The position numbers and the translations under genes are program-made. Shown piece by piece: positions 1 through 64,000 of a DNA stretch of 64,000 bases. Numbering within the stretch: the first letter of the stretch is position 1; each line of letters begins with the position of its first letter. A model generated the notes under the pieces. The model saw only the letters and a program-made list of their open reading frames with translations, had not been told where the DNA came from and ran no database searches. Location of the stretch: positions 1,024,001 to 1,088,000 of the forward strand of contig CAVPLT010000004.1 in NCBI GenBank assembly GCA_963706325.1, given 5' to 3'. Origin of the DNA: an uncultured Nitrospiraceae bacterium (GTDB taxonomy: Bacteria > Nitrospirota > Nitrospiria > Nitrospirales > Nitrospiraceae).

Positions 1-1269
1 GCCGATGCGATCGAACAGCTCGAACGCCTGAAGCCGTGGCTGGTGGTCACGGATCTGAAGATGCCGCGGTTGAACGGACTCGAACTGGTCAAGGCCATCA
101 AACAGAAGGCTCCGCACACGTTCATTATCCTTATGACTGCTTACGGCACGGTGGAGACTGCAGTGGAAGCGATGAAGTATGGCGCCAACGACTACATCTT
201 GAAGCCCTTTTCTACCGATTTGCTGGAGCGGGTCATTCTCAATTTGCAGGCGACCACGGCAACGGACGAGCAAGAGAATCCGGCCACATTAGAAGCGAGG
301 CCTATCTTAACCCAAGACCCCGGCATGATTCGGCTCCTCACGACCTTGGAGGGTGTCGCGGCGAGCCAAGCCACCGTGTTGATCAGCGGCGAAAGCGGCA
401 CGGGAAAAGAGCTGTTGGCGCGCTACATCCACGCGCGAAGCCCTCGCGCGCATCGTCCATTCGTGGCCTTGAATTGTGCCGCGCTTCCGGACAGCCTCTT
501 AGAGAGCGAGCTCTTCGGGCATGAGCGAGGCGCCTTCACCGGAGCCATTCAGAAAAAACTGGGCAAGTTTGAAATGGCCCACACCGGCACCCTGTTTTTG
601 GATGAAATCAGCGAGATGAATTTGGGATTGCAGTCCAAACTGCTGCGGGTGTTGCAAGAGCGCGAGGTCGATCGTATAGGCGGGCGGGAGCCGGTGCCGG
701 TGAATATCCGGGTGATCGCCACGACTAATCGCTCGCTGTACCATGAAGTGACCCAGGGACGATTTCGCGAAGACCTCTTCTATCGATTAAATGTGTTTCC
801 CGTCACCGTACCTCCGCTCCGTGAGCGGCCTGGGGATATCCCGCTCCTGGCCAGGCACTTTCTCCGCGTTTCGGCTCAACGAAATAGTCTGACAATGCCC
901 ACCTTGTCCGAACGCGCCGTGGCGGACCTGCAATGCCGGCCATGGAAGGGCAATGTGCGTGAATTGGAAAATGTGATGGAACGCGCCATTTTAGTGGCCG
1001 GCGGGGCCGCCGTGGACGTGGATCATCTGTTGCCCGGCGATGGTACGGTCATCGTCCGGGAACCCGACACGACGGAATCCATTCTACCGTCTTCCAGCCA
1101 CGGATCATTGTGGGAGATGGAGCGCGACCTCATCTTTAAAACCTTGGCCAGGGTAAAAGAGAACCGCACGCATGCCGCAAAAGAATTAGGCATCAGTATT
1201 CGAACCCTTCGGAACAAACTGCGGGAATATCGCGGCATGGGCTATCCATTGGAAGCGGAAAAGTCTTAA
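1..1269 (+). CDS. Sigma54-dependent response regulator (REC-AAA+-Fis HTH; FlrC/FleR/NtrC-like), 5'-truncated
   Basis: Frame open from base 1. REC 'VTDLKMP...MTAYG...LKPF', Walker A GESGTGKE, GAFTGA loop, 'FLDEI', C-terminal HTH 'NRTHAAKELGISIRTLRNKL'. Confidence 0.93.
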   Translation, partial: ADAIEQLERLKPWLVVTDLKMPRLNGLELVKAIKQKAPHTFIILMTAYGTVETAVEAMKYGANDYILKPFSTDLLERVILNLQATTATDEQENPATLEARPILTQDPGMIRLLTTLEGVAASQATVLISGESGTGKELLARYIHARSPRAHRPFVALNCAALPDSLLESELFGHERGAFTGAIQKKLGKFEMAHTGTLFLDEISEMNLGLQSKLLRVLQEREVDRIGGREPVPVNIRVIATTNRSLYHEVTQGRFREDLFYRLNVFPVTVPPLRERPGDIPLLARHFLRVSAQRNSLTMPTLSERAVADLQCRPWKGNVRELENVMERAILVAGGAAVDVDHLLPGDGTVIVREPDTTESILPSSSHGSLWEMERDLIFKTLARVKENRTHAAKELGISIRTLRNKLREYRGMGYPLEAEKS

Positions 1270-1288
1270 CGCGGCCGATAGCGTGCTG

Positions 1289-1301
1289 GGCAGATTTTTC
1301 C
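1289..1301. promoter_or_regulatory. Putative upstream activator site GGCA-N5-TTCC for the flgB promoter
   Basis: GGCAGATTTTTCC, about 85 bp upstream of the -24 GG; the motif recurs before the other sigma54 promoters. Confidence 0.55.
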
Positions 1302-1384
1302 CACGGCGGGCATCCATGCCGGATGTCCTCGTAATACGCTCAAGGCAAACCCCTCACGGAATAGGGACCGTGGCGACATAGGCG

Positions 1385-1400
1385 CGGTATACAGATTGCA
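1385..1400 (+). promoter_or_regulatory. Sigma54 (-24/-12) promoter of the flgB operon
   Basis: CGGTATACAGATTGCA = GG-N10-GC with TTGCA at -12, about 40 bp before the flgB ATG. Confidence 0.7.
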
Positions 1401-1441
1401 GCTTCCACACATGACTGAAGTGAAACCCTGGAGCTGGCACG

Positions 1442-1849
1442 ATGACTATTTTTGACCGGACGATGCAATTGCTCGAGCGCTCGTTGGATCTGCGCGGTGC
1501 ACGACAACAGGTCATTGCGGCAAACATCGCCAACGAAGAGACTCCCAAGTATCGCGCGACGGACTTGAATTTCGGTCAAGCCTTAGCGAGCGCCCAGCGA
1601 GGCAAGCTGCCGATTAGCTTGGTGTCCACCAACCAGAACCATATCGGTCCTAAAGGAACCGGCTTTCAACAGGTGGTGGGCCGTATTGAAGAAGTCTCTG
1701 CAGGGGATCTGCCTTTGGACGCCAATTCCGTCAATATTGAACTCGAAATGGCCAAGATGTCCGACAACGCCCAGCAGTACAACACCGCCGCGACGATCAT
1801 CGGTCTACGATTCAAGCAATTGATGACCGCGATTCGCGAAGGACGGTAA
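1442..1849 (+). CDS. flgB: Flagellar basal-body rod protein FlgB
   Basis: 'QQVIAANIANEETPKY' and 'NSVNIELEM' motifs; position. Confidence 0.95.
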   Translation: MTIFDRTMQLLERSLDLRGARQQVIAANIANEETPKYRATDLNFGQALASAQRGKLPISLVSTNQNHIGPKGTGFQQVVGRIEEVSAGDLPLDANSVNIELEMAKMSDNAQQYNTAATIIGLRFKQLMTAIREGR

Positions 1850-1908
1850 CCACGTGATGTGTGTGCAGCAGCCTCGCTCTTCAACACGTTACAACCAAGA
1901 GGTATGTG

Positions 1909-2358
1909 ATGGATATGACAGATAGTCTCGCCGTGTCGGTCTCCGCCCTCGATGCTCATCGGCATCGATTGAATGTGATCGCCAGCAACCTCGCCAATGC
2001 TCAATCCACCAAAACCAGCACCGGCGGGCCCTATCGGCGCCGGGATGTCGTCTTCCAGGCCACGCCGGTGACCTCTCCGTTTCAACGCGCGTTGAAACAA
2101 GTGGCGACAGGACCTGGGCGTCATGCGTTGGATGGCGTCAAAGTGGCCCGTGTCATCGAAGATCAAAAGCCCGGGCAGACGGTGTATGACCCGCGTCATC
2201 CCGACGCAGACAAAAAGGGTTTCGTTACGATGCCAAACGTGAATGTCATGGAAGAAATGGTCAATATGATCGGCGCCTCTCGCGCCTATGAAGCCAACGT
2301 CCAGGCTATCAACGCGACTCGGACCATGTGGAATCGCGCGCTGGAAATCGGGAGGTAA
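1909..2358 (+). CDS. flgC: Flagellar basal-body rod protein FlgC
   Basis: 'IASNLANAQST..GGPYRRR', 'YDPRHPDAD..GFVTMPNVN'; start set at ATG 1909 after RBS AAGAGG. Confidence 0.95.
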   Translation: MDMTDSLAVSVSALDAHRHRLNVIASNLANAQSTKTSTGGPYRRRDVVFQATPVTSPFQRALKQVATGPGRHALDGVKVARVIEDQKPGQTVYDPRHPDADKKGFVTMPNVNVMEEMVNMIGASRAYEANVQAINATRTMWNRALEIGR

Positions 2359-2360
2359 CG

Positions 2361-2675
2361 ATGTCTGACCTGCGCATTGCCGGAGCGAACCTTCCCAGTG
2401 CATTCGAAATCCCGGAGATTCACGCCCCCGGGCAGAGTACCGAGGCCGGTGCGGCGGGCAATTTTATGGGCTCGCTCAAAGAAGCGATCAGCCATATTAA
2501 TGACGCCCAGTCCGGTGCAAGCCAAGCCGTTGACGCGCTGGTCACAGGCCAAACCACCAACATCCATCAAACCATGGTGGCCCTACAGCAGGCTGACGTG
2601 TCCTTTCAATTGATGATGCAGGTGCGGAACAAGTTGGTCTCGGCCTACGAAGAAATTCAGCGCATGCAGATCTGA
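2361..2675 (+). CDS. fliE: Hook-basal body protein FliE
   Basis: C-terminal 'QVRNKLVSAYEEIQRMQI'; RBS GGAGG. Confidence 0.95.
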   Translation: MSDLRIAGANLPSAFEIPEIHAPGQSTEAGAAGNFMGSLKEAISHINDAQSGASQAVDALVTGQTTNIHQTMVALQQADVSFQLMMQVRNKLVSAYEEIQRMQI

Positions 2676-2724
2676 CGGCGGTTCTCTCGTGTGCCACTCA
2701 CGCGAATAAAGGAATGTCCATCCC

Positions 2725-4281
2725 ATGTTTTCGAAATTCAACCAGTTCACGATCAATCAACGGTTCATCATTCTGTTGGCCCTCGCCGGGTCTGTCGCGG
2801 GCCTGGTGGCGGTCACGCTTTGGACTCAACAGCCGGATATGCAGGTGCTCTTCGCGAACTTGGCGGTTGATGATGCATCGGGGATTATCGACAAACTCAA
2901 GGATGCAAAGGTGCCCTATGAGACGACGAACGGCGGTACCACTGTCTTAGTGCCCAATGCGCAGGTACACGATCTGCGTCTCGAAATGGCCGGTCAGGGC
3001 CTGCCGCACGGTGGTGGGGTAGGGTATGAGATCTTCGACCGAACGACGATGGGCATGTCCGATTTCGTGCAGAAATTGAATTATCGTCGCGCCTTGCAAG
3101 GCGAGTTGGCGCGGACTATTACGCAGATGCCGGAGGTCGAACGTGCTCGAGTTCACCTGGCGATTCCTGAGCGTCGGCTCTTTGCGACGGAACAGGATCG
3201 AGCGCGCGCCTCAATTGTCGTGTCTCTGCGCGCCAGTCAAACGTTGACCAAGGCTCAGGTTCAGGGTGTCGTGCATCTCGTGTCCAGCAGCGTCGAAGGT
3301 CTGCAAGCGCGGGATGTCACCGTTGTAGACGGCCATGGAAATCTCTTGTCGAATACATCGACTGATGAATCGGCAGGACTGTCGGGCACGCAGATGGAAT
3401 TCCAGCGCACCCTGGAGAAGGATATTGAAACCCGCATTCAGACGATGCTCGAGCGAATCGTCGGTGTCAACAAGGCAGTCGTTCGTGTCTCGAGCCTATT
3501 GGATTTTAGAAAAATTGAGACGACAGAGGAGCGCTACGACCCAAATGGCCAAGTCGTCCGCAGCGAACAACGCGGACAGGAACGCTCCAGCGGGGTGAAC
3601 GGCACCTCCGGTGGCGTGCCCGGCGTCGAATCGAACGTGCCCGGAGGCACAGAGGTCGAGGGGGGCCAGACGAGTTCGAACAATAACCAGACGAAGAATG
3701 AAACGGTCAACTATGAAATCAGCCGAACCGTATCCCGTATCGTGGAGCCGACCGGGACGATCAAGAAACTGTCGGTGGCGGTCCTTGTGGACGGCACCTA
3801 TGAGGGCGGAAAAGCGGGTGAGGCGACATCGGACCAGCCAAAGAAGTATGTGGCCCGCTCCGAGGAAGAAATGAAACGTATTGAAGACATCGTCAAAAAA
3901 GCCATGGGTTATTCACCCGAACGACAGGATCAAGTCGAGGTCGTCAGCATTCAATTCGGCCTTGGTGCCGAAGAGCCGGTAGGGACAGCCGTTGAAGCCA
4001 CACCGGATGCTGCGAAGGTGTGGATGCCCTATGCCCGTTATGCCGTGGGCGGGGTCTTGTTCTTTCTGATTCTCTTCATGGTAGTCAGGCCGCTGATGAC
4101 GATGTTGGTGGAATCAGCGCCGGCTTCAGCCGTAGGAGGGACGCCGGCCTTGCCGGCCTCTGTAGGACAGGTCGAAGCCGCCATCAGCGGCAAACAACCG
4201 TCCCAAATTCTGGACATGGCCAAAAATAATCCTGCCAACACGGCCGTGGTCGTCAAACAGTGGCTGAAAAGCAATGCCTAA
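2725..4281 (+). CDS. fliF: MS-ring protein FliF
   Basis: Two TM helices; 'GYEIFD', 'RALQGELARTI', 'GGVPGVESN'. Confidence 0.96.
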   Translation: MFSKFNQFTINQRFIILLALAGSVAGLVAVTLWTQQPDMQVLFANLAVDDASGIIDKLKDAKVPYETTNGGTTVLVPNAQVHDLRLEMAGQGLPHGGGVGYEIFDRTTMGMSDFVQKLNYRRALQGELARTITQMPEVERARVHLAIPERRLFATEQDRARASIVVSLRASQTLTKAQVQGVVHLVSSSVEGLQARDVTVVDGHGNLLSNTSTDESAGLSGTQMEFQRTLEKDIETRIQTMLERIVGVNKAVVRVSSLLDFRKIETTEERYDPNGQVVRSEQRGQERSSGVNGTSGGVPGVESNVPGGTEVEGGQTSSNNNQTKNETVNYEISRTVSRIVEPTGTIKKLSVAVLVDGTYEGGKAGEATSDQPKKYVARSEEEMKRIEDIVKKAMGYSPERQDQVEVVSIQFGLGAEEPVGTAVEATPDAAKVWMPYARYAVGGVLFFLILFMVVRPLMTMLVESAPASAVGGTPALPASVGQVEAAISGKQPSQILDMAKNNPANTAVVVKQWLKSNA

Positions 4282-4293
4282 CCGATCACGATC

Positions 4294-5289
4294 ATGAGCA
4301 AGGAACTGTCGGGCGCACAAAAAGCTGCGATTCTATTACGGGCCATCGGGGAGGAAGCCGCCGCAAGCGTCATGAAGGCGCTTGACCCGAAGGATATTCG
4401 AAAGCTCGGGTCCTTTATGAAGGAAACGGCGAATATCACCAAGCAAGAAGAAGAAAGTGTGATCGCTGAATTCGAACAGGCAAGTTCTTCCGGCGAAGTG
4501 CAGTTCGAAGGCCGAGAGTTTATGGAAGCCATCTTGAAAAAAGCGCTGGGCCCCGATAAGGCCGCCCGAATGCTGGATTCTCTAAATACTAAGACCTATC
4601 CCGGCATCGATGCCCTGAAATGGGTGGATCCCCGCACCGTGGCGCAGATTCTAAAAGTCGAGCACCCGCAGACAATTGCCGTATGCCTTGGACAGATGGA
4701 AGCGGAGCAAGCAAGCGCCGTCCTCGCTTTGCTGCCGGTGCATCTACATGCCGACGTCTCGCTCCGGCTGGCCACCATGCAGGAGGTACAGCCAGACGTG
4801 CTTGCGGAGTTGAGCGAGAGTCTGCAGGAAATTCTGGCCGCCTCAATGGGAATGTCCAGTATGACGGTAGGCGGAACCGAACTGATGGCCAACATCCTGA
4901 CGCGAGTCGATAAGAACACCGAAGGCGCCATCATGACCAAAATTACCGAACACGATCAAACGTTGGCCGACAGTATTCGAGCGCTGATGTTTGTCTTCGA
5001 TGATCTGATTGACCTGGACTCCCGAGGCATGCAAGAGCTGATGAAAGAGATTAGCAAAGAAGATCTCCCCGTGGCGCTCCGCGGAGCCGCTCCAGAGATC
5101 AAGGACAAGTTTCTGGCTAATATGTCCAGCCGAGCCTCCGAAATGCTGAAAGAAGACATGGAAGCGCGAGGGCCGGTCAAAGTGTCCGACGTCGAAAGAG
5201 CGCAGCAGAACATACTCAAAGTGTGTCGCAAGCTGGAGGAGGAAGGTCGCATCGTCATCGGTGGGGGCGGGGGCGAGGAGTTGATGTAG
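4294..5289 (+). CDS. fliG: Motor switch protein FliG
   Basis: 'QKAAILL', 'EHPQTIA', 'MFVFDDL', 'NMSSRA'. Confidence 0.96.
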   Translation: MSKELSGAQKAAILLRAIGEEAAASVMKALDPKDIRKLGSFMKETANITKQEEESVIAEFEQASSSGEVQFEGREFMEAILKKALGPDKAARMLDSLNTKTYPGIDALKWVDPRTVAQILKVEHPQTIAVCLGQMEAEQASAVLALLPVHLHADVSLRLATMQEVQPDVLAELSESLQEILAASMGMSSMTVGGTELMANILTRVDKNTEGAIMTKITEHDQTLADSIRALMFVFDDLIDLDSRGMQELMKEISKEDLPVALRGAAPEIKDKFLANMSSRASEMLKEDMEARGPVKVSDVERAQQNILKVCRKLEEEGRIVIGGGGGEELM

Positions 5290-6339
5290 ATGGGAACCCT
5301 TGCCCTGCGAGCATCGTCGGCTCTGTCGTCTGCCCCAGTATCCGAGAAGGAGCTCTCGCCACGAGCCATCTTGGTCGTAGACGATGAACCGGCCATCTGC
5401 TTACTGTTGACCGAAATGCTGAGTTCCACCGGTCACCCTGTGCTCACCGCCCCTTCCGCGGACGAAGCGCTGGCGCAACTGCGCAGACACCCGATTGCCG
5501 TGCTGATTGTTGACGTGCAATTGGCCACCACCGATGGAATTGCCTTCTTGGAACGGGCGCTGGAAGTCGATAGCCGCATTCTGAGCATCATCATGACCGG
5601 GCATGGCAACATCGAGCTGGCCGTTCGTGCCATGAGAGCCGGGGCTGCGGATTTTTTAACCAAGCCGTTTCAAATCGAATTGGTACGTCTAGCCGTCTCG
5701 CGTCTGCTGGAACTATACCGCTTGCGACAAGAGAATACCGTGCTCACGCGAACTTTGATTCGCTCAGGGAATATCCAGTTGCGGACGGTGCCCTTGGCGG
5801 ATTTTAGCCGCGGCAACAAGTTGTTCGGCACCGATGATGTGACGGAATTTGAACGAGGAGTCGCGGAGGGTGAAAAGCGAGCGACGGAACGCGTGTCGGC
5901 CACGCGAAGTCAGGAGCAGGCATTGGTGACCGCGCTCATGGCCCAACTGGAGCACACGTGGCGCGGGTTGCATGAGACCGTGGAAGAGGAAGTCACGTCG
6001 CTGGCATTCACGATCGCCCAGAAGGTTTTACGCGATGTTGTCACCGAGACACGCGATGTCATCGTAGCGCAAGTACGCGCGGCGCTCGCGCATCTGCATG
6101 AAAGCGGGCTTGTGCGAATCCGCGTGCATCCCTCCGATCTCGCCGTGCTGGAGTCCTCCCGGGCCGCATTGAGCCAGACCCCGCACGGGCTTCTCAGTTT
6201 GAAATTTGAATCCGATCCGAGCATCAGCCCAGGAGGATGCCTGGTGCACGCATCAAGCCTATTGGTTGATGCGACATTAGATACGCAACTGCTGCGGCTG
6301 GGTGACGCGTTACGAAAGCGAGAAACCGGTGAAGCTTAG
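5290..6339 (+). CDS. fliH: FliH with an N-terminal response-regulator receiver domain
   Basis: N-half REC (VVDDE, IVDVQL, MTGHG, TKPF); C-half FliH ('FERGVAEG', 'IRVHPSD', 'ISPGGCLV', 'VDATLDTQL'); lies between fliG and fliI. Confidence 0.88.
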   Translation: MGTLALRASSALSSAPVSEKELSPRAILVVDDEPAICLLLTEMLSSTGHPVLTAPSADEALAQLRRHPIAVLIVDVQLATTDGIAFLERALEVDSRILSIIMTGHGNIELAVRAMRAGAADFLTKPFQIELVRLAVSRLLELYRLRQENTVLTRTLIRSGNIQLRTVPLADFSRGNKLFGTDDVTEFERGVAEGEKRATERVSATRSQEQALVTALMAQLEHTWRGLHETVEEEVTSLAFTIAQKVLRDVVTETRDVIVAQVRAALAHLHESGLVRIRVHPSDLAVLESSRAALSQTPHGLLSLKFESDPSISPGGCLVHASSLLVDATLDTQLLRLGDALRKRETGEA

Positions 6340-7636
6340 CGAGCGGCTCGAACAAGTTGAACCGCTCTCCGTGACAGGGCGTGTCGCTCAAGCGGTCGGC
6401 ATCGTGATTGAGGCCTCCGGTCCCTTCACCTCGGTGGGGGAAGTCTGCGAAATTACCCGCGAGGGAGGCCATGGCTCTGTCATGGCGGAGGTCGTCGGCT
6501 TTCGGGAAGACCGTGTTCTGCTGATGCCCCTCGGAGAAATGCAGGGTATTGGGCCTGGAAGCCGTGTGGTGATGAAGGGGCATGTCGCATCCGTGCCGGT
6601 CGGACCACAGATGCTCGGTCGGATTCTTGACGGACTGGGCCATCCGCTCGACGGCTTGCCGCCCGTTCGCGCCGAGGCGCGGGTTCCGCTGTACGCTGCG
6701 CCACTTAACCCTCTGCATCGTGCCCGGATTACACAGCCTGTCGATCTGGGGATTCGAGCGATCAATGCGCTCCTGACCTGCGGGCAGGGACAGAAAATCG
6801 GCGTGTTTGCCGGGTCAGGGGTCGGAAAAAGCGTCCTCTTAGGCATGATCAGTCGATACACGCAGGCTGACGTGAGGGTCATTGCGCTCGTGGGGGAACG
6901 AGGCCGCGAAGTGAAAGAATTCTTGGAGCGCGACCTCACACCGGAAGCCCGAGCCCGATCGGTCGTGGTAGTGGCGACTTCAGATCAACCCCCCCTCGTG
7001 CGTATACGCGGTGCGTTAGTGGCGACCGCCATTGCAGAATATTTTCGCGACTGCGGCAAGCATGTGCTCTTGATGATGGACTCTCTATCCAGGTTAGCCT
7101 ACAGCCAGCGGGAGGTTGGATTGGCCATCGGCGAACCTCCGACAACAAAGGGTTACACACCCTCGGTGTTTTCGGTTCTGCCGAAGTTGTTGGAACGAGT
7201 CGGACCGGCGCAGAGCGGGGGTAGCATTACCGGACTCTACACGGTGCTGGTTGACGGTGACGATCTCAATGATCCGGTGGCCGATGCCGTGCGCTCCATC
7301 CTCGACGGGCATATCGTGTTATCTCGTGAACTCGCGGCGAGAAATCATTTCCCTGCTATCGACATTTTGCAGAGCACGAGCCGTGTGATGCGGGATATCG
7401 TGACACCGGCGCATTACGCAGCCGCACGATTGGTGCTCGAACGCACGGCGATGTACCGCAGATCCGAAGATTTGATTACCCTGGGGGCGTACAAACCGGG
7501 GAGCAGCAAAGAACTCGACAAAGCCGTGACGGCTCACGACGGCATCACAGGATTCTTGCGTCAGGAGATTCAGCAGCCGATCGGCTTTCCTCAGTCCCTC
7601 GACGCGTTGCAAGCCCTTGCGGGAAGCATTCAATGA
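6329..7636 (+). CDS. fliI: Flagellar export ATPase FliI
   Basis: Walker A 'AGSGVGKS', 'GERGREV', 'GEPPTTKGY', 'LDGHIVLSR'; GTG start is approximate. Confidence 0.96.
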   Translation: MKLSERLEQVEPLSVTGRVAQAVGIVIEASGPFTSVGEVCEITREGGHGSVMAEVVGFREDRVLLMPLGEMQGIGPGSRVVMKGHVASVPVGPQMLGRILDGLGHPLDGLPPVRAEARVPLYAAPLNPLHRARITQPVDLGIRAINALLTCGQGQKIGVFAGSGVGKSVLLGMISRYTQADVRVIALVGERGREVKEFLERDLTPEARARSVVVVATSDQPPLVRIRGALVATAIAEYFRDCGKHVLLMMDSLSRLAYSQREVGLAIGEPPTTKGYTPSVFSVLPKLLERVGPAQSGGSITGLYTVLVDGDDLNDPVADAVRSILDGHIVLSRELAARNHFPAIDILQSTSRVMRDIVTPAHYAAARLVLERTAMYRRSEDLITLGAYKPGSSKELDKAVTAHDGITGFLRQEIQQPIGFPQSLDALQALAGSIQ

Positions 7637-8073
7637 ACCTGAGAGTGCTTCGAACGTACGCGTTGCAACTCGAAGAGGTCGCCAAGCTGGAACTGTCTGA
7701 ACTTTCACAAACGTTGCAGCAGACAGTTGAGCGAATGACGACGCTGGATTCGCAGACCCGCGAGGATGCCGACCGGTATTTGCTGCAGGTGCGGGAGGGG
7801 ACCACAGTCGATCAGGCGTATGCTCAGCTCGACGCCATGGATCAGGCCATTGCCGCTCGCAAAGGATTGGAACAGGCGCATGCCGCACAACAACTCCAAT
7901 GGTCGACCAAGCGCGATGCATTGCTCGAGGCGATGCAATATCGAAAGAAACTGGATCTTCTGGGCGCACGGGCCATTCAAAAACAATGCCGTCATCAGGA
8001 ACAGCAGGACCAACAATTACTCGATGAGCGTGCTTGGCGACGGAGTCCGTCGAAATTGGGAGACCAGGCATGA
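7633..8073 (+). CDS. fliJ: Export chaperone FliJ
   Basis: 146 aa coiled-coil protein after fliI with ATGA overlap; 'QEQQDQQLLDE' C-terminus. Confidence 0.8.
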   Translation: MNLRVLRTYALQLEEVAKLELSELSQTLQQTVERMTTLDSQTREDADRYLLQVREGTTVDQAYAQLDAMDQAIAARKGLEQAHAAQQLQWSTKRDALLEAMQYRKKLDLLGARAIQKQCRHQEQQDQQLLDERAWRRSPSKLGDQA

Positions 8074-8714
8074 CCTCGATTGAACGGTTCAATCGGGCGG
8101 AAGCTCGAACGTTCCGTCTCTACAGACTGCTGCGCGCGACCGTCGCCCTCGCGCTGACAGGCCTTCTTTTCGCGGCAATTTCGGCGTCCGCCGCGGGACC
8201 GACCACCGAGCCTCCCCCCTTGGAGGATGAGACGTTGCCCCCCAGCGTCAAGAGTACTCTTCAAGGACCCGCGATCAGTGCGCCGCGAGAGATCCTCGAC
8301 ATGTTAGAACAGCGACGGCGCTTCCTGGATAAACGAGAAGCCGCACTGCGGGGGGCCGATACGCACCTTCTGGAGTTGAAGTCTGAACTGGAGCAGATCG
8401 TCACTCGTCACGAGAAGCTCGTTGAGGCTGAAAGGAAACGGGCTCAGGCAACGTTGGCTAAAACCTCGACTGAAGCCGACAAATCGAAAGATCCCCGGAA
8501 TCCCGGTGCGCGCAATGTCAATCAAGCGCAATTAGCAAAAATCTATGAGGCCATGCCTCCGGAAGAAGCCGCGGCGCGTCTGGAGAGGATGCCTGAACGG
8601 AAAGCGCTGGAGGTACTTCGGCTCCTTAAGGGCAAATCCGCGGGCTCCATCCTCGCTGAAGTCAAACCAGACCGCGCGGCTCGTTTGACCGAGCAACTGC
8701 TGAGCAGTCCCTAA
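8070..8714 (+). CDS. MotE/FlbB/YlxF-like protein (signal or TM segment, coiled coil, MgtE-N-like C-terminus)
   Basis: 'LAKIYEAMPPEEAAARL...AGSILAEVKPDRAARLT'; usual position between fliJ and fliK. Confidence 0.75.
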   Translation: MTSIERFNRAEARTFRLYRLLRATVALALTGLLFAAISASAAGPTTEPPPLEDETLPPSVKSTLQGPAISAPREILDMLEQRRRFLDKREAALRGADTHLLELKSELEQIVTRHEKLVEAERKRAQATLAKTSTEADKSKDPRNPGARNVNQAQLAKIYEAMPPEEAAARLERMPERKALEVLRLLKGKSAGSILAEVKPDRAARLTEQLLSSP

Positions 8715-8740
8715 CACCCTCACGAATCAACGCATCGTGC

Positions 8741-8775
8741 GGCAGCTTTTGCCGCGATCTCCTGCAGAAACTTCC
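8741..8775. promoter_or_regulatory. Tandem putative activator sites upstream of fliK
   Basis: GGCAGCTTTTGCC (8741-8753) and TGCAGAAACTTCC (8763-8775), starts 22 bp apart. Confidence 0.6.
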
Positions 8776-8847
8776 TTTGTCCGGATCCGCTCCTCGGCTG
8801 CCTTCAAGGAAATCGCGCGTGATGCGAGTTTTTATGCGCAGAAGTCA

Positions 8848-8863
8848 TGGCACGGCCTTTGTA
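8848..8863 (+). promoter_or_regulatory. Sigma54 promoter of fliK-flgD-flgE
   Basis: TGGCACGGCCTTTGTA: perfect -24 TGGCACG, variant -12 (TTGTA). Confidence 0.65.
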
Positions 8864-8911
8864 ATGGTGTCCCATGGTTACTCACCGGATCAGGAGCACA
8901 CCGGAACATCC

Positions 8912-10498
8912 ATGGCCACCAACATGCAGCCGTTTCTCAACGTAGTATCCAGCGCGGCGAGACAGATACCTTCTGAGGTTCGAGCGCGAAATGAAAGCAT
9001 GCCCCGCAGCTCATTCCCCGATCGTTTCGATAATGTGCTTGGAAAGGCCGAGGCGCGCCGCGGGTCCGCTCAACCGTCGATCGCCGCCCGATCCAAACAT
9101 GCCGAGCGACGCCACACGTCTACGCCTGCTCCCACGCATTCTCCGACGCGTTCATCGGGCGACACATTGTCTGGACCCCCTGCCGATGCCCGCCAGGAGA
9201 AGATTTCAAGTAAGAGCGACTCGAATCAAAGCCAGGAAGTTTCGGACAACGGACAGGACGAGCAGTTAACCAAGGTCCGCAAAAAGGCCACGCAGCCAGA
9301 CACCTTGTTGCCTGAGGAATTGCTTACTGCTGGAATAGCCACGCAGGTCCCGATGGAAGAATTGACGGCAAATCAAAAAGAATCGCCCTCCGATGAGACG
9401 GTCCAATCCGCGGATCCGACAGTCGGGAAGGTGACGTCGGCGCCCGCCACGAGTCTTCCATCTACCGATACTGAGTCAGGTGCGACAGTTTCAAGTGTCG
9501 CATCAGTCATACCAGACCAGAGACCGGGGCAAGCGTCGGGTGATGCGACGGCGAGCGGCGAGGTGAACCGGGCGGCCGGACAGGCCCCATCCTCCGATGC
9601 GCCTTCCACAGAAACCGGCAAAGACGATGCCCAGCAGGTTGTCGAAGCTGAGAATCAAGAGACATTACATGAAATCCCGACGAGTTTGAATGAGACTTCG
9701 ATCAAGGATGGTCAGATAGAGCAGGACAAATCCAAGTTGCTGGCTGCAGCGGGCAACGCACACATGACCGAGAAAGCGCTGCGGGGATCCAATGCTCCGG
9801 ATCCCGGCGATCTTCAGTCACAGTTCGACTCGGTCATGCGAGTGAACGACATTTCCAACAGCCAGAATGCATCGAGTGCGGGACAATTTGCCGGGAACGG
9901 TTTCTCCTTGTCGTCAGATGCGCGAAGTGAACAGGATCCCCCTAAGTCCAACCTGCTGCCCTCAGAGGATAACAGCCTTCGACCGCAATTCCTCGATCAG
10001 ACGACCGGAGTCAGTCCGTCCGCTCCTCCCTCCGGGGACGGCCGGGCTGGACGAAGCGAAATGGGGCAGCCCACACCAATTCATGCATCCGAATCTGAAC
10101 GGATCAGCGAGCTTCGAGGGACTTTTTCTTCCGCGCAGTCGGTCACACTGGACTTGGATCCCCTAGACATGGGACCGCTCCGGGTCCGCATCATGATGAC
10201 GGATCAAACGGTCCATGCGCATATTCGCACCGAACATGGCGAGCTAGGGCAGGGACTCTTGCAACAGGGGCAGTCATTGGAGGCCTCACTCCGGACAACA
10301 GGTCTGGAGATGGGCATGCTCCGTGTGACGGTGGATCAGCAACAACAAGGACGGGGCGATAATGCCTGGGCATTTCAGCAACAGCCGAGTCGACCGGGAA
10401 CTGCCTCCGGTCCGCCTTCGGCGCCGGGAGAATCGGAAGCCGTGTCGCGACGAGAGTATGCGGTTCACAACAACGGACGAGTGAGCTTTTTCGCCTGA
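8912..10498 (+). CDS. fliK: Hook-length control protein FliK
   Basis: Long S/T/P/A-rich low-complexity region plus C-terminal 'LDLDPLDMGPLRVRI...LEASL' FliK domain; start placed downstream of the sigma54 promoter. Confidence 0.85.
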   Translation: MATNMQPFLNVVSSAARQIPSEVRARNESMPRSSFPDRFDNVLGKAEARRGSAQPSIAARSKHAERRHTSTPAPTHSPTRSSGDTLSGPPADARQEKISSKSDSNQSQEVSDNGQDEQLTKVRKKATQPDTLLPEELLTAGIATQVPMEELTANQKESPSDETVQSADPTVGKVTSAPATSLPSTDTESGATVSSVASVIPDQRPGQASGDATASGEVNRAAGQAPSSDAPSTETGKDDAQQVVEAENQETLHEIPTSLNETSIKDGQIEQDKSKLLAAAGNAHMTEKALRGSNAPDPGDLQSQFDSVMRVNDISNSQNASSAGQFAGNGFSLSSDARSEQDPPKSNLLPSEDNSLRPQFLDQTTGVSPSAPPSGDGRAGRSEMGQPTPIHASESERISELRGTFSSAQSVTLDLDPLDMGPLRVRIMMTDQTVHAHIRTEHGELGQGLLQQGQSLEASLRTTGLEMGMLRVTVDQQQQGRGDNAWAFQQQPSRPGTASGPPSAPGESEAVSRREYAVHNNGRVSFFA

Positions 10499-10509
10499 TC
10501 GGAGGACCT

Positions 10510-10803
10510 ATGGATTTTAGTAATGTCATTACCCAAACGCCGGCCGTAGATCCCACGACGACGCAGACGGTGAATGGACAGAAGATACTGGGGCAACAGG
10601 ACTTTTTGAAGATGCTGCTCACGCAGCTTCAGAATCAGGACCCGCTGAAACCAGTTGAAGACAAGGAATTCATCGCGCAGACCGCGCAGTTCTCTCAATT
10701 GGATCAGATGTCGAAGCTGGTGTCCCTGATGGAGAAGAGCGTGGCGCTGCAGGAAGCGGCTCAAGGCAAAGACACCGAGGGATCCACGTCCACGACAGCG
10801 TAA
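10510..10803 (+). CDS. flgD: Hook capping protein FlgD (short form)
   Basis: 'DFLKMLLTQLQNQDPLKP..FIAQTAQFSQL'. Confidence 0.92.
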   Translation: MDFSNVITQTPAVDPTTTQTVNGQKILGQQDFLKMLLTQLQNQDPLKPVEDKEFIAQTAQFSQLDQMSKLVSLMEKSVALQEAAQGKDTEGSTSTTA

Positions 10804-10877
10804 AGACGAGTCACGTGAGGGATTGGCCTGACACAGGAATGCGCTAACACGAGTATCGGAACAAGGAGGACGGCAGC

Positions 10878-12101
10878 ATGGGTATTCTCACATCGATGTT
10901 CACCGCAGTCACCGGCTTAAGCACATACGGCAATGCCATGGGCGTCATCGGCAATAACATCGCGAATATCGGAACAGCCGGGTTCAAGTCCAGCCGAGCG
11001 ACCTTTGCGGACCTGATTTCATCCAGCATATCGGGTGCAAGCGGCGGTGGACAGGTCGGCCTTGGAGTCTATATGAACGATGTCCAGACTAATTTTTCGC
11101 AAGGGTCGATGACGACTACCGGAAATACGTTCGATCTGGCGATCGATGGCACCGGCTTCTATCTCTTGAGAAACGCTTCTGGAATCAATTTGTACTCTCG
11201 AGCCGGACAATTCAAGGTCGATAATCTCGGACAGGTGACTGATTCCAGCGGGGCGCTGCTCCAGGGCTATCAGGCCGATACCAACGGCAACATTACCAAT
11301 ACGGTCGGAAATATCACCTTGTCGTCGAGTGCTGTGGCCCCCCAGGCAAGCACAACGGCCACGATTCTCGGTAATCTCAACGCTAGTTCGACCGTTCCCA
11401 CCGCGGCGTTCGCCGCTACGGATACCACTTCGTACAACTTCTCGACCGGCACGACCTTCTATGACTCCCTGGGAAACTCGCACCAGATGCAACTCTATTT
11501 CCGTAAGACGGCTGCCAATGCCTGGGGCGTCTATTCGCAGATCGACGGTGGAGCGGCGACCGCTCAAACCAACATGACATTTAGTGCAGCCGGAGCCGTG
11601 ACAGCCGGCGGTTCACAGACGGTCAGCGCCGTGCTGACGACCGGCGCCACGACACCGCAGACAGTGACCGTGAGTCTGGCCGGACTCACGCAATTCGGAA
11701 CCGCCTCCGGAATCATCAGCAACATACAGGACGGATTCGGCGCGGGAACACTCGAAAAAATCAGCGTGGACAAACAAGGGCAGGTGGTGGCGCAATTCAC
11801 CAACGGCCAGACCAAGGCCCTGGCTCAAGTCGTCCTCAACCGTTTTACCAATCCTGACGGGCTGCTCAACGGCGGCGACAATCACTTCAGTGAAACGGTA
11901 GAGTCCGGCGCCGCGTTAGCCGGCGCGCCCACCGTCAATGGACTGGGTCAGATCCTGTCGGGAACCGTGGAGCAGTCCAACGTAGACCTTGGCAAGGAAT
12001 TCGTAGACATGATCATCACCCAGCGCGCGTTCCAGGCCAATTCTCGCGCGATCACGACCAGCGATGAAATGTTACAGGAACTCGTCAACCTCAAGCGATA
12101 A
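10878..12101 (+). CDS. flgE: Hook protein FlgE
   Basis: 'GNNIANIGTAGFKSSR', 'YSRAGQF', 'SNVDLGKEFVDMIITQRAFQANSR'. Confidence 0.96.
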   Translation: MGILTSMFTAVTGLSTYGNAMGVIGNNIANIGTAGFKSSRATFADLISSSISGASGGGQVGLGVYMNDVQTNFSQGSMTTTGNTFDLAIDGTGFYLLRNASGINLYSRAGQFKVDNLGQVTDSSGALLQGYQADTNGNITNTVGNITLSSSAVAPQASTTATILGNLNASSTVPTAAFAATDTTSYNFSTGTTFYDSLGNSHQMQLYFRKTAANAWGVYSQIDGGAATAQTNMTFSAAGAVTAGGSQTVSAVLTTGATTPQTVTVSLAGLTQFGTASGIISNIQDGFGAGTLEKISVDKQGQVVAQFTNGQTKALAQVVLNRFTNPDGLLNGGDNHFSETVESGAALAGAPTVNGLGQILSGTVEQSNVDLGKEFVDMIITQRAFQANSRAITTSDEMLQELVNLKR

Positions 12102-12109
12102 GCAATCGG

Positions 12110-12142
12110 GTTCTGGCGCGCCCGCGTGGGGCGCGCCAGAAC
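12110..12142 (+). terminator. Perfect 14-bp GC-rich stem-loop after flgE (terminator or mRNA stabiliser)
   Basis: GTTCTGGCGCGCCC-gcgtg-GGGCGCGCCAGAAC; no U tract. Confidence 0.6.
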
Positions 12143-12149
12143 ACTGATC

Positions 12150-12162
12150 GGCAATATCTACC
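12150..12162. promoter_or_regulatory. Putative activator site upstream of fliL
   Basis: GGCAATATCTACC, one mismatch to GGCA-N5-T(G/T)CC. Confidence 0.35.
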
Positions 12163-12375
12163 TAGTCCGCTTCCCGTTCATACACCGCCGCAACCTCCTC
12201 TCGCTCGTCAACATTCTGTCGGCACAAACTATCCTCGCGTCACCTCCCTGACAAGGTTTCACGTTCGTTAACGTTCCTTGTGCCGGAGTCATGTGGTGTG
12301 ACGTGAAATACTTGTGTTTACTCATGATCCGTCGTCGGCGGCCCTTGTTGCATCGGATCGCCGTGGGCTGCCCCG

Positions 12376-12391
12376 TGGCATATGCATTGCA
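12376..12391 (+). promoter_or_regulatory. Sigma54 promoter of the fliL operon
   Basis: TGGCATATGCATTGCA = TGGCA-N6-TTGCA. Confidence 0.8.
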
Positions 12392-12432
12392 CCAATGCGA
12401 ATTCCGGTAACCACTGTTCGCAGGAGGCTTGT

Positions 12433-12966
12433 ATGGCAGAAGCGGTCGAAGAGAAGACGCCGGTAGTACCTGTGGGAATGCCCATGAAGATGGTCCTCAT
12501 TCTGGTCGGGGGGACTCTCGTCGTCGCATTAGGCGGTGCGTTTGCGATCTTTAAAATGACGGCAGGATCGTCTGACAAGGCGGCAGCTGAAGCCGCGGTT
12601 GAAAAACCAGCTGCGCATGGGGAGGTTGAGGCCAAAGGCGGGGGACACGGTGCGGTGGCCGAGACCGGCGCCATTGCCGACTTGGATCCCTTCATCGTCA
12701 ATCTCGCTGACTCACCCGAAGTGCGGTATCTCAAAGTCACGATGAAATTGGAATTGACCAACGCCTCCGCTGCCGACGAGATCACGGCTCGTACCCCGCA
12801 AATTCGCGACGCGATTCTGGTGCTACTGACCAGTCTGGATTCGGTGACCGCCCGTTCCCCGCAAGGTAAACATAAGTTGCGCGAAGACGTGACCGCACGG
12901 ATTAACGGCCTGCTGCCAAAGAAATCCGTCAAGACGGCCTACTTCACCGATTTTGTGATTCAGTAG
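12433..12966 (+). CDS. fliL: FliL
   Basis: N-terminal TM; 'PFIVNLAD..RYLK', 'IRDAIL', 'YFTDFVIQ'; RBS AGGAGG. Confidence 0.93.
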   Translation: MAEAVEEKTPVVPVGMPMKMVLILVGGTLVVALGGAFAIFKMTAGSSDKAAAEAAVEKPAAHGEVEAKGGGHGAVAETGAIADLDPFIVNLADSPEVRYLKVTMKLELTNASAADEITARTPQIRDAILVLLTSLDSVTARSPQGKHKLREDVTARINGLLPKKSVKTAYFTDFVIQ

Positions 12967-12991
12967 GGGCACGGCGCTTTTCGAGGACGTC

Positions 12992-13963
12992 ATGGACAAG
13001 ATACTGTCGCAAGAAGAAATCGATGCCTTGATGGGCGGGGTCATGTCGGGCGACGTCGACACGGATCCGAAAGAGGCCGAGGATCCCAACGGTGTCAAGG
13101 CCTACAGCCTGACCCATCAGGAGCGGATCATCCGTGGACGCATGCCCACGATGGAGATGATCAACGATCGCTTTACGCGGCAACAGTCGATCTCCTGGAG
13201 CGGGCTCTTACGGGAGAAGATCGAATTCAGCGTCGTCAGCACCCAGATAATCAAGTTTGGAGACTTCATCCAGAAGGTCCCGGTCCCTTCCTCGTTCAAT
13301 CTATTCATGATGGAGCCCTTACGGGGCAACGGCCTCTACATCATGGATGCGATGTTGGTCTATCTCATAGTGGACTTTTTCTTCGGCGGCAAAGTGCAGA
13401 CGCACGTCAAGCCGGAGGGGAGAGAGTTCACCCCGATTCAGGTGCGGTTGGTCAAGAAATTGGTTCAGTTGGCGCTACAAGACCTGGAAAAGGCCTGGCA
13501 AGCGGTCATGCAAATGAAGATCGGTTATTGCCGCACCGAGAGTAATCCTCAATTCGCCATGGTCGTGACCGCCTCCGAGATCGTCGTGGTCGTGACCTTA
13601 CAGGTCCACCTCGGAGACATCTCGCGCGAGATGTTCATCGCCTATCCGTATTCCATGCTCGAGCCCATTAAGGAAAAGCTCTACTCGGGACTCTTTGCCG
13701 ACAACGTGGAGCAGGATAGCAGCTGGGGCAGCCGTTTCAAGGATTCCCTTCAGGAGTGCGACGTGGCCTTGGCGGTACAGTTGGGAACGGCGCGGATCAA
13801 TGTGCAGGACTTACTGAACTTCACCCCCGGCGATGTCCTGATGCTTGACCAGCACCCCGGCGATCCGATGCTGTGTCTCGTGGAAGGTGACCCCAAATTT
13901 CAAGGACAGCCTGGCGTGTTCAAGGGAAATCACGCCTGCCGTGTCACGAAGGTACTGACCTAG
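12992..13963 (+). CDS. fliM: Motor switch protein FliM
   Basis: CheY-binding 'ILSQEEIDAL'; 'GREFTPI'; C-terminal SpoA domain. Confidence 0.96.
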   Translation: MDKILSQEEIDALMGGVMSGDVDTDPKEAEDPNGVKAYSLTHQERIIRGRMPTMEMINDRFTRQQSISWSGLLREKIEFSVVSTQIIKFGDFIQKVPVPSSFNLFMMEPLRGNGLYIMDAMLVYLIVDFFFGGKVQTHVKPEGREFTPIQVRLVKKLVQLALQDLEKAWQAVMQMKIGYCRTESNPQFAMVVTASEIVVVVTLQVHLGDISREMFIAYPYSMLEPIKEKLYSGLFADNVEQDSSWGSRFKDSLQECDVALAVQLGTARINVQDLLNFTPGDVLMLDQHPGDPMLCLVEGDPKFQGQPGVFKGNHACRVTKVLT

Positions 13964-13993
13964 TTCTCTCTCGGGGCAAAAGGAGATCTGCGT

Positions 13994-14368
13994 ATGGCCA
14001 ATGGCGACAACACCGCTCACTCTGGTCAGACCAATGCCGACATCGGCGAGGCGAATCCACAACCGGCGTCGTTTCCACCGGTCGATAACCAGTACGCCGT
14101 GCCGGCCAACAAGAATATCGAGTTCGTCCTTGATATTCCGCTGCAAGTGACCGTGCAAATCGGCTCGACACGCATGTTGATCAGGGAGCTGCTTCAGCTG
14201 GGACAAGGCTCCGTCATTGAGCTCAATAAACTCGCGGGAGAACCGATGGAAGTGCTGGTCAACAACAAGTTGGTCGCCCGCGGTGAAGTCGTCGTGGTGA
14301 ACGAAAAGTTCGGCATCCGGCTCACGGATGTGGTGAGCCCCAACCAGCGGATTCAGCAACTCGGATAG
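13994..14368 (+). CDS. fliN: Motor switch protein FliN
   Basis: 'LDIPLQVTVQIG', 'GSVIELNKLAGEP', 'ARGEVVVVNEKFGIR'. Confidence 0.96.
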   Translation: MANGDNTAHSGQTNADIGEANPQPASFPPVDNQYAVPANKNIEFVLDIPLQVTVQIGSTRMLIRELLQLGQGSVIELNKLAGEPMEVLVNNKLVARGEVVVVNEKFGIRLTDVVSPNQRIQQLG

Positions 14369-14421
14369 CCCGTCGACGGCATCGCGGCGACCTGGCCGCC
14401 GAGAGGAATACACGGTCGCAC

Positions 14422-14787
14422 ATGGAACTCTGGGAAAGTGTCGTTCGTATGGTGTCGGCGCTGGGAGTGGTCCTGGCATTGATCCTGGGTCTCCTGGCGG
14501 TGGCGCGCTCGGCCATAGGCCGTCGCTTTCTTCCGGAGAGCGGGGCGCCGATGATCAAGATCCTAGCCAGCAGTCCTTTAGGCTCACGAAAACAGGTCAT
14601 GCTCGTTGCGGTTGCAGGGGAGGTGTTAATCCTCGGCGCCACCGCCACAGATCTCGTGCCTCTCGGAAAAGTGACGGACCCTGAGCGATTGACACTTCTC
14701 CTAGCCGGTTCAGTTTCCGCACATTCCTCCGCAGTGCGCGCCACCGGCCATTCAGATCATAGGCAGGAGGCACCTCGTGCGTCCTGA
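14422..14787 (+). CDS. fliO: FliO/FliZ
   Basis: N-terminal TM plus 'LGSRKQVMLVAVAGEVLILGAT'. Confidence 0.85.
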   Translation: MELWESVVRMVSALGVVLALILGLLAVARSAIGRRFLPESGAPMIKILASSPLGSRKQVMLVAVAGEVLILGATATDLVPLGKVTDPERLTLLLAGSVSAHSSAVRATGHSDHRQEAPRAS

Positions 14788-15577
14788 GACCGTAGTACGT
14801 GTGGGGCCAGGGTCCTCGTCGGCTTCTCTCAGCATTCGTTTAAGTGGTCTGTGTCTTGCGCTGATTGTACTCTGTGGCCTTTGTGCAGCCTCTTCCGTTC
14901 ACGCCGAAGGGCCCTCCATCACTCTGGAACTCGGGCAGGGTGGTCCGAAACAGACAGCCGTAGTGCTGCAGATTCTGGCCCTCTTGACGGTGCTCTCGCT
15001 GGCGCCGGCGATGTTCATCATGGTGACCTCGTTTACGCGCATGGTCATCGTCTTATCGTTTCTCCGGCAAGCCTTGGGCACACAACAGGTACCTCCCAAC
15101 CAGGTGCTTATCAGTCTCGCGCTGTTTCTGACTATGTTCGTGATGGCTCCGGTGGGACAAGCTGTCTATAAAGACGCGGTGCAGCCACTGCTCGCCGGGC
15201 AGATCGGGTACGACGAAGCGTGGAATAGAGGTATCCAGCCGATTCGCGCCTTTATGCTCAAGCAGATGCGAGACAAGGATCTCGAACTCTTTCTCGAATT
15301 GTCGCATTCGCCGAAGCCTGCCCAGGTGGAACAGGTCCCGACCCACGTCATCATTCCCGCATTTATCCTGAGTGAACTGCGTATCTCGTTTCAGATCGGG
15401 TTTCTGATCTACATCCCGTTTCTTATCGTCGATATGGTGGTCGCAAGCGTGTTGATGTCCATGGGCATGATGCTGCTTCCGCCGGTCATGATTTCGCTCC
15501 CGTTCAAACTGATTCTCTTCGTCCTCGCAGACGGGTGGTATCTCGTCGTCGGATCCATGGTCAAGAGCTTCCAATAG
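14777..15577 (+). CDS. fliP: Export gate protein FliP
   Basis: 'TSFTRMVIVLSFLRQALG..PPNQVL', 'MGMMLLPP..SLPFK'. Confidence 0.96.
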   Translation: MRPETVVRVGPGSSSASLSIRLSGLCLALIVLCGLCAASSVHAEGPSITLELGQGGPKQTAVVLQILALLTVLSLAPAMFIMVTSFTRMVIVLSFLRQALGTQQVPPNQVLISLALFLTMFVMAPVGQAVYKDAVQPLLAGQIGYDEAWNRGIQPIRAFMLKQMRDKDLELFLELSHSPKPAQVEQVPTHVIIPAFILSELRISFQIGFLIYIPFLIVDMVVASVLMSMGMMLLPPVMISLPFKLILFVLADGWYLVVGSMVKSFQ

Positions 15578-15588
15578 GAGCCATACGC

Positions 15589-15858
15589 ATGACGATCGAA
15601 ACGGTGACGGAAATCGGCCGCCAAGCTATTGAAACAGCCATATTGGTTTCTGCGCCTATCTTGGGCCTGAGCCTGATAGTCGGCCTCTTGGTGAGCACCT
15701 TTCAGGCTATGACCCAGATTAACGAAGCGACGCTCACATTCGTACCGAAAGTCCTGGCAGTGTTTGCGGCCACGCTCTTATTTCTCCCTTGGATGATGGG
15801 CGTGTTGATCGCCTTCATGACCCATATCATCACCAGTATTCCCACATTGATTCATTGA
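15589..15858 (+). CDS. fliQ: Export gate protein FliQ
   Basis: 'QAMTQINEATLTFVPK'. Confidence 0.95.
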   Translation: MTIETVTEIGRQAIETAILVSAPILGLSLIVGLLVSTFQAMTQINEATLTFVPKVLAVFAATLLFLPWMMGVLIAFMTHIITSIPTLIH

Positions 15859-15876
15859 GAAGGCCTCGGACCTACG

Positions 15877-16665
15877 ATGAACGCCGCACAAACCCTGCAT
15901 CTCGCGTTGCCGCAGTTTCAGACCTTCTCCATCTTATTGGTGCGAATTGCGGGCATTATCAGTGTATTTCCGATCCTCAATACCGCCACTATTCCGACGC
16001 CGGTCAAGGCCGGCCTCGTGACCATGCTGGGCCTCGTGCTCACACCCCTCATTCAGTTGCCCAGCCTCCCCTCCGACCCGGTCATTGTCGTGGCTGGGGT
16101 CGGGAGTGAATTTTTGATCGGATTGACGATCGGACTGGCCGTGCGGCTTCTCTTTTCTGGATTCCAAGTCGCGGGCGATCTGGTCGGCACTCAAATGGGA
16201 TTCAGCGCCATTCAATTGCTCGACCCCATGAGCCATCAGAATGCCCCGCTCATCGCGCAGTTCCAGCTGGTGTTGGGGTCTTTGGTGTTTCTATCGATCA
16301 ATGCGCATTTGCTGGTCGTCCATGCCATCGGCATGAGCTTCGAACTCGTGCCGCCCTTCGGCGCCAAGTTGTCCGACAACATCGCCCGAGACATCATCCA
16401 GTTGGCCCAGAACATGCTCGGTGTCGCGCTGAAGCTCGCCGCGCCGATGTTTGCCACTTTGTTGATCGTGAATACGATTCTGGCGATTCTCGGGCGCGCC
16501 GTCCCGCAGATGAACATCTTCGCGCTGAGCTTTCCGATCACCATCGGCGCGGGACTGGTCGCCATGAGTCTCTCAATGCCATTCACGCTTTCACTCTTTG
16601 AAAAAGAGTTTATGACCCTGGCGGAAACCATCCTTGCCCTGCTCAAGGCACTAGGCCATGGCTGA
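15877..16665 (+). CDS. fliR: Export gate protein FliR
   Basis: Hydrophobic; 'QVAGDLVGTQMGF', 'RAVPQMNIF'. Confidence 0.95.
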   Translation: MNAAQTLHLALPQFQTFSILLVRIAGIISVFPILNTATIPTPVKAGLVTMLGLVLTPLIQLPSLPSDPVIVVAGVGSEFLIGLTIGLAVRLLFSGFQVAGDLVGTQMGFSAIQLLDPMSHQNAPLIAQFQLVLGSLVFLSINAHLLVVHAIGMSFELVPPFGAKLSDNIARDIIQLAQNMLGVALKLAAPMFATLLIVNTILAILGRAVPQMNIFALSFPITIGAGLVAMSLSMPFTLSLFEKEFMTLAETILALLKALGHG

Positions 16666-17740
16666 TAGCGCACAGAATCGCACAGAACAGGCGACACCGA
16701 AACGCAAAGCAGACGCGCGCGGCAAGGGCCAGATCGCCTTGAGTCGCGATGCCGTGATGGCGGTGGGATTACTGGGGAGCATGGGCGCCCTCTATTGGCT
16801 GGCACCGATCATTGTGGAACGGCTGCGCTGGACGCTTCAGGTATGGCTCAGCCAAGCCATGGAAGAATCCGCGCATCGCGCGCTGAGCCTGGATCATTTG
16901 CATGTCCTCCTCCGGCAAATCGGGATGGACGTATTCGTGACGCTTGCCCCGGTAGTCGGCGGCGTTGCGGTCATCGGGATCGGGGCGAATCTCATGCAAA
17001 CCGGTTTCCTCTGGAAGCGGGAGGGGATTGATTGGGACATCTCGCGTGTCAGTCCGATGGGCGGATTCAAGCGGCTGTTCTCTATTCGGACGTTCAGTGA
17101 GCTGGTGAAAACCTGGCTCAAGATTCTGGCGATCGGTTTCACGGGATACGTGGCCATTAAAGACGACATGTTGCAGTTCTCACCGCTCACCCAATTCGGC
17201 ATGGAGACACTCTTGCCCACCGTGGGATGGGCGACGTTCAAAGCTGCACTACTGATGGGCGGCGCGTCGTTGGTGATCGGCGCCCTCGATTATGGGTACC
17301 AACGCTTTGAATGGGAACGCGGCTTGCGGATGTCACGCGACGAGATCAAAGAGGAAAGTCGCGCGGCCGAGGGCGACCCGGCGCTCAGAGCGAAAATCCG
17401 CAGTACTCAGAAGGATATGGCCCGCAGGCGAATGATGGCCGCAGTTCCTAAGGCGGATGTGATTATCACGAATCCAACGCATTTAGCCGTGGCGCTTCGC
17501 TATGACTCCAAGGCGATGGGCGCGCCGATCGTGGTTGCCAAGGGCGCAGGCTTCGTGGCGGAAAAGATTCGGGAAATCGGCCGTCAGCACGGTGTCATGA
17601 TCGTCGAAAACAAACTGGTGGCGCGCACCCTCTTCAAACTCGTCGAAGTCGGTCGTGAGGTCCCGGAAGATCTCTATCGCGCCGTGGCTGAAATTCTGGC
17701 CTTTGTGTATCGCGTGCGCGGCAAGTTACCGCCGGCGTGA
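16658..17740 (+). CDS. flhB: FlhB
   Basis: 'TEQATPKR', NPTH autocleavage motif, 'PIVVAKG'. Confidence 0.96.
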   Translation: MADSAQNRTEQATPKRKADARGKGQIALSRDAVMAVGLLGSMGALYWLAPIIVERLRWTLQVWLSQAMEESAHRALSLDHLHVLLRQIGMDVFVTLAPVVGGVAVIGIGANLMQTGFLWKREGIDWDISRVSPMGGFKRLFSIRTFSELVKTWLKILAIGFTGYVAIKDDMLQFSPLTQFGMETLLPTVGWATFKAALLMGGASLVIGALDYGYQRFEWERGLRMSRDEIKEESRAAEGDPALRAKIRSTQKDMARRRMMAAVPKADVIITNPTHLAVALRYDSKAMGAPIVVAKGAGFVAEKIREIGRQHGVMIVENKLVARTLFKLVEVGREVPEDLYRAVAEILAFVYRVRGKLPPA

Positions 17741-17762
17741 TGCGGATGTTCATGGGGCAACG

Positions 17763-19871
17763 ATGACACAAGAGAACACCTCGGTTCCCACCACCTCACT
17801 GGTGAAACATCCCGACATTCTGATGTCCGTGGGCGTGGTGGGCATCTTGATGGTGATGTTGATCCCCTTGCCTCGTTTCTTCCTGGATCTCCTGCTGAGC
17901 TTCAATATCACGCTCTCCATCATCATTTTGCTGGTGGGGATGCAGGTCCGACGTCCGCTGGAATTCTCCGTCTTTCCTTCGATCCTGTTGCTGGTCACCC
18001 TGCTGCGCCTGGCCCTCAACATCGCATCCACGAGACTCATTCTTTTGCACGGCAACGAAGGAGTGGCGGCCGCCGGGGAAGTCATCCGGGCCTTCGGAAA
18101 TTTTGTCGTGGGCGGGAATTACACCGTCGGGTTGGTGGTGTTCACGATTCTGGTCATCATCAACTTCGTGGTCATCACGAAAGGCGCCGGCCGAGTGGCG
18201 GAAGTGGCCGCTCGTTTCACATTGGATGCCATGCCCGGCAAACAGATGAGTATCGATGCCGATCTGAATGCCGGCTTGATCAACGACAAAGAAGCCCGCC
18301 AGCGAAGGAAGGAAGTGGCGCAAGAAGCAGATTTCTACGGGGCCATGGACGGCGCCAGTAAATTCGTGCGCGGCGATGCCGTTGCAGCCGTCGTCATCAC
18401 CCTGGTTAATATTCTCGGTGGCTTAACGATCGGCGTGCTGCAACAGGGCATGACCATGGCCGCCGCAGCGCAGACGTATACCTTGCTCACCGTCGGCGAG
18501 GGATTGGTGGCGCAAGTTCCAGCGCTGATCGTCTCGACCGCAGCCGGTATCGTGATCACGCGTGCCGCTTCGGAAGTCAATCTGGGATTCGAAATTACGC
18601 GACAGATGCTGATCTCGCCGAAAGCCGTCGGCACTGCATCAGGCATTTTGCTCGCGCTGGGTCTGGTGCCGGGGCTGCCCCACGTCGCATTTCTCGCCCT
18701 GGGCGGCTTGACCGCATGGATGGCCTATCAAATCAATGAACAGCAAAAGGTCACGGAAGCCCTTCCGGCACAAGTTACCGCGGAGGTGAAGGGGGATGAG
18801 GCCGGCACGCAGGTGGTCCCTCTCGATCTCATGGAGGTCCAAGTAGGATACGGCCTCATCAGTTTGGTGGATGGCGGGCAGGGCGGCGCGTTGCTGGATC
18901 GGATCAAAGGCCTGCGCCGTCAGTTCGCCGAGCAAATGGGGTTTGTTTTGCCGCCCATCCATATTCGGGACAACCTTCAACTCCGTCCGAACGAATATGC
19001 AGCGCTTCTGAAAGGAGTGGAACTGGCCAAGTCGGAAGTGATGCCAGCACATGTGCTTGCAATCGATCCTGGTACGGCGCAGCGCGGAATCATTCATGGT
19101 CTTCCGACCAAGGAACCGGCCTTTGGGCTGCCGGCCATGTGGGTGCCGGAACACACGCGAGAGCAGGCGCAGATGGCCGGCTACACCGTGGTGGATCCTG
19201 GGTCCGCCATCGCGACCCATTTGTCGGAGCTCATTAAGCGGCACGCCCATGAACTCTTAGGGCGGCAAGAAGTGCAAGGCCTCCTTGATCAGCTGGGAAA
19301 AAACCACCCCAAACTGGTTGAGGAGGTGATTCCGAATCTGATCCCATTGGGGACGCTTGTCAGGGTGTTGTCACATCTGTTGCAGGAAGGCGTTCCGATT
19401 CGCGACCTGCGCAGTATTCTCGAAACGATCGCCGATCATGCCGCGACCACCAAGGATCCCGAGATTCTGACGGAAGTCGCGCGGCAAGCCCTTGGCCGGA
19501 CCATAACTAAGCAATATCTCGCGGCAGATGGATCATTGCCGATCATCGGCCTCGACCCACGCTTGGATCGAACGCTTGCGGACCAGGCGAACGCCACGCC
19601 GAATGGGAATCAGTGGGTGCCTGATCCGATGGTGGCACAGAAACTGCTCATTGCACTGAAAGCGTCGGCGGAGAGAATGGTCGGCCGCGGACATCAACCG
19701 GTCATTTTGTGCTCACCTTCACTGCGACGACATCTGCGGAAATTGACGGACCGTATATTGCATTCTGTCCCCATCCTGGGTTTGAACGAGGTGGAAAGCG
19801 TGGTTCGTTTGCAAGCGATGGAAACGGTGCGGCTCGACATCGAAGTCGGTGATACCAGGAGCTTGGCATGA
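17763..19871 (+). CDS. flhA: FlhA
   Basis: 'RVAEVAARFTLDAMPGKQMSIDADL', 'FYGAMDGASKFVRGD'. Confidence 0.97.
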   Translation: MTQENTSVPTTSLVKHPDILMSVGVVGILMVMLIPLPRFFLDLLLSFNITLSIIILLVGMQVRRPLEFSVFPSILLLVTLLRLALNIASTRLILLHGNEGVAAAGEVIRAFGNFVVGGNYTVGLVVFTILVIINFVVITKGAGRVAEVAARFTLDAMPGKQMSIDADLNAGLINDKEARQRRKEVAQEADFYGAMDGASKFVRGDAVAAVVITLVNILGGLTIGVLQQGMTMAAAAQTYTLLTVGEGLVAQVPALIVSTAAGIVITRAASEVNLGFEITRQMLISPKAVGTASGILLALGLVPGLPHVAFLALGGLTAWMAYQINEQQKVTEALPAQVTAEVKGDEAGTQVVPLDLMEVQVGYGLISLVDGGQGGALLDRIKGLRRQFAEQMGFVLPPIHIRDNLQLRPNEYAALLKGVELAKSEVMPAHVLAIDPGTAQRGIIHGLPTKEPAFGLPAMWVPEHTREQAQMAGYTVVDPGSAIATHLSELIKRHAHELLGRQEVQGLLDQLGKNHPKLVEEVIPNLIPLGTLVRVLSHLLQEGVPIRDLRSILETIADHAATTKDPEILTEVARQALGRTITKQYLAADGSLPIIGLDPRLDRTLADQANATPNGNQWVPDPMVAQKLLIALKASAERMVGRGHQPVILCSPSLRRHLRKLTDRILHSVPILGLNEVESVVRLQAMETVRLDIEVGDTRSLA

Positions 19872-21151
19872 AGGTACGCACATTCCACGTGAAATCGATG
19901 CACGAAGCCATACAATCCATTAAGAACACTCTTGGTCCGGATGCGGTCATTCTCTCTACCAAACGCGTACGGTCCTGGGACAACGGGTTTGGTCTTCTGG
20001 GCGGGTCAATTCTGGAAGTCATGGCGGCGATTGAAGATGACGCGGCGATACCGGCGCCAGTTCCACTATTTGGTGAAACCGATCGACTGGAGGTATCCCG
20101 CACTGAAGGTCCTTCACTGCCCCCGGAAGAGTCGCGTTTCCAAAAAACCCTGCAGGGCGCCATGGATACGTCCGTCGACCGGCCGCGCACGAATGCACGC
20201 CCCGCGCTGAGCAGCACACAGGAAACTCGCCTTACGTGGGCAACTACACCAGGCAGAACGGAGAGTAAGGGCGTCGCCATCCAGTCTTTTCAGCGCGTGT
20301 ACGAGGATTTACTGGCGCAGGGCGTGGAACATGCCACGGCAGAAGGCTGTCTACGAGAATTGCAAGAGACATTGGTCGAGCCTGGTTCCTCGCAACGCCA
20401 TTCGTCCTTACACTTGCTTCGAACGGTGCTCTTGGCTCGCATCACCACGGCCGGCCCCCTGCTGAGCACAGGCGGGGAACAGAAGATAGCATTGTTCGTC
20501 GGGCCGAGCGGAGCCGGGAAGACGTCCACCATTGCAAAGTTAGCGACACAATACGGCATCGTCGAGCAGCGGAGTATTGCGCTGATTACCATGGATACCT
20601 ATCGGCCGGCGGCGGTAGAGCATCTGCGATTATACGCAGAGGTGTTGGGTATCGAGCTCGTCGTTGCGACTTCCTGCGAAGAGGTCCGCGCAGCAATCGA
20701 TCAAGCCCGTGAGGCTGAGCTGATCATGATCGACACGGCTGGGTTCAATCCCTATGAGCCCATCGCGTCTCAACGATGGAGAGGGCTATTGAACGGACTG
20801 TCGCCGATGGAGGTCCATCTGGTCCTTGCCGCAGGGACGCGCGTGCCGGACCTTGTGGTCACCACCAGTCAGTGCGTGGACGTGCCGTTATTGCGTTTAT
20901 TGTTCACGAAGCTCGATGAGACCACAGGGTACGGCGGAATTTTTGAAGCGACGCATCGATCCGGCGTGCCACTGTCTTATTGGGGAACCGGCCAACGCGT
21001 GCCGGATGACCTCATGCCGGCGCATGTCGATCGTTTAGGCGACTTGCTGCTGGGAGGACAGGTCAGGACGCCGATACTGGCCGCGACCGAGTCGTGGGAT
21101 CGACAGGCGATGCAGGCCATGGTACCCGGCATCAAGGCCCATTCGCGATAG
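19868..21151 (+). CDS. flhF: SRP-family GTPase FlhF
   Basis: 'GPSGAGKTSTIAKLA', 'DTYR', 'DTAG', 'TKLDE', 'GQRVPDDL'. Confidence 0.93.
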   Translation: MKVRTFHVKSMHEAIQSIKNTLGPDAVILSTKRVRSWDNGFGLLGGSILEVMAAIEDDAAIPAPVPLFGETDRLEVSRTEGPSLPPEESRFQKTLQGAMDTSVDRPRTNARPALSSTQETRLTWATTPGRTESKGVAIQSFQRVYEDLLAQGVEHATAEGCLRELQETLVEPGSSQRHSSLHLLRTVLLARITTAGPLLSTGGEQKIALFVGPSGAGKTSTIAKLATQYGIVEQRSIALITMDTYRPAAVEHLRLYAEVLGIELVVATSCEEVRAAIDQAREAELIMIDTAGFNPYEPIASQRWRGLLNGLSPMEVHLVLAAGTRVPDLVVTTSQCVDVPLLRLLFTKLDETTGYGGIFEATHRSGVPLSYWGTGQRVPDDLMPAHVDRLGDLLLGGQVRTPILAATESWDRQAMQAMVPGIKAHSR

Positions 21152-21185
21152 ACCGAAGTTGAATAAGAGGGGAGAGACCATACCG

Positions 21186-22046
21186 ATGCAACCAGGAATT
21201 CTGGACCCAGAGGCGAAGCAGCCCGATGCCAGCATCATGGCCTCTCGAACGCAGGTGATTACCGTGACCAGCGGGAAGGGTGGGGTCGGAAAGACGAATG
21301 TCGTGGCGAATACTGCCATTGCTTTGGCTCAAACCGGCAAACGCGTGCTGGTGCTCGACGCCGATCTCGGCTTGGGCAATATCGACATTTTGTTGGGTCT
21401 GACGCCGAAGTACACGCTGGAACATGTATTGGCTAAATCCTGCCGCCTGGAAGACATCGCGTTGACAGGGCCCAACGGGATTGTGGTGTTACCGGCCAGT
21501 ACCGGCATCTCGCAACTGACGACGTTGACGGAAGCCCAGCAGGTGATTCTGCAGGAAGAACTCGAGCGGTTGGCCTCGACTATGGATGTGTTGTTGATCG
21601 ACACCGGAGCCGGCATTTCGTCGACCGTCACGTATTTCGCTGCGGCAGCGCAATCGATTGTCATTGTCGTGTCTCCGGAGCCCACGTCGCTCACGGATGC
21701 GTATGCGTTAATGAAGGTGTTGCTGCGTCAATATCGGGAGCGCCGGTTTTATGTGCTCGTCAATATGGTGAAATCTCCCCGCGATGCGGCGCGTGTCTAC
21801 CGCAAGCTGGAAACGGCGGTGAGCCGGTTCCTCCATATTTCATTGGATTACCTGGGAGCGATTCCGCTCGATGACTACGTGCCGATGGCTGTGACTCAAC
21901 AGCGAGCCGTCCTCGATCTCTACCCCAATGCGCCTGCCAGCCGGGCCTTTCGAGAGCTTACCGACGCGGTGGGTCAGCTGACTCCTCCGGCACTTCCCAA
22001 GGGCACCGTGCAGTTCCTTTGGCAGCAACTCTTACGGACGCACTGA
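21186..22046 (+). CDS. flhG: MinD-like ATPase FlhG/FleN
   Basis: 'VTSGKGGVGKT', 'DADLGLGN', 'PEPTSLTDAYA'; start approximate. Confidence 0.92.
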   Translation: MQPGILDPEAKQPDASIMASRTQVITVTSGKGGVGKTNVVANTAIALAQTGKRVLVLDADLGLGNIDILLGLTPKYTLEHVLAKSCRLEDIALTGPNGIVVLPASTGISQLTTLTEAQQVILQEELERLASTMDVLLIDTGAGISSTVTYFAAAAQSIVIVVSPEPTSLTDAYALMKVLLRQYRERRFYVLVNMVKSPRDAARVYRKLETAVSRFLHISLDYLGAIPLDDYVPMAVTQQRAVLDLYPNAPASRAFRELTDAVGQLTPPALPKGTVQFLWQQLLRTH

Positions 22047-22068
22047 TCGAAAGGATTGCACGTCTATT

Positions 22069-22827
22069 ATGCATGCTCACAAAATGCCTGCGGTCGGAAG
22101 CGGGCCCCGCAAAGTGATTGCGGAATCGGATCGAGAACGAGTGATTCAGGAATTCACGCACGTCGTGAAAGCTATGGCCCACCGGTTGGCCTTTCGTCTG
22201 CCGGCCTACATGGACGCCGAAGATCTGATGTCCGTCGGCATTATGGGCCTCATGGACGCGATGGACAAATACGACCCGACGCGCGAAGCCAAGTTCAAAA
22301 CCTACGCAGAGTTCAGAATCCGCGGGGCGATGCTGGATGAAATCAGATCAATGGATTGGATTCCGCGGTCCGTTCACGAGCGGATCACGCTCCTTCAGAA
22401 AACCTATTCCGAGTTATTACACCGTTTGGGTCGGCCGCCGACGGACCAGGAAGTCGGCGAGGAACTCAAGATGTCGGCCGACGAACTGGACGAATTCTTA
22501 ACTCGCTCCCGAGGGGCGATTGTGATCAGCCTCGACGATCTCGGCGTGCAGGACGCAGACGGTCATAAAATCATCAGCGTGCTGACTGACTCCAATCAGC
22601 CAGATCCACTTTCTGTGCTGGTCAGCGAGAGGGCGCGACATGTGTTGGAATCGGCCATCCACGAATTGCCCGAAAAAGAGCGCACGGTGCTCTCCCTCTA
22701 TTATTTCGAGGAACTGACCATGAAGGAGATCGGGCAGGCGCTCAAGGTGACGGAATCGCGAGTGTGCCAGATCCATTCAAAGGCCATCCTCCATCTCAAA
22801 GCACGGTTAGAACCAGTCGACGCGTGA
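22069..22827 (+). CDS. fliA: Sigma28 factor FliA
   Basis: 'FKTYAEFRIRGAMLDEIR..DWIPRS', 'VTESRVCQIH'. Confidence 0.96.
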   Translation: MHAHKMPAVGSGPRKVIAESDRERVIQEFTHVVKAMAHRLAFRLPAYMDAEDLMSVGIMGLMDAMDKYDPTREAKFKTYAEFRIRGAMLDEIRSMDWIPRSVHERITLLQKTYSELLHRLGRPPTDQEVGEELKMSADELDEFLTRSRGAIVISLDDLGVQDADGHKIISVLTDSNQPDPLSVLVSERARHVLESAIHELPEKERTVLSLYYFEELTMKEIGQALKVTESRVCQIHSKAILHLKARLEPVDA

Positions 22828-22921
22828 CTACTGCAGCTCATCTTGCCGGTCACTTCACCTGTATGCCCGATCGATCGTGACCGCCACAAAAGAACCCCGC
22901 CGCCATACATGCTCGCCAGTC

Positions 22922-22949
22922 TTTAGTTTCCTCTCCTACCAGCCGATAT
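22922..22949 (+). promoter_or_regulatory. Sigma28 promoter of the degenerate GGDEF gene
   Basis: TTTAG-N15-GCCGATAT. Confidence 0.7.
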
Positions 22950-22998
22950 TTTATTAGTGCCACTACGTGATCGGCCATCATGACCTTCGCCTGACTCT

Positions 22999-23874
22999 AT
23001 GATTTCCCCTCATCGAGGCCCCACAGGTTTGAACGCGCACCGCCGGCGGGGGTCGGCAAAAATGCCTTCATCGTCCGAGGATAATGGCCCGGCCGCGTTC
23101 AATACGGCGCAATTCGGCGTCATGGCCTGCATTTTATTCATGGCCGGAGGCTTGTATTGGACCGCGTCGGTTGGGCTGCTCACCCTCTCGGCTCTGAGAG
23201 CCTATCCAGTCATGATCTGGATGGGAGGCAGCGCGCTGGCCCTGGTTGTCCTCGGAACTTCTTTTTGGTCCTCTCGAGGTCGTGCGGTGGGCCCTTCGGA
23301 TCAATCTCTGAGCAACGAATCAAATCGTGCTTGCACGAGCACCTACGATTCAGTGACCGGTCTTCCTACGAACCGCCTTTTCAGATCCCTTCTCAACCAA
23401 GCTCTCTCCAGAGCCGGCAAAAATGGTCGTCAAGTCGCAATTCTCGTCGTAGAGATGGATTACTTTACGTTGTCGACCGAATTACACGGGCAGGTGAATC
23501 ACAACCTCATCTACCGAGTTCAGGCCGCTCGTGTGAAGAGTGCGTTGCGGACGACGGACTGTGTTGCCAGACTGGCTGAACGCACCTTTGCCGTTCTATT
23601 GGAACAGGTGACGAATGTTGAGGAGGTCGTGGCTGCGGCGACAAAAATGCAGGCCATCGTTTCGCTGCCGTTTACCCTCGACGGATATGACATCTTCCTC
23701 ACGAGTCGTATCGGCATCAGCCTCTCGACTTCCGACGATATTGAAGCCAGCTCCCTGCTTGATTCAGCCGCCCAGGCTGTTGCAATCGCGCGAGCCGAAG
23801 GGTATGCGTTGTATGGGCTCCATGGCGCGGTCTCGACTCCGCACGTTGATTCTTCCTCCACGATCGCTGCCTAA
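22999..23874 (+). CDS. Membrane-anchored degenerate GGDEF-domain protein
   Basis: Two hydrophobic N-terminal helices; 'YDSVTGLPTNRLF'; active site reads 'RLAERTF'; RxxD (RTTD) retained. Start uncertain. Confidence 0.8.
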   Translation: MISPHRGPTGLNAHRRRGSAKMPSSSEDNGPAAFNTAQFGVMACILFMAGGLYWTASVGLLTLSALRAYPVMIWMGGSALALVVLGTSFWSSRGRAVGPSDQSLSNESNRACTSTYDSVTGLPTNRLFRSLLNQALSRAGKNGRQVAILVVEMDYFTLSTELHGQVNHNLIYRVQAARVKSALRTTDCVARLAERTFAVLLEQVTNVEEVVAAATKMQAIVSLPFTLDGYDIFLTSRIGISLSTSDDIEASSLLDSAAQAVAIARAEGYALYGLHGAVSTPHVDSSSTIAA

Positions 23875-23912
23875 CCACCGGTTACTCTTTAGATGAGCCG
23901 GCTTCCACAATA

Positions 23913-23946
23913 GGCAGGTCTTGCCTTGTGTCAGGCAAAGACTTCC
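23913..23946. promoter_or_regulatory. Tandem putative activator sites upstream of flgF
   Basis: GGCAGGTCTTGCC (23913-23925) and GGCAAAGACTTCC (23934-23946), starts 21 bp apart. Confidence 0.65.
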
Positions 23947-24098
23947 TCCCTTTCCATCCGGTGCCATACGCTCGGACAGTGCCTGCTCTGAGCAATCCGG
24001 AAGTATAGCGGCCTGCAAAAGTCCCATCTATCGACAATCATGACGATTTTAATACGACCCGATTTGAGAGGCGAGCAGTGATCCCTCGTGGAGGATGA

Positions 24099-24114
24099 TG
24101 GCATGTCGATTGCT
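24099..24114 (+). promoter_or_regulatory. Sigma54 promoter of the flgF operon
   Basis: TGGCATGTCGATTGCT = TGGCA-N6-TTGCT. Confidence 0.8.
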
Positions 24115-24157
24115 AAGTACCAAGTAGCACATCAGGAACGGCTGGAACGTACACACT

Positions 24158-24928
24158 ATGAATCGAGCCATCTACCCCATACTCTCCGGCGCTGTAGCAC
24201 AGGAGAAACAGCTCCAAGTGTTTGCCAATAATTTGGCGAACGTCAATACCGCCGGGTTCAAACAAGATCAACAAGGGTTTCGAGGTTTGTTTGCCAGAGC
24301 CAATTCCACGGCGGTGACTGCGACGTCCGGCCATGGCGTGGTGTCGACTATTTCTGTTCGTCCATCCGGCCCCACCGAGCGAGTCTTCGCGGAAGCGAAG
24401 TCTGTTCGAACAGCCTTCGAGCCGGGTCGGATTCGCATTACGGGCAATCCGCTTGATGTCGCCATACAGAATAACGGCTTCTTCGAGGTCAAGACCGCCG
24501 ATGGAGTGCGCTATACGAGGAACGGGATTTTTTCACTTGATAACCAGCGACGGCTGGTCACCAACCTCGGACATCCCGTGATGGGCATCAAGGGAGAGAT
24601 CAAGGTGCCTCCGGGCAACATTCAGATTAATGCCGAGGGAGGCATACAAGTCGACGGAAACCCCATCGGCGCCATCAAGGTGGTGGAGTTCCCCGATAAC
24701 CAGATGCCGCAGAAATTTGCCGAAGGGTTGTTTATCGGCGGGAAACCGACCGTCTCTCTCAGACCGCAAGTCCAGTCGGGGCATATCGAAGAGTCGAACG
24801 TCAATTCCTTGAGCGAGATGGTGAAGATGATCCAGGGCATGCGCAGCTATGAATCAGCGCAAAAACTCATTCAAACCCTAGACCATATGACGGATACGGC
24901 GATCCAGGATCTTGGCCGGGTGCAATAG
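24158..24928 (+). CDS. flgF: Rod protein FlgF
   Basis: 'ANNLANVNTAGFK', 'TGNPLDVAI', 'YTRNG', 'ESNVN'. Confidence 0.92.
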   Translation: MNRAIYPILSGAVAQEKQLQVFANNLANVNTAGFKQDQQGFRGLFARANSTAVTATSGHGVVSTISVRPSGPTERVFAEAKSVRTAFEPGRIRITGNPLDVAIQNNGFFEVKTADGVRYTRNGIFSLDNQRRLVTNLGHPVMGIKGEIKVPPGNIQINAEGGIQVDGNPIGAIKVVEFPDNQMPQKFAEGLFIGGKPTVSLRPQVQSGHIEESNVNSLSEMVKMIQGMRSYESAQKLIQTLDHMTDTAIQDLGRVQ

Positions 24929-24937
24929 GAGCAATCT

Positions 24938-25729
24938 ATGATTCGCGCAATGTGGACGGCGGCAACGGGCATGACAGCCCAGCAATTGAATGTGGACACC
25001 ATCGCCAACAATCTGGCGAACGTCAACACGAACGCGTTCAAGCGCAGCCGCGCGGAATTCGGCGACCTCCTCTATCAGATCCAGCGATTGCCGGGTACCA
25101 ATGCGTCGAACGTCGGGGTGTTTCCTGTCGGCGTGCAAGTTGGGGGCGGTGTGCGGCCCATTACCGTTGCCAAGGAATGGATGCAGGGCAACATGCGCCA
25201 GACCAGCAACGATCTGGACCTGGCCATCGACGGCGCCGGATTTTTTCAGATTACCAGGCCGGACGGCACGATTATGTATACCCGCAATGGATCGTTCAAG
25301 CGCGATAACGTCGGCAATCTTGTCACCGGCGACGGCGACCAGCTCAATCCGGTGATTACGATTCCGTCCGGCACGCTAAAAATCGATATCGGCCAAGACG
25401 GCACCGTCTCCGCACTGCTTCCCGGTGTCACTCAGGCTTCGCAGGTGGGGCAGATTCAGCTGGTGCGTTTCGACAACCCGTCCGGCCTGGTCGCGATGGG
25501 CGGCAATCTATTCCTCGATAGCTTTGCCTCAGGGCCGGCGCAACAAGGCACCGGTGGATTTTCAACCGGTTTTGGAACGCTCCAGCAGGGATTTTTGGAA
25601 AGCTCCAACGTCAATTTGGCGGAAGAGATGGTCAATATGATCATCGCCCAGAGGAGTTACGAAATTAACTCCAAAACGATTCAAGCATCCGATGAAATGA
25701 TGCAAATCGCGAACAACCTACGTCGGTAA
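24938..25729 (+). CDS. flgG: Distal rod protein FlgG
   Basis: 'AATGMTAQQLNVDTIANNLANVNT', 'LESSNVNLAEEMVNMI..QRSYEINSK'. Confidence 0.96.
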   Translation: MIRAMWTAATGMTAQQLNVDTIANNLANVNTNAFKRSRAEFGDLLYQIQRLPGTNASNVGVFPVGVQVGGGVRPITVAKEWMQGNMRQTSNDLDLAIDGAGFFQITRPDGTIMYTRNGSFKRDNVGNLVTGDGDQLNPVITIPSGTLKIDIGQDGTVSALLPGVTQASQVGQIQLVRFDNPSGLVAMGGNLFLDSFASGPAQQGTGGFSTGFGTLQQGFLESSNVNLAEEMVNMIIAQRSYEINSKTIQASDEMMQIANNLRR

Positions 25730-25738
25730 TTACGCAAG

Positions 25739-26544
25739 GTGAAACCAGTGATGCAAGCCACCCTCATGTTTGTCGCGGTCATCAGCACGCTCGCAACCGG
25801 CGCCATGCCCACGGAGGGGGGGAGAGGACTCTCCTTTCTTCGGCTGTCCGAGTCCACGAAGTTTCGTCGCCAAGCGGACACAACCCTCCAGGGACACGCG
25901 GCAAACGGTTGGTCTACCCGGAACAGGTTCGCGAAGCGATCCACGGGTTTGTTCTCAGGGAAATTGCAGGCAGGGCAGTGGACTGCCAAGTCGCGCTGGG
26001 CGACCCTCAACAGCCCATCGCCGTTCCTTCCGGAAATTTAGATCTACAGGTCAGCGCCGCGCGATCGGACGAGCCGCTCGGTCGGCGAGTGTTTCAGATT
26101 CACGTCGCGGTAAACGGGCGTTTCATTAAGACCGTGGATGCGACGGCCGATGTGGCCGCCGTGCAGGAAGTGGTCGTGCCTGTCCGCCCCATCAAAATGG
26201 ATGAGCAAATCGAAGCCGACGATGTGACGACGGATCGCATCGTGCTGTTCGATCTTAAACAGCCATATATCACCAATCCTGCCGATGTGATCGGCAAAGC
26301 AGCCATCAGGCCGCTGGCGGCGCAGAGCGCCATCCGGATCACTGCAGTGCGACGTCCCTTTGCGGTCCATAAAGGCGATCGCGTGATGATTGAGGCTCGC
26401 CAGGGCAACCTCTCAATCCAGACTGTCGGGGTGACGAAGTCTCATGGCGAAATGGGGCAAACCATCACCGTCTCCAATGTCGATTCCGGTAAAGAGCTGC
26501 GTGCGACCGTCGTCGCGCCAGGGGTGGTTCGTGTCACGTTTTAA
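25739..26544 (+). pseudogene. flgA: P-ring chaperone FlgA, apparently frameshifted at a G7 tract (25816-25822)
   Basis: The signal-peptide-like N-terminus is in one frame (from 25739). The FlgA/SAF body ('VHKGDRVMI...GEMGQTITVSNVDSGKEL') is in the -1 frame. One extra G joins them. Confidence 0.75.
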
Positions 26545-27247
26545 CACTTCTTATTCCGCGCGCCGACTTGTCCGATGCGGATCCTGCATCTTGTTGCTCT
26601 GTGTGCTCGCTGCCTGCTCCGCATCGCCGAGCACAAAACAGCAAAAAGTGGAAATGGCAAAACTTCCTCCCCCGAAAACAACGGGATCGCTTTGGCAGGA
26701 GGAAAATGGGCGCGCCTATCTGTATGAAGATCTTCGTGCGATGCGCATCGGAGACATCATCACCATCTCGATCGTAGAAAAGCATAAGGGATCGAAGAGC
26801 GCCGACACGAGCGCTGAGAGAGATTCCACCGTATCCAACAGTCTGGGCGGCAGCAGCGTCGGCTACCTCGGTATTCCCGGAGTCCGACTGGGCGGTGAAG
26901 CCAGGCGCGGCTTCGGGATCGATGCGAGCGCCAAGAACAAGTTCGGCGGAAAAGGAGCCACGAACCGCGAGGACACACTGACCGGCACCATTTCAGCCAT
27001 CGTGACGGAAGTGCTGCCGAACGGTGATTTGCGGATCGAGGGACGCCGGGAAGTCACGGTCAATTCCGAGCGCCAAATCATGACCATCGGGGGTATTGTC
27101 CGCCGCGTCGATGTCAATACGAAGAACACCGTGCAGTCAAGTGCCATCGCCGATGCCAAAATCGAATACTCGGGACTCGGTGTCGTGGATGACGTGCAGC
27201 GCCCGGGTTGGTTCGTCCGAGTTTTAGATTGGATTTATCCATTCTGA
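26531..27247 (+). CDS. flgH: L-ring lipoprotein FlgH
   Basis: Lipobox 'LAAC'; 'YEDLRAMRIGDIITI', 'VLPNGDLRIEG', 'PGWFVRVLDWIYPF'; GTG start inferred. Confidence 0.93.
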   Translation: MSRFNTSYSARRLVRCGSCILLLCVLAACSASPSTKQQKVEMAKLPPPKTTGSLWQEENGRAYLYEDLRAMRIGDIITISIVEKHKGSKSADTSAERDSTVSNSLGGSSVGYLGIPGVRLGGEARRGFGIDASAKNKFGGKGATNREDTLTGTISAIVTEVLPNGDLRIEGRREVTVNSERQIMTIGGIVRRVDVNTKNTVQSSAIADAKIEYSGLGVVDDVQRPGWFVRVLDWIYPF

Positions 27248-27288
27248 TCATAGAGCCAACCGGCAGAAGACGCGAGACAGGAGTTGTG

Positions 27289-28599
27289 ATGACGATGCCG
27301 CGCAAACTACAACGGACGATGATCATGCAGTCGTTTCGTCTCATGCTTTCAAGCGGTGTGCTGCGTCCTGCCTGCACGGATCCCACTCTCCTGCCACGTT
27401 CCTGGTCACCTCCAGCACCCAAGCCGATTCGTGAGGCGGTTGGGCAGCCGCAAGGACATCCTTGGTTTCGTCGGACGGTGGTGGGGATGCTGGCATTCCT
27501 GACGATGTCCGTATTTATGACTTCGATGGCCCAAGCGGTACGTGTCAAAGACGTCGCGACCATTGAAGGTGTGCGGGAAAACCAATTGATCGGATATGGG
27601 CTGGTGGTGGGTCTTGATCGCACGGGAGACCAAGTCATCGGCGGCCAGTTCACCATTCAAGCCATGATGTCCATGTTGAATAAAATGGGCATCAACCTGG
27701 TCATCGATCCCATTCAGTTGCTGACTCGCAATATTGCATCCGTAATGGTGACGGCCAAACTTCCTCCGTTCGTCAAGCCGGGCATGACGCTCGACGCCGT
27801 GGTTTCGTCGATGGCCAATGCCAAGAGTCTGCAGGGCGGTACATTATTGTCGACGCCCCTGAAAGCTCCCAATCAACAGGTCTTTGCCGTGGCGCAGGGT
27901 CCTGTCTCGATCGGCGGCTTTCTGGGAGGAACCGGCGGGGCGGGCGGCGCGACGGTCGCGAAAAATCATCAGGCGGCCGGGGTGGTTCCCGCGGGCGCGA
28001 TCGTAGAAAAAGAATTGGTCGTGGATATCGAGACGTGGGATACCGTCTCCGTTCTTCTCCGACACCCTGATTTCACCACCGCCATTCGAACGGCGGAAGC
28101 GATCGACGGCACATTTGGTAAAGGAACCGCTGTGCCCGTCAATGCGGGACTCGTCAAAACGACGCTTCCATCCATTTTTCATGGGCGAGTGGTGGAATAC
28201 ATCGCGACAATGGAAGGATTGGACGTCACGGTCGATGTCGCAGCCAAAGTGGTGGTGAATGAGCGCACGGGCACGGTCGTGCTGGGGGAACATGTGCGCC
28301 TGTCGACCTGTGCCATCTCACACGGCAACCTGACGATCTCCGTTAAGAACACTCTCAATGTTTCGCAACCTCCCGCACCTCTGATCGGATCGACGCAGGG
28401 TCAAACCACTGTGACGCCCGATGTGCAGACCGAAGTGATAGAGCAGGAATCACGTTTGATCGTCGTGGACCAGACCGTCACACTGGGAGAAGTGGTGCGG
28501 GCATTGAATGCGGTGGGAGTGACACCACGTGATCTGGTGGCCATTCTTTCTGCGCTTCGATCGGCGGGAGCGCTTCAAGCTAATCTTGAGATTGTGTAA
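27289..28599 (+). CDS. flgI: P-ring protein FlgI
   Basis: 'RVKDV..GVRENQLIGYGLVVGL', 'SLQGGTLL', 'VVNERTGTVV'; start uncertain. Confidence 0.94.
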   Translation: MTMPRKLQRTMIMQSFRLMLSSGVLRPACTDPTLLPRSWSPPAPKPIREAVGQPQGHPWFRRTVVGMLAFLTMSVFMTSMAQAVRVKDVATIEGVRENQLIGYGLVVGLDRTGDQVIGGQFTIQAMMSMLNKMGINLVIDPIQLLTRNIASVMVTAKLPPFVKPGMTLDAVVSSMANAKSLQGGTLLSTPLKAPNQQVFAVAQGPVSIGGFLGGTGGAGGATVAKNHQAAGVVPAGAIVEKELVVDIETWDTVSVLLRHPDFTTAIRTAEAIDGTFGKGTAVPVNAGLVKTTLPSIFHGRVVEYIATMEGLDVTVDVAAKVVVNERTGTVVLGEHVRLSTCAISHGNLTISVKNTLNVSQPPAPLIGSTQGQTTVTPDVQTEVIEQESRLIVVDQTVTLGEVVRALNAVGVTPRDLVAILSALRSAGALQANLEIV

Positions 28600-28618
28600 G
28601 GAAAGGTTAGAGTTCTTT

Positions 28619-28948
28619 ATGGAAATCAAAAATCTGCTCGCCGGCCAAATCGACTTGGCACAGATGAACGCCTCTCAACCACTTGGCCTGCAAAAGGCGG
28701 TAGAGGGCAGTCAGGCAGGGGAGAGGACTCGCGCCGAGATGCATAAGGCTGGACAGGAGTTTGAGGCCTATTTTGTCTCGTATTTGATTAAAAACATGCG
28801 TGAAACCATTCCAAAAGGCCTGTTCGACCGGAAAAATGAGCAAGTCTGGTACTCATTCTATGATCAAGAAATCGCGAAGTTAGCGACACAAGCGGGGGGA
28901 ATCGGCATCACGGCGTTTGTGGATGCCTATGCAGAAAAGAATCGTTAG
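28619..28948 (+). CDS. flgJ: FlgJ, rod-binding domain only (no muramidase)
   Basis: 'QEFEAYFV..LIKNMRETIP', 'YDQEIA', 'GGIGI'. Confidence 0.85.
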   Translation: MEIKNLLAGQIDLAQMNASQPLGLQKAVEGSQAGERTRAEMHKAGQEFEAYFVSYLIKNMRETIPKGLFDRKNEQVWYSFYDQEIAKLATQAGGIGITAFVDAYAEKNR

Positions 28949-28961
28949 TTTCGCTCTCTCC

Positions 28962-28988
28962 TAAAGTTCTTGGGGATTCCACCGATAG
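28962..28988 (+). promoter_or_regulatory. Sigma28 promoter of flgM-flgN-flgK-flgL
   Basis: TAAA-N15-ACCGATAG. Confidence 0.8.
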
Positions 28989-29050
28989 AGTACTCGACTA
29001 GGGGAAAGGCCCCTTACGGGTTGCCCAGGAATTGGAGAGGAGAAGCAGCC

Positions 29051-29356
29051 ATGGAGATCTCACAGAACGGCCGATCCGCAGATCTCGCGAAAATCCTGCT
29101 GGGTGTGCATGAAACTGAACGGACCCACAGCAAGAAGACGGCATCCCAAAATGCCGGGCACCAGGATCGTGTGCAGATTTCAGACCAGGCCAAGGAGCTG
29201 CAACGCCTGAGGGCGTCGGCGGAACAACCGAATGCAGAACGTGATGCGAAGGTTGATCATATTCGCCAAGCGCTCGAGGGCGGAACCTACAGAATAAATG
29301 GCCGACAGGTTGCGGATGCTATGATCCGAAGTGTCCTCACAGATTCAGTTTTATGA
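29051..29356 (+). CDS. flgM: Anti-sigma28 factor FlgM
   Basis: 'DRVQISDQA', 'KVDHIRQALEGGTYRIN..VADAM'. Confidence 0.92.
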   Translation: MEISQNGRSADLAKILLGVHETERTHSKKTASQNAGHQDRVQISDQAKELQRLRASAEQPNAERDAKVDHIRQALEGGTYRINGRQVADAMIRSVLTDSVL

Positions 29357-29428
29357 CGTCTCCTGTAGGGTTTTGATTCATCGCTCCTGCCACGCGAGGA
29401 GTTTGTAACCATCCTGCCGGTGAGGGAC

Positions 29429-29884
29429 ATGGCGCCGACCGTCCAGCAGTCACTGCCAACCGAAGCAGAGCCGAACACACTCCGTCGCATGCTCGACAAG
29501 ATCGGGGCGTTTCAGGCGTTGCTCATTGAGGAACAACAAGCCATTCGGTCCCTTTCATTCGGACAATTCACGACTGTGACCATGCAGAAATCTAATCTTT
29601 TGGATGAGATTCGAGGGCTGGAGCAAGAGCGTCGTGCGTTATTGGCCATTCCACGAACACAGGAGTTGTCTCCCGCCTCGAAACAGCAAGAAGCTGATTT
29701 GGTTGCCGCCATCGGACGGACCGATCGGTTGAATCGGCTCAATGGGGCACTGATCGGGCAATCACTTGAATTCTTGGAAGGTACCCTGCGACTTTGGCAA
29801 CGCTCGCCGGCGTCAGCCGCGCTCTATTCGTCCTCAGGTGCCCATGTTCCAGATGCGACCCACAGGGTAAGAACCACAGGATAG
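29429..29884 (+). CDS. flgN: Export chaperone FlgN
   Basis: Helical; 'LNRLNGALIGQSLEF...LY'; between flgM and flgK. Confidence 0.8.
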   Translation: MAPTVQQSLPTEAEPNTLRRMLDKIGAFQALLIEEQQAIRSLSFGQFTTVTMQKSNLLDEIRGLEQERRALLAIPRTQELSPASKQQEADLVAAIGRTDRLNRLNGALIGQSLEFLEGTLRLWQRSPASAALYSSSGAHVPDATHRVRTTG

Positions 29885-29894
29885 CGGAGTTCGT

Positions 29895-31289
29895 ATGTCT
29901 GGACTCAACGGCTTGTTCGGAATTGGTTCCAATGCGTTAGCCTCGTTCCAACGCGCCTTATCCGTGACCGGACAAAATATTGCCAACGTCAACACGCCAG
30001 GTTACTCTCGGCAAGAAATAATTCTCAATCAAACTTTGCCGGAAAACGGGCGGCCAGGGCAGATCGGAACCGGCGTTGAGGCATCAGAGGTTAGGCGCTC
30101 CGTCGATACCTTCGTTGAACAACAATTGTTGAACTCAAACGAACGGCTCGGCCAGTTCAACGCGTCACAGAGGGCCTTGACCCAAATCCAGCCGCTGTTT
30201 TCAGACTCCAACGACCAAGGTGTGGCTGCAGGCCTGAACGAGTTCTTCAAGGCGTGGCAGGATGTCGCGACCAATCCGGCCGATCTCACCAGTCGGACAG
30301 TATTGCTTTCCAAAGCCGATGTGGTAGCCAAACGACTCAATCAGGCTTCCGCTCAGCTTTCCGCACAACGCAATGCCCTGGACGGTCAAATTCAGCAGGG
30401 CATCACCGACGTCAATGCTCTGGCCACCCAGATTGCCGGTCTTAACGGACAGATTAAGCTCGCCGAGGTCAGCGGTCAGCATGCCAATGATCTCCGCGAT
30501 CAGCGTGGTCAGCTGCTGAATAACCTGGCCGGATTGGTTGATATTACCTCGCTTGAGGATTCCACAGGACAAGTGACGGTCTCCGTCGGAATCGGTCAGG
30601 TGTTGGTGGCTGAGCAAACAGCTTTCAGCCTCACAGGCGTTTCCAACACGAGTAACAGCGGTCTTCTGGATGTCCGATACGATAGTGGAAGTGGCCCCAA
30701 TACTGATCTTACCGCGGTGATCAGCGGCGGACGGCTCAAAGGTTGGATCGACGCGCGCGACACAACGGCGGTTGGCCTACAGACGTCCCTCGATACCCTC
30801 GCAGCCCAAATTGTCTCGCAGGTAAACACACAGCATCGGTTAGGGTATGGGTTGGATGGCTCGACGACTCAGGATTTCTTTGCCGCGACCGGAACCACGG
30901 CCGCCACGATCAGTGTCGCATTGGCCGACCGAAGACAGATTGCCGCATCGTCGACTGCGGCCGGCGTTCCGGGGAACAATGTCAATGCGCTGGCGCTCGC
31001 CACATTGCAGACAACAGCCTTATCGGGGCTCGGCGATGCGACCTTTCAAGATTATTACAGCGCCATGGCCGGAAGCTTTGGCTCCACGCTGAAGAACGCT
31101 CAAGACGACCTGCAAGGACAAGAGCTCCTCCATGGTCAGTTACAGGCCCATCGAGCGGAAGTATCAGGAGTATCGATGGATGAGGAGTTGATCAACCTCC
31201 TGAAGTACCAGCGTGCGTTTCAGGCGGCCTCCAAACTCATTACGACAAGCGATGAGATGTTGCAAACAATTCTGTCTCTTAAACGATAG
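29895..31289 (+). CDS. flgK: Hook-associated protein FlgK
   Basis: 'GQNIANVNTPGYSRQ', 'NDLRDQR', 'SGVSMDEE..YQRAFQA'. Confidence 0.96.
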   Translation: MSGLNGLFGIGSNALASFQRALSVTGQNIANVNTPGYSRQEIILNQTLPENGRPGQIGTGVEASEVRRSVDTFVEQQLLNSNERLGQFNASQRALTQIQPLFSDSNDQGVAAGLNEFFKAWQDVATNPADLTSRTVLLSKADVVAKRLNQASAQLSAQRNALDGQIQQGITDVNALATQIAGLNGQIKLAEVSGQHANDLRDQRGQLLNNLAGLVDITSLEDSTGQVTVSVGIGQVLVAEQTAFSLTGVSNTSNSGLLDVRYDSGSGPNTDLTAVISGGRLKGWIDARDTTAVGLQTSLDTLAAQIVSQVNTQHRLGYGLDGSTTQDFFAATGTTAATISVALADRRQIAASSTAAGVPGNNVNALALATLQTTALSGLGDATFQDYYSAMAGSFGSTLKNAQDDLQGQELLHGQLQAHRAEVSGVSMDEELINLLKYQRAFQAASKLITTSDEMLQTILSLKR

Positions 31290-31318
31290 GCATACGTGAC
31301 TCGCAGGGAGTGGAAACA

Positions 31319-32215
31319 ATGAGAGTGGCCGACCAACAAATTTATGGAACTTTGCTTGGCAACCTCCAGCGCTCCCGTTCTCAAATCTTGACCGCGCAGG
31401 AGCAGATCTCCAGCCAGAAAAAAGTGGAAAATCCATCCGACGATCCGAGTGCCTTTGGACAGATTGTGCTTGGGAAATCGGCACTTGCCCAAAACACGCA
31501 GTGGACGCGCAATATAGCTTTCGGGACGGCCAGAGTGGATGCGGCAGATCAGGCCCTCGGACAATCTCAGAACCTGATCACGCGCGTCCGGGAGTTGACG
31601 ATCCAGGCGGCCAGCGACACCACCTCGGCCGAAGGCCGCAACACGATCGCCAAGGAAGTGCGCCAGATCCAGCGTCAGCTGGTACAACTGGGAAACACGG
31701 AAGTGGCAGGGCAGGCGATATTCGCCGGAACCAAGACCGATGTCACGCCCTTCGCCATCACCTCCGGCGATACGGTTGCCTATCAAGGTAATAGCGAAAC
31801 CCAATCCATCGCCGTCAGCGAAAATCAGACGGTGCAGATTCTCATTCCTGGAAGCAGCATCTTTACCGGATCGAGCACCAATATATTTACTTCTTTGGGC
31901 GATTTGTTAACCGCGCTTGAAGGGAATGATCGGAACGGCATTGAGAACGGTCTCGGCAATCTCGACTTGGCCACCGCTCAGATCAGTGATGCGCAAGGGA
32001 CGATCGGGGCCTTGGGCAATCGGCTACAAATCACGCATGATGCGTTGGATACGGCTAATTTGACCATCTCAAAGTCCATTTCCAATAATCAAGATGTCGA
32101 TCTCGCGACGGCCATCACGCAACTCCGCCTGCAAGAGGTCGCAGTGGATGCCACTACTCAGGCGTTCAGCAGAATTTTCGACTCGTCCTTGCTCAAGTAT
32201 CTCCCTCAAGTCTGA
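31319..32215 (+). CDS. flgL: Hook-associated protein FlgL
   Basis: 'MRVA', 'PSDDP', 'IFAG', C-terminal 'SLLKYL'. Confidence 0.94.
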   Translation: MRVADQQIYGTLLGNLQRSRSQILTAQEQISSQKKVENPSDDPSAFGQIVLGKSALAQNTQWTRNIAFGTARVDAADQALGQSQNLITRVRELTIQAASDTTSAEGRNTIAKEVRQIQRQLVQLGNTEVAGQAIFAGTKTDVTPFAITSGDTVAYQGNSETQSIAVSENQTVQILIPGSSIFTGSSTNIFTSLGDLLTALEGNDRNGIENGLGNLDLATAQISDAQGTIGALGNRLQITHDALDTANLTISKSISNNQDVDLATAITQLRLQEVAVDATTQAFSRIFDSSLLKYLPQV

Positions 32216-32233
32216 TTCCATCCGAACCGATAG
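32206..32233 (+). promoter_or_regulatory. Sigma28 promoter of csrA-fliW
   Basis: TCAAG-N15-ACCGATAG overlapping the flgL 3' end. Confidence 0.65.
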
Positions 32234-32271
32234 AGACATGCACAGCTATCCACGCGCCAAGGAAGGCTTAC

Positions 32272-32517
32272 ATGCTGGTGTTATCACGACGCCGAGGCGA
32301 AGGCGTCACAATTGGTCCCGATGTCCGCATCGTCGTTCTCGGTATCAAGGGCGGGCAGGTGAGGCTGGGAATTGAGGCACCTCCAAATGTGGAGGTGCAT
32401 CGAGATGAAGTGCATGCCAGAATTCAGGAAGAGAATCGCATCGCGGCGGGACCCGACGTCATACCGCTCGAAGCCTTCCGGCAATTATCACATAAAATGA
32501 CGCGCCGCGGGGCTTGA
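32272..32517 (+). CDS. csrA: RNA-binding regulator CsrA
   Basis: 'MLVLSRRRGEGVTIG...QVRLGIEAP..VEVHRDEV'. Confidence 0.96.
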   Translation: MLVLSRRRGEGVTIGPDVRIVVLGIKGGQVRLGIEAPPNVEVHRDEVHARIQEENRIAAGPDVIPLEAFRQLSHKMTRRGA

Positions 32518-32526
32518 GGTAATGAC

Positions 32527-33003
32527 ATGAAGTGTCAGTCGACCAGGTTTGGGACGTTTGAGGTTAAGGACGAGTGTGTACTGGTATTTCCATCCGGCAT
32601 TCTTGGATTCCCGGACTGGAGCACATATGTGTTGCTCGACCACGACACCGATGCCCCGTTCAAATGGCTCCAGTCTACGGAAGAGCCACAGTTGGCATTC
32701 GTCGTTTTGGACCCTGCCTTTTTTAAACCGGATTATCAGATTCAAGTTCCGTTGGATGCGCTGATCGAAATTCAGAAATCGGACAGCGACGAGCTATCCG
32801 TCGTGACAATTTTGACCATTCCTTCACACGATCCCGGAGCGGTCACCGCTAACCTGCGTGGCCCGCTGGTCATGAACCATCGCACCAGACTCTGCAAGCA
32901 ACTGGTCCTGTCCGAGGACCTACCAACACGTTATCCGCTCTTTGTCGACGCTGCAGTTCAACGCCCCGCGAACCACCTTCCTCTTCAAACTACGGCTTGT
33001 TAA
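32527..33003 (+). CDS. fliW: Flagellar assembly factor FliW
   Basis: 'TRFG', 'FPSGILGF', 'WLQS', 'TANLRGPLVMN'. Confidence 0.95.
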   Translation: MKCQSTRFGTFEVKDECVLVFPSGILGFPDWSTYVLLDHDTDAPFKWLQSTEEPQLAFVVLDPAFFKPDYQIQVPLDALIEIQKSDSDELSVVTILTIPSHDPGAVTANLRGPLVMNHRTRLCKQLVLSEDLPTRYPLFVDAAVQRPANHLPLQTTAC

Positions 33004-33125
33004 GACATTCCTTCCCGGTGATTCGCAATTCCGGGAGACGATTTCCGCGGAATGGTCGTACAGCGGCATCGCTTTGCGCCGGAACAGTCCTCTTTCGGCG
33101 GACTGGAAAAGATGGATGTAGACGA

Positions 33126-35960
33126 TCAGGCAGGACGGATCTGTTTTCTCAGCACTTCGACAAGTTGCTGAATGGTCCGTTGAAGTTGGATGACAAGTGC
33201 CGGAGCATCAGCGAGGGTCCCGAGGCGTCCGGTCGCCTCTAACTGACCGGCCAGCAACACCACGTCCGGCGCGCACAGATTTCCCGCCGTGCCTTTCATA
33301 CTATGAGCCGCCCGCTCGAGCGCGACGCTATCGGCTTGGCTGATGGCGAGTTCAATATCCCGCACCATTGTGGGATGTCGGTCCAGGAATAGCCGGATGA
33401 GTTGATCGAAGAGTTCAATATCTCCACCAATGTTCGTCAGCATCGTGCTTGCATCAAAAATACTTGCATCACTCTTGGACATCTCGCGGGGAGGAAGAGG
33501 GGGCGGCGCGTCCTCAACCGCCGACAACGGAACCCATCGCTGCAGGATTCGTCCAAGATCGTCGATCTTGACCGGTTTTGAGAGGTAGTCGTCCATCCCG
33601 GCGGCTTTGCAGCGCTCCCGGTCCCCTTGCATGGCATTCGCCGTGAGGGCAATGATGGGAATGTGGGCGCGATCCCGGGCAGCCTGGAGCCGTTGTTCCT
33701 GTTCGCGGATATGGCGCGTGGCCTCATATCCGTCCATCACGGGCATTTGACAATCCATGACGATCGCCGAATACACTTCTCGTTCAAATGCTGCCAGCGC
33801 GTCGTTCCCATTGGAGACAATGTCCGGCTGATAACCCAGGCGCTCGAGCATCCGCACCGCGAGCTTTTGATTCACCAGATTATCTTCTGCAACCAAAATG
33901 CGTGGGCGAATCCGTTGTTCCGCCAAAGTATGTCGAGTAATGAGCGTCGGCGCCATGCCCACTGATAGGCCAGTCTCACTCATCATGGCCGCAGGCGGTT
34001 GCTGGAGGCCGAACACCCCCCGGAGGCAACCTTGTAGCTGGTCATGGCGAACGGGTTTGGTGAGGTAGGCGTTGAATCCGGCGCGGCGCGCGCGCTCGGC
34101 ATGCCCGGGCTGAATCAGCGACGTTAGGACAATCAGTCGCATGTCTGCGCCTTGAGGATGCGCCTTGATCTCCTGAGCCAGTTGGAGGCCGTCTTTTCCC
34201 GGCATGAGCATATCGAGCACCGCCACGTCATAAGGCGTACCATTGGAGGCCGCCTGATTCAGCCTCTGCATCGCTTCGACGGCATTCTGTGCTTGAGCGT
34301 CTAGCATCCCCCATCCGGACACGAGGTGATGCAAGATCGTTCGGTTGGATTCATTATCGTCGACGATCAGGATCCGACGTCCGGTCAACTCTACCGACGG
34401 AACGATGGCCGGGGAACAGACCGCTTGTTTCTGGAATTTGGCCGTGCACCAGAACGTCGTCCCATGGCCAAGTCGGCTGCGCACCCCCACTCTTCCTCCC
34501 ATGAGCTCAATCAATTGTTTGGAAATGGCGAGGCCTAAACCCGTCCCACCATATTTGCGAGTCGTGGAACTGTCGGCTTGAGTGAACGGTTGGAACAGAC
34601 GCGCCTGCACCTCCTCGCTGATCCCGATGCCGGAATCAGTAACTTCAAACCTGATCGCGACTTCGGCCGGGGCGTCGTGTTCAAGAAAGGCCTGCAGCGT
34701 GACTTCTCCGCTTTCCGTAAACTTGATGGCATTGCCCACAAAATTCGTCAGGATTTGTCGGAGGCGTCCCGGGTCGCCGCGCAGTGCGTTAGGTACGGCG
34801 GCATGGACCAGACCGGTGATTTCCAGGCCTTTTCGCTGGGCGCGTTCCGCGAACTGGGACAAGACATCTTCTACCGTCGTGCGCAGGTGAAACTCCAGAG
34901 TCTCCAACTCCAGCTTACCGGCTTCGATCTTGCTGCATTCGAGGACATCGTTGATGAGGCAGAGCTGAGCTTCTCCGCATTGCTGGATCGTTTGTGCGAA
35001 GGAACGCTGCTCTTCCGCGAGCGGCGTGTCCAGGAGCAGGCTGGCCATGCCGATCACGCCGTTCATCGGGGTGCGCAACTCATGACTGATGGTGGCCAGA
35101 AATGTGGATTTAGCGTGAGTCGCCGCATGCGCCTGTTGCAGGGCTTGATCCAACTGACGATTGCTCTCACGAAGATGGTCCGCCGTATCGTTGAGCGCTC
35201 GGTGGGTCATGAACACTTCACTCAGATCAACCGCATACGCCCGTACGAGTCCGTGGCTGGGGACTGGACAAAGCGTCCAACGGTAACAGGCATCCCCCCG
35301 TATAACTTCGTGAGACGCCAGCGGTCGTCCCTCTTGCAGACAGGTTGCCACGAGTTCGGGAAGTTTCTCCGGAAGAATATCCGGTTGACCGTCGAGGTCA
35401 TACCCAAAGCGACAGAGCACTTCGATCATCGCTGGATTCACATACAGGAGGTTGCCCTCGCGATCAAGTTCGACGATCGGATAGGGACTTTCTTCAGCGA
35501 TGGTGGCCAAACGGTTACGATCGCTTTCCAACTCCAGTTCGTGGGAAGCATCTCGCAGAGTCAGTAAGGCGGTGGCGGACTCAATTCCTGACACACGAAG
35601 GTACTGCCATTCCACCACGGTGACGATGCGCTGTTCTGGCGTATCAGTTGTGTGAACTGGTTCGGCGCTCACCGTCCGTCCTCCTGCCAGTTTCCAAACT
35701 CCTGTGACTTGGAGGGACCCCTTGATGTCGAGCTGATGCCCGACAATCTCCGATAGTGTTTTCCCCACACAGTCGCGTGAAGATCGACGGAGTAGGCGGC
35801 TTGCCGAGCGATTCACGAACAGCAGGGTCTGTTCGGCGGACAACAAACACATGCCCAAAGGCACGGCGTCCCACAGTAACATCCCCAGGTCCGATGGGAG
35901 AGAAAACTCTCCCCCATCGGAAAGCGAGGTAGCACGTGAATGAGGCTTGCGATTCACCAT
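33126..35960 (-). CDS. Cytoplasmic hybrid histidine kinase (PAS-PAS-HisKA-HATPase-REC-REC-Hpt)
   Basis: H-box 'SHELRTPMNG', 'NAIKFT', 'GGTGLGL', REC 'LDMLMP' and 'MDCQMP', Hpt 'AHSMKG'; no obvious TM helix. Confidence 0.93.
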   Translation of the reverse strand: MVNRKPHSRATSLSDGGEFSLPSDLGMLLWDAVPLGMCLLSAEQTLLFVNRSASRLLRRSSRDCVGKTLSEIVGHQLDIKGSLQVTGVWKLAGGRTVSAEPVHTTDTPEQRIVTVVEWQYLRVSGIESATALLTLRDASHELELESDRNRLATIAEESPYPIVELDREGNLLYVNPAMIEVLCRFGYDLDGQPDILPEKLPELVATCLQEGRPLASHEVIRGDACYRWTLCPVPSHGLVRAYAVDLSEVFMTHRALNDTADHLRESNRQLDQALQQAHAATHAKSTFLATISHELRTPMNGVIGMASLLLDTPLAEEQRSFAQTIQQCGEAQLCLINDVLECSKIEAGKLELETLEFHLRTTVEDVLSQFAERAQRKGLEITGLVHAAVPNALRGDPGRLRQILTNFVGNAIKFTESGEVTLQAFLEHDAPAEVAIRFEVTDSGIGISEEVQARLFQPFTQADSSTTRKYGGTGLGLAISKQLIELMGGRVGVRSRLGHGTTFWCTAKFQKQAVCSPAIVPSVELTGRRILIVDDNESNRTILHHLVSGWGMLDAQAQNAVEAMQRLNQAASNGTPYDVAVLDMLMPGKDGLQLAQEIKAHPQGADMRLIVLTSLIQPGHAERARRAGFNAYLTKPVRHDQLQGCLRGVFGLQQPPAAMMSETGLSVGMAPTLITRHTLAEQRIRPRILVAEDNLVNQKLAVRMLERLGYQPDIVSNGNDALAAFEREVYSAIVMDCQMPVMDGYEATRHIREQEQRLQAARDRAHIPIIALTANAMQGDRERCKAAGMDDYLSKPVKIDDLGRILQRWVPLSAVEDAPPPLPPREMSKSDASIFDASTMLTNIGGDIELFDQLIRLFLDRHPTMVRDIELAISQADSVALERAAHSMKGTAGNLCAPDVVLLAGQLEATGRLGTLADAPALVIQLQRTIQQLVEVLRKQIRPA

Positions 35961-37231
35961 TAGTTTCCGATCAAGGCAGTTTCGAAATATACGGGGAGAT
36001 CCACATGTTCCTGATTGGGATCCAATGCGCGAAGAATCGTGCGCGTCGGCTCGTCCGGATTGGTAGTCGTGAGATCGACATCGATCGGGATTTTGTGCGG
36101 ATCGCCGGTAGGCCCACTGATAATGCGGATTCTCGGTTTCAAGCGGTCGGTGTGATTAAGGCCAGTCACGACGGCCTTCTCACTGGTATTGAGCTTGATG
36201 AGACTTCCGATGGGATAGACGCCTAGGGACTTGATGGCGACCTCGATCAGCGCCTTGTCGTACCGGCCTTTTTCGCCCAGCACGAAGAGTTGGCGAATGG
36301 CATCATGGGGCAGGAGGGGAGGACGGCCGGGACGCGCGCCGACCAAGCCGTCGTACGTATCCGCCAGGCCGACAAGCTGAGCCAGTGTGGATATGGATCC
36401 GTTCTTCACTTTATTCGGAAATCCGCTACCGTCCAGGCATTCATGATGTTGCGCGATGATGCGTGTGACTGCCTCCGGCAGTGGATCTCCTTGCGAGAGC
36501 ACTACGGCGGCCAATTGCGGATGTTGCTGCATGAGTGTCTTCTCATGCTCGGTCAACGCGCTTGATTTCCGATAGACATTACGCGGGAGGCGCACATAGC
36601 CGATGTCATGGAGCAGTGCCCCGACACCGAGGGTTGCTCGATCGGCTTCATCACATCCGTATTCCACTCCGACAATAAGGGCCAGGACACAGACATCGAT
36701 CCCATGGGAAGCGAGCGTGCGATCATAGCGTCGCATTTTTTCGAGAAAGAATTCCGTCATCATCGATTCAGGATGCGCCAGAATCCGGCTGACCAGACCG
36801 ATGACAATGTGTTTGAGGGTCACCATCTTCGGTGACCGTCCGGCTTCGAGTTCGTTGAATATGCGTTCCATGGACTCCAGCGCTTCCCTGTAGGTGGCCT
36901 TGGATGCCGCGGCTTGCTGGGCACTGGTGTCGGGAGGTGTATCGACGTGATCGGACAGGGCCGACGGCTCATCGGTCAGCGCTGTAGGGGCAACCGGTTC
37001 TGTGCTCGCAACGCCGGCGTGTTCCGTCGGAACATCACCGATGTCTGCGCCGCGCTCCAGGTCAATAGTGACCTCGCGTATGCCATGTCGCATGAGTTGA
37101 GTGATGTCGTCGGGATTCGTCACGAGCCACTTGTGAAGCAGAAACGGCGTGCGATACCAGGGCTGATCCATGCCCACGATATACATTCCGAGTTTTAACT
37201 GGGCGACAGGAATGCGTTTGGTAGAATCCAT
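35960..37231 (-). CDS. HD-GYP phosphodiesterase with DUF3391-like N-terminus
   Basis: 'LKLGMYI..MDQPW..PFL', 'LLHDIG', 'HHECLDGSGFP', 'YPIGSL'; start at ATG 37231 (MDSTKR). Confidence 0.88.
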   Translation of the reverse strand: MDSTKRIPVAQLKLGMYIVGMDQPWYRTPFLLHKWLVTNPDDITQLMRHGIREVTIDLERGADIGDVPTEHAGVASTEPVAPTALTDEPSALSDHVDTPPDTSAQQAAASKATYREALESMERIFNELEAGRSPKMVTLKHIVIGLVSRILAHPESMMTEFFLEKMRRYDRTLASHGIDVCVLALIVGVEYGCDEADRATLGVGALLHDIGYVRLPRNVYRKSSALTEHEKTLMQQHPQLAAVVLSQGDPLPEAVTRIIAQHHECLDGSGFPNKVKNGSISTLAQLVGLADTYDGLVGARPGRPPLLPHDAIRQLFVLGEKGRYDKALIEVAIKSLGVYPIGSLIKLNTSEKAVVTGLNHTDRLKPRIRIISGPTGDPHKIPIDVDLTTTNPDEPTRTILRALDPNQEHVDLPVYFETALIGN

Positions 37232-37304
37232 ACCTAGGGTGTGCCTGGTGGCGCGAGGACTATGAGACGCGAGAGGTGACTGGCTTGTCTCCCCCGTAGG
37301 GTTC

Positions 37305-37332
37305 ATATCGGTTGATGTCAAGCCGTCCTTAA
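37305..37332 (-). promoter_or_regulatory. Sigma28 promoter of the HD-GYP/hybrid kinase operon
   Basis: Minus strand TTAAG-N15-ACCGATAT. Confidence 0.78.
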
Positions 37333-37363
37333 CTCCATGCGATGCGTCAGGTCGGCGCATCGC

Positions 37364-37391
37364 TTGAGAATGTGGGGAATTGCACCGATAT
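37364..37391 (+). promoter_or_regulatory. Sigma28 promoter of the PilZ brake gene
   Basis: TTGAG-N15-ACCGATAT. Confidence 0.68.
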
Positions 37392-37443
37392 CACCCATCA
37401 GCGTCCGTTTGTGCAGGTTCGTCCGCATGAGAGGGAGAAGGTT

Positions 37444-38157
37444 GTGAGCGAACATGTCGTCCCCTGTTCACCATCCGCCTTCCTTGCAGTGGGGCTCTCG
37501 CTACAACTCACTTTACCTCAGGATGAGGCACACGTTCAGTACGGTTCGTCCTTGCTGGGATGGAAGCAGGGCAGTTGGCTGATTGGCGAATGGCCGTTTC
37601 ATCTCGGGAAACCCATTCCTTGCAGTCCAGGCACGCACGTGATGCTGCGGTATATCTATCAAGGCAAAATGATCGGGTTCCACAGCGAGGTGCTGGCAAC
37701 CCAAGTCGAGCCATTTCCATTTTTGTTGCTGACGTTTCCCTCGACACTGGATGAAGTGCCCCTTCGCAGACATTGCCGGATGCCGTCGAACGAACCGATC
37801 CTTCTGCGTCATGTAAATGACGCAGCCCCCGCTCGCCCGTCGGAAACATTGACGCATATCGGAGGGTTGCTCATAGATCTAAGCGCCACAGGCTGCGCAG
37901 TCCTCCTGCAACGACCAGTGCGGGATTTTTTGCCCGGCATGGTCCTCAGAGTTGAATTTGAAATCGTGGGCACTGGCCGAGTCGACAATTTAGCAGGCTT
38001 AGTTCGAAATATCGCAATGCAGGGCGGCGAGACGTTGCTGGGCTTGGAATTTCAGTTCGACGGTAAGGAAACGATCGAATATCGCGGCTGGGGCGGCTCG
38101 GTACAGAAGGCGCTCGATGCGTTCATTCTGCGGCGACACTCGTTCGAGTCGCCCTAG
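37444..38157 (+). CDS. YcgR/DgrA-like flagellar brake (PilZN + PilZ)
   Basis: RxxxR 'LRRHCR' and DxSxxG 'DLSATG'; GTG start after GAGGGAG. Confidence 0.82.
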   Translation: MSEHVVPCSPSAFLAVGLSLQLTLPQDEAHVQYGSSLLGWKQGSWLIGEWPFHLGKPIPCSPGTHVMLRYIYQGKMIGFHSEVLATQVEPFPFLLLTFPSTLDEVPLRRHCRMPSNEPILLRHVNDAAPARPSETLTHIGGLLIDLSATGCAVLLQRPVRDFLPGMVLRVEFEIVGTGRVDNLAGLVRNIAMQGGETLLGLEFQFDGKETIEYRGWGGSVQKALDAFILRRHSFESP

Positions 38158-38159
38158 CC

Positions 38160-38193
38160 TGCAGCGGTTGCCGCAGACTAGGAATTTTTTGCC
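38160..38193. promoter_or_regulatory. Tandem putative activator sites upstream of the glycosylation island
   Basis: TGCAGCGGTTGCC (38160-38172) and GGAATTTTTTGCC (38181-38193), starts 21 bp apart. Confidence 0.55.
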
Positions 38194-38268
38194 CCCCTCC
38201 AAACGACTCCTTACTCAGGATTAGTCCCAACTTCACCGAATCTTCCCAACTCTCGCTTCACCGGCCAG

Positions 38269-38284
38269 TGGCATACATCTTGAT
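38269..38284 (+). promoter_or_regulatory. Probable variant sigma54 promoter of the glycosylation island
   Basis: TGGCATACATCTTGAT: good -24, TTGA at -12. Confidence 0.5.
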
Positions 38285-38347
38285 TGTTCTTCCCATGCCG
38301 CCACGCATCCGCCGATGGACTGAGGAAACATTCAGAAGCGCAAAGGG

Positions 38348-39553
38348 ATGACGATTATGACTCTTCACGCCCATAGTGCCGGACTCAATCCTCGATGGTG
38401 TCTTGCACAGGACACGATTGATCAGCAAGACATTGATCGGCTGATCGCCTGGCTGGGCACGTATCCACGACTCACCAAAGGGGCAATCACCCTCGACTTC
38501 GAACGGCAATGGTCGGATTGGCTAGGGCGTCCTTATTCGGTCAACTGCAATTCCGGCTCATCGGCGAACTTACTGATGTATTACGCGCTTCTCCGGTCGG
38601 GTACCTTGCGAAACACAAGCGTCATCGTGCCCAGCGTCGGATGGGTGACGTCCATCGCTCCCGCCATTCAGTTTGGCTTTACCCCCATCATGTGCGAAGC
38701 GGATCCGGATACATTCGGACTCGATCTAAACCATCTGGAAGAACTCCTGAAACGTCATGAACCGCACACGGTCCTGCTGGTGCAGGTGCTGGGGGTCCCC
38801 CATCGCATGACTGAGTTGCAGGCGCTCAAAGACCGTTACGGGTTTTATCTTCTGGAAGACGCCTGTGCTGCAATCGGAGCGGAATACGAAGGCAAGAAAG
38901 TAGGAACCTTCGGCGACATGGCGAGTTTCTCATTTTATTTCGGGCACCAGATGTCCACTATCGAGGGCGGCATGGTGTCTACCAGTGACAAGCGGTTGGC
39001 GGATCTGCTGTTGATGTTGCGCAGCCATGGATGGAGCAAGGACCTGGATCCCGTCAGGCACCAGGCATTGGTCTCGGAGTATCAGATCGACGACTTTCAC
39101 GCTCCCTTTGTGTTTTATGAGCCGGGCTTCAATCTGCGCTCAACCGACTTGAACGCGTTTATCGGCATTGAGCAACTTCGCAAGCTGGATTGGATGACCG
39201 GTCGCCGGCAGGCGAACCACGCGCTGTATCTGGAGAAGCTCGGAGCCCGTTTTTATACGCAACGTCCGCCCAAGGACAGTAAGGTGTCCAGCATCTCATT
39301 CGGCCTCCTTGCGGACTCTCCGGAGCAACGACGACGGATTGTTCGAGCACTTGTCGCCGAAGGAGTTGAGACGCGCATTTTCTCCGCCGGCAACTTAGGC
39401 CTACATCCGTTCTGGATAAACCGCTATGGGAAAGCGAGCTTTCCAATCGCTGATCGAGTGCATTACTGCGGGTTTTTCCTGCCTAATCATGCGTTGATGA
39501 ATGAACAAGACGTAAGCCAGATCGCCCGGGTCGTACTGGAGGCCGCAGGATGA
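38348..39553 (+). CDS. DegT-fold PLP/PMP enzyme, ColD-like NDP-4-keto-sugar 3-dehydratase
   Basis: 'NSGSSANL', 'LLEDAC'; 'SFYFGHQMSTIEGG' has no Schiff-base Lys and carries His, as in ColD/E1-type enzymes. Confidence 0.75.
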   Translation: MTIMTLHAHSAGLNPRWCLAQDTIDQQDIDRLIAWLGTYPRLTKGAITLDFERQWSDWLGRPYSVNCNSGSSANLLMYYALLRSGTLRNTSVIVPSVGWVTSIAPAIQFGFTPIMCEADPDTFGLDLNHLEELLKRHEPHTVLLVQVLGVPHRMTELQALKDRYGFYLLEDACAAIGAEYEGKKVGTFGDMASFSFYFGHQMSTIEGGMVSTSDKRLADLLLMLRSHGWSKDLDPVRHQALVSEYQIDDFHAPFVFYEPGFNLRSTDLNAFIGIEQLRKLDWMTGRRQANHALYLEKLGARFYTQRPPKDSKVSSISFGLLADSPEQRRRIVRALVAEGVETRIFSAGNLGLHPFWINRYGKASFPIADRVHYCGFFLPNHALMNEQDVSQIARVVLEAAG

Positions 39554-39688
39554 GCTTGTCTCTCCCGCAACGCGTGCATTCAGCTGTGGTCTGCCATCTG
39601 CCCGTCATGAGCCTGCGCCCTGTGCCGGTCGCCCCGGCAGAACCACCCCAACCTTACGATCTTCACGCATAAGGGAGCTTGTTCGACC

Positions 39689-40636
39689 ATGACGACACCT
39701 GGAACACATGTGCTCGTGACCGGCGGAGCGGGCTATATCGGCTCCGTGCTCAGCCGACAGCTGCTTGATCGAGGATATCGGGTGACGGTCCTGGATAATT
39801 TTCTCTATCGTCAGAACAGTCTGATGGACTGTTGTGGCGAAGACGGTTTCCAGGTAGTTCGCGGTGACTGTCGCGATGAACGACTGATCACTGATTTGCT
39901 GCGGCATGCGGACATCATTATCCCGCTCGCGGCCCTTGTGGGCGCCCCTCTCTGCGATCGAGACCGGATCGGGGCCTACACGGTAAATTATGAAGCGGTG
40001 CAGCTGCTCTGCAAACTCTCATCGCCTCAGCAACAAATTATTTTTCCCGTCACCAACAGCGGCTATGGGATCGGAACGCCGGGCGTGGCTTGCACCGAAG
40101 ATTCCCCGCTTCGCCCCATCAGTCTGTATGGCGAGACCAAAGTGAAAGCGGAGCGAGTCGTGCTGGATCGTGGCAATGCCATTACCCTCCGTCTCGCGAC
40201 GGTGTTTGGGGTTTCACCTCGAATGCGGATGGATTTACTCGTCAACGATTTTGTCTGGCATGCCGTGCATGACCGGGCGGTCGTCGTCTTCGAAGGTCAC
40301 TGCAAGCGGAACTATATTCACCTGCGGGATGTCGTGCGCGCATTTCTTCACGCGATCGATCATTTCGGTCAGATGAAGGATCGGCCCTACAACGTGGGGC
40401 TAGATGACGCGAATCTGTCGAAGCTCGAACTCTGCCGGGAGATTCAGCGAATCATTCCTCACTTCGTGTCCTTTGAAGCACCCATCGGCGAGGATCCTGA
40501 TAAGCGGGACTACATCGTGTCCAATCAGCGATTACTGGCAACCGGGTTCAAGCCGGATTGGTCCTTGGAGCGCGGGATCCGTGAACTGATCAAGTGTTAC
40601 ACGATTATCAAAGCCGGACAATATGCCAATGTTTAA
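39689..40636 (+). CDS. NAD-dependent SDR, Cj1427-like GDP-D-glycero-alpha-D-manno-heptose C4-dehydrogenase
   Basis: GGAGYIG, YxxxK 'YGETK'; blocks 'ADIIIPLAALVGAPLC', 'RLATVFGVSPRMRMDLLVNDF', 'IGEDPDKRDY' recalled from Cj1427. Confidence 0.78.
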   Translation: MTTPGTHVLVTGGAGYIGSVLSRQLLDRGYRVTVLDNFLYRQNSLMDCCGEDGFQVVRGDCRDERLITDLLRHADIIIPLAALVGAPLCDRDRIGAYTVNYEAVQLLCKLSSPQQQIIFPVTNSGYGIGTPGVACTEDSPLRPISLYGETKVKAERVVLDRGNAITLRLATVFGVSPRMRMDLLVNDFVWHAVHDRAVVVFEGHCKRNYIHLRDVVRAFLHAIDHFGQMKDRPYNVGLDDANLSKLELCREIQRIIPHFVSFEAPIGEDPDKRDYIVSNQRLLATGFKPDWSLERGIRELIKCYTIIKAGQYANV

Positions 40637-40666
40637 GGCGACACCACGCGAGGAAGGACGTGCAGA

Positions 40667-41737
40667 ATGATTATCAGCCGCACACCTTTCCGCATGTCAT
40701 TTTTCGGAGGTGGCACCGATTATCCGGTGTGGTTTCGCGAGCACGGCGGAGCTGTTCTCGCCACGACCATCGATAAGTATTGCTATATCACCTGCCGGCG
40801 TCTTCCGCCTTTTTTCGAGCACCGCACCCGCATCGCCTACTCGCGCATTGAGCTGGTGAACAATCATCAGGAGATCGAGCATCCGGCGGTACGCGGCGTG
40901 CTCAAGTATCTCAATATCAACGACGGTCTCGAAATCCACCACGACGGGGACTTGCCTGCCCGCACGGGACTGGGCTCCAGCTCCTCATTTACAGTGGGCC
41001 TGCTGCACACGCTATACGCATTGCAGCACATCATGCCGAGTAAAGCGCAGCTCGCGCAGGCGGCCATTCATGTCGAGCAGGATGTGCTGGGGGAAGCCGT
41101 CGGGTGCCAGGATCAGGTGCTTGCCGCGCAAGGCAGCCTCTGTCGGGTCAATTTTTTTCAGAACGGGGAGATCGGCCATACGCCGATCGTGATTCGGCCG
41201 GAACGGCTCGCCGCGTTTCAGGACCATCTGCAACTCTACTTCACAGGATTTTCACGGATCGCTTCCGAGGTGGCGCGTGAGCAAATCGACCGGACTAAAC
41301 AACGCCAGGGCGAACTCTTCACCATGCTGCAGATGGTCGAAGAAGGTATTGCCGTGCTCACCGGCAATCGCGATCTGGTTGAGTTCGGAACATTACTGCA
41401 TGACGCCTGGATGCTGAAACGCCGGCTGACCTCCCGCATTACCACCCCGGCCATCGACGATATTTACACCGCAGCCAGATCGGCTGGGGCGCTAGGCGGA
41501 AAATTATTGGGCGCGGGGGGCGGAGGGTTCATGTTGTTCTTTGCAAAACCTGAAGATCACCAGCGGATCCGGCTGGCCTTGCCGGGCTTGTTGCAGGTGC
41601 CGTTCAAATTCGAAGGGCTGGGGAGTCAGATCGTGTTTTATCAGGAGGACCATCTCATGCTGGATGACGTCTGGGCGCAGAGTTCGGCTCAGACGGCCTC
41701 CCAATTAAAAGCCGCTCTCATTGGAAAGGCGGCCTGA
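40667..41737 (+). CDS. hddA: GHMP kinase, D-glycero-D-manno-heptose-7-phosphate 1-kinase (HddA-like)
   Basis: 'TPFRMSFFGGGTD', 'GLGSSS', 'GCQDQ', 'KLLGAGGGGF'. Confidence 0.8.
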   Translation: MIISRTPFRMSFFGGGTDYPVWFREHGGAVLATTIDKYCYITCRRLPPFFEHRTRIAYSRIELVNNHQEIEHPAVRGVLKYLNINDGLEIHHDGDLPARTGLGSSSSFTVGLLHTLYALQHIMPSKAQLAQAAIHVEQDVLGEAVGCQDQVLAAQGSLCRVNFFQNGEIGHTPIVIRPERLAAFQDHLQLYFTGFSRIASEVAREQIDRTKQRQGELFTMLQMVEEGIAVLTGNRDLVEFGTLLHDAWMLKRRLTSRITTPAIDDIYTAARSAGALGGKLLGAGGGGFMLFFAKPEDHQRIRLALPGLLQVPFKFEGLGSQIVFYQEDHLMLDDVWAQSSAQTASQLKAALIGKAA

Positions 41738-41739
41738 CG

Positions 41740-42501
41740 ATGAGCGCGCTTACCGACTGCGATGTCATCATCCTGTGCGGAGGGCTGGGCACTCGGCTTC
41801 AATCCGTCGTGCAAGATCGTCCAAAATCGATGGCCGAAATTCACGGCCGCCCATTCGTTTCTCTGATCGTCGATCACTACGTGCGCCACGGCGCGCGCCG
41901 ATTCATTTTCAGCACGGGTCACCGCGGCGAGATGATCGAAGAATGGTTCGGGCGCCACCGTGGGTCCTACGACACGATGTTTATCCGCGACCCCACGCCG
42001 CTCGGGACCGGCGGAGCCCTGGCACAAGCCATGACATTGGTGCGGAGCAATCCTGTCCTGGTGCTGAACGGGGATTCTCTGTGCGAGATCGATCCGTCGC
42101 GGCTGTTGCGCTTTCATGCGCTCAAACGAGCGCGCGCGACCGTCGCGGTGACCCATCAAGAGGACCGGCCAGACACAGGATCGGTCATACTGGCCGAGGA
42201 CGATCGTGTGCTCTCGATAATTGAAAAACCACGGATTCGCATGAGCGGCTACGACAGTGCTGGAATTTATGTGATTGATCGCGCCATTTCGTCGCTCTTT
42301 CCATCCAACAGTCCTTGGTCGCTAGAACGGGACCTGCTTCCCAAACTGGTGACGCAAGGGTTCTATGGATTCGTGACCGCAAGCTCACTGTACGATATCG
42401 GCACACCCGACCGACTGGCGCGGTTTCGGGATGTCTGGCAAGAGACGTCGTCCCACCTGCCGATACACTCGCGCCACCATGCACAAGGATCGGTCGCGTA
42501 A
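41740..42501 (+). CDS. hddC: Sugar-1-phosphate nucleotidyltransferase (HddC-like guanylyltransferase)
   Basis: 'ILCGGLGTRL..PKSM', 'LGTGGAL', 'LNGDS', 'DIGTP'. Confidence 0.75.
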   Translation: MSALTDCDVIILCGGLGTRLQSVVQDRPKSMAEIHGRPFVSLIVDHYVRHGARRFIFSTGHRGEMIEEWFGRHRGSYDTMFIRDPTPLGTGGALAQAMTLVRSNPVLVLNGDSLCEIDPSRLLRFHALKRARATVAVTHQEDRPDTGSVILAEDDRVLSIIEKPRIRMSGYDSAGIYVIDRAISSLFPSNSPWSLERDLLPKLVTQGFYGFVTASSLYDIGTPDRLARFRDVWQETSSHLPIHSRHHAQGSVA

Positions 42502-43721
42502 TGGCGCCTCGCACCGCACTCGCTGCCTCGCCCGATCACAACCTTTCCTTCTCCGATCGAGGAGAGCGATTGATCGGCCAGGAAATGTTTCGGGTGCTGG
42601 ATCGCGCTCAAACCTTGGAACGCCAGGGCCACTATATTTATCACTTAGAATTGGGCAACCCGCGTATGGCGCCTCCGCCTCAAATTATTGACGCGACCAT
42701 GCAGGCGCTTCGAGCCAAACAACTCGGTTATGCGCCAATGGCCGGCATCAGTGAGTTGCGCGCGGCAGTGGCCGCTCGATATTCACTGCTGACGGGGCAC
42801 CCGTTGACGGATGCTCATGTCGTCATCAGCCCGGCGAATCTTCTTATTCACCAATTTCTCGACATTACCTGCGATCCCGGCGATCGCCTTGTCCTGTTCA
42901 TGCCGGCATTTCCCTCCTACTTGGCCGCGGCCAGCCATTTGGGACTTCATGTCACCGCCATACCGCTGACTGAAGCAGAAGGGTTTCATCTCACGCGCGA
43001 GAGCGTGGAACAGGCACTTTCAAACAGGCCGAAAGCGATCATCCTGAACAACGCCAACAATCCAACCGGAGCCTTGTACAGCCAGGCTATTGTGCAAGAG
43101 CTTACGAGCCGCTGCGAGGAAGCAGGAATTTGGCTCTTGAGTGACGAAACCTACGCCGATCTATCCTTTGACGAGTCCTTCTCCACGCTGGCGTCCTCAG
43201 AGTCAGTCCATGTGGTGGCAATCTCCTCGTTTTCAAAGGTGTTTTCTATCCCGGGATTCCGGACCGGCTATGCGTTGGCCCATGAAGCGGTCACGACAAA
43301 ATTGGCGCTGTCCAATTCAACGCTCTATTCCTGCCTTCCCGCTTTCACTCAACTGGGTTGCCTCGCCGGACTGGGGGTCATGGACAAATACCTTGCGGAG
43401 GTTCGGGCTCGCAGCGCGCGCCTGATTGGCACTTGCGCCGACCAGATCAACCGTTCCGGAGTCTTGCGCTGCCATGCACCGGAGTCGGGATTTTATCTCT
43501 TCATCGACATCGCCAGTACCAATCTTGACGACATGACCTTTTGCCGGCGGCTGCTCGACGAACAACATACGGCTGTCACACCGGGTCGTAGCTTTGGGGC
43601 AAACTACACGTCGTTTATTCGACTGGCTACATGTGGGCAGGAGGCAGATGTTCTCGAAGGCGTCTCACGCACCATCGCTTTTGCGCAGCACGTGGGAGGG
43701 TGCCATGTCCAAGCCGCTTGA
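42501..43721 (+). CDS. PLP-dependent aminotransferase, class I/II
   Basis: 'NNPTG', 'SDETY', 'SFSKVFSIPGFRTGY'; TAATG overlap with the upstream gene. Confidence 0.88.
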   Translation: MAPRTALAASPDHNLSFSDRGERLIGQEMFRVLDRAQTLERQGHYIYHLELGNPRMAPPPQIIDATMQALRAKQLGYAPMAGISELRAAVAARYSLLTGHPLTDAHVVISPANLLIHQFLDITCDPGDRLVLFMPAFPSYLAAASHLGLHVTAIPLTEAEGFHLTRESVEQALSNRPKAIILNNANNPTGALYSQAIVQELTSRCEEAGIWLLSDETYADLSFDESFSTLASSESVHVVAISSFSKVFSIPGFRTGYALAHEAVTTKLALSNSTLYSCLPAFTQLGCLAGLGVMDKYLAEVRARSARLIGTCADQINRSGVLRCHAPESGFYLFIDIASTNLDDMTFCRRLLDEQHTAVTPGRSFGANYTSFIRLATCGQEADVLEGVSRTIAFAQHVGGCHVQAA

Positions 43722-45213
43722 TGTATTGCTCGTGACTCCTCCCAGCCGGGTGCAGGTCTATCAGGATCTGAGCCGGGATCTGGCGGCCATCGAGCCCCCG
43801 GTCTGGTCGGGGTTGATTGCGACCTATCTCCGGCAGCATAGCTGCTCGGTCGCCATCCTTGATGCAGAGGCTCAAGGGTTGAATCACGAACAGACCGCGC
43901 AGCAGATCGCCGCCGTCTCTCCCAGGTTGGTAGTTTTTGTGATCTATGGCCAACAACCGTCGGCCTCCACCCAATGCATGCCGGCCGGCCGGAAGGTTTG
44001 CGAGATCTTGAATACCCTCAGCGACATTCCCACCATGGTCATGGGTACGCATCCCTCAGCGCTGCCACAGCGTACCTTGCTCGAAGAACCCTATACCTAT
44101 GTTTGTCAGGGCGAAGGTCCGGCTACCATTCTCGGGCTGCTGATCGCCTTGCGCGCCCCGCAACATTCCCTGCGTGAAGTTCCTGGCCTATGGCATAGGG
44201 AAGACGGCACTCCGGTAGGGAACGCGCCGGCACCGCTCCTGACGAATCTGGACCGTGATGTGCCGGGCCAGGCTTGGGATCTTCTGGATATGACTCGATA
44301 TCGCGCTCACAACTGGCATTGCTTCGGGAATTTGGATGCGAGATCTCCCTATGCATCGTTGCAGACCAGCTTGGGTTGTCCCTTCACCTGCTCATTTTGC
44401 TGCATCAATGCGCCCTTTACCACGCCCATGTTGCGGACCTGGAGCCCGGACAACGTCATCGGCCAGATCGACCGGCTGGTCCGGGAGTATGGAATCACCA
44501 ACATCAAGATTCCGGATGAGATGTTTGTCCTGAATCGGCGGCATGTGGTCGGCATTTGCGACCGAATCATCCAGCGAGGCTACCGACTCAATATCTGGGC
44601 CTACGCGCGAGTGGATACCGTGCAGGACGAGGTGTTGGCTAAATTGGCTCGAGCAGGATTTACCTGGCTGGGCCTGGGCATTGAATCCGGCAGTCAACAT
44701 GTGAGGGACGGCGTAGAAAAAGGCCGATTCGGCGAACGTGACATCATTGCAACGGTCGACAAAATTCGTTCGTACGGCATTCATGTCGCCGCCAACTATA
44801 TCTTCGGATTACCCGACGATACCGTGGACAGCATGCGGGCGACCCTGGATCTTGCCCTCGCCCTCAATACGGAATGGGCTAACTTTTACTGTGCCATGGC
44901 CTACCCTGGGTCAGCGCTCTACGCGCTCGCGAAACAGAAACAATGGGCCTTGCCGGATGATAGGGGAGGGCCCGGCTGGATCGGCTATTCGCAACATGCC
45001 TACGACAGCCGCCCCTTGCCCACTGAATGCCTTGCGGCCACGGAGGTCTTGGCCTTCCGAGATCGCGCATTTTTAGAATATTTCGGCCACCCGCGTTACC
45101 TGAGTATGCTGCACAAGACCTTTGGGGAGCGCATCGCTGTCCATGTCAAAGAGATGTGCAGTCATCACGTGCGGCGCCGTCATCATGATGTCGCAGTCAC
45201 ACCGGCTGCCTAG
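43705..45213 (+). CDS. Cobalamin-dependent radical SAM enzyme
   Basis: N-terminal B12-binding domain ('EPPVW', 'MGTHPSALP'); CxxxCxxC 'CPFTCSFC'; 'LGIESG', 'YIFGLP'. Confidence 0.88.
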   Translation: MSKPLDVLLVTPPSRVQVYQDLSRDLAAIEPPVWSGLIATYLRQHSCSVAILDAEAQGLNHEQTAQQIAAVSPRLVVFVIYGQQPSASTQCMPAGRKVCEILNTLSDIPTMVMGTHPSALPQRTLLEEPYTYVCQGEGPATILGLLIALRAPQHSLREVPGLWHREDGTPVGNAPAPLLTNLDRDVPGQAWDLLDMTRYRAHNWHCFGNLDARSPYASLQTSLGCPFTCSFCCINAPFTTPMLRTWSPDNVIGQIDRLVREYGITNIKIPDEMFVLNRRHVVGICDRIIQRGYRLNIWAYARVDTVQDEVLAKLARAGFTWLGLGIESGSQHVRDGVEKGRFGERDIIATVDKIRSYGIHVAANYIFGLPDDTVDSMRATLDLALALNTEWANFYCAMAYPGSALYALAKQKQWALPDDRGGPGWIGYSQHAYDSRPLPTECLAATEVLAFRDRAFLEYFGHPRYLSMLHKTFGERIAVHVKEMCSHHVRRRHHDVAVTPAA

Positions 45214-45234
45214 AAACAGAGGGAAGGAGTCTTC

Positions 45235-47073
45235 ATGATCAAGGTTGCGGACTTCATCATCAATACGCTGGCGGAACGGGGCATCGACAAGATGTTTGTG
45301 GTCTATGGCGCCGCCAATGGCGACTTGATCGACGCGTTCACCCGCACGGGCTCTACCGAATATGTCGCGGTGATGCATGAGCAGGCCGGAGGCTTCGCGG
45401 CAGAAGGGTATGCCAAGGTCAAAGGTCGGCCCGGAGTGGCGATCGCCACCAGCGGGCCCGGCGGAATGAATCTGCTGACCGCTATGGGAAACTGCTTTTA
45501 CGATTCTATTCCGTGCGTCTTTCTCACCGGTCAGATCAATTCGCGCTTCCTCCGACCAGATCCGTCCATCCGGCAAATTGGATTTCAAGAAACCGACATC
45601 GTGGCAATGGCGGCGCCAGTCACCAAGTATGCCAAGATGATTGTGAAGGCGGACGACGTCCGGTACGAGCTTGAGAAGGCCCTCTGGCTCAGTCAGCAAG
45701 GGAGGCCGGGGCCCGTATTGCTGGACATCCCTCTCGACATTCAAAAAACTCTCGTCGATGCCAAACAACTCATCGGGTTCGAACCACCGGCGGCCGCGAG
45801 TTTTGATCTGACGGTGGTGGATGACCAGATCGGGCGGTTCATCGCAGAACTTCAGAAGGCAGAACGGCCGGTCATTTTGGTCGGCGGTGGGGTGCGCTTG
45901 GCCGATGCGCAAGATGACGTGCGTGAACTGGGCCGTCGATTGAACGTCCCTTGTTTCCCTACCTGGAATGCGCTGGATGTCATCACCTCCGACTACGAAA
46001 ACTACGGCGGCCGCGTCGGCACCTATGGCGGAGCCGGACGCAATTTCGGCATTCAGAACAGCGACCTGTTGTTATCCATCGGCAGCCGTATTTCCGGTCG
46101 AATCACCGGAGGGAATGTGCAGAGTTTTGCGCGCCAAGCCAAGAAGTATCTGGTAGAGATCGATCCGGCCATGGTGCAGCGAAAATTTCAGCAGGTGCCC
46201 TTCGATGTCAACATTCTGTGCGATGCAAAAGTGTTTACACGGCGTCTGCTCGCCGCGCTCGATCGACGCAGCCGGCCTCTCCCTGATTACTCAGGTTGGA
46301 CGGCACAGGTCATGGAATGGAAGCGTCAGTATGACCCGGTTCGCGCGGAGTTCTTCGCCCAAGGCGAACGGGTGCATCCCTATGCGTTCATGCGGCGCTT
46401 ATCCGAAAAAATGGGCGCCACGGACATTCTGGTCGGTGATTGCGGGGGCAACATCGTCGTCAGCAACCACGCGTTCGAAACCAAGTACGGACAGCGAAAC
46501 CTGACCAACAACGGCAATTCGCCGATGGGTTTCTCCTTTGCCGGGGCCATGGGCGCGTGGTTTGCCGATCCTGCGCGTCAAGTCGTCTGCACCATCGGTG
46601 ACGGTGGATTCAATATGAATCCTCAGGAACTGCAGACTTTCGTCAACTATGGCGTCAAGGTAAAGACCTTCATCCTCAACAATCACATTTACGGCATTAC
46701 CAAGGCATACCAGGAGACGAATTTCCAAGGACGCGCGGAGGCGTGCGGGCCGAAAGGATACAACCCTCCTGACTTTTTGAAACTCGTCCAGGCGTACGGA
46801 ATCAAGACCGTGGCCCTCGGCAAACATGCCGAGATGGATGCCAAAATCGACGAGGTGCTTCAGTTCGACGGTCCGGTGGTTTGTGATGTGGACATGCACG
46901 AGTTTCACACCTATGAGCCGCGAATCTTCGGATGGAAGACTCCCATCGAAGATATGTACCCCTACCTGCCGCGTGAAGAGTTCCGAGCCAACATGGTGAT
47001 CGAACCGGCAGAGGGCTGGATGAGCCCGGAATATCCTGACGTCGTTCGCCGAAACGACCAGTCACAGCCGTAG
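45235..47073 (+). CDS. Thiamine-diphosphate enzyme of acetolactate-synthase fold (YerE-like)
   Basis: 'HEQAGGFAAEGY', 'TSGPG', ThDP motif 'GDGG...NN'; no ilvN partner; embedded among sugar genes. Confidence 0.85.
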   Translation: MIKVADFIINTLAERGIDKMFVVYGAANGDLIDAFTRTGSTEYVAVMHEQAGGFAAEGYAKVKGRPGVAIATSGPGGMNLLTAMGNCFYDSIPCVFLTGQINSRFLRPDPSIRQIGFQETDIVAMAAPVTKYAKMIVKADDVRYELEKALWLSQQGRPGPVLLDIPLDIQKTLVDAKQLIGFEPPAAASFDLTVVDDQIGRFIAELQKAERPVILVGGGVRLADAQDDVRELGRRLNVPCFPTWNALDVITSDYENYGGRVGTYGGAGRNFGIQNSDLLLSIGSRISGRITGGNVQSFARQAKKYLVEIDPAMVQRKFQQVPFDVNILCDAKVFTRRLLAALDRRSRPLPDYSGWTAQVMEWKRQYDPVRAEFFAQGERVHPYAFMRRLSEKMGATDILVGDCGGNIVVSNHAFETKYGQRNLTNNGNSPMGFSFAGAMGAWFADPARQVVCTIGDGGFNMNPQELQTFVNYGVKVKTFILNNHIYGITKAYQETNFQGRAEACGPKGYNPPDFLKLVQAYGIKTVALGKHAEMDAKIDEVLQFDGPVVCDVDMHEFHTYEPRIFGWKTPIEDMYPYLPREEFRANMVIEPAEGWMSPEYPDVVRRNDQSQP

Positions 47074-47083
47074 GGGGACCGTT

Positions 47084-50000
47084 ATGTCGCATGGTGATAC
47101 CGGTTCGAACGAAGTCACGCCGCTGGATGTCGAGTACTACCAGTTCTGCCGTGAACAGATGCGCCCGTATTTCGGTCGCGTGATGTGGGCGTCGCAAGGA
47201 CTCCCGCTTCGCCATGTGGTGATGCAGGAGCTGGTGCGTCTGGAGGCGGCGCGTCACGGGAAAAACCCATTTCATATTCTTGAAGTAGGGTCCTGGGCAG
47301 GGGGGTCGGCCGTGACTTGGGCGGAAGCCTTAGCTAGGCACCATCGGGCCAACGGTCGTGTCCTGTGTGTCGACCCATGGAAGCCTTACTTCGATGTGGC
47401 TAAACGGCCGGCGGCTGCAGTGTACCGGGAAATGTCGGAGGCCCTCGCGAAGGATACGATCTACGAATTATTTTTGCATAACATCGCCACCGCTGGTTAT
47501 GCAGGCCTAGTCCTGCCTCTCAGAGGGGCTGCCACAGTCATGTTGCCGGCCCTTCCGCGAAATTATTTTGATCTCGTATTCGTCGATGGCGATCATTCCT
47601 ACGCGGCCGTGTTGGCTGATATCACGGCGGCCGCAGGGCTGATCAAGGATGGGGGAGTGTTGTGCGGCGATGATCTCGAGCGCCAACGCTTCGAGATCGA
47701 TGAGGCCTATGCACGCACACAGATTGAGTCGGATTACATTCGGGATCCGCGCTCAGGCCATGAATACCATCCTGGCGTGACATTGGCTGTCGGTGAATTG
47801 TTTGGTGAGGTCGCCCATGTGGCTGGATGCTGGGCTGTCCGCAAGCGTGGTACGGGATGGGAGAGATTCGACATGTCGAATGTGGCCTGTTCGCCAGATC
47901 ACATTCCCCATCACCTCACCCGCCGAGACCCGGCAGCAGATCGTGAATTTCAAGGATGGCGCGAGCGACGATACCGGCCGACGAGTCACGTTGTGGCCAG
48001 GGAACCGGAAGACCATGCGCTGACCCGGCCAGTCTCGACGGGCAGGACGGTACCTGCAGCAAGCGCCAAGCCGCGCGCCTTGTTGATTCAGTTAGAGTTC
48101 GAAACCTGGGCTACCGCACGTCCATGGACGTACAGCGCGGCCTTCGGCGTACAGGAAGGCTTGTTAGCCAACGGAGTCGAGTGTGTGACCGTTCCAGCCA
48201 TCGCCGAGAATCCCTGCGCAAGTCCGACATCCTGGGTCTACCATGCCAAGCAAGCCCTAGCGGGTCAGCACTTCGACCAAGTATGGTTGTGGCTGATCCA
48301 CACTCCGCTTGATCAGGCCATTCTTGAATGGGTCGCGGAACTCGCGCCCGTGCGAGTCGGGGTGCTGATGGAGTCTCTCCGGTACGATGCGGAAGACTAT
48401 GCCTGGGCGCCGCAGTTGAAACATCGGCAAGGACAACTCGAAGCGCAACTGCCTTATCTGACTCACGTGCTGGCTCCCGATGAGCAAGACGCGGCCGAAC
48501 TCAACAGGCACGGATCAGCCAATGCGCTCTGGTGGCCGCCGATGGTGCCGGAACGATTCATTATCCATCCCTCCGGCAGCCCTACGCAATCACAAGCCGT
48601 CTTCCACGGCACGCCCTATGGACGCCGTCGGGATTGGGTGAGCCACTCACATCTCACAGGCCGACTCCATTGCGTTAAAGCGGCGCAGCCTCAGACCAAG
48701 AACCAGCGCTTGTTCGATCAGCTGCAACAGACGGCCGCTCAGTACCTTCGTGAAGGCCACGCGGTGACCGAGGCCGCCATCCATGAATACGTTCAGGCGC
48801 TGCAACAGATCCGACTCGCCGAGTTCACTGAATGGATGGCGCACCTTCTGCAGTGGCCGGCTATTGTAAACTTACCGAGCTTGGCCAAGTTTTATGGCGG
48901 CCGTGTCATCGAGGCCATGGCGGCGGGACGGCCCGTGATTTCCTGGAGTATTCCCGATCATCCGAAGAACCTGAGCTTGTTTGAGCCGGAGAGAGAAATT
49001 CTGTTGTTCCAACAGGACGACCCGGGCGGACTTGCTCAGCATATTGATCGCATCCTGCATGATCGTCCGTTTGCCAACGCGCTGGCGCAACAAGCACAGA
49101 ACAAGATCAGGCTGTATCACACGGCCGAACGTCGACTGCAGGGCACGCTGGAGTGGATTCGAACCGGACAATTACCAGACTACGGGCAGTCGACCCACGG
49201 CGATCAACGAACATTCGAGACAGCTACGTCTAGACTGGCACAGCACCCCTCAACGAGTGACGCTATAAACCGCCGGAATGTTCGAACGCCCCAGTCATCA
49301 TTACGCGAGACGACTATGGATCAGAACGCATTTTATGTGGATCTGTTTGTCAATAAACCCGCTTGGTCAACGCCCGACCCGAATCCCGACGAGGCGGCCC
49401 GCTGGTCAAAGATCGCCTCATTTCTTGAATGTATCTTGCGGGAGGCACGGCAAAACAATCCCGAGCGAACCCTCCGGATTCTTGATGTGGGATGTGGGCG
49501 TGGATGGCTGACGAATCTTGCGACGGCCTATGGCGCATGCGAAGGAATTGAGCCGGTCGCGGGGGTGATCGAGCATGCGCGACGCATGTTTCCCCATCTC
49601 CGGTTTGAAGCTGGCACGCCCGAAACCCTATTGGCGCGATCAGACTTCAAGCCGTTCGACATCGTCCTCTGTTCGGAAGTTATTGAACATGTCCCGCACG
49701 CAAACAAACCGGTATTCGTGCAACAACTCGCGCAACTTCTCACTTCTGATGGGTATCTCGTACTGACGACACCGAGGGGAGACGTGTGGAATGAGTGGCA
49801 GAAGATCGCTCCGCCGAATCAGCCCGTGGAAGATTGGGTGACAGAGCAACAGCTCGGTCAGTTGTTAAGCGACGGGGGATTTCGTCATTTGGGCCTGGAA
49901 CGAATCCCGATCGAGGTCCCGTCATTGCGGTATTTTCCAGCCGCCACGCCCCACGATGTTCGAAGCGTGAAGCTCCTGCCGATCTATCAAGTATGGGCCT

Positions 50001-52444
50001 GTCGCCGCACGACGACTGCTGTCTCGCCATCGATTGCCTATACCAAGCCTCCGATGGTCTCGGTCATTGTGCCGACGTATAACCGGCCTGAACGGTTGCG
50101 TGCCGCGCTCGACAGCGTGAATCGACAACAATATCGGGATTTTGAAGTAATCGTGGTCAATGACGGCACCATTCCGGTCGAATCCGTCGTATCGGACGTG
50201 AACCAGGCCGGGCGCATCACCCTGGTGAACCACGATCGCAATCGGGGGCTGGCCGCGTCACGTAATACCGGCCTTCGTCTCGCCAAAGGCGTCTATATTG
50301 CCTATCTCGATGACGACGACCGATTTCTGCCCGATCACCTCGGCACCCTCGTCGCTTGTCTCGAACGCGGCGAGCACCACGTCGCCTACTCGGATGCCTG
50401 GCGTGTGATCGAGCATCAAGTAAACGGAATCATCGCCGAAGCGGGTCGCGATCGGCCCCATTCCTCTGACTTCTCCGCCTCTCGATTGCTCGTTGAAAAC
50501 TATATCCCGGTTCTGTGCTTGATGCATCGCCGGTCTTGTCTGGATGACGTCGGGTTGTTCGACGAATGCCTGTTCGTGCATGAAGATTGGGACCTCTGGA
50601 TCAGACTCGCTACACTATATGCCTTCGCACATATCCCCCGTACGACCGCAGAATTCACCTGGCGGAGCGATGGATCATCCATGTCCAGTCGCGATCAGGA
50701 TGCCTTCACGCGAACCATGGATATCATTTATCGAAAATACTTTTCTTATACGGCGGGGCATCCGAACATCCTGGCAGCTCAGCGAGAGCGTTTGAAGGGA
50801 ATGAAGGCACGCGTCAGCCCCACCCCGTACCACTGCTCTATCATTATCCCTGTGTGGAACAATATCGCTCTTACGCAGCAATGTCTGATGGCGCTCGCGG
50901 ATGTCACCGAGGGCGCGACGTTCGAAGTGGTCGTGGTCGACAACGGGTCCACCGATGGCGTGCAGGATTTTCTGCAGACGCTCGGCGGAGATGTGCAAGT
51001 CATTCGCAATCAAGACAATCTTGGATTTGCCAAAGCCTGTAACCAGGGCGCGCGGGCGGCGCGAGGGGAGTACCTGGTTTTTCTGAATAACGACACGATT
51101 CCCTTGAACGGATGGCTGACGGCACTGATCGAGGAAGTCCGCACCCATTCAGATGTGGCGGTCGTCGGCAGCAAACTGCTGTACGAAGACGGCACCATTC
51201 AACATGCGGGTGTCGCCTTCTCTCGTGAGTGGTTCCTGCCCTATCACATCTACCGCGGTTTCGATGCCCATGCCGCCAGCGTGTCCCGTCGCCGAGAACT
51301 GGATTGTGTGACCGCGGCCTGCATGCTCGTGCGTCGAGAGGCCTTCGAGGAAGTAGGCGGATTCGATGAAGGGTACCGAAATGGGTTTGAGGATGTCGAT
51401 CTGTGTCTCAAGATTCGGGAGAAAAACCGGAAGATCATCTATCAGCCCCAGAGCGTGCTCTATCATTTGGAGAGCCGCACGCCGGGACGAAAGGCCCATG
51501 ACCTTGACAACAGCCGACGCCTTCACGAACGCTGGGCAGCGTCTTGGTGGCTCGCCGACGAAGATCGTATCCACTTCGAGGATGGGTATGCCCTGCACAC
51601 CTATGTGGATGACGGAAAACTCGGCTATCGCCTCCGCCTCATCGACGATCCTACAACACGAGCGGAACGAGGCCTCGTAGCAGAGGTACAATCTGGCGCC
51701 CATCGGCGGGATCTAGAGAAGGTCGTCGAACTCCTGACACGCGTCGATGAGTGGCCGGCGGATGTGTGGATCCTTCGCTGGGCGGCTCTCCTCTGTCTGG
51801 GGGTCATGCATCCGCGGCTAGCCATTCCGTTCTGGCGACGCGTGCTGATGTTAGAGGAGGATGCGCAAGGCCGCATCGCGCTCGCCAAACATGCGCTCGA
51901 ATCAGAATCCCTCGACGAGGCGGACGTGCATCTGGCCGCCCTGCTGAGGAATGAGCCCTCGCATGGAGAAGGCTGGTTACTGCGCGGGATCGTCGCCATG
52001 CAACAGAATACATACGCAGAGGCGGAAAGCGCCTTTGAACGAGCCAAGCTGTCCGGCGCGGATCCACGCAAGGCATCGCTAGGAATGGTCATGGCCGCGA
52101 TGGGCGCCAACCGATCAGAAAAGGCCTGGGACCTAATACTTCCGCTCTCCGCAGACCACCCGGACGATGAAGAATGCATGCACTGGCTCCTGCGTTGTGG
52201 AACGGCCCTCGAACGGTGGGATGCTGTGAGCTCGCGGCTCACAACCTTTCTCATTCGCAATCCCGGCAATATGGCCTTGCGGTTTGCGCTTGCCGGTGTG
52301 TTGCTCAGATCCGGCAGGCGGACAGAGGCTCGGCGGGAATGTGACATGCTCAGCGCCCTGGATCCTACCTTTGATGGGTTGAGTGAGCTCACGAGAATGC
52401 TGGCCGAACCACCGCCAAAGTTGGTTCCACATCATGCTGCCTGA
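47084..52444 (+). CDS. 1786-aa multidomain protein: SAM methyltransferase + GT-B-like + SAM methyltransferase + GT2 + GT2 + TPR
   Basis: 'LEVGSWAGGS..FVDGDHSY'; 'RVIEAMAAGRPVI'; 'LDVGCGRG..SEVIEHV'; 'SVIVPTYNR..YLDDDD'; 'SIIIPVWN..FLNND'; C-terminal TPR-like helices. Confidence 0.85.
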   Translation: MSHGDTGSNEVTPLDVEYYQFCREQMRPYFGRVMWASQGLPLRHVVMQELVRLEAARHGKNPFHILEVGSWAGGSAVTWAEALARHHRANGRVLCVDPWKPYFDVAKRPAAAVYREMSEALAKDTIYELFLHNIATAGYAGLVLPLRGAATVMLPALPRNYFDLVFVDGDHSYAAVLADITAAAGLIKDGGVLCGDDLERQRFEIDEAYARTQIESDYIRDPRSGHEYHPGVTLAVGELFGEVAHVAGCWAVRKRGTGWERFDMSNVACSPDHIPHHLTRRDPAADREFQGWRERRYRPTSHVVAREPEDHALTRPVSTGRTVPAASAKPRALLIQLEFETWATARPWTYSAAFGVQEGLLANGVECVTVPAIAENPCASPTSWVYHAKQALAGQHFDQVWLWLIHTPLDQAILEWVAELAPVRVGVLMESLRYDAEDYAWAPQLKHRQGQLEAQLPYLTHVLAPDEQDAAELNRHGSANALWWPPMVPERFIIHPSGSPTQSQAVFHGTPYGRRRDWVSHSHLTGRLHCVKAAQPQTKNQRLFDQLQQTAAQYLREGHAVTEAAIHEYVQALQQIRLAEFTEWMAHLLQWPAIVNLPSLAKFYGGRVIEAMAAGRPVISWSIPDHPKNLSLFEPEREILLFQQDDPGGLAQHIDRILHDRPFANALAQQAQNKIRLYHTAERRLQGTLEWIRTGQLPDYGQSTHGDQRTFETATSRLAQHPSTSDAINRRNVRTPQSSLRETTMDQNAFYVDLFVNKPAWSTPDPNPDEAARWSKIASFLECILREARQNNPERTLRILDVGCGRGWLTNLATAYGACEGIEPVAGVIEHARRMFPHLRFEAGTPETLLARSDFKPFDIVLCSEVIEHVPHANKPVFVQQLAQLLTSDGYLVLTTPRGDVWNEWQKIAPPNQPVEDWVTEQQLGQLLSDGGFRHLGLERIPIEVPSLRYFPAATPHDVRSVKLLPIYQVWACRRTTTAVSPSIAYTKPPMVSVIVPTYNRPERLRAALDSVNRQQYRDFEVIVVNDGTIPVESVVSDVNQAGRITLVNHDRNRGLAASRNTGLRLAKGVYIAYLDDDDRFLPDHLGTLVACLERGEHHVAYSDAWRVIEHQVNGIIAEAGRDRPHSSDFSASRLLVENYIPVLCLMHRRSCLDDVGLFDECLFVHEDWDLWIRLATLYAFAHIPRTTAEFTWRSDGSSMSSRDQDAFTRTMDIIYRKYFSYTAGHPNILAAQRERLKGMKARVSPTPYHCSIIIPVWNNIALTQQCLMALADVTEGATFEVVVVDNGSTDGVQDFLQTLGGDVQVIRNQDNLGFAKACNQGARAARGEYLVFLNNDTIPLNGWLTALIEEVRTHSDVAVVGSKLLYEDGTIQHAGVAFSREWFLPYHIYRGFDAHAASVSRRRELDCVTAACMLVRREAFEEVGGFDEGYRNGFEDVDLCLKIREKNRKIIYQPQSVLYHLESRTPGRKAHDLDNSRRLHERWAASWWLADEDRIHFEDGYALHTYVDDGKLGYRLRLIDDPTTRAERGLVAEVQSGAHRRDLEKVVELLTRVDEWPADVWILRWAALLCLGVMHPRLAIPFWRRVLMLEEDAQGRIALAKHALESESLDEADVHLAALLRNEPSHGEGWLLRGIVAMQQNTYAEAESAFERAKLSGADPRKASLGMVMAAMGANRSEKAWDLILPLSADHPDDEECMHWLLRCGTALERWDAVSSRLTTFLIRNPGNMALRFALAGVLLRSGRRTEARRECDMLSALDPTFDGLSELTRMLAEPPPKLVPHHAA

Positions 52445-53627
52445 ACCAGCAGCTGAGAGCCGAGCCCTGGTGATTCAACAGGCACGGTTGGGAGATCTCG
52501 TGCAATCGCTTCCTGCGATTGAGGCCGTGCGAGCATGTTATGCCGATCGTCCAGTGGATCTTCTATGCCCGACCCCCTTGGGACCTGTCCTCGCGAGGTC
52601 CCAAGCCATTCGCCGAATCATACCCTGGGACGGTGGTCAGTGGCGGGTATGGGTCGATCAATGGACGCAGGATCCGGCAGCGACCTTGCGCACAATTCAG
52701 AACTTCATCGCCTCGCTTGGGGACATCGAATATGACCGCGTCTACAATTTGAATCAGCACGCACGAGGCATTTTGATGGCGCATTTGTTTACGAGCCACT
52801 CCGTGGAAGCCAGCCAAAGGACGCAAACGAATTCAGGCGTGAACCCATGGACGCTGTATCTCCGACAGGTGGCCAAGGAGCGTGGAAAAAATCGCGTACA
52901 TCTGGCGGATGCGTGGTGCGGCCTGTGCGGGGTGAAACCGCGTGGCCGTGCGCCTATCTTGGATCTCGAAGGGGCCGCGCTTCCTGAGGATCTCACCCAA
53001 ATCGGCCAACAGAAAGGACTGTGGGTTGCTGTTGTAACCGGGGCAGGGGATTCGGCACGTTGTATTTCGCCCGTTGTGTGGGCTCATTGGATTCGGGAGT
53101 TCCTGACGCAGGTGGATGATGGGCAGGTGGTCTTGATCGGAAGCGGGCAGGAGCGTGAGGCCGGGCAGGCAATTTTGGAAATGAGTCCAACTTTATTGCA
53201 GGGACGCGTATGGGACACGACCGGTCGTACGACGCTCCCTCAGCTCATGACCTTGCTAACCAAGTGCCGTTGGACGGTTGGGGCGGACACTGGACCACTG
53301 CATTTGGCCACCGCTCTCGGTAGCCGTGCGTTGGGACTCTACTTCGCGCGCGCCCGGGTCCACGAAACCGGTCCCTATGGGGAAGGCCATTGGGTCTATC
53401 AATATTCAACCCAGGAGCAGCCAGACAATTGGCCCATCGAGGAGAGTATTGAATTGATATGTGATGGGCGCCTTCGCCCGGCCCCTGGATGGTCCCTTTG
53501 GAGGAGTCACTTGGATCAATGGGGTGTCTGCTTCGAGGACGGCTCCGCACCACACGAGGCTGATCTACAACGAGCCACTGTCTGGCAATCACTTTCTCCC
53601 ACTTTGTATGAATCGGCGGCCGCATGA
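52434..53627 (+). CDS. Glycosyltransferase family 9 (heptosyltransferase-like)
   Basis: 'ARLGDLVQSLP', 'GRTTLPQL', 'ADTGPLHLA', 'ETGPYG'. Confidence 0.88.
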   Translation: MLPEPAAESRALVIQQARLGDLVQSLPAIEAVRACYADRPVDLLCPTPLGPVLARSQAIRRIIPWDGGQWRVWVDQWTQDPAATLRTIQNFIASLGDIEYDRVYNLNQHARGILMAHLFTSHSVEASQRTQTNSGVNPWTLYLRQVAKERGKNRVHLADAWCGLCGVKPRGRAPILDLEGAALPEDLTQIGQQKGLWVAVVTGAGDSARCISPVVWAHWIREFLTQVDDGQVVLIGSGQEREAGQAILEMSPTLLQGRVWDTTGRTTLPQLMTLLTKCRWTVGADTGPLHLATALGSRALGLYFARARVHETGPYGEGHWVYQYSTQEQPDNWPIEESIELICDGRLRPAPGWSLWRSHLDQWGVCFEDGSAPHEADLQRATVWQSLSPTLYESAAA

Positions 53628-55441
53628 ACATATTCAACGAGAACATCACCAGGTTGTCCAGTCGGTATCCGGAGCTGGCAGCCGTCACAAGATCCGCTGC
53701 CGGAGGAGCTCTTACAATCGAACCATCTCGCAAGGGCACCCCCTCGGCGCAGCGATCCGGTCGATGGATTCATAGCGCCTATGATCCCGTTCGTGAAGCG
53801 GACACCTGGGCGAACACCCACGCGCCGCTTTGCCAACCCGGAGAGACAATCGTCATCGCCGGAGTCGGACTGCTCTACCATGTGGAGGCGCTTCGCAATC
53901 GTCTTTCACCGGATTGCTCCATTGCAGTGCTGATTCCCAATATCCAAGAATTCCACGACAGTCTATCGACTCGCGCACTAGGCCTTTGGAGCGAACGCAT
54001 TACCTGGCTTTTCGGAACGCCTTTGGAGAGCGCACAGAAGCTCGCAGCAACCGGTCGGCCTTTGCGCTGTCTCTCCTATACACCGGCCGCTCACCCGGAT
54101 GCCGACTTCCACCAGGCGTTTCAGCAGGTCCTGCGTCGCCATATCGCGAGCCACACCGGAGGCCAACTGACTATTACATTGGTGGGGCCGATTTATGGCG
54201 GGTCGCTGCCGATCGCTCATTATGTGAAGCGCGCGCTTGAAACCCTTGGCCATAAGGTGCAGTGGATCGATCATAGCCTTCATGCAGCGAGCTACGAAGC
54301 TATGGGCAGGCTGAAAGACGCGCGCAATCGGCAGCTGATGCAAAGCCGCATGGCCGAAGTGTTGAGCCAATGGACCTTGGCTTCGCTGGCTGAATCCCCT
54401 CCAGACCTCGTGTTGTCGCTGGCCCAGGCTCCCCTGACATTGCCGGTCTTGGAGCACTTGCGCAAAAAGAATTTTCTGACGGCGATGTGGTTTGTGGAAA
54501 ACTATCGTCATCTCACCTATTGGCAACAGATGGCGCCGGGGTATGACTACTGGTTTGTCTTTCAGCAGGGCCAATGCCCTGGTGCCTTCCGGCAGGCAGG
54601 CGCGAAAAATGTGAGCTATTTGCCGATGGCCGCAGACCCGGCCATCCATCACCCAATGACTCTGTCGGATAAAGACCGACGTGACTATGGGGCGGACGTG
54701 TCATTCGTCGGCGCCGGATACGCCAATCGCCGGCAACTGTTCCCCGCACTCCTCCGGCAACCCTGGTCATTCAAACTCTGGGGGAATGAATGGGAGGGCG
54801 CCGATGATCTTCAATCCGTACTGCAATTGAACGGCACCCGGATCGATACCCTCACGTGCATGAAGGTCTTCAATGCCACAGCCATCAATCTCAATCTGCA
54901 TTCCACCACCGGAGTTGGGCTGGATCCACAGGCGGATTTCGTCAATCCACGCACCTTCGAATTAGCCTCCTGTGGGGCCTTTCAATTGGTCGACCACCGC
55001 TCATTGCTCCAGGAATTTTTCACTGCTCAGGAGATGGTCTCGTTTCGAACCTTTAATGAGGTTCCAGGACTGGTAGGACAATGGTTAGGAGATTCTGCAG
55101 CTCGACAAGCCATGTCAGCTGCCGCTCAGGCACGCGTCTTAGGCGCGCATACCTACGCGCATCGAATGAAGGATCTGCTCTCGCACATCGGTGTCTCCCA
55201 GCCGGATCGAGTCGGCGCTGTCTTGCGAGGCGATCGGCAGCAAGAGGCGTTGCTCACACGTTGCGCGAATGATCCTCCGCTGGAAGCACTCCTCAAGGAA
55301 TGTCCGGCAGGCCAGCGGATCGAACTGAAAGATCTGGCGGCGCGAGTCCGGGCCAAGGGACCTTCGTCGACTCTTAAGCGAGATGAACTCATGGTGCTGA
55401 TGCTGGATGAATATCGGAGTGAGACCCGAGATTTGGTATGA
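53624..55441 (+). CDS. CgeB-type glycosyltransferase with Maf-like N-terminus
   Basis: N-terminal 'HSAYDPVREA...AGVGLLYH'; C-terminal 'YLPMAAD', 'SFVGAGY', 'INLNLH', 'NPRTFELASCGAFQL', 'HTYAHRM'. Confidence 0.78.
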   Translation: MNIFNENITRLSSRYPELAAVTRSAAGGALTIEPSRKGTPSAQRSGRWIHSAYDPVREADTWANTHAPLCQPGETIVIAGVGLLYHVEALRNRLSPDCSIAVLIPNIQEFHDSLSTRALGLWSERITWLFGTPLESAQKLAATGRPLRCLSYTPAAHPDADFHQAFQQVLRRHIASHTGGQLTITLVGPIYGGSLPIAHYVKRALETLGHKVQWIDHSLHAASYEAMGRLKDARNRQLMQSRMAEVLSQWTLASLAESPPDLVLSLAQAPLTLPVLEHLRKKNFLTAMWFVENYRHLTYWQQMAPGYDYWFVFQQGQCPGAFRQAGAKNVSYLPMAADPAIHHPMTLSDKDRRDYGADVSFVGAGYANRRQLFPALLRQPWSFKLWGNEWEGADDLQSVLQLNGTRIDTLTCMKVFNATAINLNLHSTTGVGLDPQADFVNPRTFELASCGAFQLVDHRSLLQEFFTAQEMVSFRTFNEVPGLVGQWLGDSAARQAMSAAAQARVLGAHTYAHRMKDLLSHIGVSQPDRVGAVLRGDRQQEALLTRCANDPPLEALLKECPAGQRIELKDLAARVRAKGPSSTLKRDELMVLMLDEYRSETRDLV

Positions 55442-57102
55442 GCAAACAGGTGCTTCTCATAAACATCACCCGGATGGGCGACCTCGTCCAAATGGGCACG
55501 CTCTTGCAGCGTCTACAGCATGAGTGGCCAGGCGCTGCGGTCGATCTCGTCGTCGACCGACGGTTCGCGTCGGTGGCCAGCCTCCTCCCGCATCTGCGAC
55601 ATGTCGTAGCCTATGATTTTCACGGTCTGGTCGATGAGAGCCGGGCACAAGCGAAGGACGTTGTGACCCTTTTCCAAGACATAACTCGATGGGCAGCGCC
55701 ATTGGTGGAGGCGCAGTACGACCGCGTCATCAACCTGACCTTCAACCGGCGAAGCGGGTTTCTCACTTCCTATGTCGGCGCCAGAGAAATACGCGGTATC
55801 GCGGCCCCGAAGGATGGGGACGTAGCCATTCACAACCCCTGGATGGCCTATCTGACCGACGTGCACAACCAACGTGCCTTCAATCAGTTCAATTTGGTTG
55901 ATATTTATGCATTAGGCGGGAGCGGCCCTGGACCCTTTGCGCCTTTGTCGATTACCGTGCCTCTTAGTACCGACCGGTGGGCACGCGAATTTCTCTCGCC
56001 CTATGGTGCTGGAGACCAGACTACCTGGGTTGCGGTGCAGGTCGGTGCCAGCGATTCAATGAAGGCGTGGCGGCCTGAGTTGTTCGGCCAGACCTTAGCC
56101 AGCCTGAGTAGGCGAACAAAGGTTGGTTATGTTTTCATCGGTACCGAGGAAGAGCGGAAAGTCAGTCTTCTCGCCCAGCGAGCCTATCAACAGGCCGGAG
56201 GAACCGGCCACCTGTGCGAAGCGATCGGCCGGACGGCGCTGCCTCAGTTAGCGGCCTTGTTGAAGCAATGCCGATTGCTCCTGACGAACGACACCGGACC
56301 AATGCATTTGGCGGTGGGGGTGGGGACTCCGGTCGTCGATCTCTCGGTCGGCCATGTGGACTTTCGCGAAACGGGTCCCTACGGGCCAGGCCATTTGATC
56401 GTGCAGCCGGACATGGCCTGTGCGCCCTGTGGATTCGATCAGGTCTGTTTTCATCACGCGTGTAAGGACCGAATTGTGCCGGACCAGATCGCGGCCCTCT
56501 GCGCATATGTACTGAGTGGAGCCGAGTTCCCCGAGGGCACCACCGGGATCAGAATCTATGGCTCTCGGATTGATGAAGATGGGTTGGGAAGCGCCCGACT
56601 TTTAGCGGGACGTGAAGATGCCACGGTCGACTGGTACGGTCGGTTCTGGCGAAGGTTTTGGTTTGAGCAATTCACCGGCACTGCTAGTCAGATTTCGCCG
56701 TGCGAGGGGGGCCCGCAGGATTATGATGAGGCGCTGCAGTGTTTTCATCGTCTCACGCCCCTCGTGCGCGCGCTCGTGTCCTATGCAAGAGAAATGGTGC
56801 GGTTAGCCAAACAGCATCCGTTGCCCGTCTCCGCGTTGCAACAGTTGCAACTCCGTGAGCGCGCAGACCGTCAGCAGGCCGTTACCCTCAGTCTGCAAAG
56901 TCCGTCGACCGCTTCCCTCGCTGTGGCGCTCTTGCGCGACACGCACAATGACGACGGAAACGAGCTGACGGCCATGGTGCTGGCTCGGCTGGCAACCTAT
57001 CAACGATGGCAGGGAAGACTGAACCAGGTTATCACATATTTTAATTCGCTTCGAAACGGCCGAGTGAAGTCACACGCCATCCCCATGGCACGATCTGCCT
57101 AG
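55438..57102 (+). CDS. Glycosyltransferase family 9 (heptosyltransferase-like) with C-terminal extension
   Basis: 'TRMGDLVQ', 'TNDTGPMHLA', 'ETGPYG', 'CAPC'. Confidence 0.88.
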   Translation: MSKQVLLINITRMGDLVQMGTLLQRLQHEWPGAAVDLVVDRRFASVASLLPHLRHVVAYDFHGLVDESRAQAKDVVTLFQDITRWAAPLVEAQYDRVINLTFNRRSGFLTSYVGAREIRGIAAPKDGDVAIHNPWMAYLTDVHNQRAFNQFNLVDIYALGGSGPGPFAPLSITVPLSTDRWAREFLSPYGAGDQTTWVAVQVGASDSMKAWRPELFGQTLASLSRRTKVGYVFIGTEEERKVSLLAQRAYQQAGGTGHLCEAIGRTALPQLAALLKQCRLLLTNDTGPMHLAVGVGTPVVDLSVGHVDFRETGPYGPGHLIVQPDMACAPCGFDQVCFHHACKDRIVPDQIAALCAYVLSGAEFPEGTTGIRIYGSRIDEDGLGSARLLAGREDATVDWYGRFWRRFWFEQFTGTASQISPCEGGPQDYDEALQCFHRLTPLVRALVSYAREMVRLAKQHPLPVSALQQLQLRERADRQQAVTLSLQSPSTASLAVALLRDTHNDDGNELTAMVLARLATYQRWQGRLNQVITYFNSLRNGRVKSHAIPMARSA

Positions 57103-57146
57103 CAACAATACGATGAAGGTGGATATCTTTTTGGAGGAGCCACGTC

Positions 57147-57689
57147 ATGCACATTACCCTTGATGAAGAACAATGGCAGGTATCGGATGAGAGCTCGTTG
57201 ATGGAAATCCTGGCTACGATTAGTGACAGGGCGCAGGCTCAGCATCGCATCGTGACGTCATTAACCATCGGTGGGAAAGCGATCAGCGATCGCGATCTTG
57301 CGCCGGGCTTTCTCAATCAATCCGGCAAGAATCTGGGTGCGGTTCAAGCCATTTCTAAATCGCTTCACTCAATCATTACAGAAGCGAAACATGCGATCGA
57401 TCGGTTTGCCGCCCAATTGCGCAAGGACGGCCAAAGCCTGCTCACCCCGTTACGTTCGGGGTCCGGCCATGTCGGGTCGATCGACAGCTGGCTTGGGCGC
57501 CTGGCGGACTACACGGAGATGTTAGAAGCCGGTCGCACCCAAGGCGTCGCGGGCCTATCAGCTGCCACGCTCCTCCCTTGGATTCAGGAACTGTTAGGCG
57601 CGCGCTCCAGCGCCGACCCGGTTCGTGTCGCCGATGTATTGGAATACGAAATATTGCCTCGCCTCACTGAATCAACCTTGGCCGCTTGA
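57147..57689 (+). CDS. Hypothetical protein (flagellar glycosylation-locus associated)
   Basis: 180 aa; RBS GGAGGAG; C-terminal 'VADVLEYEILP'. Confidence 0.7.
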   Translation: MHITLDEEQWQVSDESSLMEILATISDRAQAQHRIVTSLTIGGKAISDRDLAPGFLNQSGKNLGAVQAISKSLHSIITEAKHAIDRFAAQLRKDGQSLLTPLRSGSGHVGSIDSWLGRLADYTEMLEAGRTQGVAGLSAATLLPWIQELLGARSSADPVRVADVLEYEILPRLTESTLAA

Positions 57690-57766
57690 TGTTCATTGTG
57701 CTCCAATACTACACACAGACAGGTAATGTCTCTCATTACAATCATTTCATGTGCTTCTTGAGACAC

Positions 57767-57794
57767 TTAAGTCTTCTTGATATGGCGCCGATAA
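57767..57794 (+). promoter_or_regulatory. Sigma28 promoter of fliC
   Basis: TTAAG-N15-GCCGATAA (perfect -10). Confidence 0.88.
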
Positions 57795-57868
57795 GGGGCA
57801 CAGCAATACGGTAATAGGATGGGCGGGGATGTGCGCACATCTTCCTCAGGCCTGGTTACCACCTCGTT

Positions 57869-57920
57869 GGCACGGATGCCGGCGAATGTTCGAGAGTAGT
57901 GCAGAGCCTTCAGGAGGAAG
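57869..57920 (+). promoter_or_regulatory. Two putative CsrA-binding GGA hairpins in the fliC leader
   Basis: GGCA-CGGA-TGCC (57869-57880) and CTTC-AGGAG-GAAG (57908-57920; overlaps the RBS). Confidence 0.7.
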
Positions 57921-57926
57921 TACGTC

Positions 57927-58754
57927 ATGGCATTAGTTGTCAATACCAACATCTCGTCCCTGGCCGCGCAGCGGAACCTGTCGGTCAACCAAGCCTCATT
58001 GGCGAAATCGGTTGAGCATTTGTCGTCTGGCTTGCGCATTACCCGCGCATCCGACGATGCGGCAGGATTGGGCGTGTCCGAAACCTTGCGGGCGCAGATC
58101 CGCAGCATCAACCAAGCCACCCGGAACGCGGGCGACGGCATCAGCTTGACGCAAACAGCGGATGGCGCGGCCGCGTCGATCGGTAGCCTGTTGGGCCGTA
58201 TGCGCGAATTGGCCACGCAGGCGGCCAGTGGAACGGTGGGCACGACCGAGCGGTCGTACCTGGACCAGGAATTTGTGGCGTTGCGTTCTGAAATCGATCG
58301 TATCTCGACGACGACGGAATTCAACGGTCAAGCGTTGCTGAGCGGAAGCAGCAATACTTTCTCGGTGTTCGTCGGGTTCAAGAGCGGATCGGGCAACTCC
58401 TTGTCCGTCGCGCTGGATGACCTCGACGTCGCATCCGTCGGATTGACCGGGGCGAGCGTCTCGACGGCGGCAGCGGCACAGGCCGTGCTCTCCAACATCG
58501 ACGGCGCAATCAGCTCGGTGGCAACCGCCCGTGCGAATTACGGGTCGATTCAAAGCCGTTTCGATGCCGCGATTCAGAACCTTACGGTCACGGCAGAGAA
58601 TTTCACGGCAGCAGATTCGCGGATCCGCGATGCGGACATTGCCCAAGAAACCTCCCTGTTCACGAGGAACCAGATCCTCACACAGTCCGGCATTGCGATC
58701 TTGGCCCAAGCCAATGCGCTGCCACAGCAAGCATTAGCGTTGCTGCGAGGGTAA
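57927..58754 (+). CDS. fliC: Flagellin (short, 275 aa)
   Basis: 'MALVVNTNI', 'LSSGLRI..ASDDAAGL', 'SRIRDAD', 'LAQAN..PQQALALL'. Confidence 0.97.
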   Translation: MALVVNTNISSLAAQRNLSVNQASLAKSVEHLSSGLRITRASDDAAGLGVSETLRAQIRSINQATRNAGDGISLTQTADGAAASIGSLLGRMRELATQAASGTVGTTERSYLDQEFVALRSEIDRISTTTEFNGQALLSGSSNTFSVFVGFKSGSGNSLSVALDDLDVASVGLTGASVSTAAAAQAVLSNIDGAISSVATARANYGSIQSRFDAAIQNLTVTAENFTAADSRIRDADIAQETSLFTRNQILTQSGIAILAQANALPQQALALLRG

Positions 58755-58767
58755 GGCCTCATCCGTT

Positions 58768-58797
58768 GGAGAGCCCTCTCGCAAGAGAGAGCTCTCC
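58768..58797 (+). terminator. Stem-loop with GCAA tetraloop between fliC and flaG
   Basis: GGAGAGC-c-CTCTC-gcaa-GAGAG-a-GCTCTCC; no U tract. Confidence 0.6.
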
Positions 58798-58821
58798 GCG
58801 GACTGGTCCTAGGAGGGTAAC

Positions 58822-59181
58822 ATGGTCCCAGACGTATCAAAAGGTGCGGATCTCCTCGCAAACAATAGTCATGCGAGCCAGAATGCTCCGCAGCATACCC
58901 CTGTGCGGAAAGCAGAGGAATGGGTCCCCGAACCGCAGTCCCCTAGGGTTGCGGTCAACAAGCAAGAACTCGAACAGGCCCTCACGCGGGTGCGTGAGGT
59001 CTTTCAAAAAGCCGATTCCCGCGTGGAGTTTTCGATCGATCCCGATCTTGATCGGGTGGTGGTCAAAATCATGGACGGGGAATCAGGCACCGTGATCCGC
59101 CAGATTCCGCAAAAGGAAGTCCTCGAGCTTGCAAAGAGCTTAGAGGCTCCAACTGGATTATTGCTGCACCAGAAGGGGTAG
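58822..59181 (+). CDS. flaG: FlaG
   Basis: 'VEFSID..RVVVKIMD..SGTVIRQIP..EVL'. Confidence 0.92.
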   Translation: MVPDVSKGADLLANNSHASQNAPQHTPVRKAEEWVPEPQSPRVAVNKQELEQALTRVREVFQKADSRVEFSIDPDLDRVVVKIMDGESGTVIRQIPQKEVLELAKSLEAPTGLLLHQKG

Positions 59182-59207
59182 CAATACCACGACATGAAAG
59201 GGATGTC

Positions 59208-60590
59208 ATGGCGATTAGCTTCGGGGGATTAGGCAATGGCGTGGACTTTGGCCAAGTCGTCACAGAGTTGGTCAAAGTCCAACGTCAGCCGATAGATAAA
59301 CTGACCGCGGCGAAACTAGATCTGCAGAAAAAACTCACCGACTACGGCCAACTTGGCACCAAGCTATTAGCCCTTCAAAGCGCCGCGAGTCAGTTACGCC
59401 TTCCCAGCAGCTTTGACCAGTCAACCAGCACCGTAAGTAATGAAAGCGTTCTGAACGCTCAGTCTTCTGCCGGCGCGGGCACAGGAAGTTATACTGTGCA
59501 GGTTACTCAGCTTGCCAAGGCCAACCAAATTACGAATAAGGCCGCGAAGGCAGTGTCGAATACGACCGATGCCATCGTGTCGGGCGGTGCCGGAACCTTT
59601 ACCTTTAAAGTTGGCTCAGGTACCAATCAAGTGGTGACGCTCAAGGATGGTGCGACACTCGATGACCTCCGTTCCGCCATCAACGATCTTGGAGCCGGCG
59701 TCACCGCCTCTGTGATCAATACCGGCACGGAGTCGAGTCCCGCCTATCGACTGACACTCACCGCGACCAGTTCAGGCGCAAGCAACTCTATTTCGATCGT
59801 GACTGATACGACATCGCTCGACTTCCTCAATGGAAGCGGGACGGGTGGTTCCGACACTTTACAGGCGGGGCAAAATGCCATCCTGGTAATCGGCGATCCG
59901 GATCAGACCCCGATCACCATTCAGAGAGAGAGCAATGTGGTGACTGATGCCATCCCCGATGTCACCCTGACATTAAAGTCGAAGACGACGACCGACCCCG
60001 TCACGGTTAATATCAATTCAGATCCTGAGCGCGTCAAGACCAATATCAAGAATCTGGCGACTGCATACAATGATATCGTCAAATTTATCAATGAACGCAC
60101 CGCCTACGATGTGACGACTAAAACGGGCGGCGATTTTTTCAATGAAAGCACCGCAAAGGGCGTGCTTACCCGGTTACGCAGCGCTCTCACGAGCCAAGTG
60201 AGCGGGAACTCCGCATTTCAGACCTTGGGACAAATCGGATTCAAAACCGAACGCGACGGCACGATGACTATTGACGAAGCCAAGTTGGACTCGGCACTGG
60301 CGAGTAATTATTCTGCAACGAAATCACTCTTTGTGACTCAGCCGACTTCGACAGGCATCGCCCAGCAAATTACGCAAGTGGTGGATCTCTTGGATAGCGT
60401 CGATACAGGAGCCTTTACGATTCGAAAAAATGCGATTACTGATCAAATCACTCGAATGACGGCCGAAATAGCCCGCAAAGAAACTATTTCGAGTCAATAC
60501 GAAGAGCGCCTTCGACTTCAATACGCGTCTCTAGATGGTCTGCTTCAACAAATGCAAGCACAAACCAGCTCACTACAGCAGCTGAGATAA
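59208..60590 (+). CDS. fliD: Filament cap FliD
   Basis: 'ISFGGLGNGVD', 'GSYTVQVTQLA', 'DAIPDVTLTL', C-terminal 'QYASLD'. Confidence 0.95.
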   Translation: MAISFGGLGNGVDFGQVVTELVKVQRQPIDKLTAAKLDLQKKLTDYGQLGTKLLALQSAASQLRLPSSFDQSTSTVSNESVLNAQSSAGAGTGSYTVQVTQLAKANQITNKAAKAVSNTTDAIVSGGAGTFTFKVGSGTNQVVTLKDGATLDDLRSAINDLGAGVTASVINTGTESSPAYRLTLTATSSGASNSISIVTDTTSLDFLNGSGTGGSDTLQAGQNAILVIGDPDQTPITIQRESNVVTDAIPDVTLTLKSKTTTDPVTVNINSDPERVKTNIKNLATAYNDIVKFINERTAYDVTTKTGGDFFNESTAKGVLTRLRSALTSQVSGNSAFQTLGQIGFKTERDGTMTIDEAKLDSALASNYSATKSLFVTQPTSTGIAQQITQVVDLLDSVDTGAFTIRKNAITDQITRMTAEIARKETISSQYEERLRLQYASLDGLLQQMQAQTSSLQQLR

Positions 60591-60605
60591 CTACGAAGGC
60601 CAACC

Positions 60606-60998
60606 ATGATTGCCAATGCCGCCAATGCGTATCAGCAGACTCAGGTGATGACCGCGAACCGGGTGCAGTTGATCGTGCTGCTCTATGACTCCGCGATTCA
60701 GTCTTTGGAATTGGCCCGAGAAGCCATTCTCACCAACAACTACAAAGACAAAGCCCGTTTTCTCGACCGCAGCATTGCCATTGCAGGGGAACTGTCCAGT
60801 GTCTTAGATTTTGAACGGGGAGGAGAGATTGCCGTCTCGTTGCATCGACTCTACGATTACATTGTGCAGCAGTGCATTCAAGCCAATCTACGGCACAATG
60901 GCAAACAGCTGGATGGCCCGATACGTTGCCTGGGCACATTGCGCGAGGGCTGGCAGGTCGTGGCTCGCCAGGAAGCGGTGGCCCATGCCGGCAGCTAG
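60606..60998 (+). CDS. fliS: Flagellin chaperone FliS
   Basis: 'AYQQTQV', 'LIVLLYD', 'LDFERGGEIA..LYDY', 'LREGW'. Confidence 0.95.
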   Translation: MIANAANAYQQTQVMTANRVQLIVLLYDSAIQSLELAREAILTNNYKDKARFLDRSIAIAGELSSVLDFERGGEIAVSLHRLYDYIVQQCIQANLRHNGKQLDGPIRCLGTLREGWQVVARQEAVAHAGS

Positions 60999-61329
60999 GC
61001 ACACTTCTACGCTCCAACCCAATGGTGCCCAGGCCATCGAGCTTCTTACACAAGAAGCCTTTGAGGCATCACAAGAAGGCGATTGGGATCGAGTAGCCAC
61101 CTGCTACGAGAGTCGAGGAATCACCCTGCAAACATGTGTTATTGATCAGGCATTGGCACACCGTGTCATGACTCAGGACGAACAAGTCCGTGCAGCGGTA
61201 CTGGTGGCGCAAGCCGCTTTATCCAGTTTGCTTGCTGACGCCGCGCAGGTGACACATCAACTTCGACGTCTGCGGGAGAGCGTAGGACACGTGTCCTCGG
61301 GACAGGAAACAATGCACCGTGAAGCCTAA
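60985..61329 (+). CDS. Probable FliT-like protein
   Basis: 114 aa helical protein after fliS; 'GDWDRVATCYESR'. Confidence 0.55.
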   Translation: MPAARHTSTLQPNGAQAIELLTQEAFEASQEGDWDRVATCYESRGITLQTCVIDQALAHRVMTQDEQVRAAVLVAQAALSSLLADAAQVTHQLRRLRESVGHVSSGQETMHREA

Positions 61330-61606
61330 CTTCTCCATATTCCATCCGGCGTCTGCCGATACACCTCATCTCCTGACTCCGCTGGAAACGATACTGATCA
61401 GTCCTATTCTAACTAGCGCGCGAAATGCCACGGAAGGCAGATAGTGTACCACGCAATTCAGGCAAGCTTGAGATGGAAGAATAGCATGCGTCGCGCGCCG
61501 CTCATCGATGAGCGTTCTGCATCAGCCGGAAACCACGGTTGGGCGCGACACACTTTTAACCTTCTACAAGCCGAGCCACATCGCTATCCATAGACGAGGC
61601 GCTTTC

Positions 61607-62218
61607 ATGACTTCTCCGAGGGACATACCGGGCGCATTTGCTCACATGGAAGCCAAGAACGAAGAGCGGCGGGAATGGTTGCGCATTGACGATCGACTGC
61701 TCCTGGAGTATCGACTGGTCGATGAGCCTGCAGAAGCGATGAATCATTACCTTCCCCCTGCTACCGAAGACACTATCGCCACGGCCGTTTCGAAGCCAAC
61801 GATAGATTTGTTGGCTGGGGCGGGCGAAACCTTCGCGGGTTCTCCCTTGTTGCCCTGGGTGTCGAAGATCGACTGGATGCTCGAAACGATTCTGAAGTCG
61901 CTTGCCAAAGGCCACCCCGGAAGTGTGCAAATTGCACGATTGACCGAAGTGGATATCAGTGCCGGCGGTGTGGGTTTCAACACTCCACGCCACTTCCAGT
62001 CAGATGACGTGTTGGTCCTCAAGCTCATTCTTCCGCCGTTCAGTATGATTGAGGCGACCGCTCGGATTATTCGAGTGGCTGGGGCAGGGAAGGGAGAGAC
62101 AGGATACCATGTTGCGACGCAGTTTATTGATCTGGCGGGCGACGACCAGGAACTGATCATTCGTCACATTCTTCAGGTGCAAGCGGAACGTTTGCGGGCA
62201 AGAAGAGCGGCCCACTGA
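61607..62218 (+). CDS. PilZ-domain protein
   Basis: 'ERREWLRID' (RxxxR) and 'DISAGG'; start uncertain (61508, 61607 or 61646). Confidence 0.82.
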   Translation: MTSPRDIPGAFAHMEAKNEERREWLRIDDRLLLEYRLVDEPAEAMNHYLPPATEDTIATAVSKPTIDLLAGAGETFAGSPLLPWVSKIDWMLETILKSLAKGHPGSVQIARLTEVDISAGGVGFNTPRHFQSDDVLVLKLILPPFSMIEATARIIRVAGAGKGETGYHVATQFIDLAGDDQELIIRHILQVQAERLRARRAAH

Positions 62219-62230
62219 GCGCGCTTCTTG

Positions 62231-63166
62231 TCAGGCGGCCTGTCCTGGCACCGGAGCCCCGGACAGGACAGGTTCTATGGCAGGACAGGTAATGATGCCT
62301 AGCAACTTCTGCGCCGCTTGCTCAAGAGCCAGTGAAGCAGGTGCTGTCGGCTCAAACTCAACCACTGGCAGATAACTGCGAACCGCACGAGTCATTGCCG
62401 AATCGTCCGGAATCTCGCCCAGCATCGTCAGATCTCCCCCGACATACTCCTTCAGTAATTTCTTCAACTGCAGCACGTTGACCCGGGACTTACCGGACAC
62501 GCGGTTGACGATGAGGTGGGGTTGAAACCCCTGCAGCGTTCGGCTCGCAGTCTCTCGGGCGTTCGGGTCCGTCTCTTCGACAGCCTGGATGACCTGCTCA
62601 ATACTGGAAAAGTCGCGATCGGAAAGCGCCTCGCTGACCGCATCCCGCGACAAAAACGCCGACAGAACCCGGCGAATGGCTGCCAGCTTGATGAAACGAT
62701 AGAGGTCGAGGACAGAGGTCGGATCCGGAGTGGCCACCGTTAGGTAATGATCGGCCATAAGGAAGAAGTCCAGCGCATGGTAACTGGTCCCTGCGCCGAT
62801 GTCGACGAGGATAACATCCGCTTGGAGCTGTCGAAAGTGACGGATCAGTCGTTTTTTTTTGGCATAGGGAAGATTCGCCGTAGCCAAGGTGTCGCCCGTG
62901 CCGGGAATCAAGTGGAGGAAGGGATGCGCCGAGACAGGCTGAAGAACATCCTCAAGGCGTTCGACACGACGTTCAATAAAATCGGTCAAGGTGCGGGGAG
63001 GGTGCAACATGCCGAACAATATATGGGCATCAGCTCCCCCCACGTCTAGATCGGCCAACACCACCCGCTTGCCCTGCTTTGCCAGCAACATCGATAGGTT
63101 TGCGGCCACCACGCTTTTACCAACACCACCCTTCCCTGAACCGACTGACACGATTGTCGTCGCCAT
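62231..63166 (-). CDS. Second MinD/FlhG-family ATPase
   Basis: 'SVGSGKGGVGKS', 'DLDVGGAD', 'DIGAG', 'PDPTS'; start at MATTIV. Confidence 0.88.
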   Translation of the reverse strand: MATTIVSVGSGKGGVGKSVVAANLSMLLAKQGKRVVLADLDVGGADAHILFGMLHPPRTLTDFIERRVERLEDVLQPVSAHPFLHLIPGTGDTLATANLPYAKKKRLIRHFRQLQADVILVDIGAGTSYHALDFFLMADHYLTVATPDPTSVLDLYRFIKLAAIRRVLSAFLSRDAVSEALSDRDFSSIEQVIQAVEETDPNARETASRTLQGFQPHLIVNRVSGKSRVNVLQLKKLLKEYVGGDLTMLGEIPDDSAMTRAVRSYLPVVEFEPTAPASLALEQAAQKLLGIITCPAIEPVLSGAPVPGQAA

Positions 63167-63329
63167 ACGTACCGGTCCCTCGCGCTTGGGTGAGTTCACC
63201 ATTCCTTCTTTCGGTCCCGAGGTGACAAAACATGAGCGGAGGTACTGCCGAATGCCTGGATAGTCCGCGGGGCAACCAGCCGCTGAACCAATGGGTCCTA
63301 TTTCACCCCATTCTCCACAAACTGGCAAC

Positions 63330-63357
63330 TAAAGTTTGAGACGGCGCCCACCGATAG
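63330..63357 (+). promoter_or_regulatory. Sigma28 promoter of the HTH gene and probably cheR
   Basis: TAAAG-N15-ACCGATAG, ending 10 bp before ATG 63368. Confidence 0.7.
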
Positions 63358-63367
63358 CATATCCGTC

Positions 63368-63598
63368 ATGAACAACGCCATCGCAGCAACAACCAAAGTC
63401 AATGTCGAGAGTGCACCGTCTACGGAGAACGAGATTTTGACCGTGACGGAGGTCGCGCGATTTTTGCGCGTGCCAAAGTCCACGGTGTATAAGCTCGCCC
63501 GCTTGGGGCAGCTTCCCGCATCTAAAATCGGGAAACATTGGCGATTTCTCAGGCGTGACATTCACGATTGGATGCACAACCGGACCCAACAAAACTGA
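63368..63598 (+). CDS. HTH_17 / excisionase-like DNA-binding protein
   Basis: 'ILTVTEVARFLRVPKSTVYKLA..GQLPASKIGKHWRF'. Confidence 0.88.
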   Translation: MNNAIAATTKVNVESAPSTENEILTVTEVARFLRVPKSTVYKLARLGQLPASKIGKHWRFLRRDIHDWMHNRTQQN

Positions 63599-63710
63599 TC
63601 CCTCTCGAGGGAGTGCAGTATGTCGGGTCGGGCAGCACCACCAGACGCTCGGATATCCAAAGGGTCCGAGGCAGGGTCCTATCACCTGAATGGGTTAGGA
63701 GAGGCAGTCA

Positions 63711-64000
63711 ATGGCCGACATAAATACCCTGAGGAAAACGGACGCGCCCGCACCTAAATTGACGGCCGAGACATTCAAACAGCTGGGGGATCTGATCTAC
63801 GAAATGACCGGCATTCATTTTCAGGATAACAAAACCTATCTTTTGGAAAGCCGGTTGTTGCCTCGCTTGAAAGCCTGTCGATGTCAAACCTTCGAGAGCT
63901 ATCTCAACTACCTGCGCTTCGATGCGTATCGGGATCGCGAAGTCACCGAACTTTACACGGTCATCACCACGAACGAGACGTACTTTTTCCGCGACGAAGC
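63711..64000 (+). CDS. cheR: Chemotaxis methyltransferase CheR, 3'-truncated (absent from the ORF track)
   Basis: Manual translation: MADINTLRK...LIYEMTGIHF..NKTYLLESRL...ITTNETYFFRD; RBS AGGAGAGG. Confidence 0.9.
   Translation, partial: MADINTLRKTDAPAPKLTAETFKQLGDLIYEMTGIHFQDNKTYLLESRLLPRLKACRCQTFESYLNYLRFDAYRDREVTELYTVITTNETYFFRDE

Follow-up and report, generated by a model that had tools for sequence, protein, structure and literature searches.

A receiver domain fused to the flagellar export adaptor FliH in Nitrospiraceae, and its probable kinship with a sigma54 activator

The FliH gene, its surroundings and its distribution

The window, i.e., the whole stretch of 64,000 nucleotides that was analysed, comes from an uncultured Nitrospiraceae bacterium and lies in a flagellar gene cluster. 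It opens with the 3' part of a FleR-like sigma54 response regulator (1..1269, forward strand). Between fliG (4294..5289, forward strand) and the gene of the export ATPase, fliI (6302..7636, forward strand, given here as the longest ORF, with a true start possibly later), a single frame encodes a protein of 349 aa (5290..6339, forward strand). Its ATG abuts the stop codon of fliG, and a Shine-Dalgarno-like AGGAG within the end of fliG (5276..5280, forward strand) precedes this ATG by 9 nt. The original prediction had described the product as a FliH fused to an intact receiver domain, and this description is borne out by Pfam, which places both families in the same frame: Response_reg at residues 27-134 (E 7.6e-23, above the cut-off) and FliH at residues 208-336 (E 1e-21; 77.6 bits vs a cut-off of 24.1). 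The scores fall short of the NCBIfam FliH equivalog cut-offs (82.6 vs 180 for NF004270, 51.1 vs 200 and 49 vs 148.9), those models being lineage-specific. There is no second FliH match in the genome, which is 96% complete, and the copy in the window is thus its sole fliH.

The protein, called REC-FliH hereafter, can be divided into consecutive parts with the help of an AlphaFold model (mean pLDDT 82). A leader (residues 1-25) is followed by a receiver domain of the NtrC-family type (residues 26-140; 5365..5709), by an extension of its helix alpha5 that resembles the coiled-coil linker of sigma54 activators (residues 141-158; 5710..5763), by what appears to be the native N-terminal peptide of FliH (residues ~160-185; 5767..5844) with a motif at 165-173 and a near-invariant F172, and by a long helix with a GxxxG repeat (G190, G194) corresponding to the dimer coiled coil of FliH (residues 186-253; 5845..6048). 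The C-terminal domain (PF02108, residues 208-336; 5911..6297) matches chain E of PDB 5B0O (E 5e-06) and is predicted to bind FliI. All these features are on the forward strand. The region between the receiver and the Pfam FliH domain is thus no bare linker, being made up of the activator-like helix, the FliH peptide and the GxxxG coiled coil.

Several other genes of the cluster touch on signalling or on the filament. A gene with an MgtE_N domain follows fliJ (8034-8714), in what we take to be a MotE/FlbB-like position. The cluster further has c-di-GMP components in a GGDEF gene after fliA (22999-23874) and, behind fliS, another PilZ gene (61508-62218). A signalling block (33126-38157) is composed of a hybrid kinase, a gene with DUF3391 and HD domains (HD-GYP-like) and a YcgR-type PilZ gene; the HD-GYP-like and hybrid pair is syntenic in the sister family, where it adjoins chemotaxis genes. 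The flagellin gene is immediately preceded by ~19 kb of genes for glycosyltransferases and sugar modification (38348-57689), among them those of a TPP enzyme, a B12 radical SAM protein and a multi-domain GT2/methyltransferase of 1786 aa; this is probably an island for the glycosylation of flagellin. Another flagellin-like ORF lies outside the cluster (G000:C7:331162-332013) and scores the same as the flagellin of the window against the flagellin of a relative. Matches to a consensus pattern of sigma54 promoters numbered 6 vs 4.95 expected by chance, and are uninformative.

The fusion recurs in related genomes. Both Pfam domains are present in 116 of the best 120 homologues out of 942 scored, at identities down to 42%, and the fusion is therefore no assembly or frameshift artefact. 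The other four of these 120 are shorter (199-244 aa) and have one domain each. The nearest named homologue among those listed is a Nitrospira sp. protein (93% identity). Longer fused forms (612-2000 aa) were looked for and none was found, which is weak evidence. We then mapped the fusion by domain content over 301 sampled genomes of the phylum, of which 150 have FliH. In the family of the window, FliH was found in 45 of the 57 other genomes; all 45 were inspected and 41 encode REC-FliH. One exception (G082) has an in-frame deletion of the receiver, which joins the leader to the end of the helix and retains the downstream segment, and the other three (G060, G260 and G284) represent three related genera with plain FliH. 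Outside the family, 104 genomes have FliH and the receiver was absent from it in all 15 that were inspected (0/15 fused). Among the matches listed for the remaining non-family genomes (all but 7), the FliH frames span 136-302 aa, bar one weak second match. Separate genes for receiver and FliH, the arrangement against which the original prediction had set the fusion, were found between fliG and fliI in none of the relatives examined. When a profile was searched against 1.84 billion representatives, 12 of the best 150 matches were full-length; nine of the 12 were looked up, and both of those that named an organism are Nitrospiraceae. In what was searched, REC-FliH is confined to one family; an independent fusion elsewhere could score below the best 150.

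The history of the fusion within the family is compatible with two scenarios. In a tree of FliG only, a fused genus (g4) branches outside the three plain genera, and a tree of FliG and FliI, which does not settle this branching, does not reject a single origin of the fusion (p-AU 0.23). One gain followed by losses and two gains both fit these trees. The architecture itself is already known by database annotation, and by annotation only: CUS31637.1, from a Ca. Nitrospira nitrificans cluster, has the same architecture (43% identical) and is named 'putative Flagellar biosynthesis protein FliH with response regulator receiver domain'. Many other records of REC-FliH in the family are named merely 'response regulator', so that fliH is easily overlooked in Nitrospira-family genomes.

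Kinship of the receiver and what FliH kept

A sigma54 activator heads the flagellar cluster 10.5 kb upstream, outside the window (G000:C4:1018792-1020216; L142:10792-12216), and is followed in order by a 723-aa TPR gene, a FleS-like kinase and the FleR-like gene. In the 20 upstream regions inspected, the activator is at the cluster head in 19 and the TPR gene is present in all 20. The position of the activator, which we take to be that of FleQ/FlrA, and likewise the names FleS and FleR, are assigned from gene order rather than from a family test. The activator itself has an intact Asp/Thr/Lys site. No conserved kinase gene was found upstream of it, the kinases there varying by lineage; in the outgroup genome G244, a gene upstream of the activator (L161:10413-13146) encodes a CheA-like kinase that carries a receiver at its C-terminus.

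We compared the receiver of FliH with the other receivers of the genome. A profile of residues 25-152, searched against all ORFs, gave 139 receiver-like matches, and the top non-self match was this sigma54 activator (144.5 bits; runner-up 109.4), with the FleR-like regulator at 90.6 bits. In a tree of 71 receivers (128 columns), 17 FliH receivers group with the activator receivers of the family (support 96/90). On a subset of 44 rows, the union of FliH and FleR receivers is rejected (p-AU 0.041), and a tree that unites the activators to the exclusion of the FliH receivers is not (p-AU 0.13). The FliH receivers may be nested in those of the activators or be their sister, and the two placements fit the sequences and cannot be told apart.

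The similarity extends beyond the receiver. In the model, alpha5 continues past the end of the domain as a helix spanning residues 129-158, and a motif at residues 148-156 fits 17 of 20 activator linkers vs three of 38 plain FliH N-termini (p<=0.05), for which reason we dropped the idea that residues 149-153 are the extreme N-terminal motif of native FliH. By these comparisons, the sigma54 activator is the closest relative of the receiver and its alpha5 helix, and it is the probable donor of the receiver. The alpha5 coiled-coil extension is missing in three of the 20 activators (G120, G074 and G123), and the FliH receivers of G120 and G074 retain it. The receivers of these three activators (L150, L148 and L147, respectively) group near the FliH receivers, possibly as a long-branch effect or by exchange between paralogues.

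Behind the activator-like helix, the native N-terminal peptide of FliH survives. A 9-residue motif learnt de novo from 38 plain FliH N-termini only (score 480; 357-362 with shuffled input) maps to residue 165 in 103 of the 125 fused rows; 33 of these placements reach p<=0.05, a threshold that none of 20 activator linkers passes. The score of the window protein itself has a p of 0.06, and the reverse test is weak (4/38 plain FliH N-termini at p<=0.05). F172 is conserved in 112 of the 114 rows, despite lying in a stretch with a pLDDT below 50; this low-confidence stretch (164-181) is probably disordered, judging from the model, and the segment between receiver and coiled coil varies in length among relatives. 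The GxxxG glycines, G190 and G194, are invariant in 102 rows. In Salmonella, the peptide ahead of the coiled coil of FliH binds FliM-FliN via W7, W10 and L15, and touches FlhA as well (PMC4443714, PMC7911332). By eye, the spacing of W7/W10/L15 recurs in the hydrophobic columns 164, 167 and 172. By sequence, residues ~160-185 are a probable docking segment for the C-ring and FlhA. A predicted complex of residues 143-192 with FliM-SPOA and FliN (median 0.52; 0.42 for an unrelated control) speaks neither for nor against this.

A free FliH made from an internal start would have undermined the original prediction, and we found no conserved internal start. Among 23 in-frame start-type codons of residues 1-215, only M1 and L212/V213 are preceded by a Shine-Dalgarno-like motif, and a start at L212/V213 would remove the docking peptide. 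A start at V151 was rejected as a conserved feature: 11 of 42 genomes have such a motif there, but 22 of 42 are without a start-type codon at that place, and GTG accounts for 20 of the 39 valine codons vs a background of 0.43.

The phospho-site, its possible kinases and the role of the receiver

The residues required of a working receiver had been reported from the reading of the sequence, and all are in place: D31-D32 (5380-5385), D75 in IVDVQL as the predicted phospho-acceptor (5512-5514), T103 in MTGHG (5596-5598) and K125-P126 in TKPF (5662-5667), with F122 as the aromatic switch residue. An alignment of 114 rows (the window protein and 113 of the 120 hits, leaving out 7 shorter than 315 aa) has D31, D75, K125 and P126 invariant in 114/114 and T103 in 112. 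Counted by genome, D75, T103 and K125 are each retained in 41 of 42; G123 has a pseudo-receiver, from which Asp, Thr and Lys are all gone together. The change D32A occurs in 6/42 genomes, and His105 of the GHG motif, present in the window protein, in 12/42 overall. The active-site Asp, Thr and Lys are constant among proteins sharing only 40-45% identity. Within three genera, the receiver has a pairwise dN/dS of 0.12-0.16 and the FliH part one of 0.10-0.17, using pairs with dS of 0.1-1.5 among kin that are not independent. The phospho-site is under purifying selection comparable to that on the FliH part. The model of the domain has the normal (beta/alpha)5 receiver fold and matches the receivers of NtrX (rmsd 1.2 A, 40% identity) and NtrC1 (TM 0.85-0.90), and also HupR and DctD. 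We infer from these sequences that the receiver is phosphorylated in vivo. The switch is dispensable in places, since the receiver was lost in frame in G082 and has degenerated in G123.

What could such a receiver do on FliH? The unphosphorylated receivers of NtrC1 and DctD are front-to-front dimers stabilised by a coiled-coil linker, phosphorylation alters the interface, and a GHG motif together with a long coiled-coil linker marks inactive dimers of this type (PMC10696123). Motif and linker are both found in the window protein, although only 12 of 42 genomes have His105. FliH, for its part, functions as a dimer (PMC7911332). We propose by analogy that the first ~157 residues of the activator of the cluster, i.e., receiver and alpha5 linker, were copied onto a complete FliH. 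Dimerisation of FliH would then set two receivers side by side, ~10 residues ahead of two docking peptides. Unphosphorylated, these receivers would pair front to front, with the coiled coil keeping them together, as in NtrC1 and DctD; phosphorylation of Asp75 would remodel this dimer, which would clamp or free the docking peptides. The change would tune the load of FliH2-FliI on the C-ring and FlhA, acting as a post-translational throttle on flagellar export. We give this reading, in which the receiver is a NtrC1/DctD-type dimer switch controlling the docking of FliH2-FliI, a probability of about 0.45; the switch, its effect on docking and the direction of this effect are all drawn from analogy.

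The phosphate donor would most likely be the kinase that acts on the activator, next to which no kinase gene is conserved. There are two local candidates. The first is the FleS-like kinase (G000:C4:1022559-1023854), outside the window and ~5.4 kb upstream of fliH. The second is the hybrid kinase that had been put forward originally (33126..35960, reverse strand), with the architecture PAS-PAS-HisKA-HATPase-REC-REC-Hpt; it is as described, with an Hpt domain, and its neighbours are fliW and the HD-GYP-like gene, the latter without a receiver. A close orthologue is present in 38 of the 41 fusion genomes (adjacent to fliW in 15, found by whole-genome search in 23), but these genomes are one kin group. 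Whole-genome searches did not find it in the fusion genomes G041, G074 and G123, and the FliH receiver of G074 is intact. It is present in G082, which lost the receiver, and was not found in the three family genomes with plain FliH (G060, G260 and G284). A suspected loss of the hybrid kinase in the D32A subgroup was rejected, five of these six genomes retaining it. In the sister family, the HD-GYP-like and hybrid pair lies in the flagellar/chemotaxis region of four of six genomes with plain FliH (32-35% identity, with the genes of the window as best hit, at loci picked from earlier matches); the hybrid kinase thus predates the fusion or is independent of it. No kinase tracks the presence of the FliH receiver cleanly among the genomes compared. 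Proximity is weak evidence in a genome with 143 REC, 85 HATPase_c and 7 Hpt matches, and the hybrid kinase is a candidate only. It could serve the activator and, through inheritance of the receiver, FliH as well. That one kinase signal is wired to flagellar transcription and to the loading of the export ATPase together is a tentative idea.

The same kinship could instead serve a checkpoint on transcription, with the FliH receiver acting as a decoy twin of that of the activator: free FliH would drain phosphate from a shared kinase or heterodimerise with the activator, and sigma54 flagellar genes would stay off until FliH has been bound in basal bodies. The nearest relative of the receiver is indeed that of the activator, dimer helix included, and the export apparatus controls sigma54 regulons via FlgS-FlgR in Campylobacter and Helicobacter (PMC3930126). 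However, an obligatory heterodimer is disfavoured because the activators of G120 and G074 lost the alpha5 extension (as did that of G123), yet the FliH receivers of G120 and G074 kept it, and a FleS/FleR pair able to provide such a checkpoint is already present. We consider this reading unlikely.

Ranked just behind it, and likewise doubtful, is the idea that the receiver is a structural or interaction module (a stabiliser of the dimer or a protein dock) without phosphorylation in vivo, or a tolerated passenger. The loss in G082, the degeneration in G123 and the absence of the receiver in three further family genomes would suit it, as would the report that FlbD, an activator of the orthologous type, does not depend on a sensor kinase (PMC3930126). 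It sits poorly with an Asp/Thr/Lys triad that is invariant at such low protein identity and was lost jointly in the sole pseudo-receiver, and with dN/dS values equal to those of the FliH part.

The original prediction went further than the dimer switch, holding that phosphorylation may directly gate the export ATPase. A signal would then run along the coiled coil of FliH to the activity of FliI or the formation of its hexamer, and precedents for control at this level are the inhibition of FliI by the C-terminal region of FliH (PMC7911332) and the allosteric regulation of FliI by c-di-GMP (PMC4591828). In the model, however, the low-confidence and length-variable stretch 164-181 interrupts the helix between receiver and coiled coil, and 68 helical residues, ~100 A, precede the FliI-binding domain. 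Because this stretch and helix separate the receiver from the FliI-binding domain, we favour control of docking; direct gating is left unsupported and seems improbable. Least probable is a CheY-like role, in which CheA would phosphorylate the tethered receiver and the receiver would bias or brake the motor through FliM: FliH is located at the C-ring, and genes of chemotaxis type, for an Hpt/HATPase kinase and for a single receiver, begin just past the window (C4:1088610-1091106), but the FliH receiver is of the activator-derived NtrC type and the neighbouring single-domain receiver is absent from its 30 best matches.

Comparison with known systems

Two-component systems are known to control flagella at the motor switch, through CheY, and at transcription, through pairs of the FleS/FleR type. 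With a receiver on FliH, the export ATPase complex itself would become a third point of control, and an intact receiver apparently copied from the activator suggests that a kinase signal may act on the machine that builds the flagellum as well as on the flagellar genes. If true, this would be a two-component switch inside a core component of type III secretion, and we found none described for the flagellum or the injectisome. We found no paper on a REC-FliH fusion, or on a receiver on SctL, in the open literature searched. Beyond the annotated architecture, what is new here is the kinship of the receiver and coiled-coil helix with the activator, and the native FliH peptide retained behind them. 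A switchable dimer beside the peptide that loads FliH2-FliI would be a natural tool to ask whether docking of the ATPase limits export, for which nature provides controls: the deletion of the receiver in G082 (L082), the pseudo-receiver of G123 (L118) and the plain FliH of the three sister genera. A further question that it touches is how slow-growing nitrifiers might put the costly assembly of flagella on hold.

REC-FliH combines traits of systems that are well described separately. Among activators in the FleQ/FlrA position, the one of this cluster has the receiver and linker nearest to those of FliH, and it retains Asp, Thr and Lys, whereas Pseudomonas FleQ is not known to have a working phospho-site. 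With the receivers of NtrC1, DctD and NtrX, the FliH receiver shares the fold, the full phospho-site and the alpha5 extension, and in the window protein a GHG motif whose His is found in a minority of the genomes, but its output is an adaptor of the export ATPase instead of an AAA+ domain, and it has no DNA-binding part. Unlike CheY, it is fused rather than single-domain, and its nearest receivers are those of sigma54 activators. The canonical FliH (Salmonella; PF02108; PDB 5B0O) has the same position between fliG and fliI, a disordered N-terminal peptide ahead of a GxxxG coiled coil and a C-terminal FliI-binding domain; REC-FliH differs from it by ~157 extra N-terminal residues with the receiver, and by a docking peptide that is internal and without the tryptophans W7 and W10 of the Salmonella peptide (PMC4443714). 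The control of FliI/HrcN by c-di-GMP (PMC4591828) is alike in placing a post-translational signal on the export ATPase complex, and differs in that the nucleotide binds the ATPase, whereas here a putative phospho-domain would sit on FliH.

Follow-up and report, generated by a model that had tools for sequence, protein, structure and literature searches.

A soluble, cytoplasmic glycosylation island within the flagellar cluster of Nitrospira has, in our estimation, an even chance of being the source of a GDP-linked 3-deoxy-4-C-acyl-branched heptose that would be attached to flagellin together with other sugars and methyl groups. Each chemical step in this reading derives from homology and genomic context.

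Organisation and flagellar context of the island

The 64,000-nt stretch of DNA analysed in the present study (the window) belongs in its entirety to the flagellar regulon of a Nitrospira. Outside the island, Pfam searches recovered flagellar genes from fliF to flgL, fliW and a YcgR-like gene, followed by fliC, fliD and fliS. The island itself (38348-57689) comprises 12 densely packed genes in one orientation, with junction gaps of -17 to +30 bp from gene 3 to gene 11, and its last gene ends 238 bp 5' of fliC; all features described below lie on the plus strand. A preliminary description of this DNA had reported a ~19 kb co-oriented block directly 5' of fliC, and every part that it named was recovered in place by Pfam, with the same totals of six glycosyltransferase (GT) and two methyltransferase domains. 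A putative sigma-54-like promoter motif (TGGCAT-N5-TTGAT, 38269..38285), situated about 65-80 nt 5' of gene 1 and carrying two mismatches to TGGCAC-N5-TTGC, is the only part of the region between the genes that is invariant across nine of nine aligned Nitrospira sequences. The fliC gene (57927..58754) encodes a 275-aa flagellin with Flagellin_N and Flagellin_C domains (Pfam), which is the proposed acceptor, and is preceded by a sigma-28-like promoter (TAAG-N15-GCCGATA, 57768..57793) with one mismatch to the sigma-28 consensus used for comparison, TAAA-N15-GCCGATA. Transcription of the island seems to depend on a sigma-54-type promoter, with a separate sigma-28-type promoter serving fliC.

Of the 40 Nitrospira loci fetched, 29 are complete and every one of these has a collinear seven-gene sugar core, the other 11 being cut by contig ends with no rearrangement in them, so the gene arrangement is not due to chance. 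fliC was found 3' of the island in each of five further genomes. Within a family sample of 151 genomes, the orthologue of the thiamine diphosphate (ThDP) enzyme encoded by gene 7 is present in 29, of which 28 have fliC and 26 have both genes on one contig, ~11-14 kb apart; the sole carrier without fliC is an assembly-limited case. The same orthologue is absent from 63 of the 91 fliC-positive genomes of the sample, indicating that flagella do not need it. Homology and comparative context together support the original view of the block as a flagellar glycosylation island, the flagellin glycan being predicted. A literature search found no paper on Nitrospira flagellin glycosylation.

A GDP-heptose-like front end

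Gene 1 (38348..39553, conserved start probably the second ATG at 38357) belongs to the DegT family (PF01041, E 2.2e-71, covering 39-395), and among solved structures it matches ColD best (2gms, E 2.5e-49), with 171.6 bits to ColD versus 129.8 to E1. His200 occupies the Schiff-base position, which in ColD we take to be H188, and aligns with the His replaced by Asn in the ColD mutant entry 3b8x. The His is likewise found in five ColD-like relatives (L078, L079, L102, L109 and L129), and a true aminotransferase in L131 has Lys. An E3-like gene was not found in the island by Pfam. Gene 1 is predicted to be a ColD-type PLP/PMP sugar 3-dehydratase that deoxygenates C3 of an NDP-4-keto sugar. Gene 2 (39689..40636), a putative NAD-dependent sugar-nucleotide C4 dehydrogenase of the extended SDR type, matches PDB 6vo6, presumably Cj1427, with E 8.9e-113 over 308 residues (7-314 against 4-311) and about 56% identity as counted from the alignment, the second-best solved SDR reaching E 2e-23. 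Its GxxGxxG and YxxxK motifs (GGAGYIG and YGETK) align with the same motifs in 6vo6. The ColD-like and Cj1427-like assignments of the preliminary description are thereby borne out, by 2gms with His200 and by 6vo6, respectively.

Gene 3 (40667..41737), with GHMP N and C domains (Pfam), has HddA as its best NCBIfam model (NF049969; 116.5 bits, cut-off 600), and its best solved matches are the heptose kinases 3k85, 4usk and 4n3o; it is predicted to work like HddA, though below the HddA equivalog cut-off. Gene 4 (41740..42501), an NTP_transferase (Pfam) and putative sugar-1-phosphate nucleotidyltransferase, reaches 119.7 of the 300 bits required by the HddC model (NF049965) and 127.5 bits, slightly more, on the mannose-1-phosphate guanylyltransferase model, while the nearest solved structure is 6jq8 (E 1.3e-30), annotated, as is 5xhw, as a 6-deoxy-D-mannoheptose pathway protein. 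The earlier HddA/HddC-like labels hold in so far as the closest models and structures are HddA/HddC and heptose kinases, but with both curated cut-offs missed they denote best-hit resemblance only.

No gmhA or gmhB lies within the island, and these functions must be supplied from elsewhere in the genome, where gmhA-like, gmhB and hldE genes are present and the only GmhB is fused to an LPS heptosyltransferase. Relatives L078 and L079 carry GmhA-type SIS genes within the module, and tblastn located such genes in L076, L090 and L097 too. In Campylobacter jejuni, GmhB is likewise described as borrowed from the LPS cluster, the tightly bound NADH of Cj1427 as recycled by 2-oxoglutarate, and Cj1427 with the HS:5 C3-dehydratase as having yielded GDP-D-glycero-3-deoxy-4-keto-heptose in vitro in Raushel's laboratory (PMC10680097). 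This precedent, together with the 6VO6 relative and the His-type ColD-like 3-dehydratase, supports the proposed GDP-heptose-like front end by homology and context.

A profile search of the 64,000-nt window found no 4,6-dehydratase, C4 reductase or NeuB, in agreement with the reported absence of the first two; nor are Pse/Leg genes (NeuB, PseB/C) present in the island, as had been noted. Elsewhere in the genome there are GDP-mannose 4,6-dehydratase homologues at C7:831056 and C4:1105084, the latter 17 kb beyond the window end, and a NeuB at C7:847199. The missing C4 reductase fits the suggestion that the ketone is consumed, which would occur through branching at C4.

The same island and chemistry might instead act on a hexose such as GDP-mannose, giving a 3-deoxy-4-C-branched hexose, which the radical SAM enzyme (gene 6) might then extend or methylate. 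Such a substrate is conceivable because the HddA and HddC equivalog cut-offs are both widely missed and gene 4 scores higher as a mannose-1-phosphate guanylyltransferase; the lack of gmhA and gmhB in the island points the same way, and some B12 radical SAM enzymes, such as GenK, do C-methylate sugars. However, the best NCBIfam and solved matches of gene 3 are all heptose kinases, gene 2 is closely related to a GDP-heptose dehydrogenase, relatives carry GmhA-type genes within the module, and GDP-mannose, normally made by ManB/ManC, needs no GHMP anomeric kinase. We therefore regard a hexose as improbable and a heptose as the preferred substrate.

A proposed branching module

Gene 7 (45235..47073) encodes a putative YerE-like ThDP carboligase with the three TPP domains PF02776, PF00205 and PF02775 (N, M and C; Pfam), and has a GDG motif in IGDGGFNMN where JanthE has CDG. 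Of the solved structures, JanthE matches best (8rph, E 1.5e-101, 344 bits), followed by 5ahk, which we take to be PpYerE (267 bits), with plant, yeast and bacterial acetolactate synthases at 245 bits or less; on the acetolactate synthase equivalog model it scores 384 bits, below the cut-off of 538. The earlier comparison with YerE is consistent with this ranking of JanthE ahead of the acetolactate synthases, the likeness being judged by match scores to solved enzymes. In 29 of 29 complete Nitrospira loci the order is fixed, gene 7 lying four genes downstream of the ColD-like and Cj1427-like pair. YerE-like enzymes are reported to transfer C2-C8 acyl groups, the 2-oxo acids from which these derive being produced by enzymes of the same cluster (PMC9306805; PMC12247030), and given this range (PMC12247030) the donor need not be the pyruvate assumed earlier.

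Gene 5 (ORF 42315-43721, likely start 42501, thus 42501..43721) is a class I (AspAT Ib-like) aminotransferase (Aminotran_1_2, E 7e-52), an AspAT-type amino acid/2-oxo-acid enzyme whose best solved matches are aspartate aminotransferases. Among the 28 non-Nitrospira loci in which the sequence 5' of the ThDP gene extends for 3 kb or more, a PanB-like enzyme plus radical SAM enzyme was found in 13, an aminotransferase plus radical SAM enzyme in four, and both in none. Because the aminotransferase and the PanB-like enzyme are mutually exclusive beside the ThDP gene, the former is probably the source of the 2-oxo-acid donor and not an enzyme of sugar amination, and the donor-making role is made more likely by the AspAT type of gene 5 and by its loss together with the YerE-like enzyme in a transketolase variant of the locus (see below). 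Gene 5 thus probably feeds gene 7; the aminotransferase of the preliminary description is present, but a part for it in sugar amination is disfavoured on these grounds.

Gene 6 (ORF 43594-45213, likely start 43705, thus 43705..45213) has the Radical_SAM and B12-binding domains (Pfam) previously ascribed to it, and reaches no NCBIfam cut-off, the best model being BchE (131 bits versus 481). It could be a C-methylase or a radical dehydratase, and may not be a methylase, as the solved structure that it matches best, AprD4 (6fd2, E 2.5e-19), is a non-methylating diol dehydratase. The island contains no YerF-like reductase that would act on the ketone of the branch.

Genes 5-7 could alternatively build a separate small group derived from an acyl or amino acid, later joined to the sugar through O or N, with the 3-deoxy-4-keto sugar processed otherwise. 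The trio (a PanB-like enzyme or aminotransferase, a radical SAM enzyme and a ThDP enzyme) does travel as a unit, including in loci without a close ColD-like gene (L074, L106, L110 and L120), and gene 7, whose subfamily is known from sequence, also resembles acetolactate synthases. We nevertheless consider a separate group unlikely, given that the closest solved relatives of gene 7 are the YerE-like JanthE and 5ahk, that the island holds neither an acyl, amide or ester ligase nor a C4 reductase or Lys-type sugar aminotransferase to handle the 4-ketone, and that the same slot in sister genomes is occupied by a split transketolase, an enzyme type for which a role in branching keto sugars has been put forward (PMC12247030 section 2.3). 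Branching of the sugar at C4 by gene 7 is accordingly preferred.

The transferase scaffold and its variants

Gene 8 (47084..52444) encodes a 1786-aa multidomain protein with Methyltransf_24, a GT-B piece (Glyco_trans_1_2/1_4), Methyltransf_23, two GT2 domains and TPR; in relatives its C-terminal two thirds are conserved and the N-terminal part varies. Two divergent GT9 glycosyltransferases, gene 9 (52434..53627, ORF opening at GTG 52383) and gene 11 (55438..57102, with a roughly 200-aa C-terminal extension), score 60.9 and 67.3 bits on PF01075 versus 140-166 for the LPS GT9s of the same genome; the best solved match of gene 11 is 3tov (E 8.5e-13). GT9 enzymes normally use ADP-heptose, and the GT9 genes persist in an amino-sugar variant of the locus. 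Between them, gene 10 (53624..55441) encodes a DUF3880 plus Glyco_trans_1_2 (CgeB-like, Pfam) transferase, for which a sequence search found no solved relative. Gene 12 (57147..57689), directly 5' of fliC, encodes a 180-aa protein with no Pfam match even at E 1, conserved in the same position in five of six relatives examined (40-75% identical); L129 has at that position a 189-aa ORF that does not match gene 12. An Atlas lead for gene 12 is DUF8042/TP0873_N (score 0.90). Hydrophobic segments were not found in any island protein (KD19 maximum <1.6, versus 2.2-2.65 for the controls FliP, FliR and FlhA), and the island therefore has no flippase, polymerase or undecaprenyl-phosphate transferase.

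Three genomes without the ThDP orthologue (L129, L130 and L131) keep the scaffold of big GT, GT9, CgeB-like, GT9 and fliC, with gene 12 5' of fliC in two of them (L130 and L131). Two sister genomes among these retain the ColD-like (82%), Cj1427-like (86%), kinase (86%) and NTP-transferase (60%) genes, while genes 5-7 are swapped for a split transketolase and another radical SAM enzyme; the transketolase would be a second type of C-C-forming ThDP enzyme in this slot. In the remaining genome there are a DegT aminotransferase of the Lys type and an SDR resembling 4,6-dehydratases; an amino-sugar cassette is seen at this position in another genus. In the Nitrospira-like L077, the aminotransferase, radical SAM, ThDP and GT genes are kept and genes 2-4 are missing at this place.

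Outside Nitrospira, the ThDP/radical-SAM pair is found in non-flagellar glycan loci, and the proposed branching module is 57-77% identical across phyla. None of 49 related non-Nitrospira loci holds a flagellin gene within the DNA fetched, and one of them, L078, is of capsule type, with Wzi, Wzz and SLBB; the sugar module is therefore not in itself flagellar. That the activated sugar of the Nitrospira island goes instead into LPS, capsule or some other surface glycan, the place beside fliC being historical, would accord with these loci and with GT9 being an LPS-type family, but is improbable, because the island is embedded in the flagellar regulon, follows a conserved sigma-54-like motif, has no membrane protein, adjoins fliC in 26 of 29 carriers (with fliC missing from one assembly-limited carrier only), keeps its transferase scaffold fixed 5' of fliC while sugar cassettes swap, and coexists with an LPS core locus elsewhere whose own GT9s score much better.

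Comparison with known systems

Flagellin glycosylation islands of Pseudomonas, Campylobacter, Aeromonas and Caulobacter are strain-variable and combine sugar-synthesis genes with soluble transferases, some with TPR, beside the flagellin gene. The Nitrospira island differs from these in having no Pse/Leg (NeuB, PseB/C) or Maf genes, in its unusual transferases (the 1786-aa multidomain protein, two divergent GT9s and the CgeB-like enzyme) and in the different class of its predicted sugar.

With the yersiniose A pathway (Yersinia pseudotuberculosis DdhA-D, YerE and YerF) and its relatives for erwiniose, caryophyllose and gastriose, the island shares a His-type PMP-dependent 3-dehydratase giving a 3-deoxy-4-keto NDP-sugar, and a YerE-like ThDP enzyme adding a 2-oxo-acid acyl at C4 with cluster-encoded donor enzymes (PMC9306805; PMC12247030). 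Those systems serve LPS and proceed from CDP-3,6-dideoxy-4-keto-D-glucose via a 4,6-dehydratase and E1/E3, whereas the island, in a flagellar context, has a GDP-heptose-like front end with a Cj1427-type dehydrogenase and a putative ColD-type enzyme, no 4,6-dehydratase, E3 or YerF-like reductase, and an aminotransferase rather than an aldolase as proposed donor supplier. The words flagell-, heptose and GDP do not occur in the 2025 review (PMC12247030).

The C. jejuni capsular GDP-heptose modification (GmhA, HddA, GmhB, HddC, Cj1427 and the HS:5 C3-dehydratase) has in common with the island the Cj1427-type dehydrogenase, a PLP/glutamate C3-dehydratase, the HddA/HddC-like pair and an LPS-borrowed GmhB (PMC10680097). 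There, a 4,6-dehydratase works ahead of the C3-dehydratase, reduction of the ketone follows and the target is capsule, and Cj1427 plus C3-dehydratase was an artificial in-vitro mix (PMC10680097); in Nitrospira the two are natural neighbours, a ThDP enzyme follows, 4,6-dehydratase and C4 reductase are missing and the proposed target is flagellin. The sister Nitrospira transketolases resemble the split-gene enzymes of miharamycin and amipurimycin biosynthesis; they consist of an N part then a Pyr/C part, and stand in for the YerE-like module downstream of the ColD/Cj1427 front end. The 13 predicted cases listed in PMC12247030 section 2.3 are all from Streptomycetes secondary metabolism, none characterised, in contrast to a flagellar island in Nitrospira.

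Proposed pathway and implications

In the proposed pathway, gene 3 would phosphorylate C1, the GmhB fused to an LPS heptosyltransferase would strip the 7-phosphate and gene 4 would make GDP-heptose. Gene 2 would oxidise C4, its NADH probably being recycled with 2-oxoglutarate, and gene 1 would remove the C3 hydroxyl, taking in glutamate and releasing 2-oxoglutarate and ammonia, to give GDP-D-glycero-3-deoxy-4-keto-heptose. Gene 5 would convert an amino acid to a 2-oxo acid, which gene 7 would decarboxylate, adding the acyl anion to the C4 ketone; as the addition gives a tertiary alcohol at C4, a C4 reductase would not be needed. Radical chemistry by gene 6 may modify the branch or the sugar, and genes 8-11 would transfer and methylate the glycan on flagellin prior to export.

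We tentatively suggest, with somewhat less confidence than in the island's overall role, that Nitrospira flagellin bears a high-carbon sugar undescribed in nature, a 3-deoxy-4-C-acyl-branched heptose, made by a ThDP/B12-radical-SAM module with an aminotransferase-fed donor that was recruited into the sigma-54 flagellar regulon, and that this module sits in a plug-in slot filled in sister strains by a split transketolase or an amino-sugar cassette under the same transferase scaffold. If true, the same branching module, with its PanB-like partner in other loci, would mark out a widespread class of branched heptoses that has gone unrecognised.

Gene content and flagellar setting of the island

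Twelve genes on the forward strand occupy positions 38348-57689 of the window, forming the co-oriented block ahead of fliC noted in the preliminary description, and all of the domains listed there were recovered by Pfam. Genes 1 to 7 encode, in order, a DegT enzyme, an extended SDR, a GHMP kinase, an NTP-transferase, a class I/II aminotransferase, a B12-binding radical SAM enzyme and a three-domain ThDP enzyme. Gene 8 comes next, its 1786-aa product combining two methyltransferase domains with a GT-B piece, a pair of GT2 domains and TPR repeats; it is followed by genes for two GT9 proteins (genes 9 and 11), a DUF3880/Glyco_trans_1_2 protein (gene 10) and a 180-aa protein without family (gene 12, 57147-57689), with fliC (275 aa), fliD and fliS lying 3' of the island. 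Junction gaps across genes 3 to 11 range from -17 to +30 bp, and a 135-bp gap lies 3' of gene 1. No significant Pfam match was obtained at E values up to 1 for gene 12 or for three segments of other proteins: residues 201-563 of gene 8, the first 287 aa of gene 10 and the last 204 aa of gene 11. The position of gene 12 directly before fliC is kept in five of six relatives examined (40-75% identity) and its Atlas lead is DUF8042/TP0873_N (score 0.90); its product may be associated with the filament instead of serving the glycan. Recent horizontal acquisition of the island by the source genome was rejected based on GC content (57.5% in the island versus 56.7% in the genome).

Outside the island, the window comprises a flagellar regulon. 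A sigma-54 activator gene, fliF, fliG, fliH, fliI, fliK, flgE, fliM, fliP, fliR, flhB, flhA and flhF are followed by genes for a MinD-like ATPase, fliA, flgF, flgG, flgA, flgH, flgI, flgJ, flgM, flgN, flgK, flgL and fliW; a hybrid kinase and an HD-GYP protein are encoded on the opposite strand, and a YcgR-like PilZ protein directly ahead of the island. The FliH homologue (5290-6339) carries an N-terminal receiver domain, an unusual fusion (Response_reg 27-134, FliH 208-336). Another contig of the same genome (C7:331189-332013) carries a further flagellin gene, which shares 99% identity with that of the window.

Intergenic to the YcgR-like gene and gene 1, the block TGGCATACATCTTGATT (38269-38285) is invariant in nine of nine aligned Nitrospira sequences, with variable flanks, and is likely the sigma-54-type promoter of the island, a prediction that rests on conservation, as the block has two mismatches to the sigma-54 consensus. 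A scan of the whole window allowing one mismatch was uninformative alone (six matches versus 4.95 expected), the matches including 24099, ~45 bp before flgF, and 12376. A sigma-28-like site precedes fliC.

Identity of the sugar enzymes

The best solved-structure match of gene 1 is ColD (2gms, E 2.5e-49). Gene 1 has His at the Schiff-base position, where aminotransferases carry Lys and where a ColD mutant entry has Asn; in an alignment with relatives, His was found in five ColD-like proteins and Lys in the true aminotransferase of a sister island. Gene 2 aligned over its full length to PDB 6vo6 (E 8.9e-113, ~56% identity counted from the printed alignment), which we take as Cj1427, in keeping with the title of that entry. 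The proposed HddA/HddC-like identities were borne out in part: the nearest solved structures are heptose kinases for gene 3 (3k85, 4usk, 4n3o) and a Yersinia HddC-type protein for gene 4 (6jq8), but the curated cut-offs were missed by far (116.5 versus 600 and 119.7 versus 300 bits), and for gene 4 a mannose-1-phosphate guanylyltransferase model scored slightly above the HddC model. Gene 5 resembles aspartate aminotransferases of subgroup Ib, and gene 6 reached no curated radical SAM family, its best solved match being the diol dehydratase AprD4. The assignment of gene 7 as a YerE-like ThDP enzyme was upheld, with solved matches in the order 8rph (E 1.5e-101), 5ahk, presumably PpYerE, and then acetolactate synthases, and a score below the ALS equivalog cut-off. 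The nearest of these, 8rph, is described as JanthE, a YerE-like enzyme (PMC12188165).

The window is free of 4,6-dehydratase, C4 reductase and nonulosonate genes, as originally described, and all are present elsewhere in the genome. Also outside the island are a gmhA-like gene (C1:432300), whose 200.8 bits fall just below the cut-off of 209, and an HldE domain I gene adjoining kdsA and kdsB. The only GmhB of the genome is fused with a GT9 heptosyltransferase in an LPS core locus (C7:811593-813290; 5594-7291 of fetched locus L043). C. jejuni is comparable, its capsular GDP-heptose synthesis being described as relying on a GmhB encoded in the LPS cluster (PMC10680097).

Conservation in Nitrospira

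Public records of gene 7 proteins with 86-98% identity are titled Nitrospira, Nitrospiraceae or Nitrospirota, except for one 'Nitrosospira' and one 'bacterium'; the N. defluvii protein is 93% identical. Gene 7 served to fetch 40 loci, of which 29 have the seven sugar genes in the order of the window with the YcgR-like gene ahead; the remaining 11 are interrupted by contig ends, with no rearrangement seen. The suggested synteny beside fliC was recovered in all five genomes tested, fliC lying 3' of the island in each. Three genomes read through showed ThDP, large transferase, GT9, CgeB-like, GT9 and gene 12 genes followed by fliC, two of them with a second radical SAM enzyme after the ThDP gene. 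This additional B12 radical SAM protein (541 aa, 30% identical to gene 6) is located between the ThDP and large transferase genes in L126 (N. defluvii, 408-2033) and L128 (235-1860). The large transferase is variable in its N-terminal part, with protein lengths of 1440-2185 aa.

In a family sample of 151 genomes, fliC was found in 91 and an orthologue of gene 7, at E 1e-200 or below, in 29. All but one of the 29 carriers also have fliC, the exception being G229, in which gene 7 lies 10.3 kb from a contig end, and in 26 carriers the two genes are on one contig, ~11-14 kb apart. The cassette is accessory, because 63 fliC-positive genomes are without a gene 7 orthologue. No statistic was applied to these counts since related genomes are not independent. 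Several genomes from other genera (e.g. G125 and G253 in g5, and G065 in g3) have flagellin open frames of ~626-660 aa, with likeness to the 275-aa flagellin confined to the N-terminal part. In a Nitrospira-like metagenome locus (L077, 4700-8866), genes 2-4 (Cj1427-like, kinase and NTP-transferase) are missing from the place of the island; the YcgR-like gene, the genes for aminotransferase, radical SAM, ThDP and GT proteins and a short remnant of ColD are retained.

Exchange of the proposed branching module in sister genomes

Three fliC-positive genomes without a gene 7 orthologue were read, two from the same genus (G269 and G317) and one from another (G433). The front end is complete in G269, with ColD-like (82%), Cj1427-like (86%), kinase (86%) and NTP-transferase (60%) genes, while the fetched stretch of G317 ends just beyond its NTP-transferase gene (61%). 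The transferase scaffold is present in each of the two, with the place of genes 5-7 taken by a split transketolase together with another B12 radical SAM enzyme that shares 53% identity with gene 6 (L129 11181-18744 in G269; L130 13310-19539 in G317). In G433 the same scaffold is accompanied by a Lys-type DegT aminotransferase, a 4,6-dehydratase-like SDR and a GT/methyltransferase protein, the sugar genes lying between HD-GYP/fliW/flgL and fliC. For split transketolases, hydroxyacetyl transfer to keto sugars is treated as proposed rather than shown in the pertinent part of a recent review (PMC12247030, section 2.3), which describes those of such predicted role from Streptomycetes only; those reported here belong to sister Nitrospira genomes.

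The presence of two different ThDP-dependent C-C-forming enzymes behind one front end indicates that the 4-keto sugar would be the acceptor of a carbon branch, and this swap is the strongest comparative argument of the analysis. The aminotransferase is lost jointly with the YerE-like enzyme in G269 and G317, which fits a role in supplying the donor of that enzyme; a radical SAM enzyme remains, which fits action on the sugar or its branch.

Related modules outside Nitrospira and proposed donor supply

Relatives of gene 7 at 57-77% identity occur in very different lineages, including (by source names) Methylophilaceae, Bacteroidales and Candidatus Liptonbacteria, and an alignment of 14 non-Nitrospira relatives has a mean column identity of 78%. 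Neighbours in such loci encode B12 radical SAM enzymes, Cj1427-like and further SDRs, ColD-like enzymes, GHMP kinases, NTP-transferases, GmhA-type SIS proteins and NUDIX proteins, and in one locus the capsule proteins Wzi, Wzz and SLBB. In the DNA fetched for 49 metagenome loci with a gene 7 relative, many of them short, no flagellin gene was found.

Directly 5' of the ThDP gene is either a PanB-like ketopantoate hydroxymethyltransferase gene or a class I aminotransferase gene. Across the 28 loci in which the sequence 5' of the ThDP gene reached 3 kb or more, the partners were PanB-like plus radical SAM in 13, aminotransferase (at least 40% identity) plus radical SAM in four, radical SAM only in seven and none of the three in four; PanB-like and aminotransferase genes never occurred together (0 of 28). 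The PanB-like gene adjoins the ThDP gene in the glycan loci L078, L102 and L109 and in ten more metagenome loci. Both partner enzymes produce 2-oxo acids, and the PanB-like enzyme probably makes a side-chain donor, not pantothenate. The production of 2-oxo acids agrees with published work on YerE-like enzymes, whose donor is made by enzymes encoded in the cluster (PMC9306805). Amination of the sugar by gene 5 was rejected and donor supply considered more likely, given that this enzyme is aspartate-aminotransferase-like, alternates with PanB-like enzymes and is lost with the YerE-like enzyme.

Proposed pathway and target

We propose that a heptose would be activated, oxidised at C4, deoxygenated at C3, branched at C4 by the ThDP-dependent enzyme and transferred to flagellin, a full mechanism for and against which we consider the case evenly balanced. 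C4 oxidation and C3 deoxygenation have been reported with C. jejuni enzymes in an artificial combination, yielding GDP-D-glycero-3-deoxy-4-keto-heptose; the same work reports a species at m/z 616.08 (PMC10680097). The Cj1427-type reaction could draw on 2-oxoglutarate released in the ColD-type step. A C4 reductase may be missing because the ThDP enzyme would consume the ketone, and the island has no YerF-like reductase for the branch ketone. The maximum 19-residue Kyte-Doolittle mean is below 1.6 in all twelve island proteins, compared with 2.2-2.65 for FliP, FliR and FlhA of the same window; with no hydrophobic segment, the island is therefore without a flippase, polymerase or lipid-carrier transferase. 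This predicted absence of membrane machinery suits cytoplasmic protein glycosylation.

Novelty and significance

Flagellin glycosylation islands, ColD-type dehydratases, Cj1427-type dehydrogenases and YerE-like carboligases are already known kinds, and the gene 7 subfamily may already be included in a published in silico survey of YerE-like clusters. What appears new is the combination: Cj1427- and ColD-type enzymes occur as a natural pair with no 4,6-dehydratase, a front end of GDP-heptose type is joined to a YerE-like enzyme, and the setting is flagellar, with branching modules that are interchangeable. The words flagell-, heptose and GDP are absent from the 2025 review of ketone-accepting ThDP enzymes (PMC12247030). 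Literature searches gave, among the papers listed, none on Nitrospira flagellin glycosylation and none on such a sugar in connection with flagellin glycosylation islands and heptose; a search for flagellin glycans with a branched sugar found none, yersiniose occurring beside flagellin only as an O-antigen sugar.

If correct, the proposal would provide the first flagellin glycan with a carbon-branched sugar and the first case in nature of the route that combines Cj1427 with a C3-dehydratase, so far obtained only with enzymes mixed in vitro. It would also extend YerE-type branching from the CDP-dideoxyhexoses of LPS to GDP-heptoses, and the split transketolases would be the first outside Streptomyces in a sugar-branching context. 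For biocatalysis, the island offers a highly conserved ThDP subfamily with defined partner enzymes. Nitrospira are key nitrifiers of wastewater and soils, and these findings point to strain-variable flagellar surfaces which, speculatively, could affect recognition by phages and predators as well as attachment.
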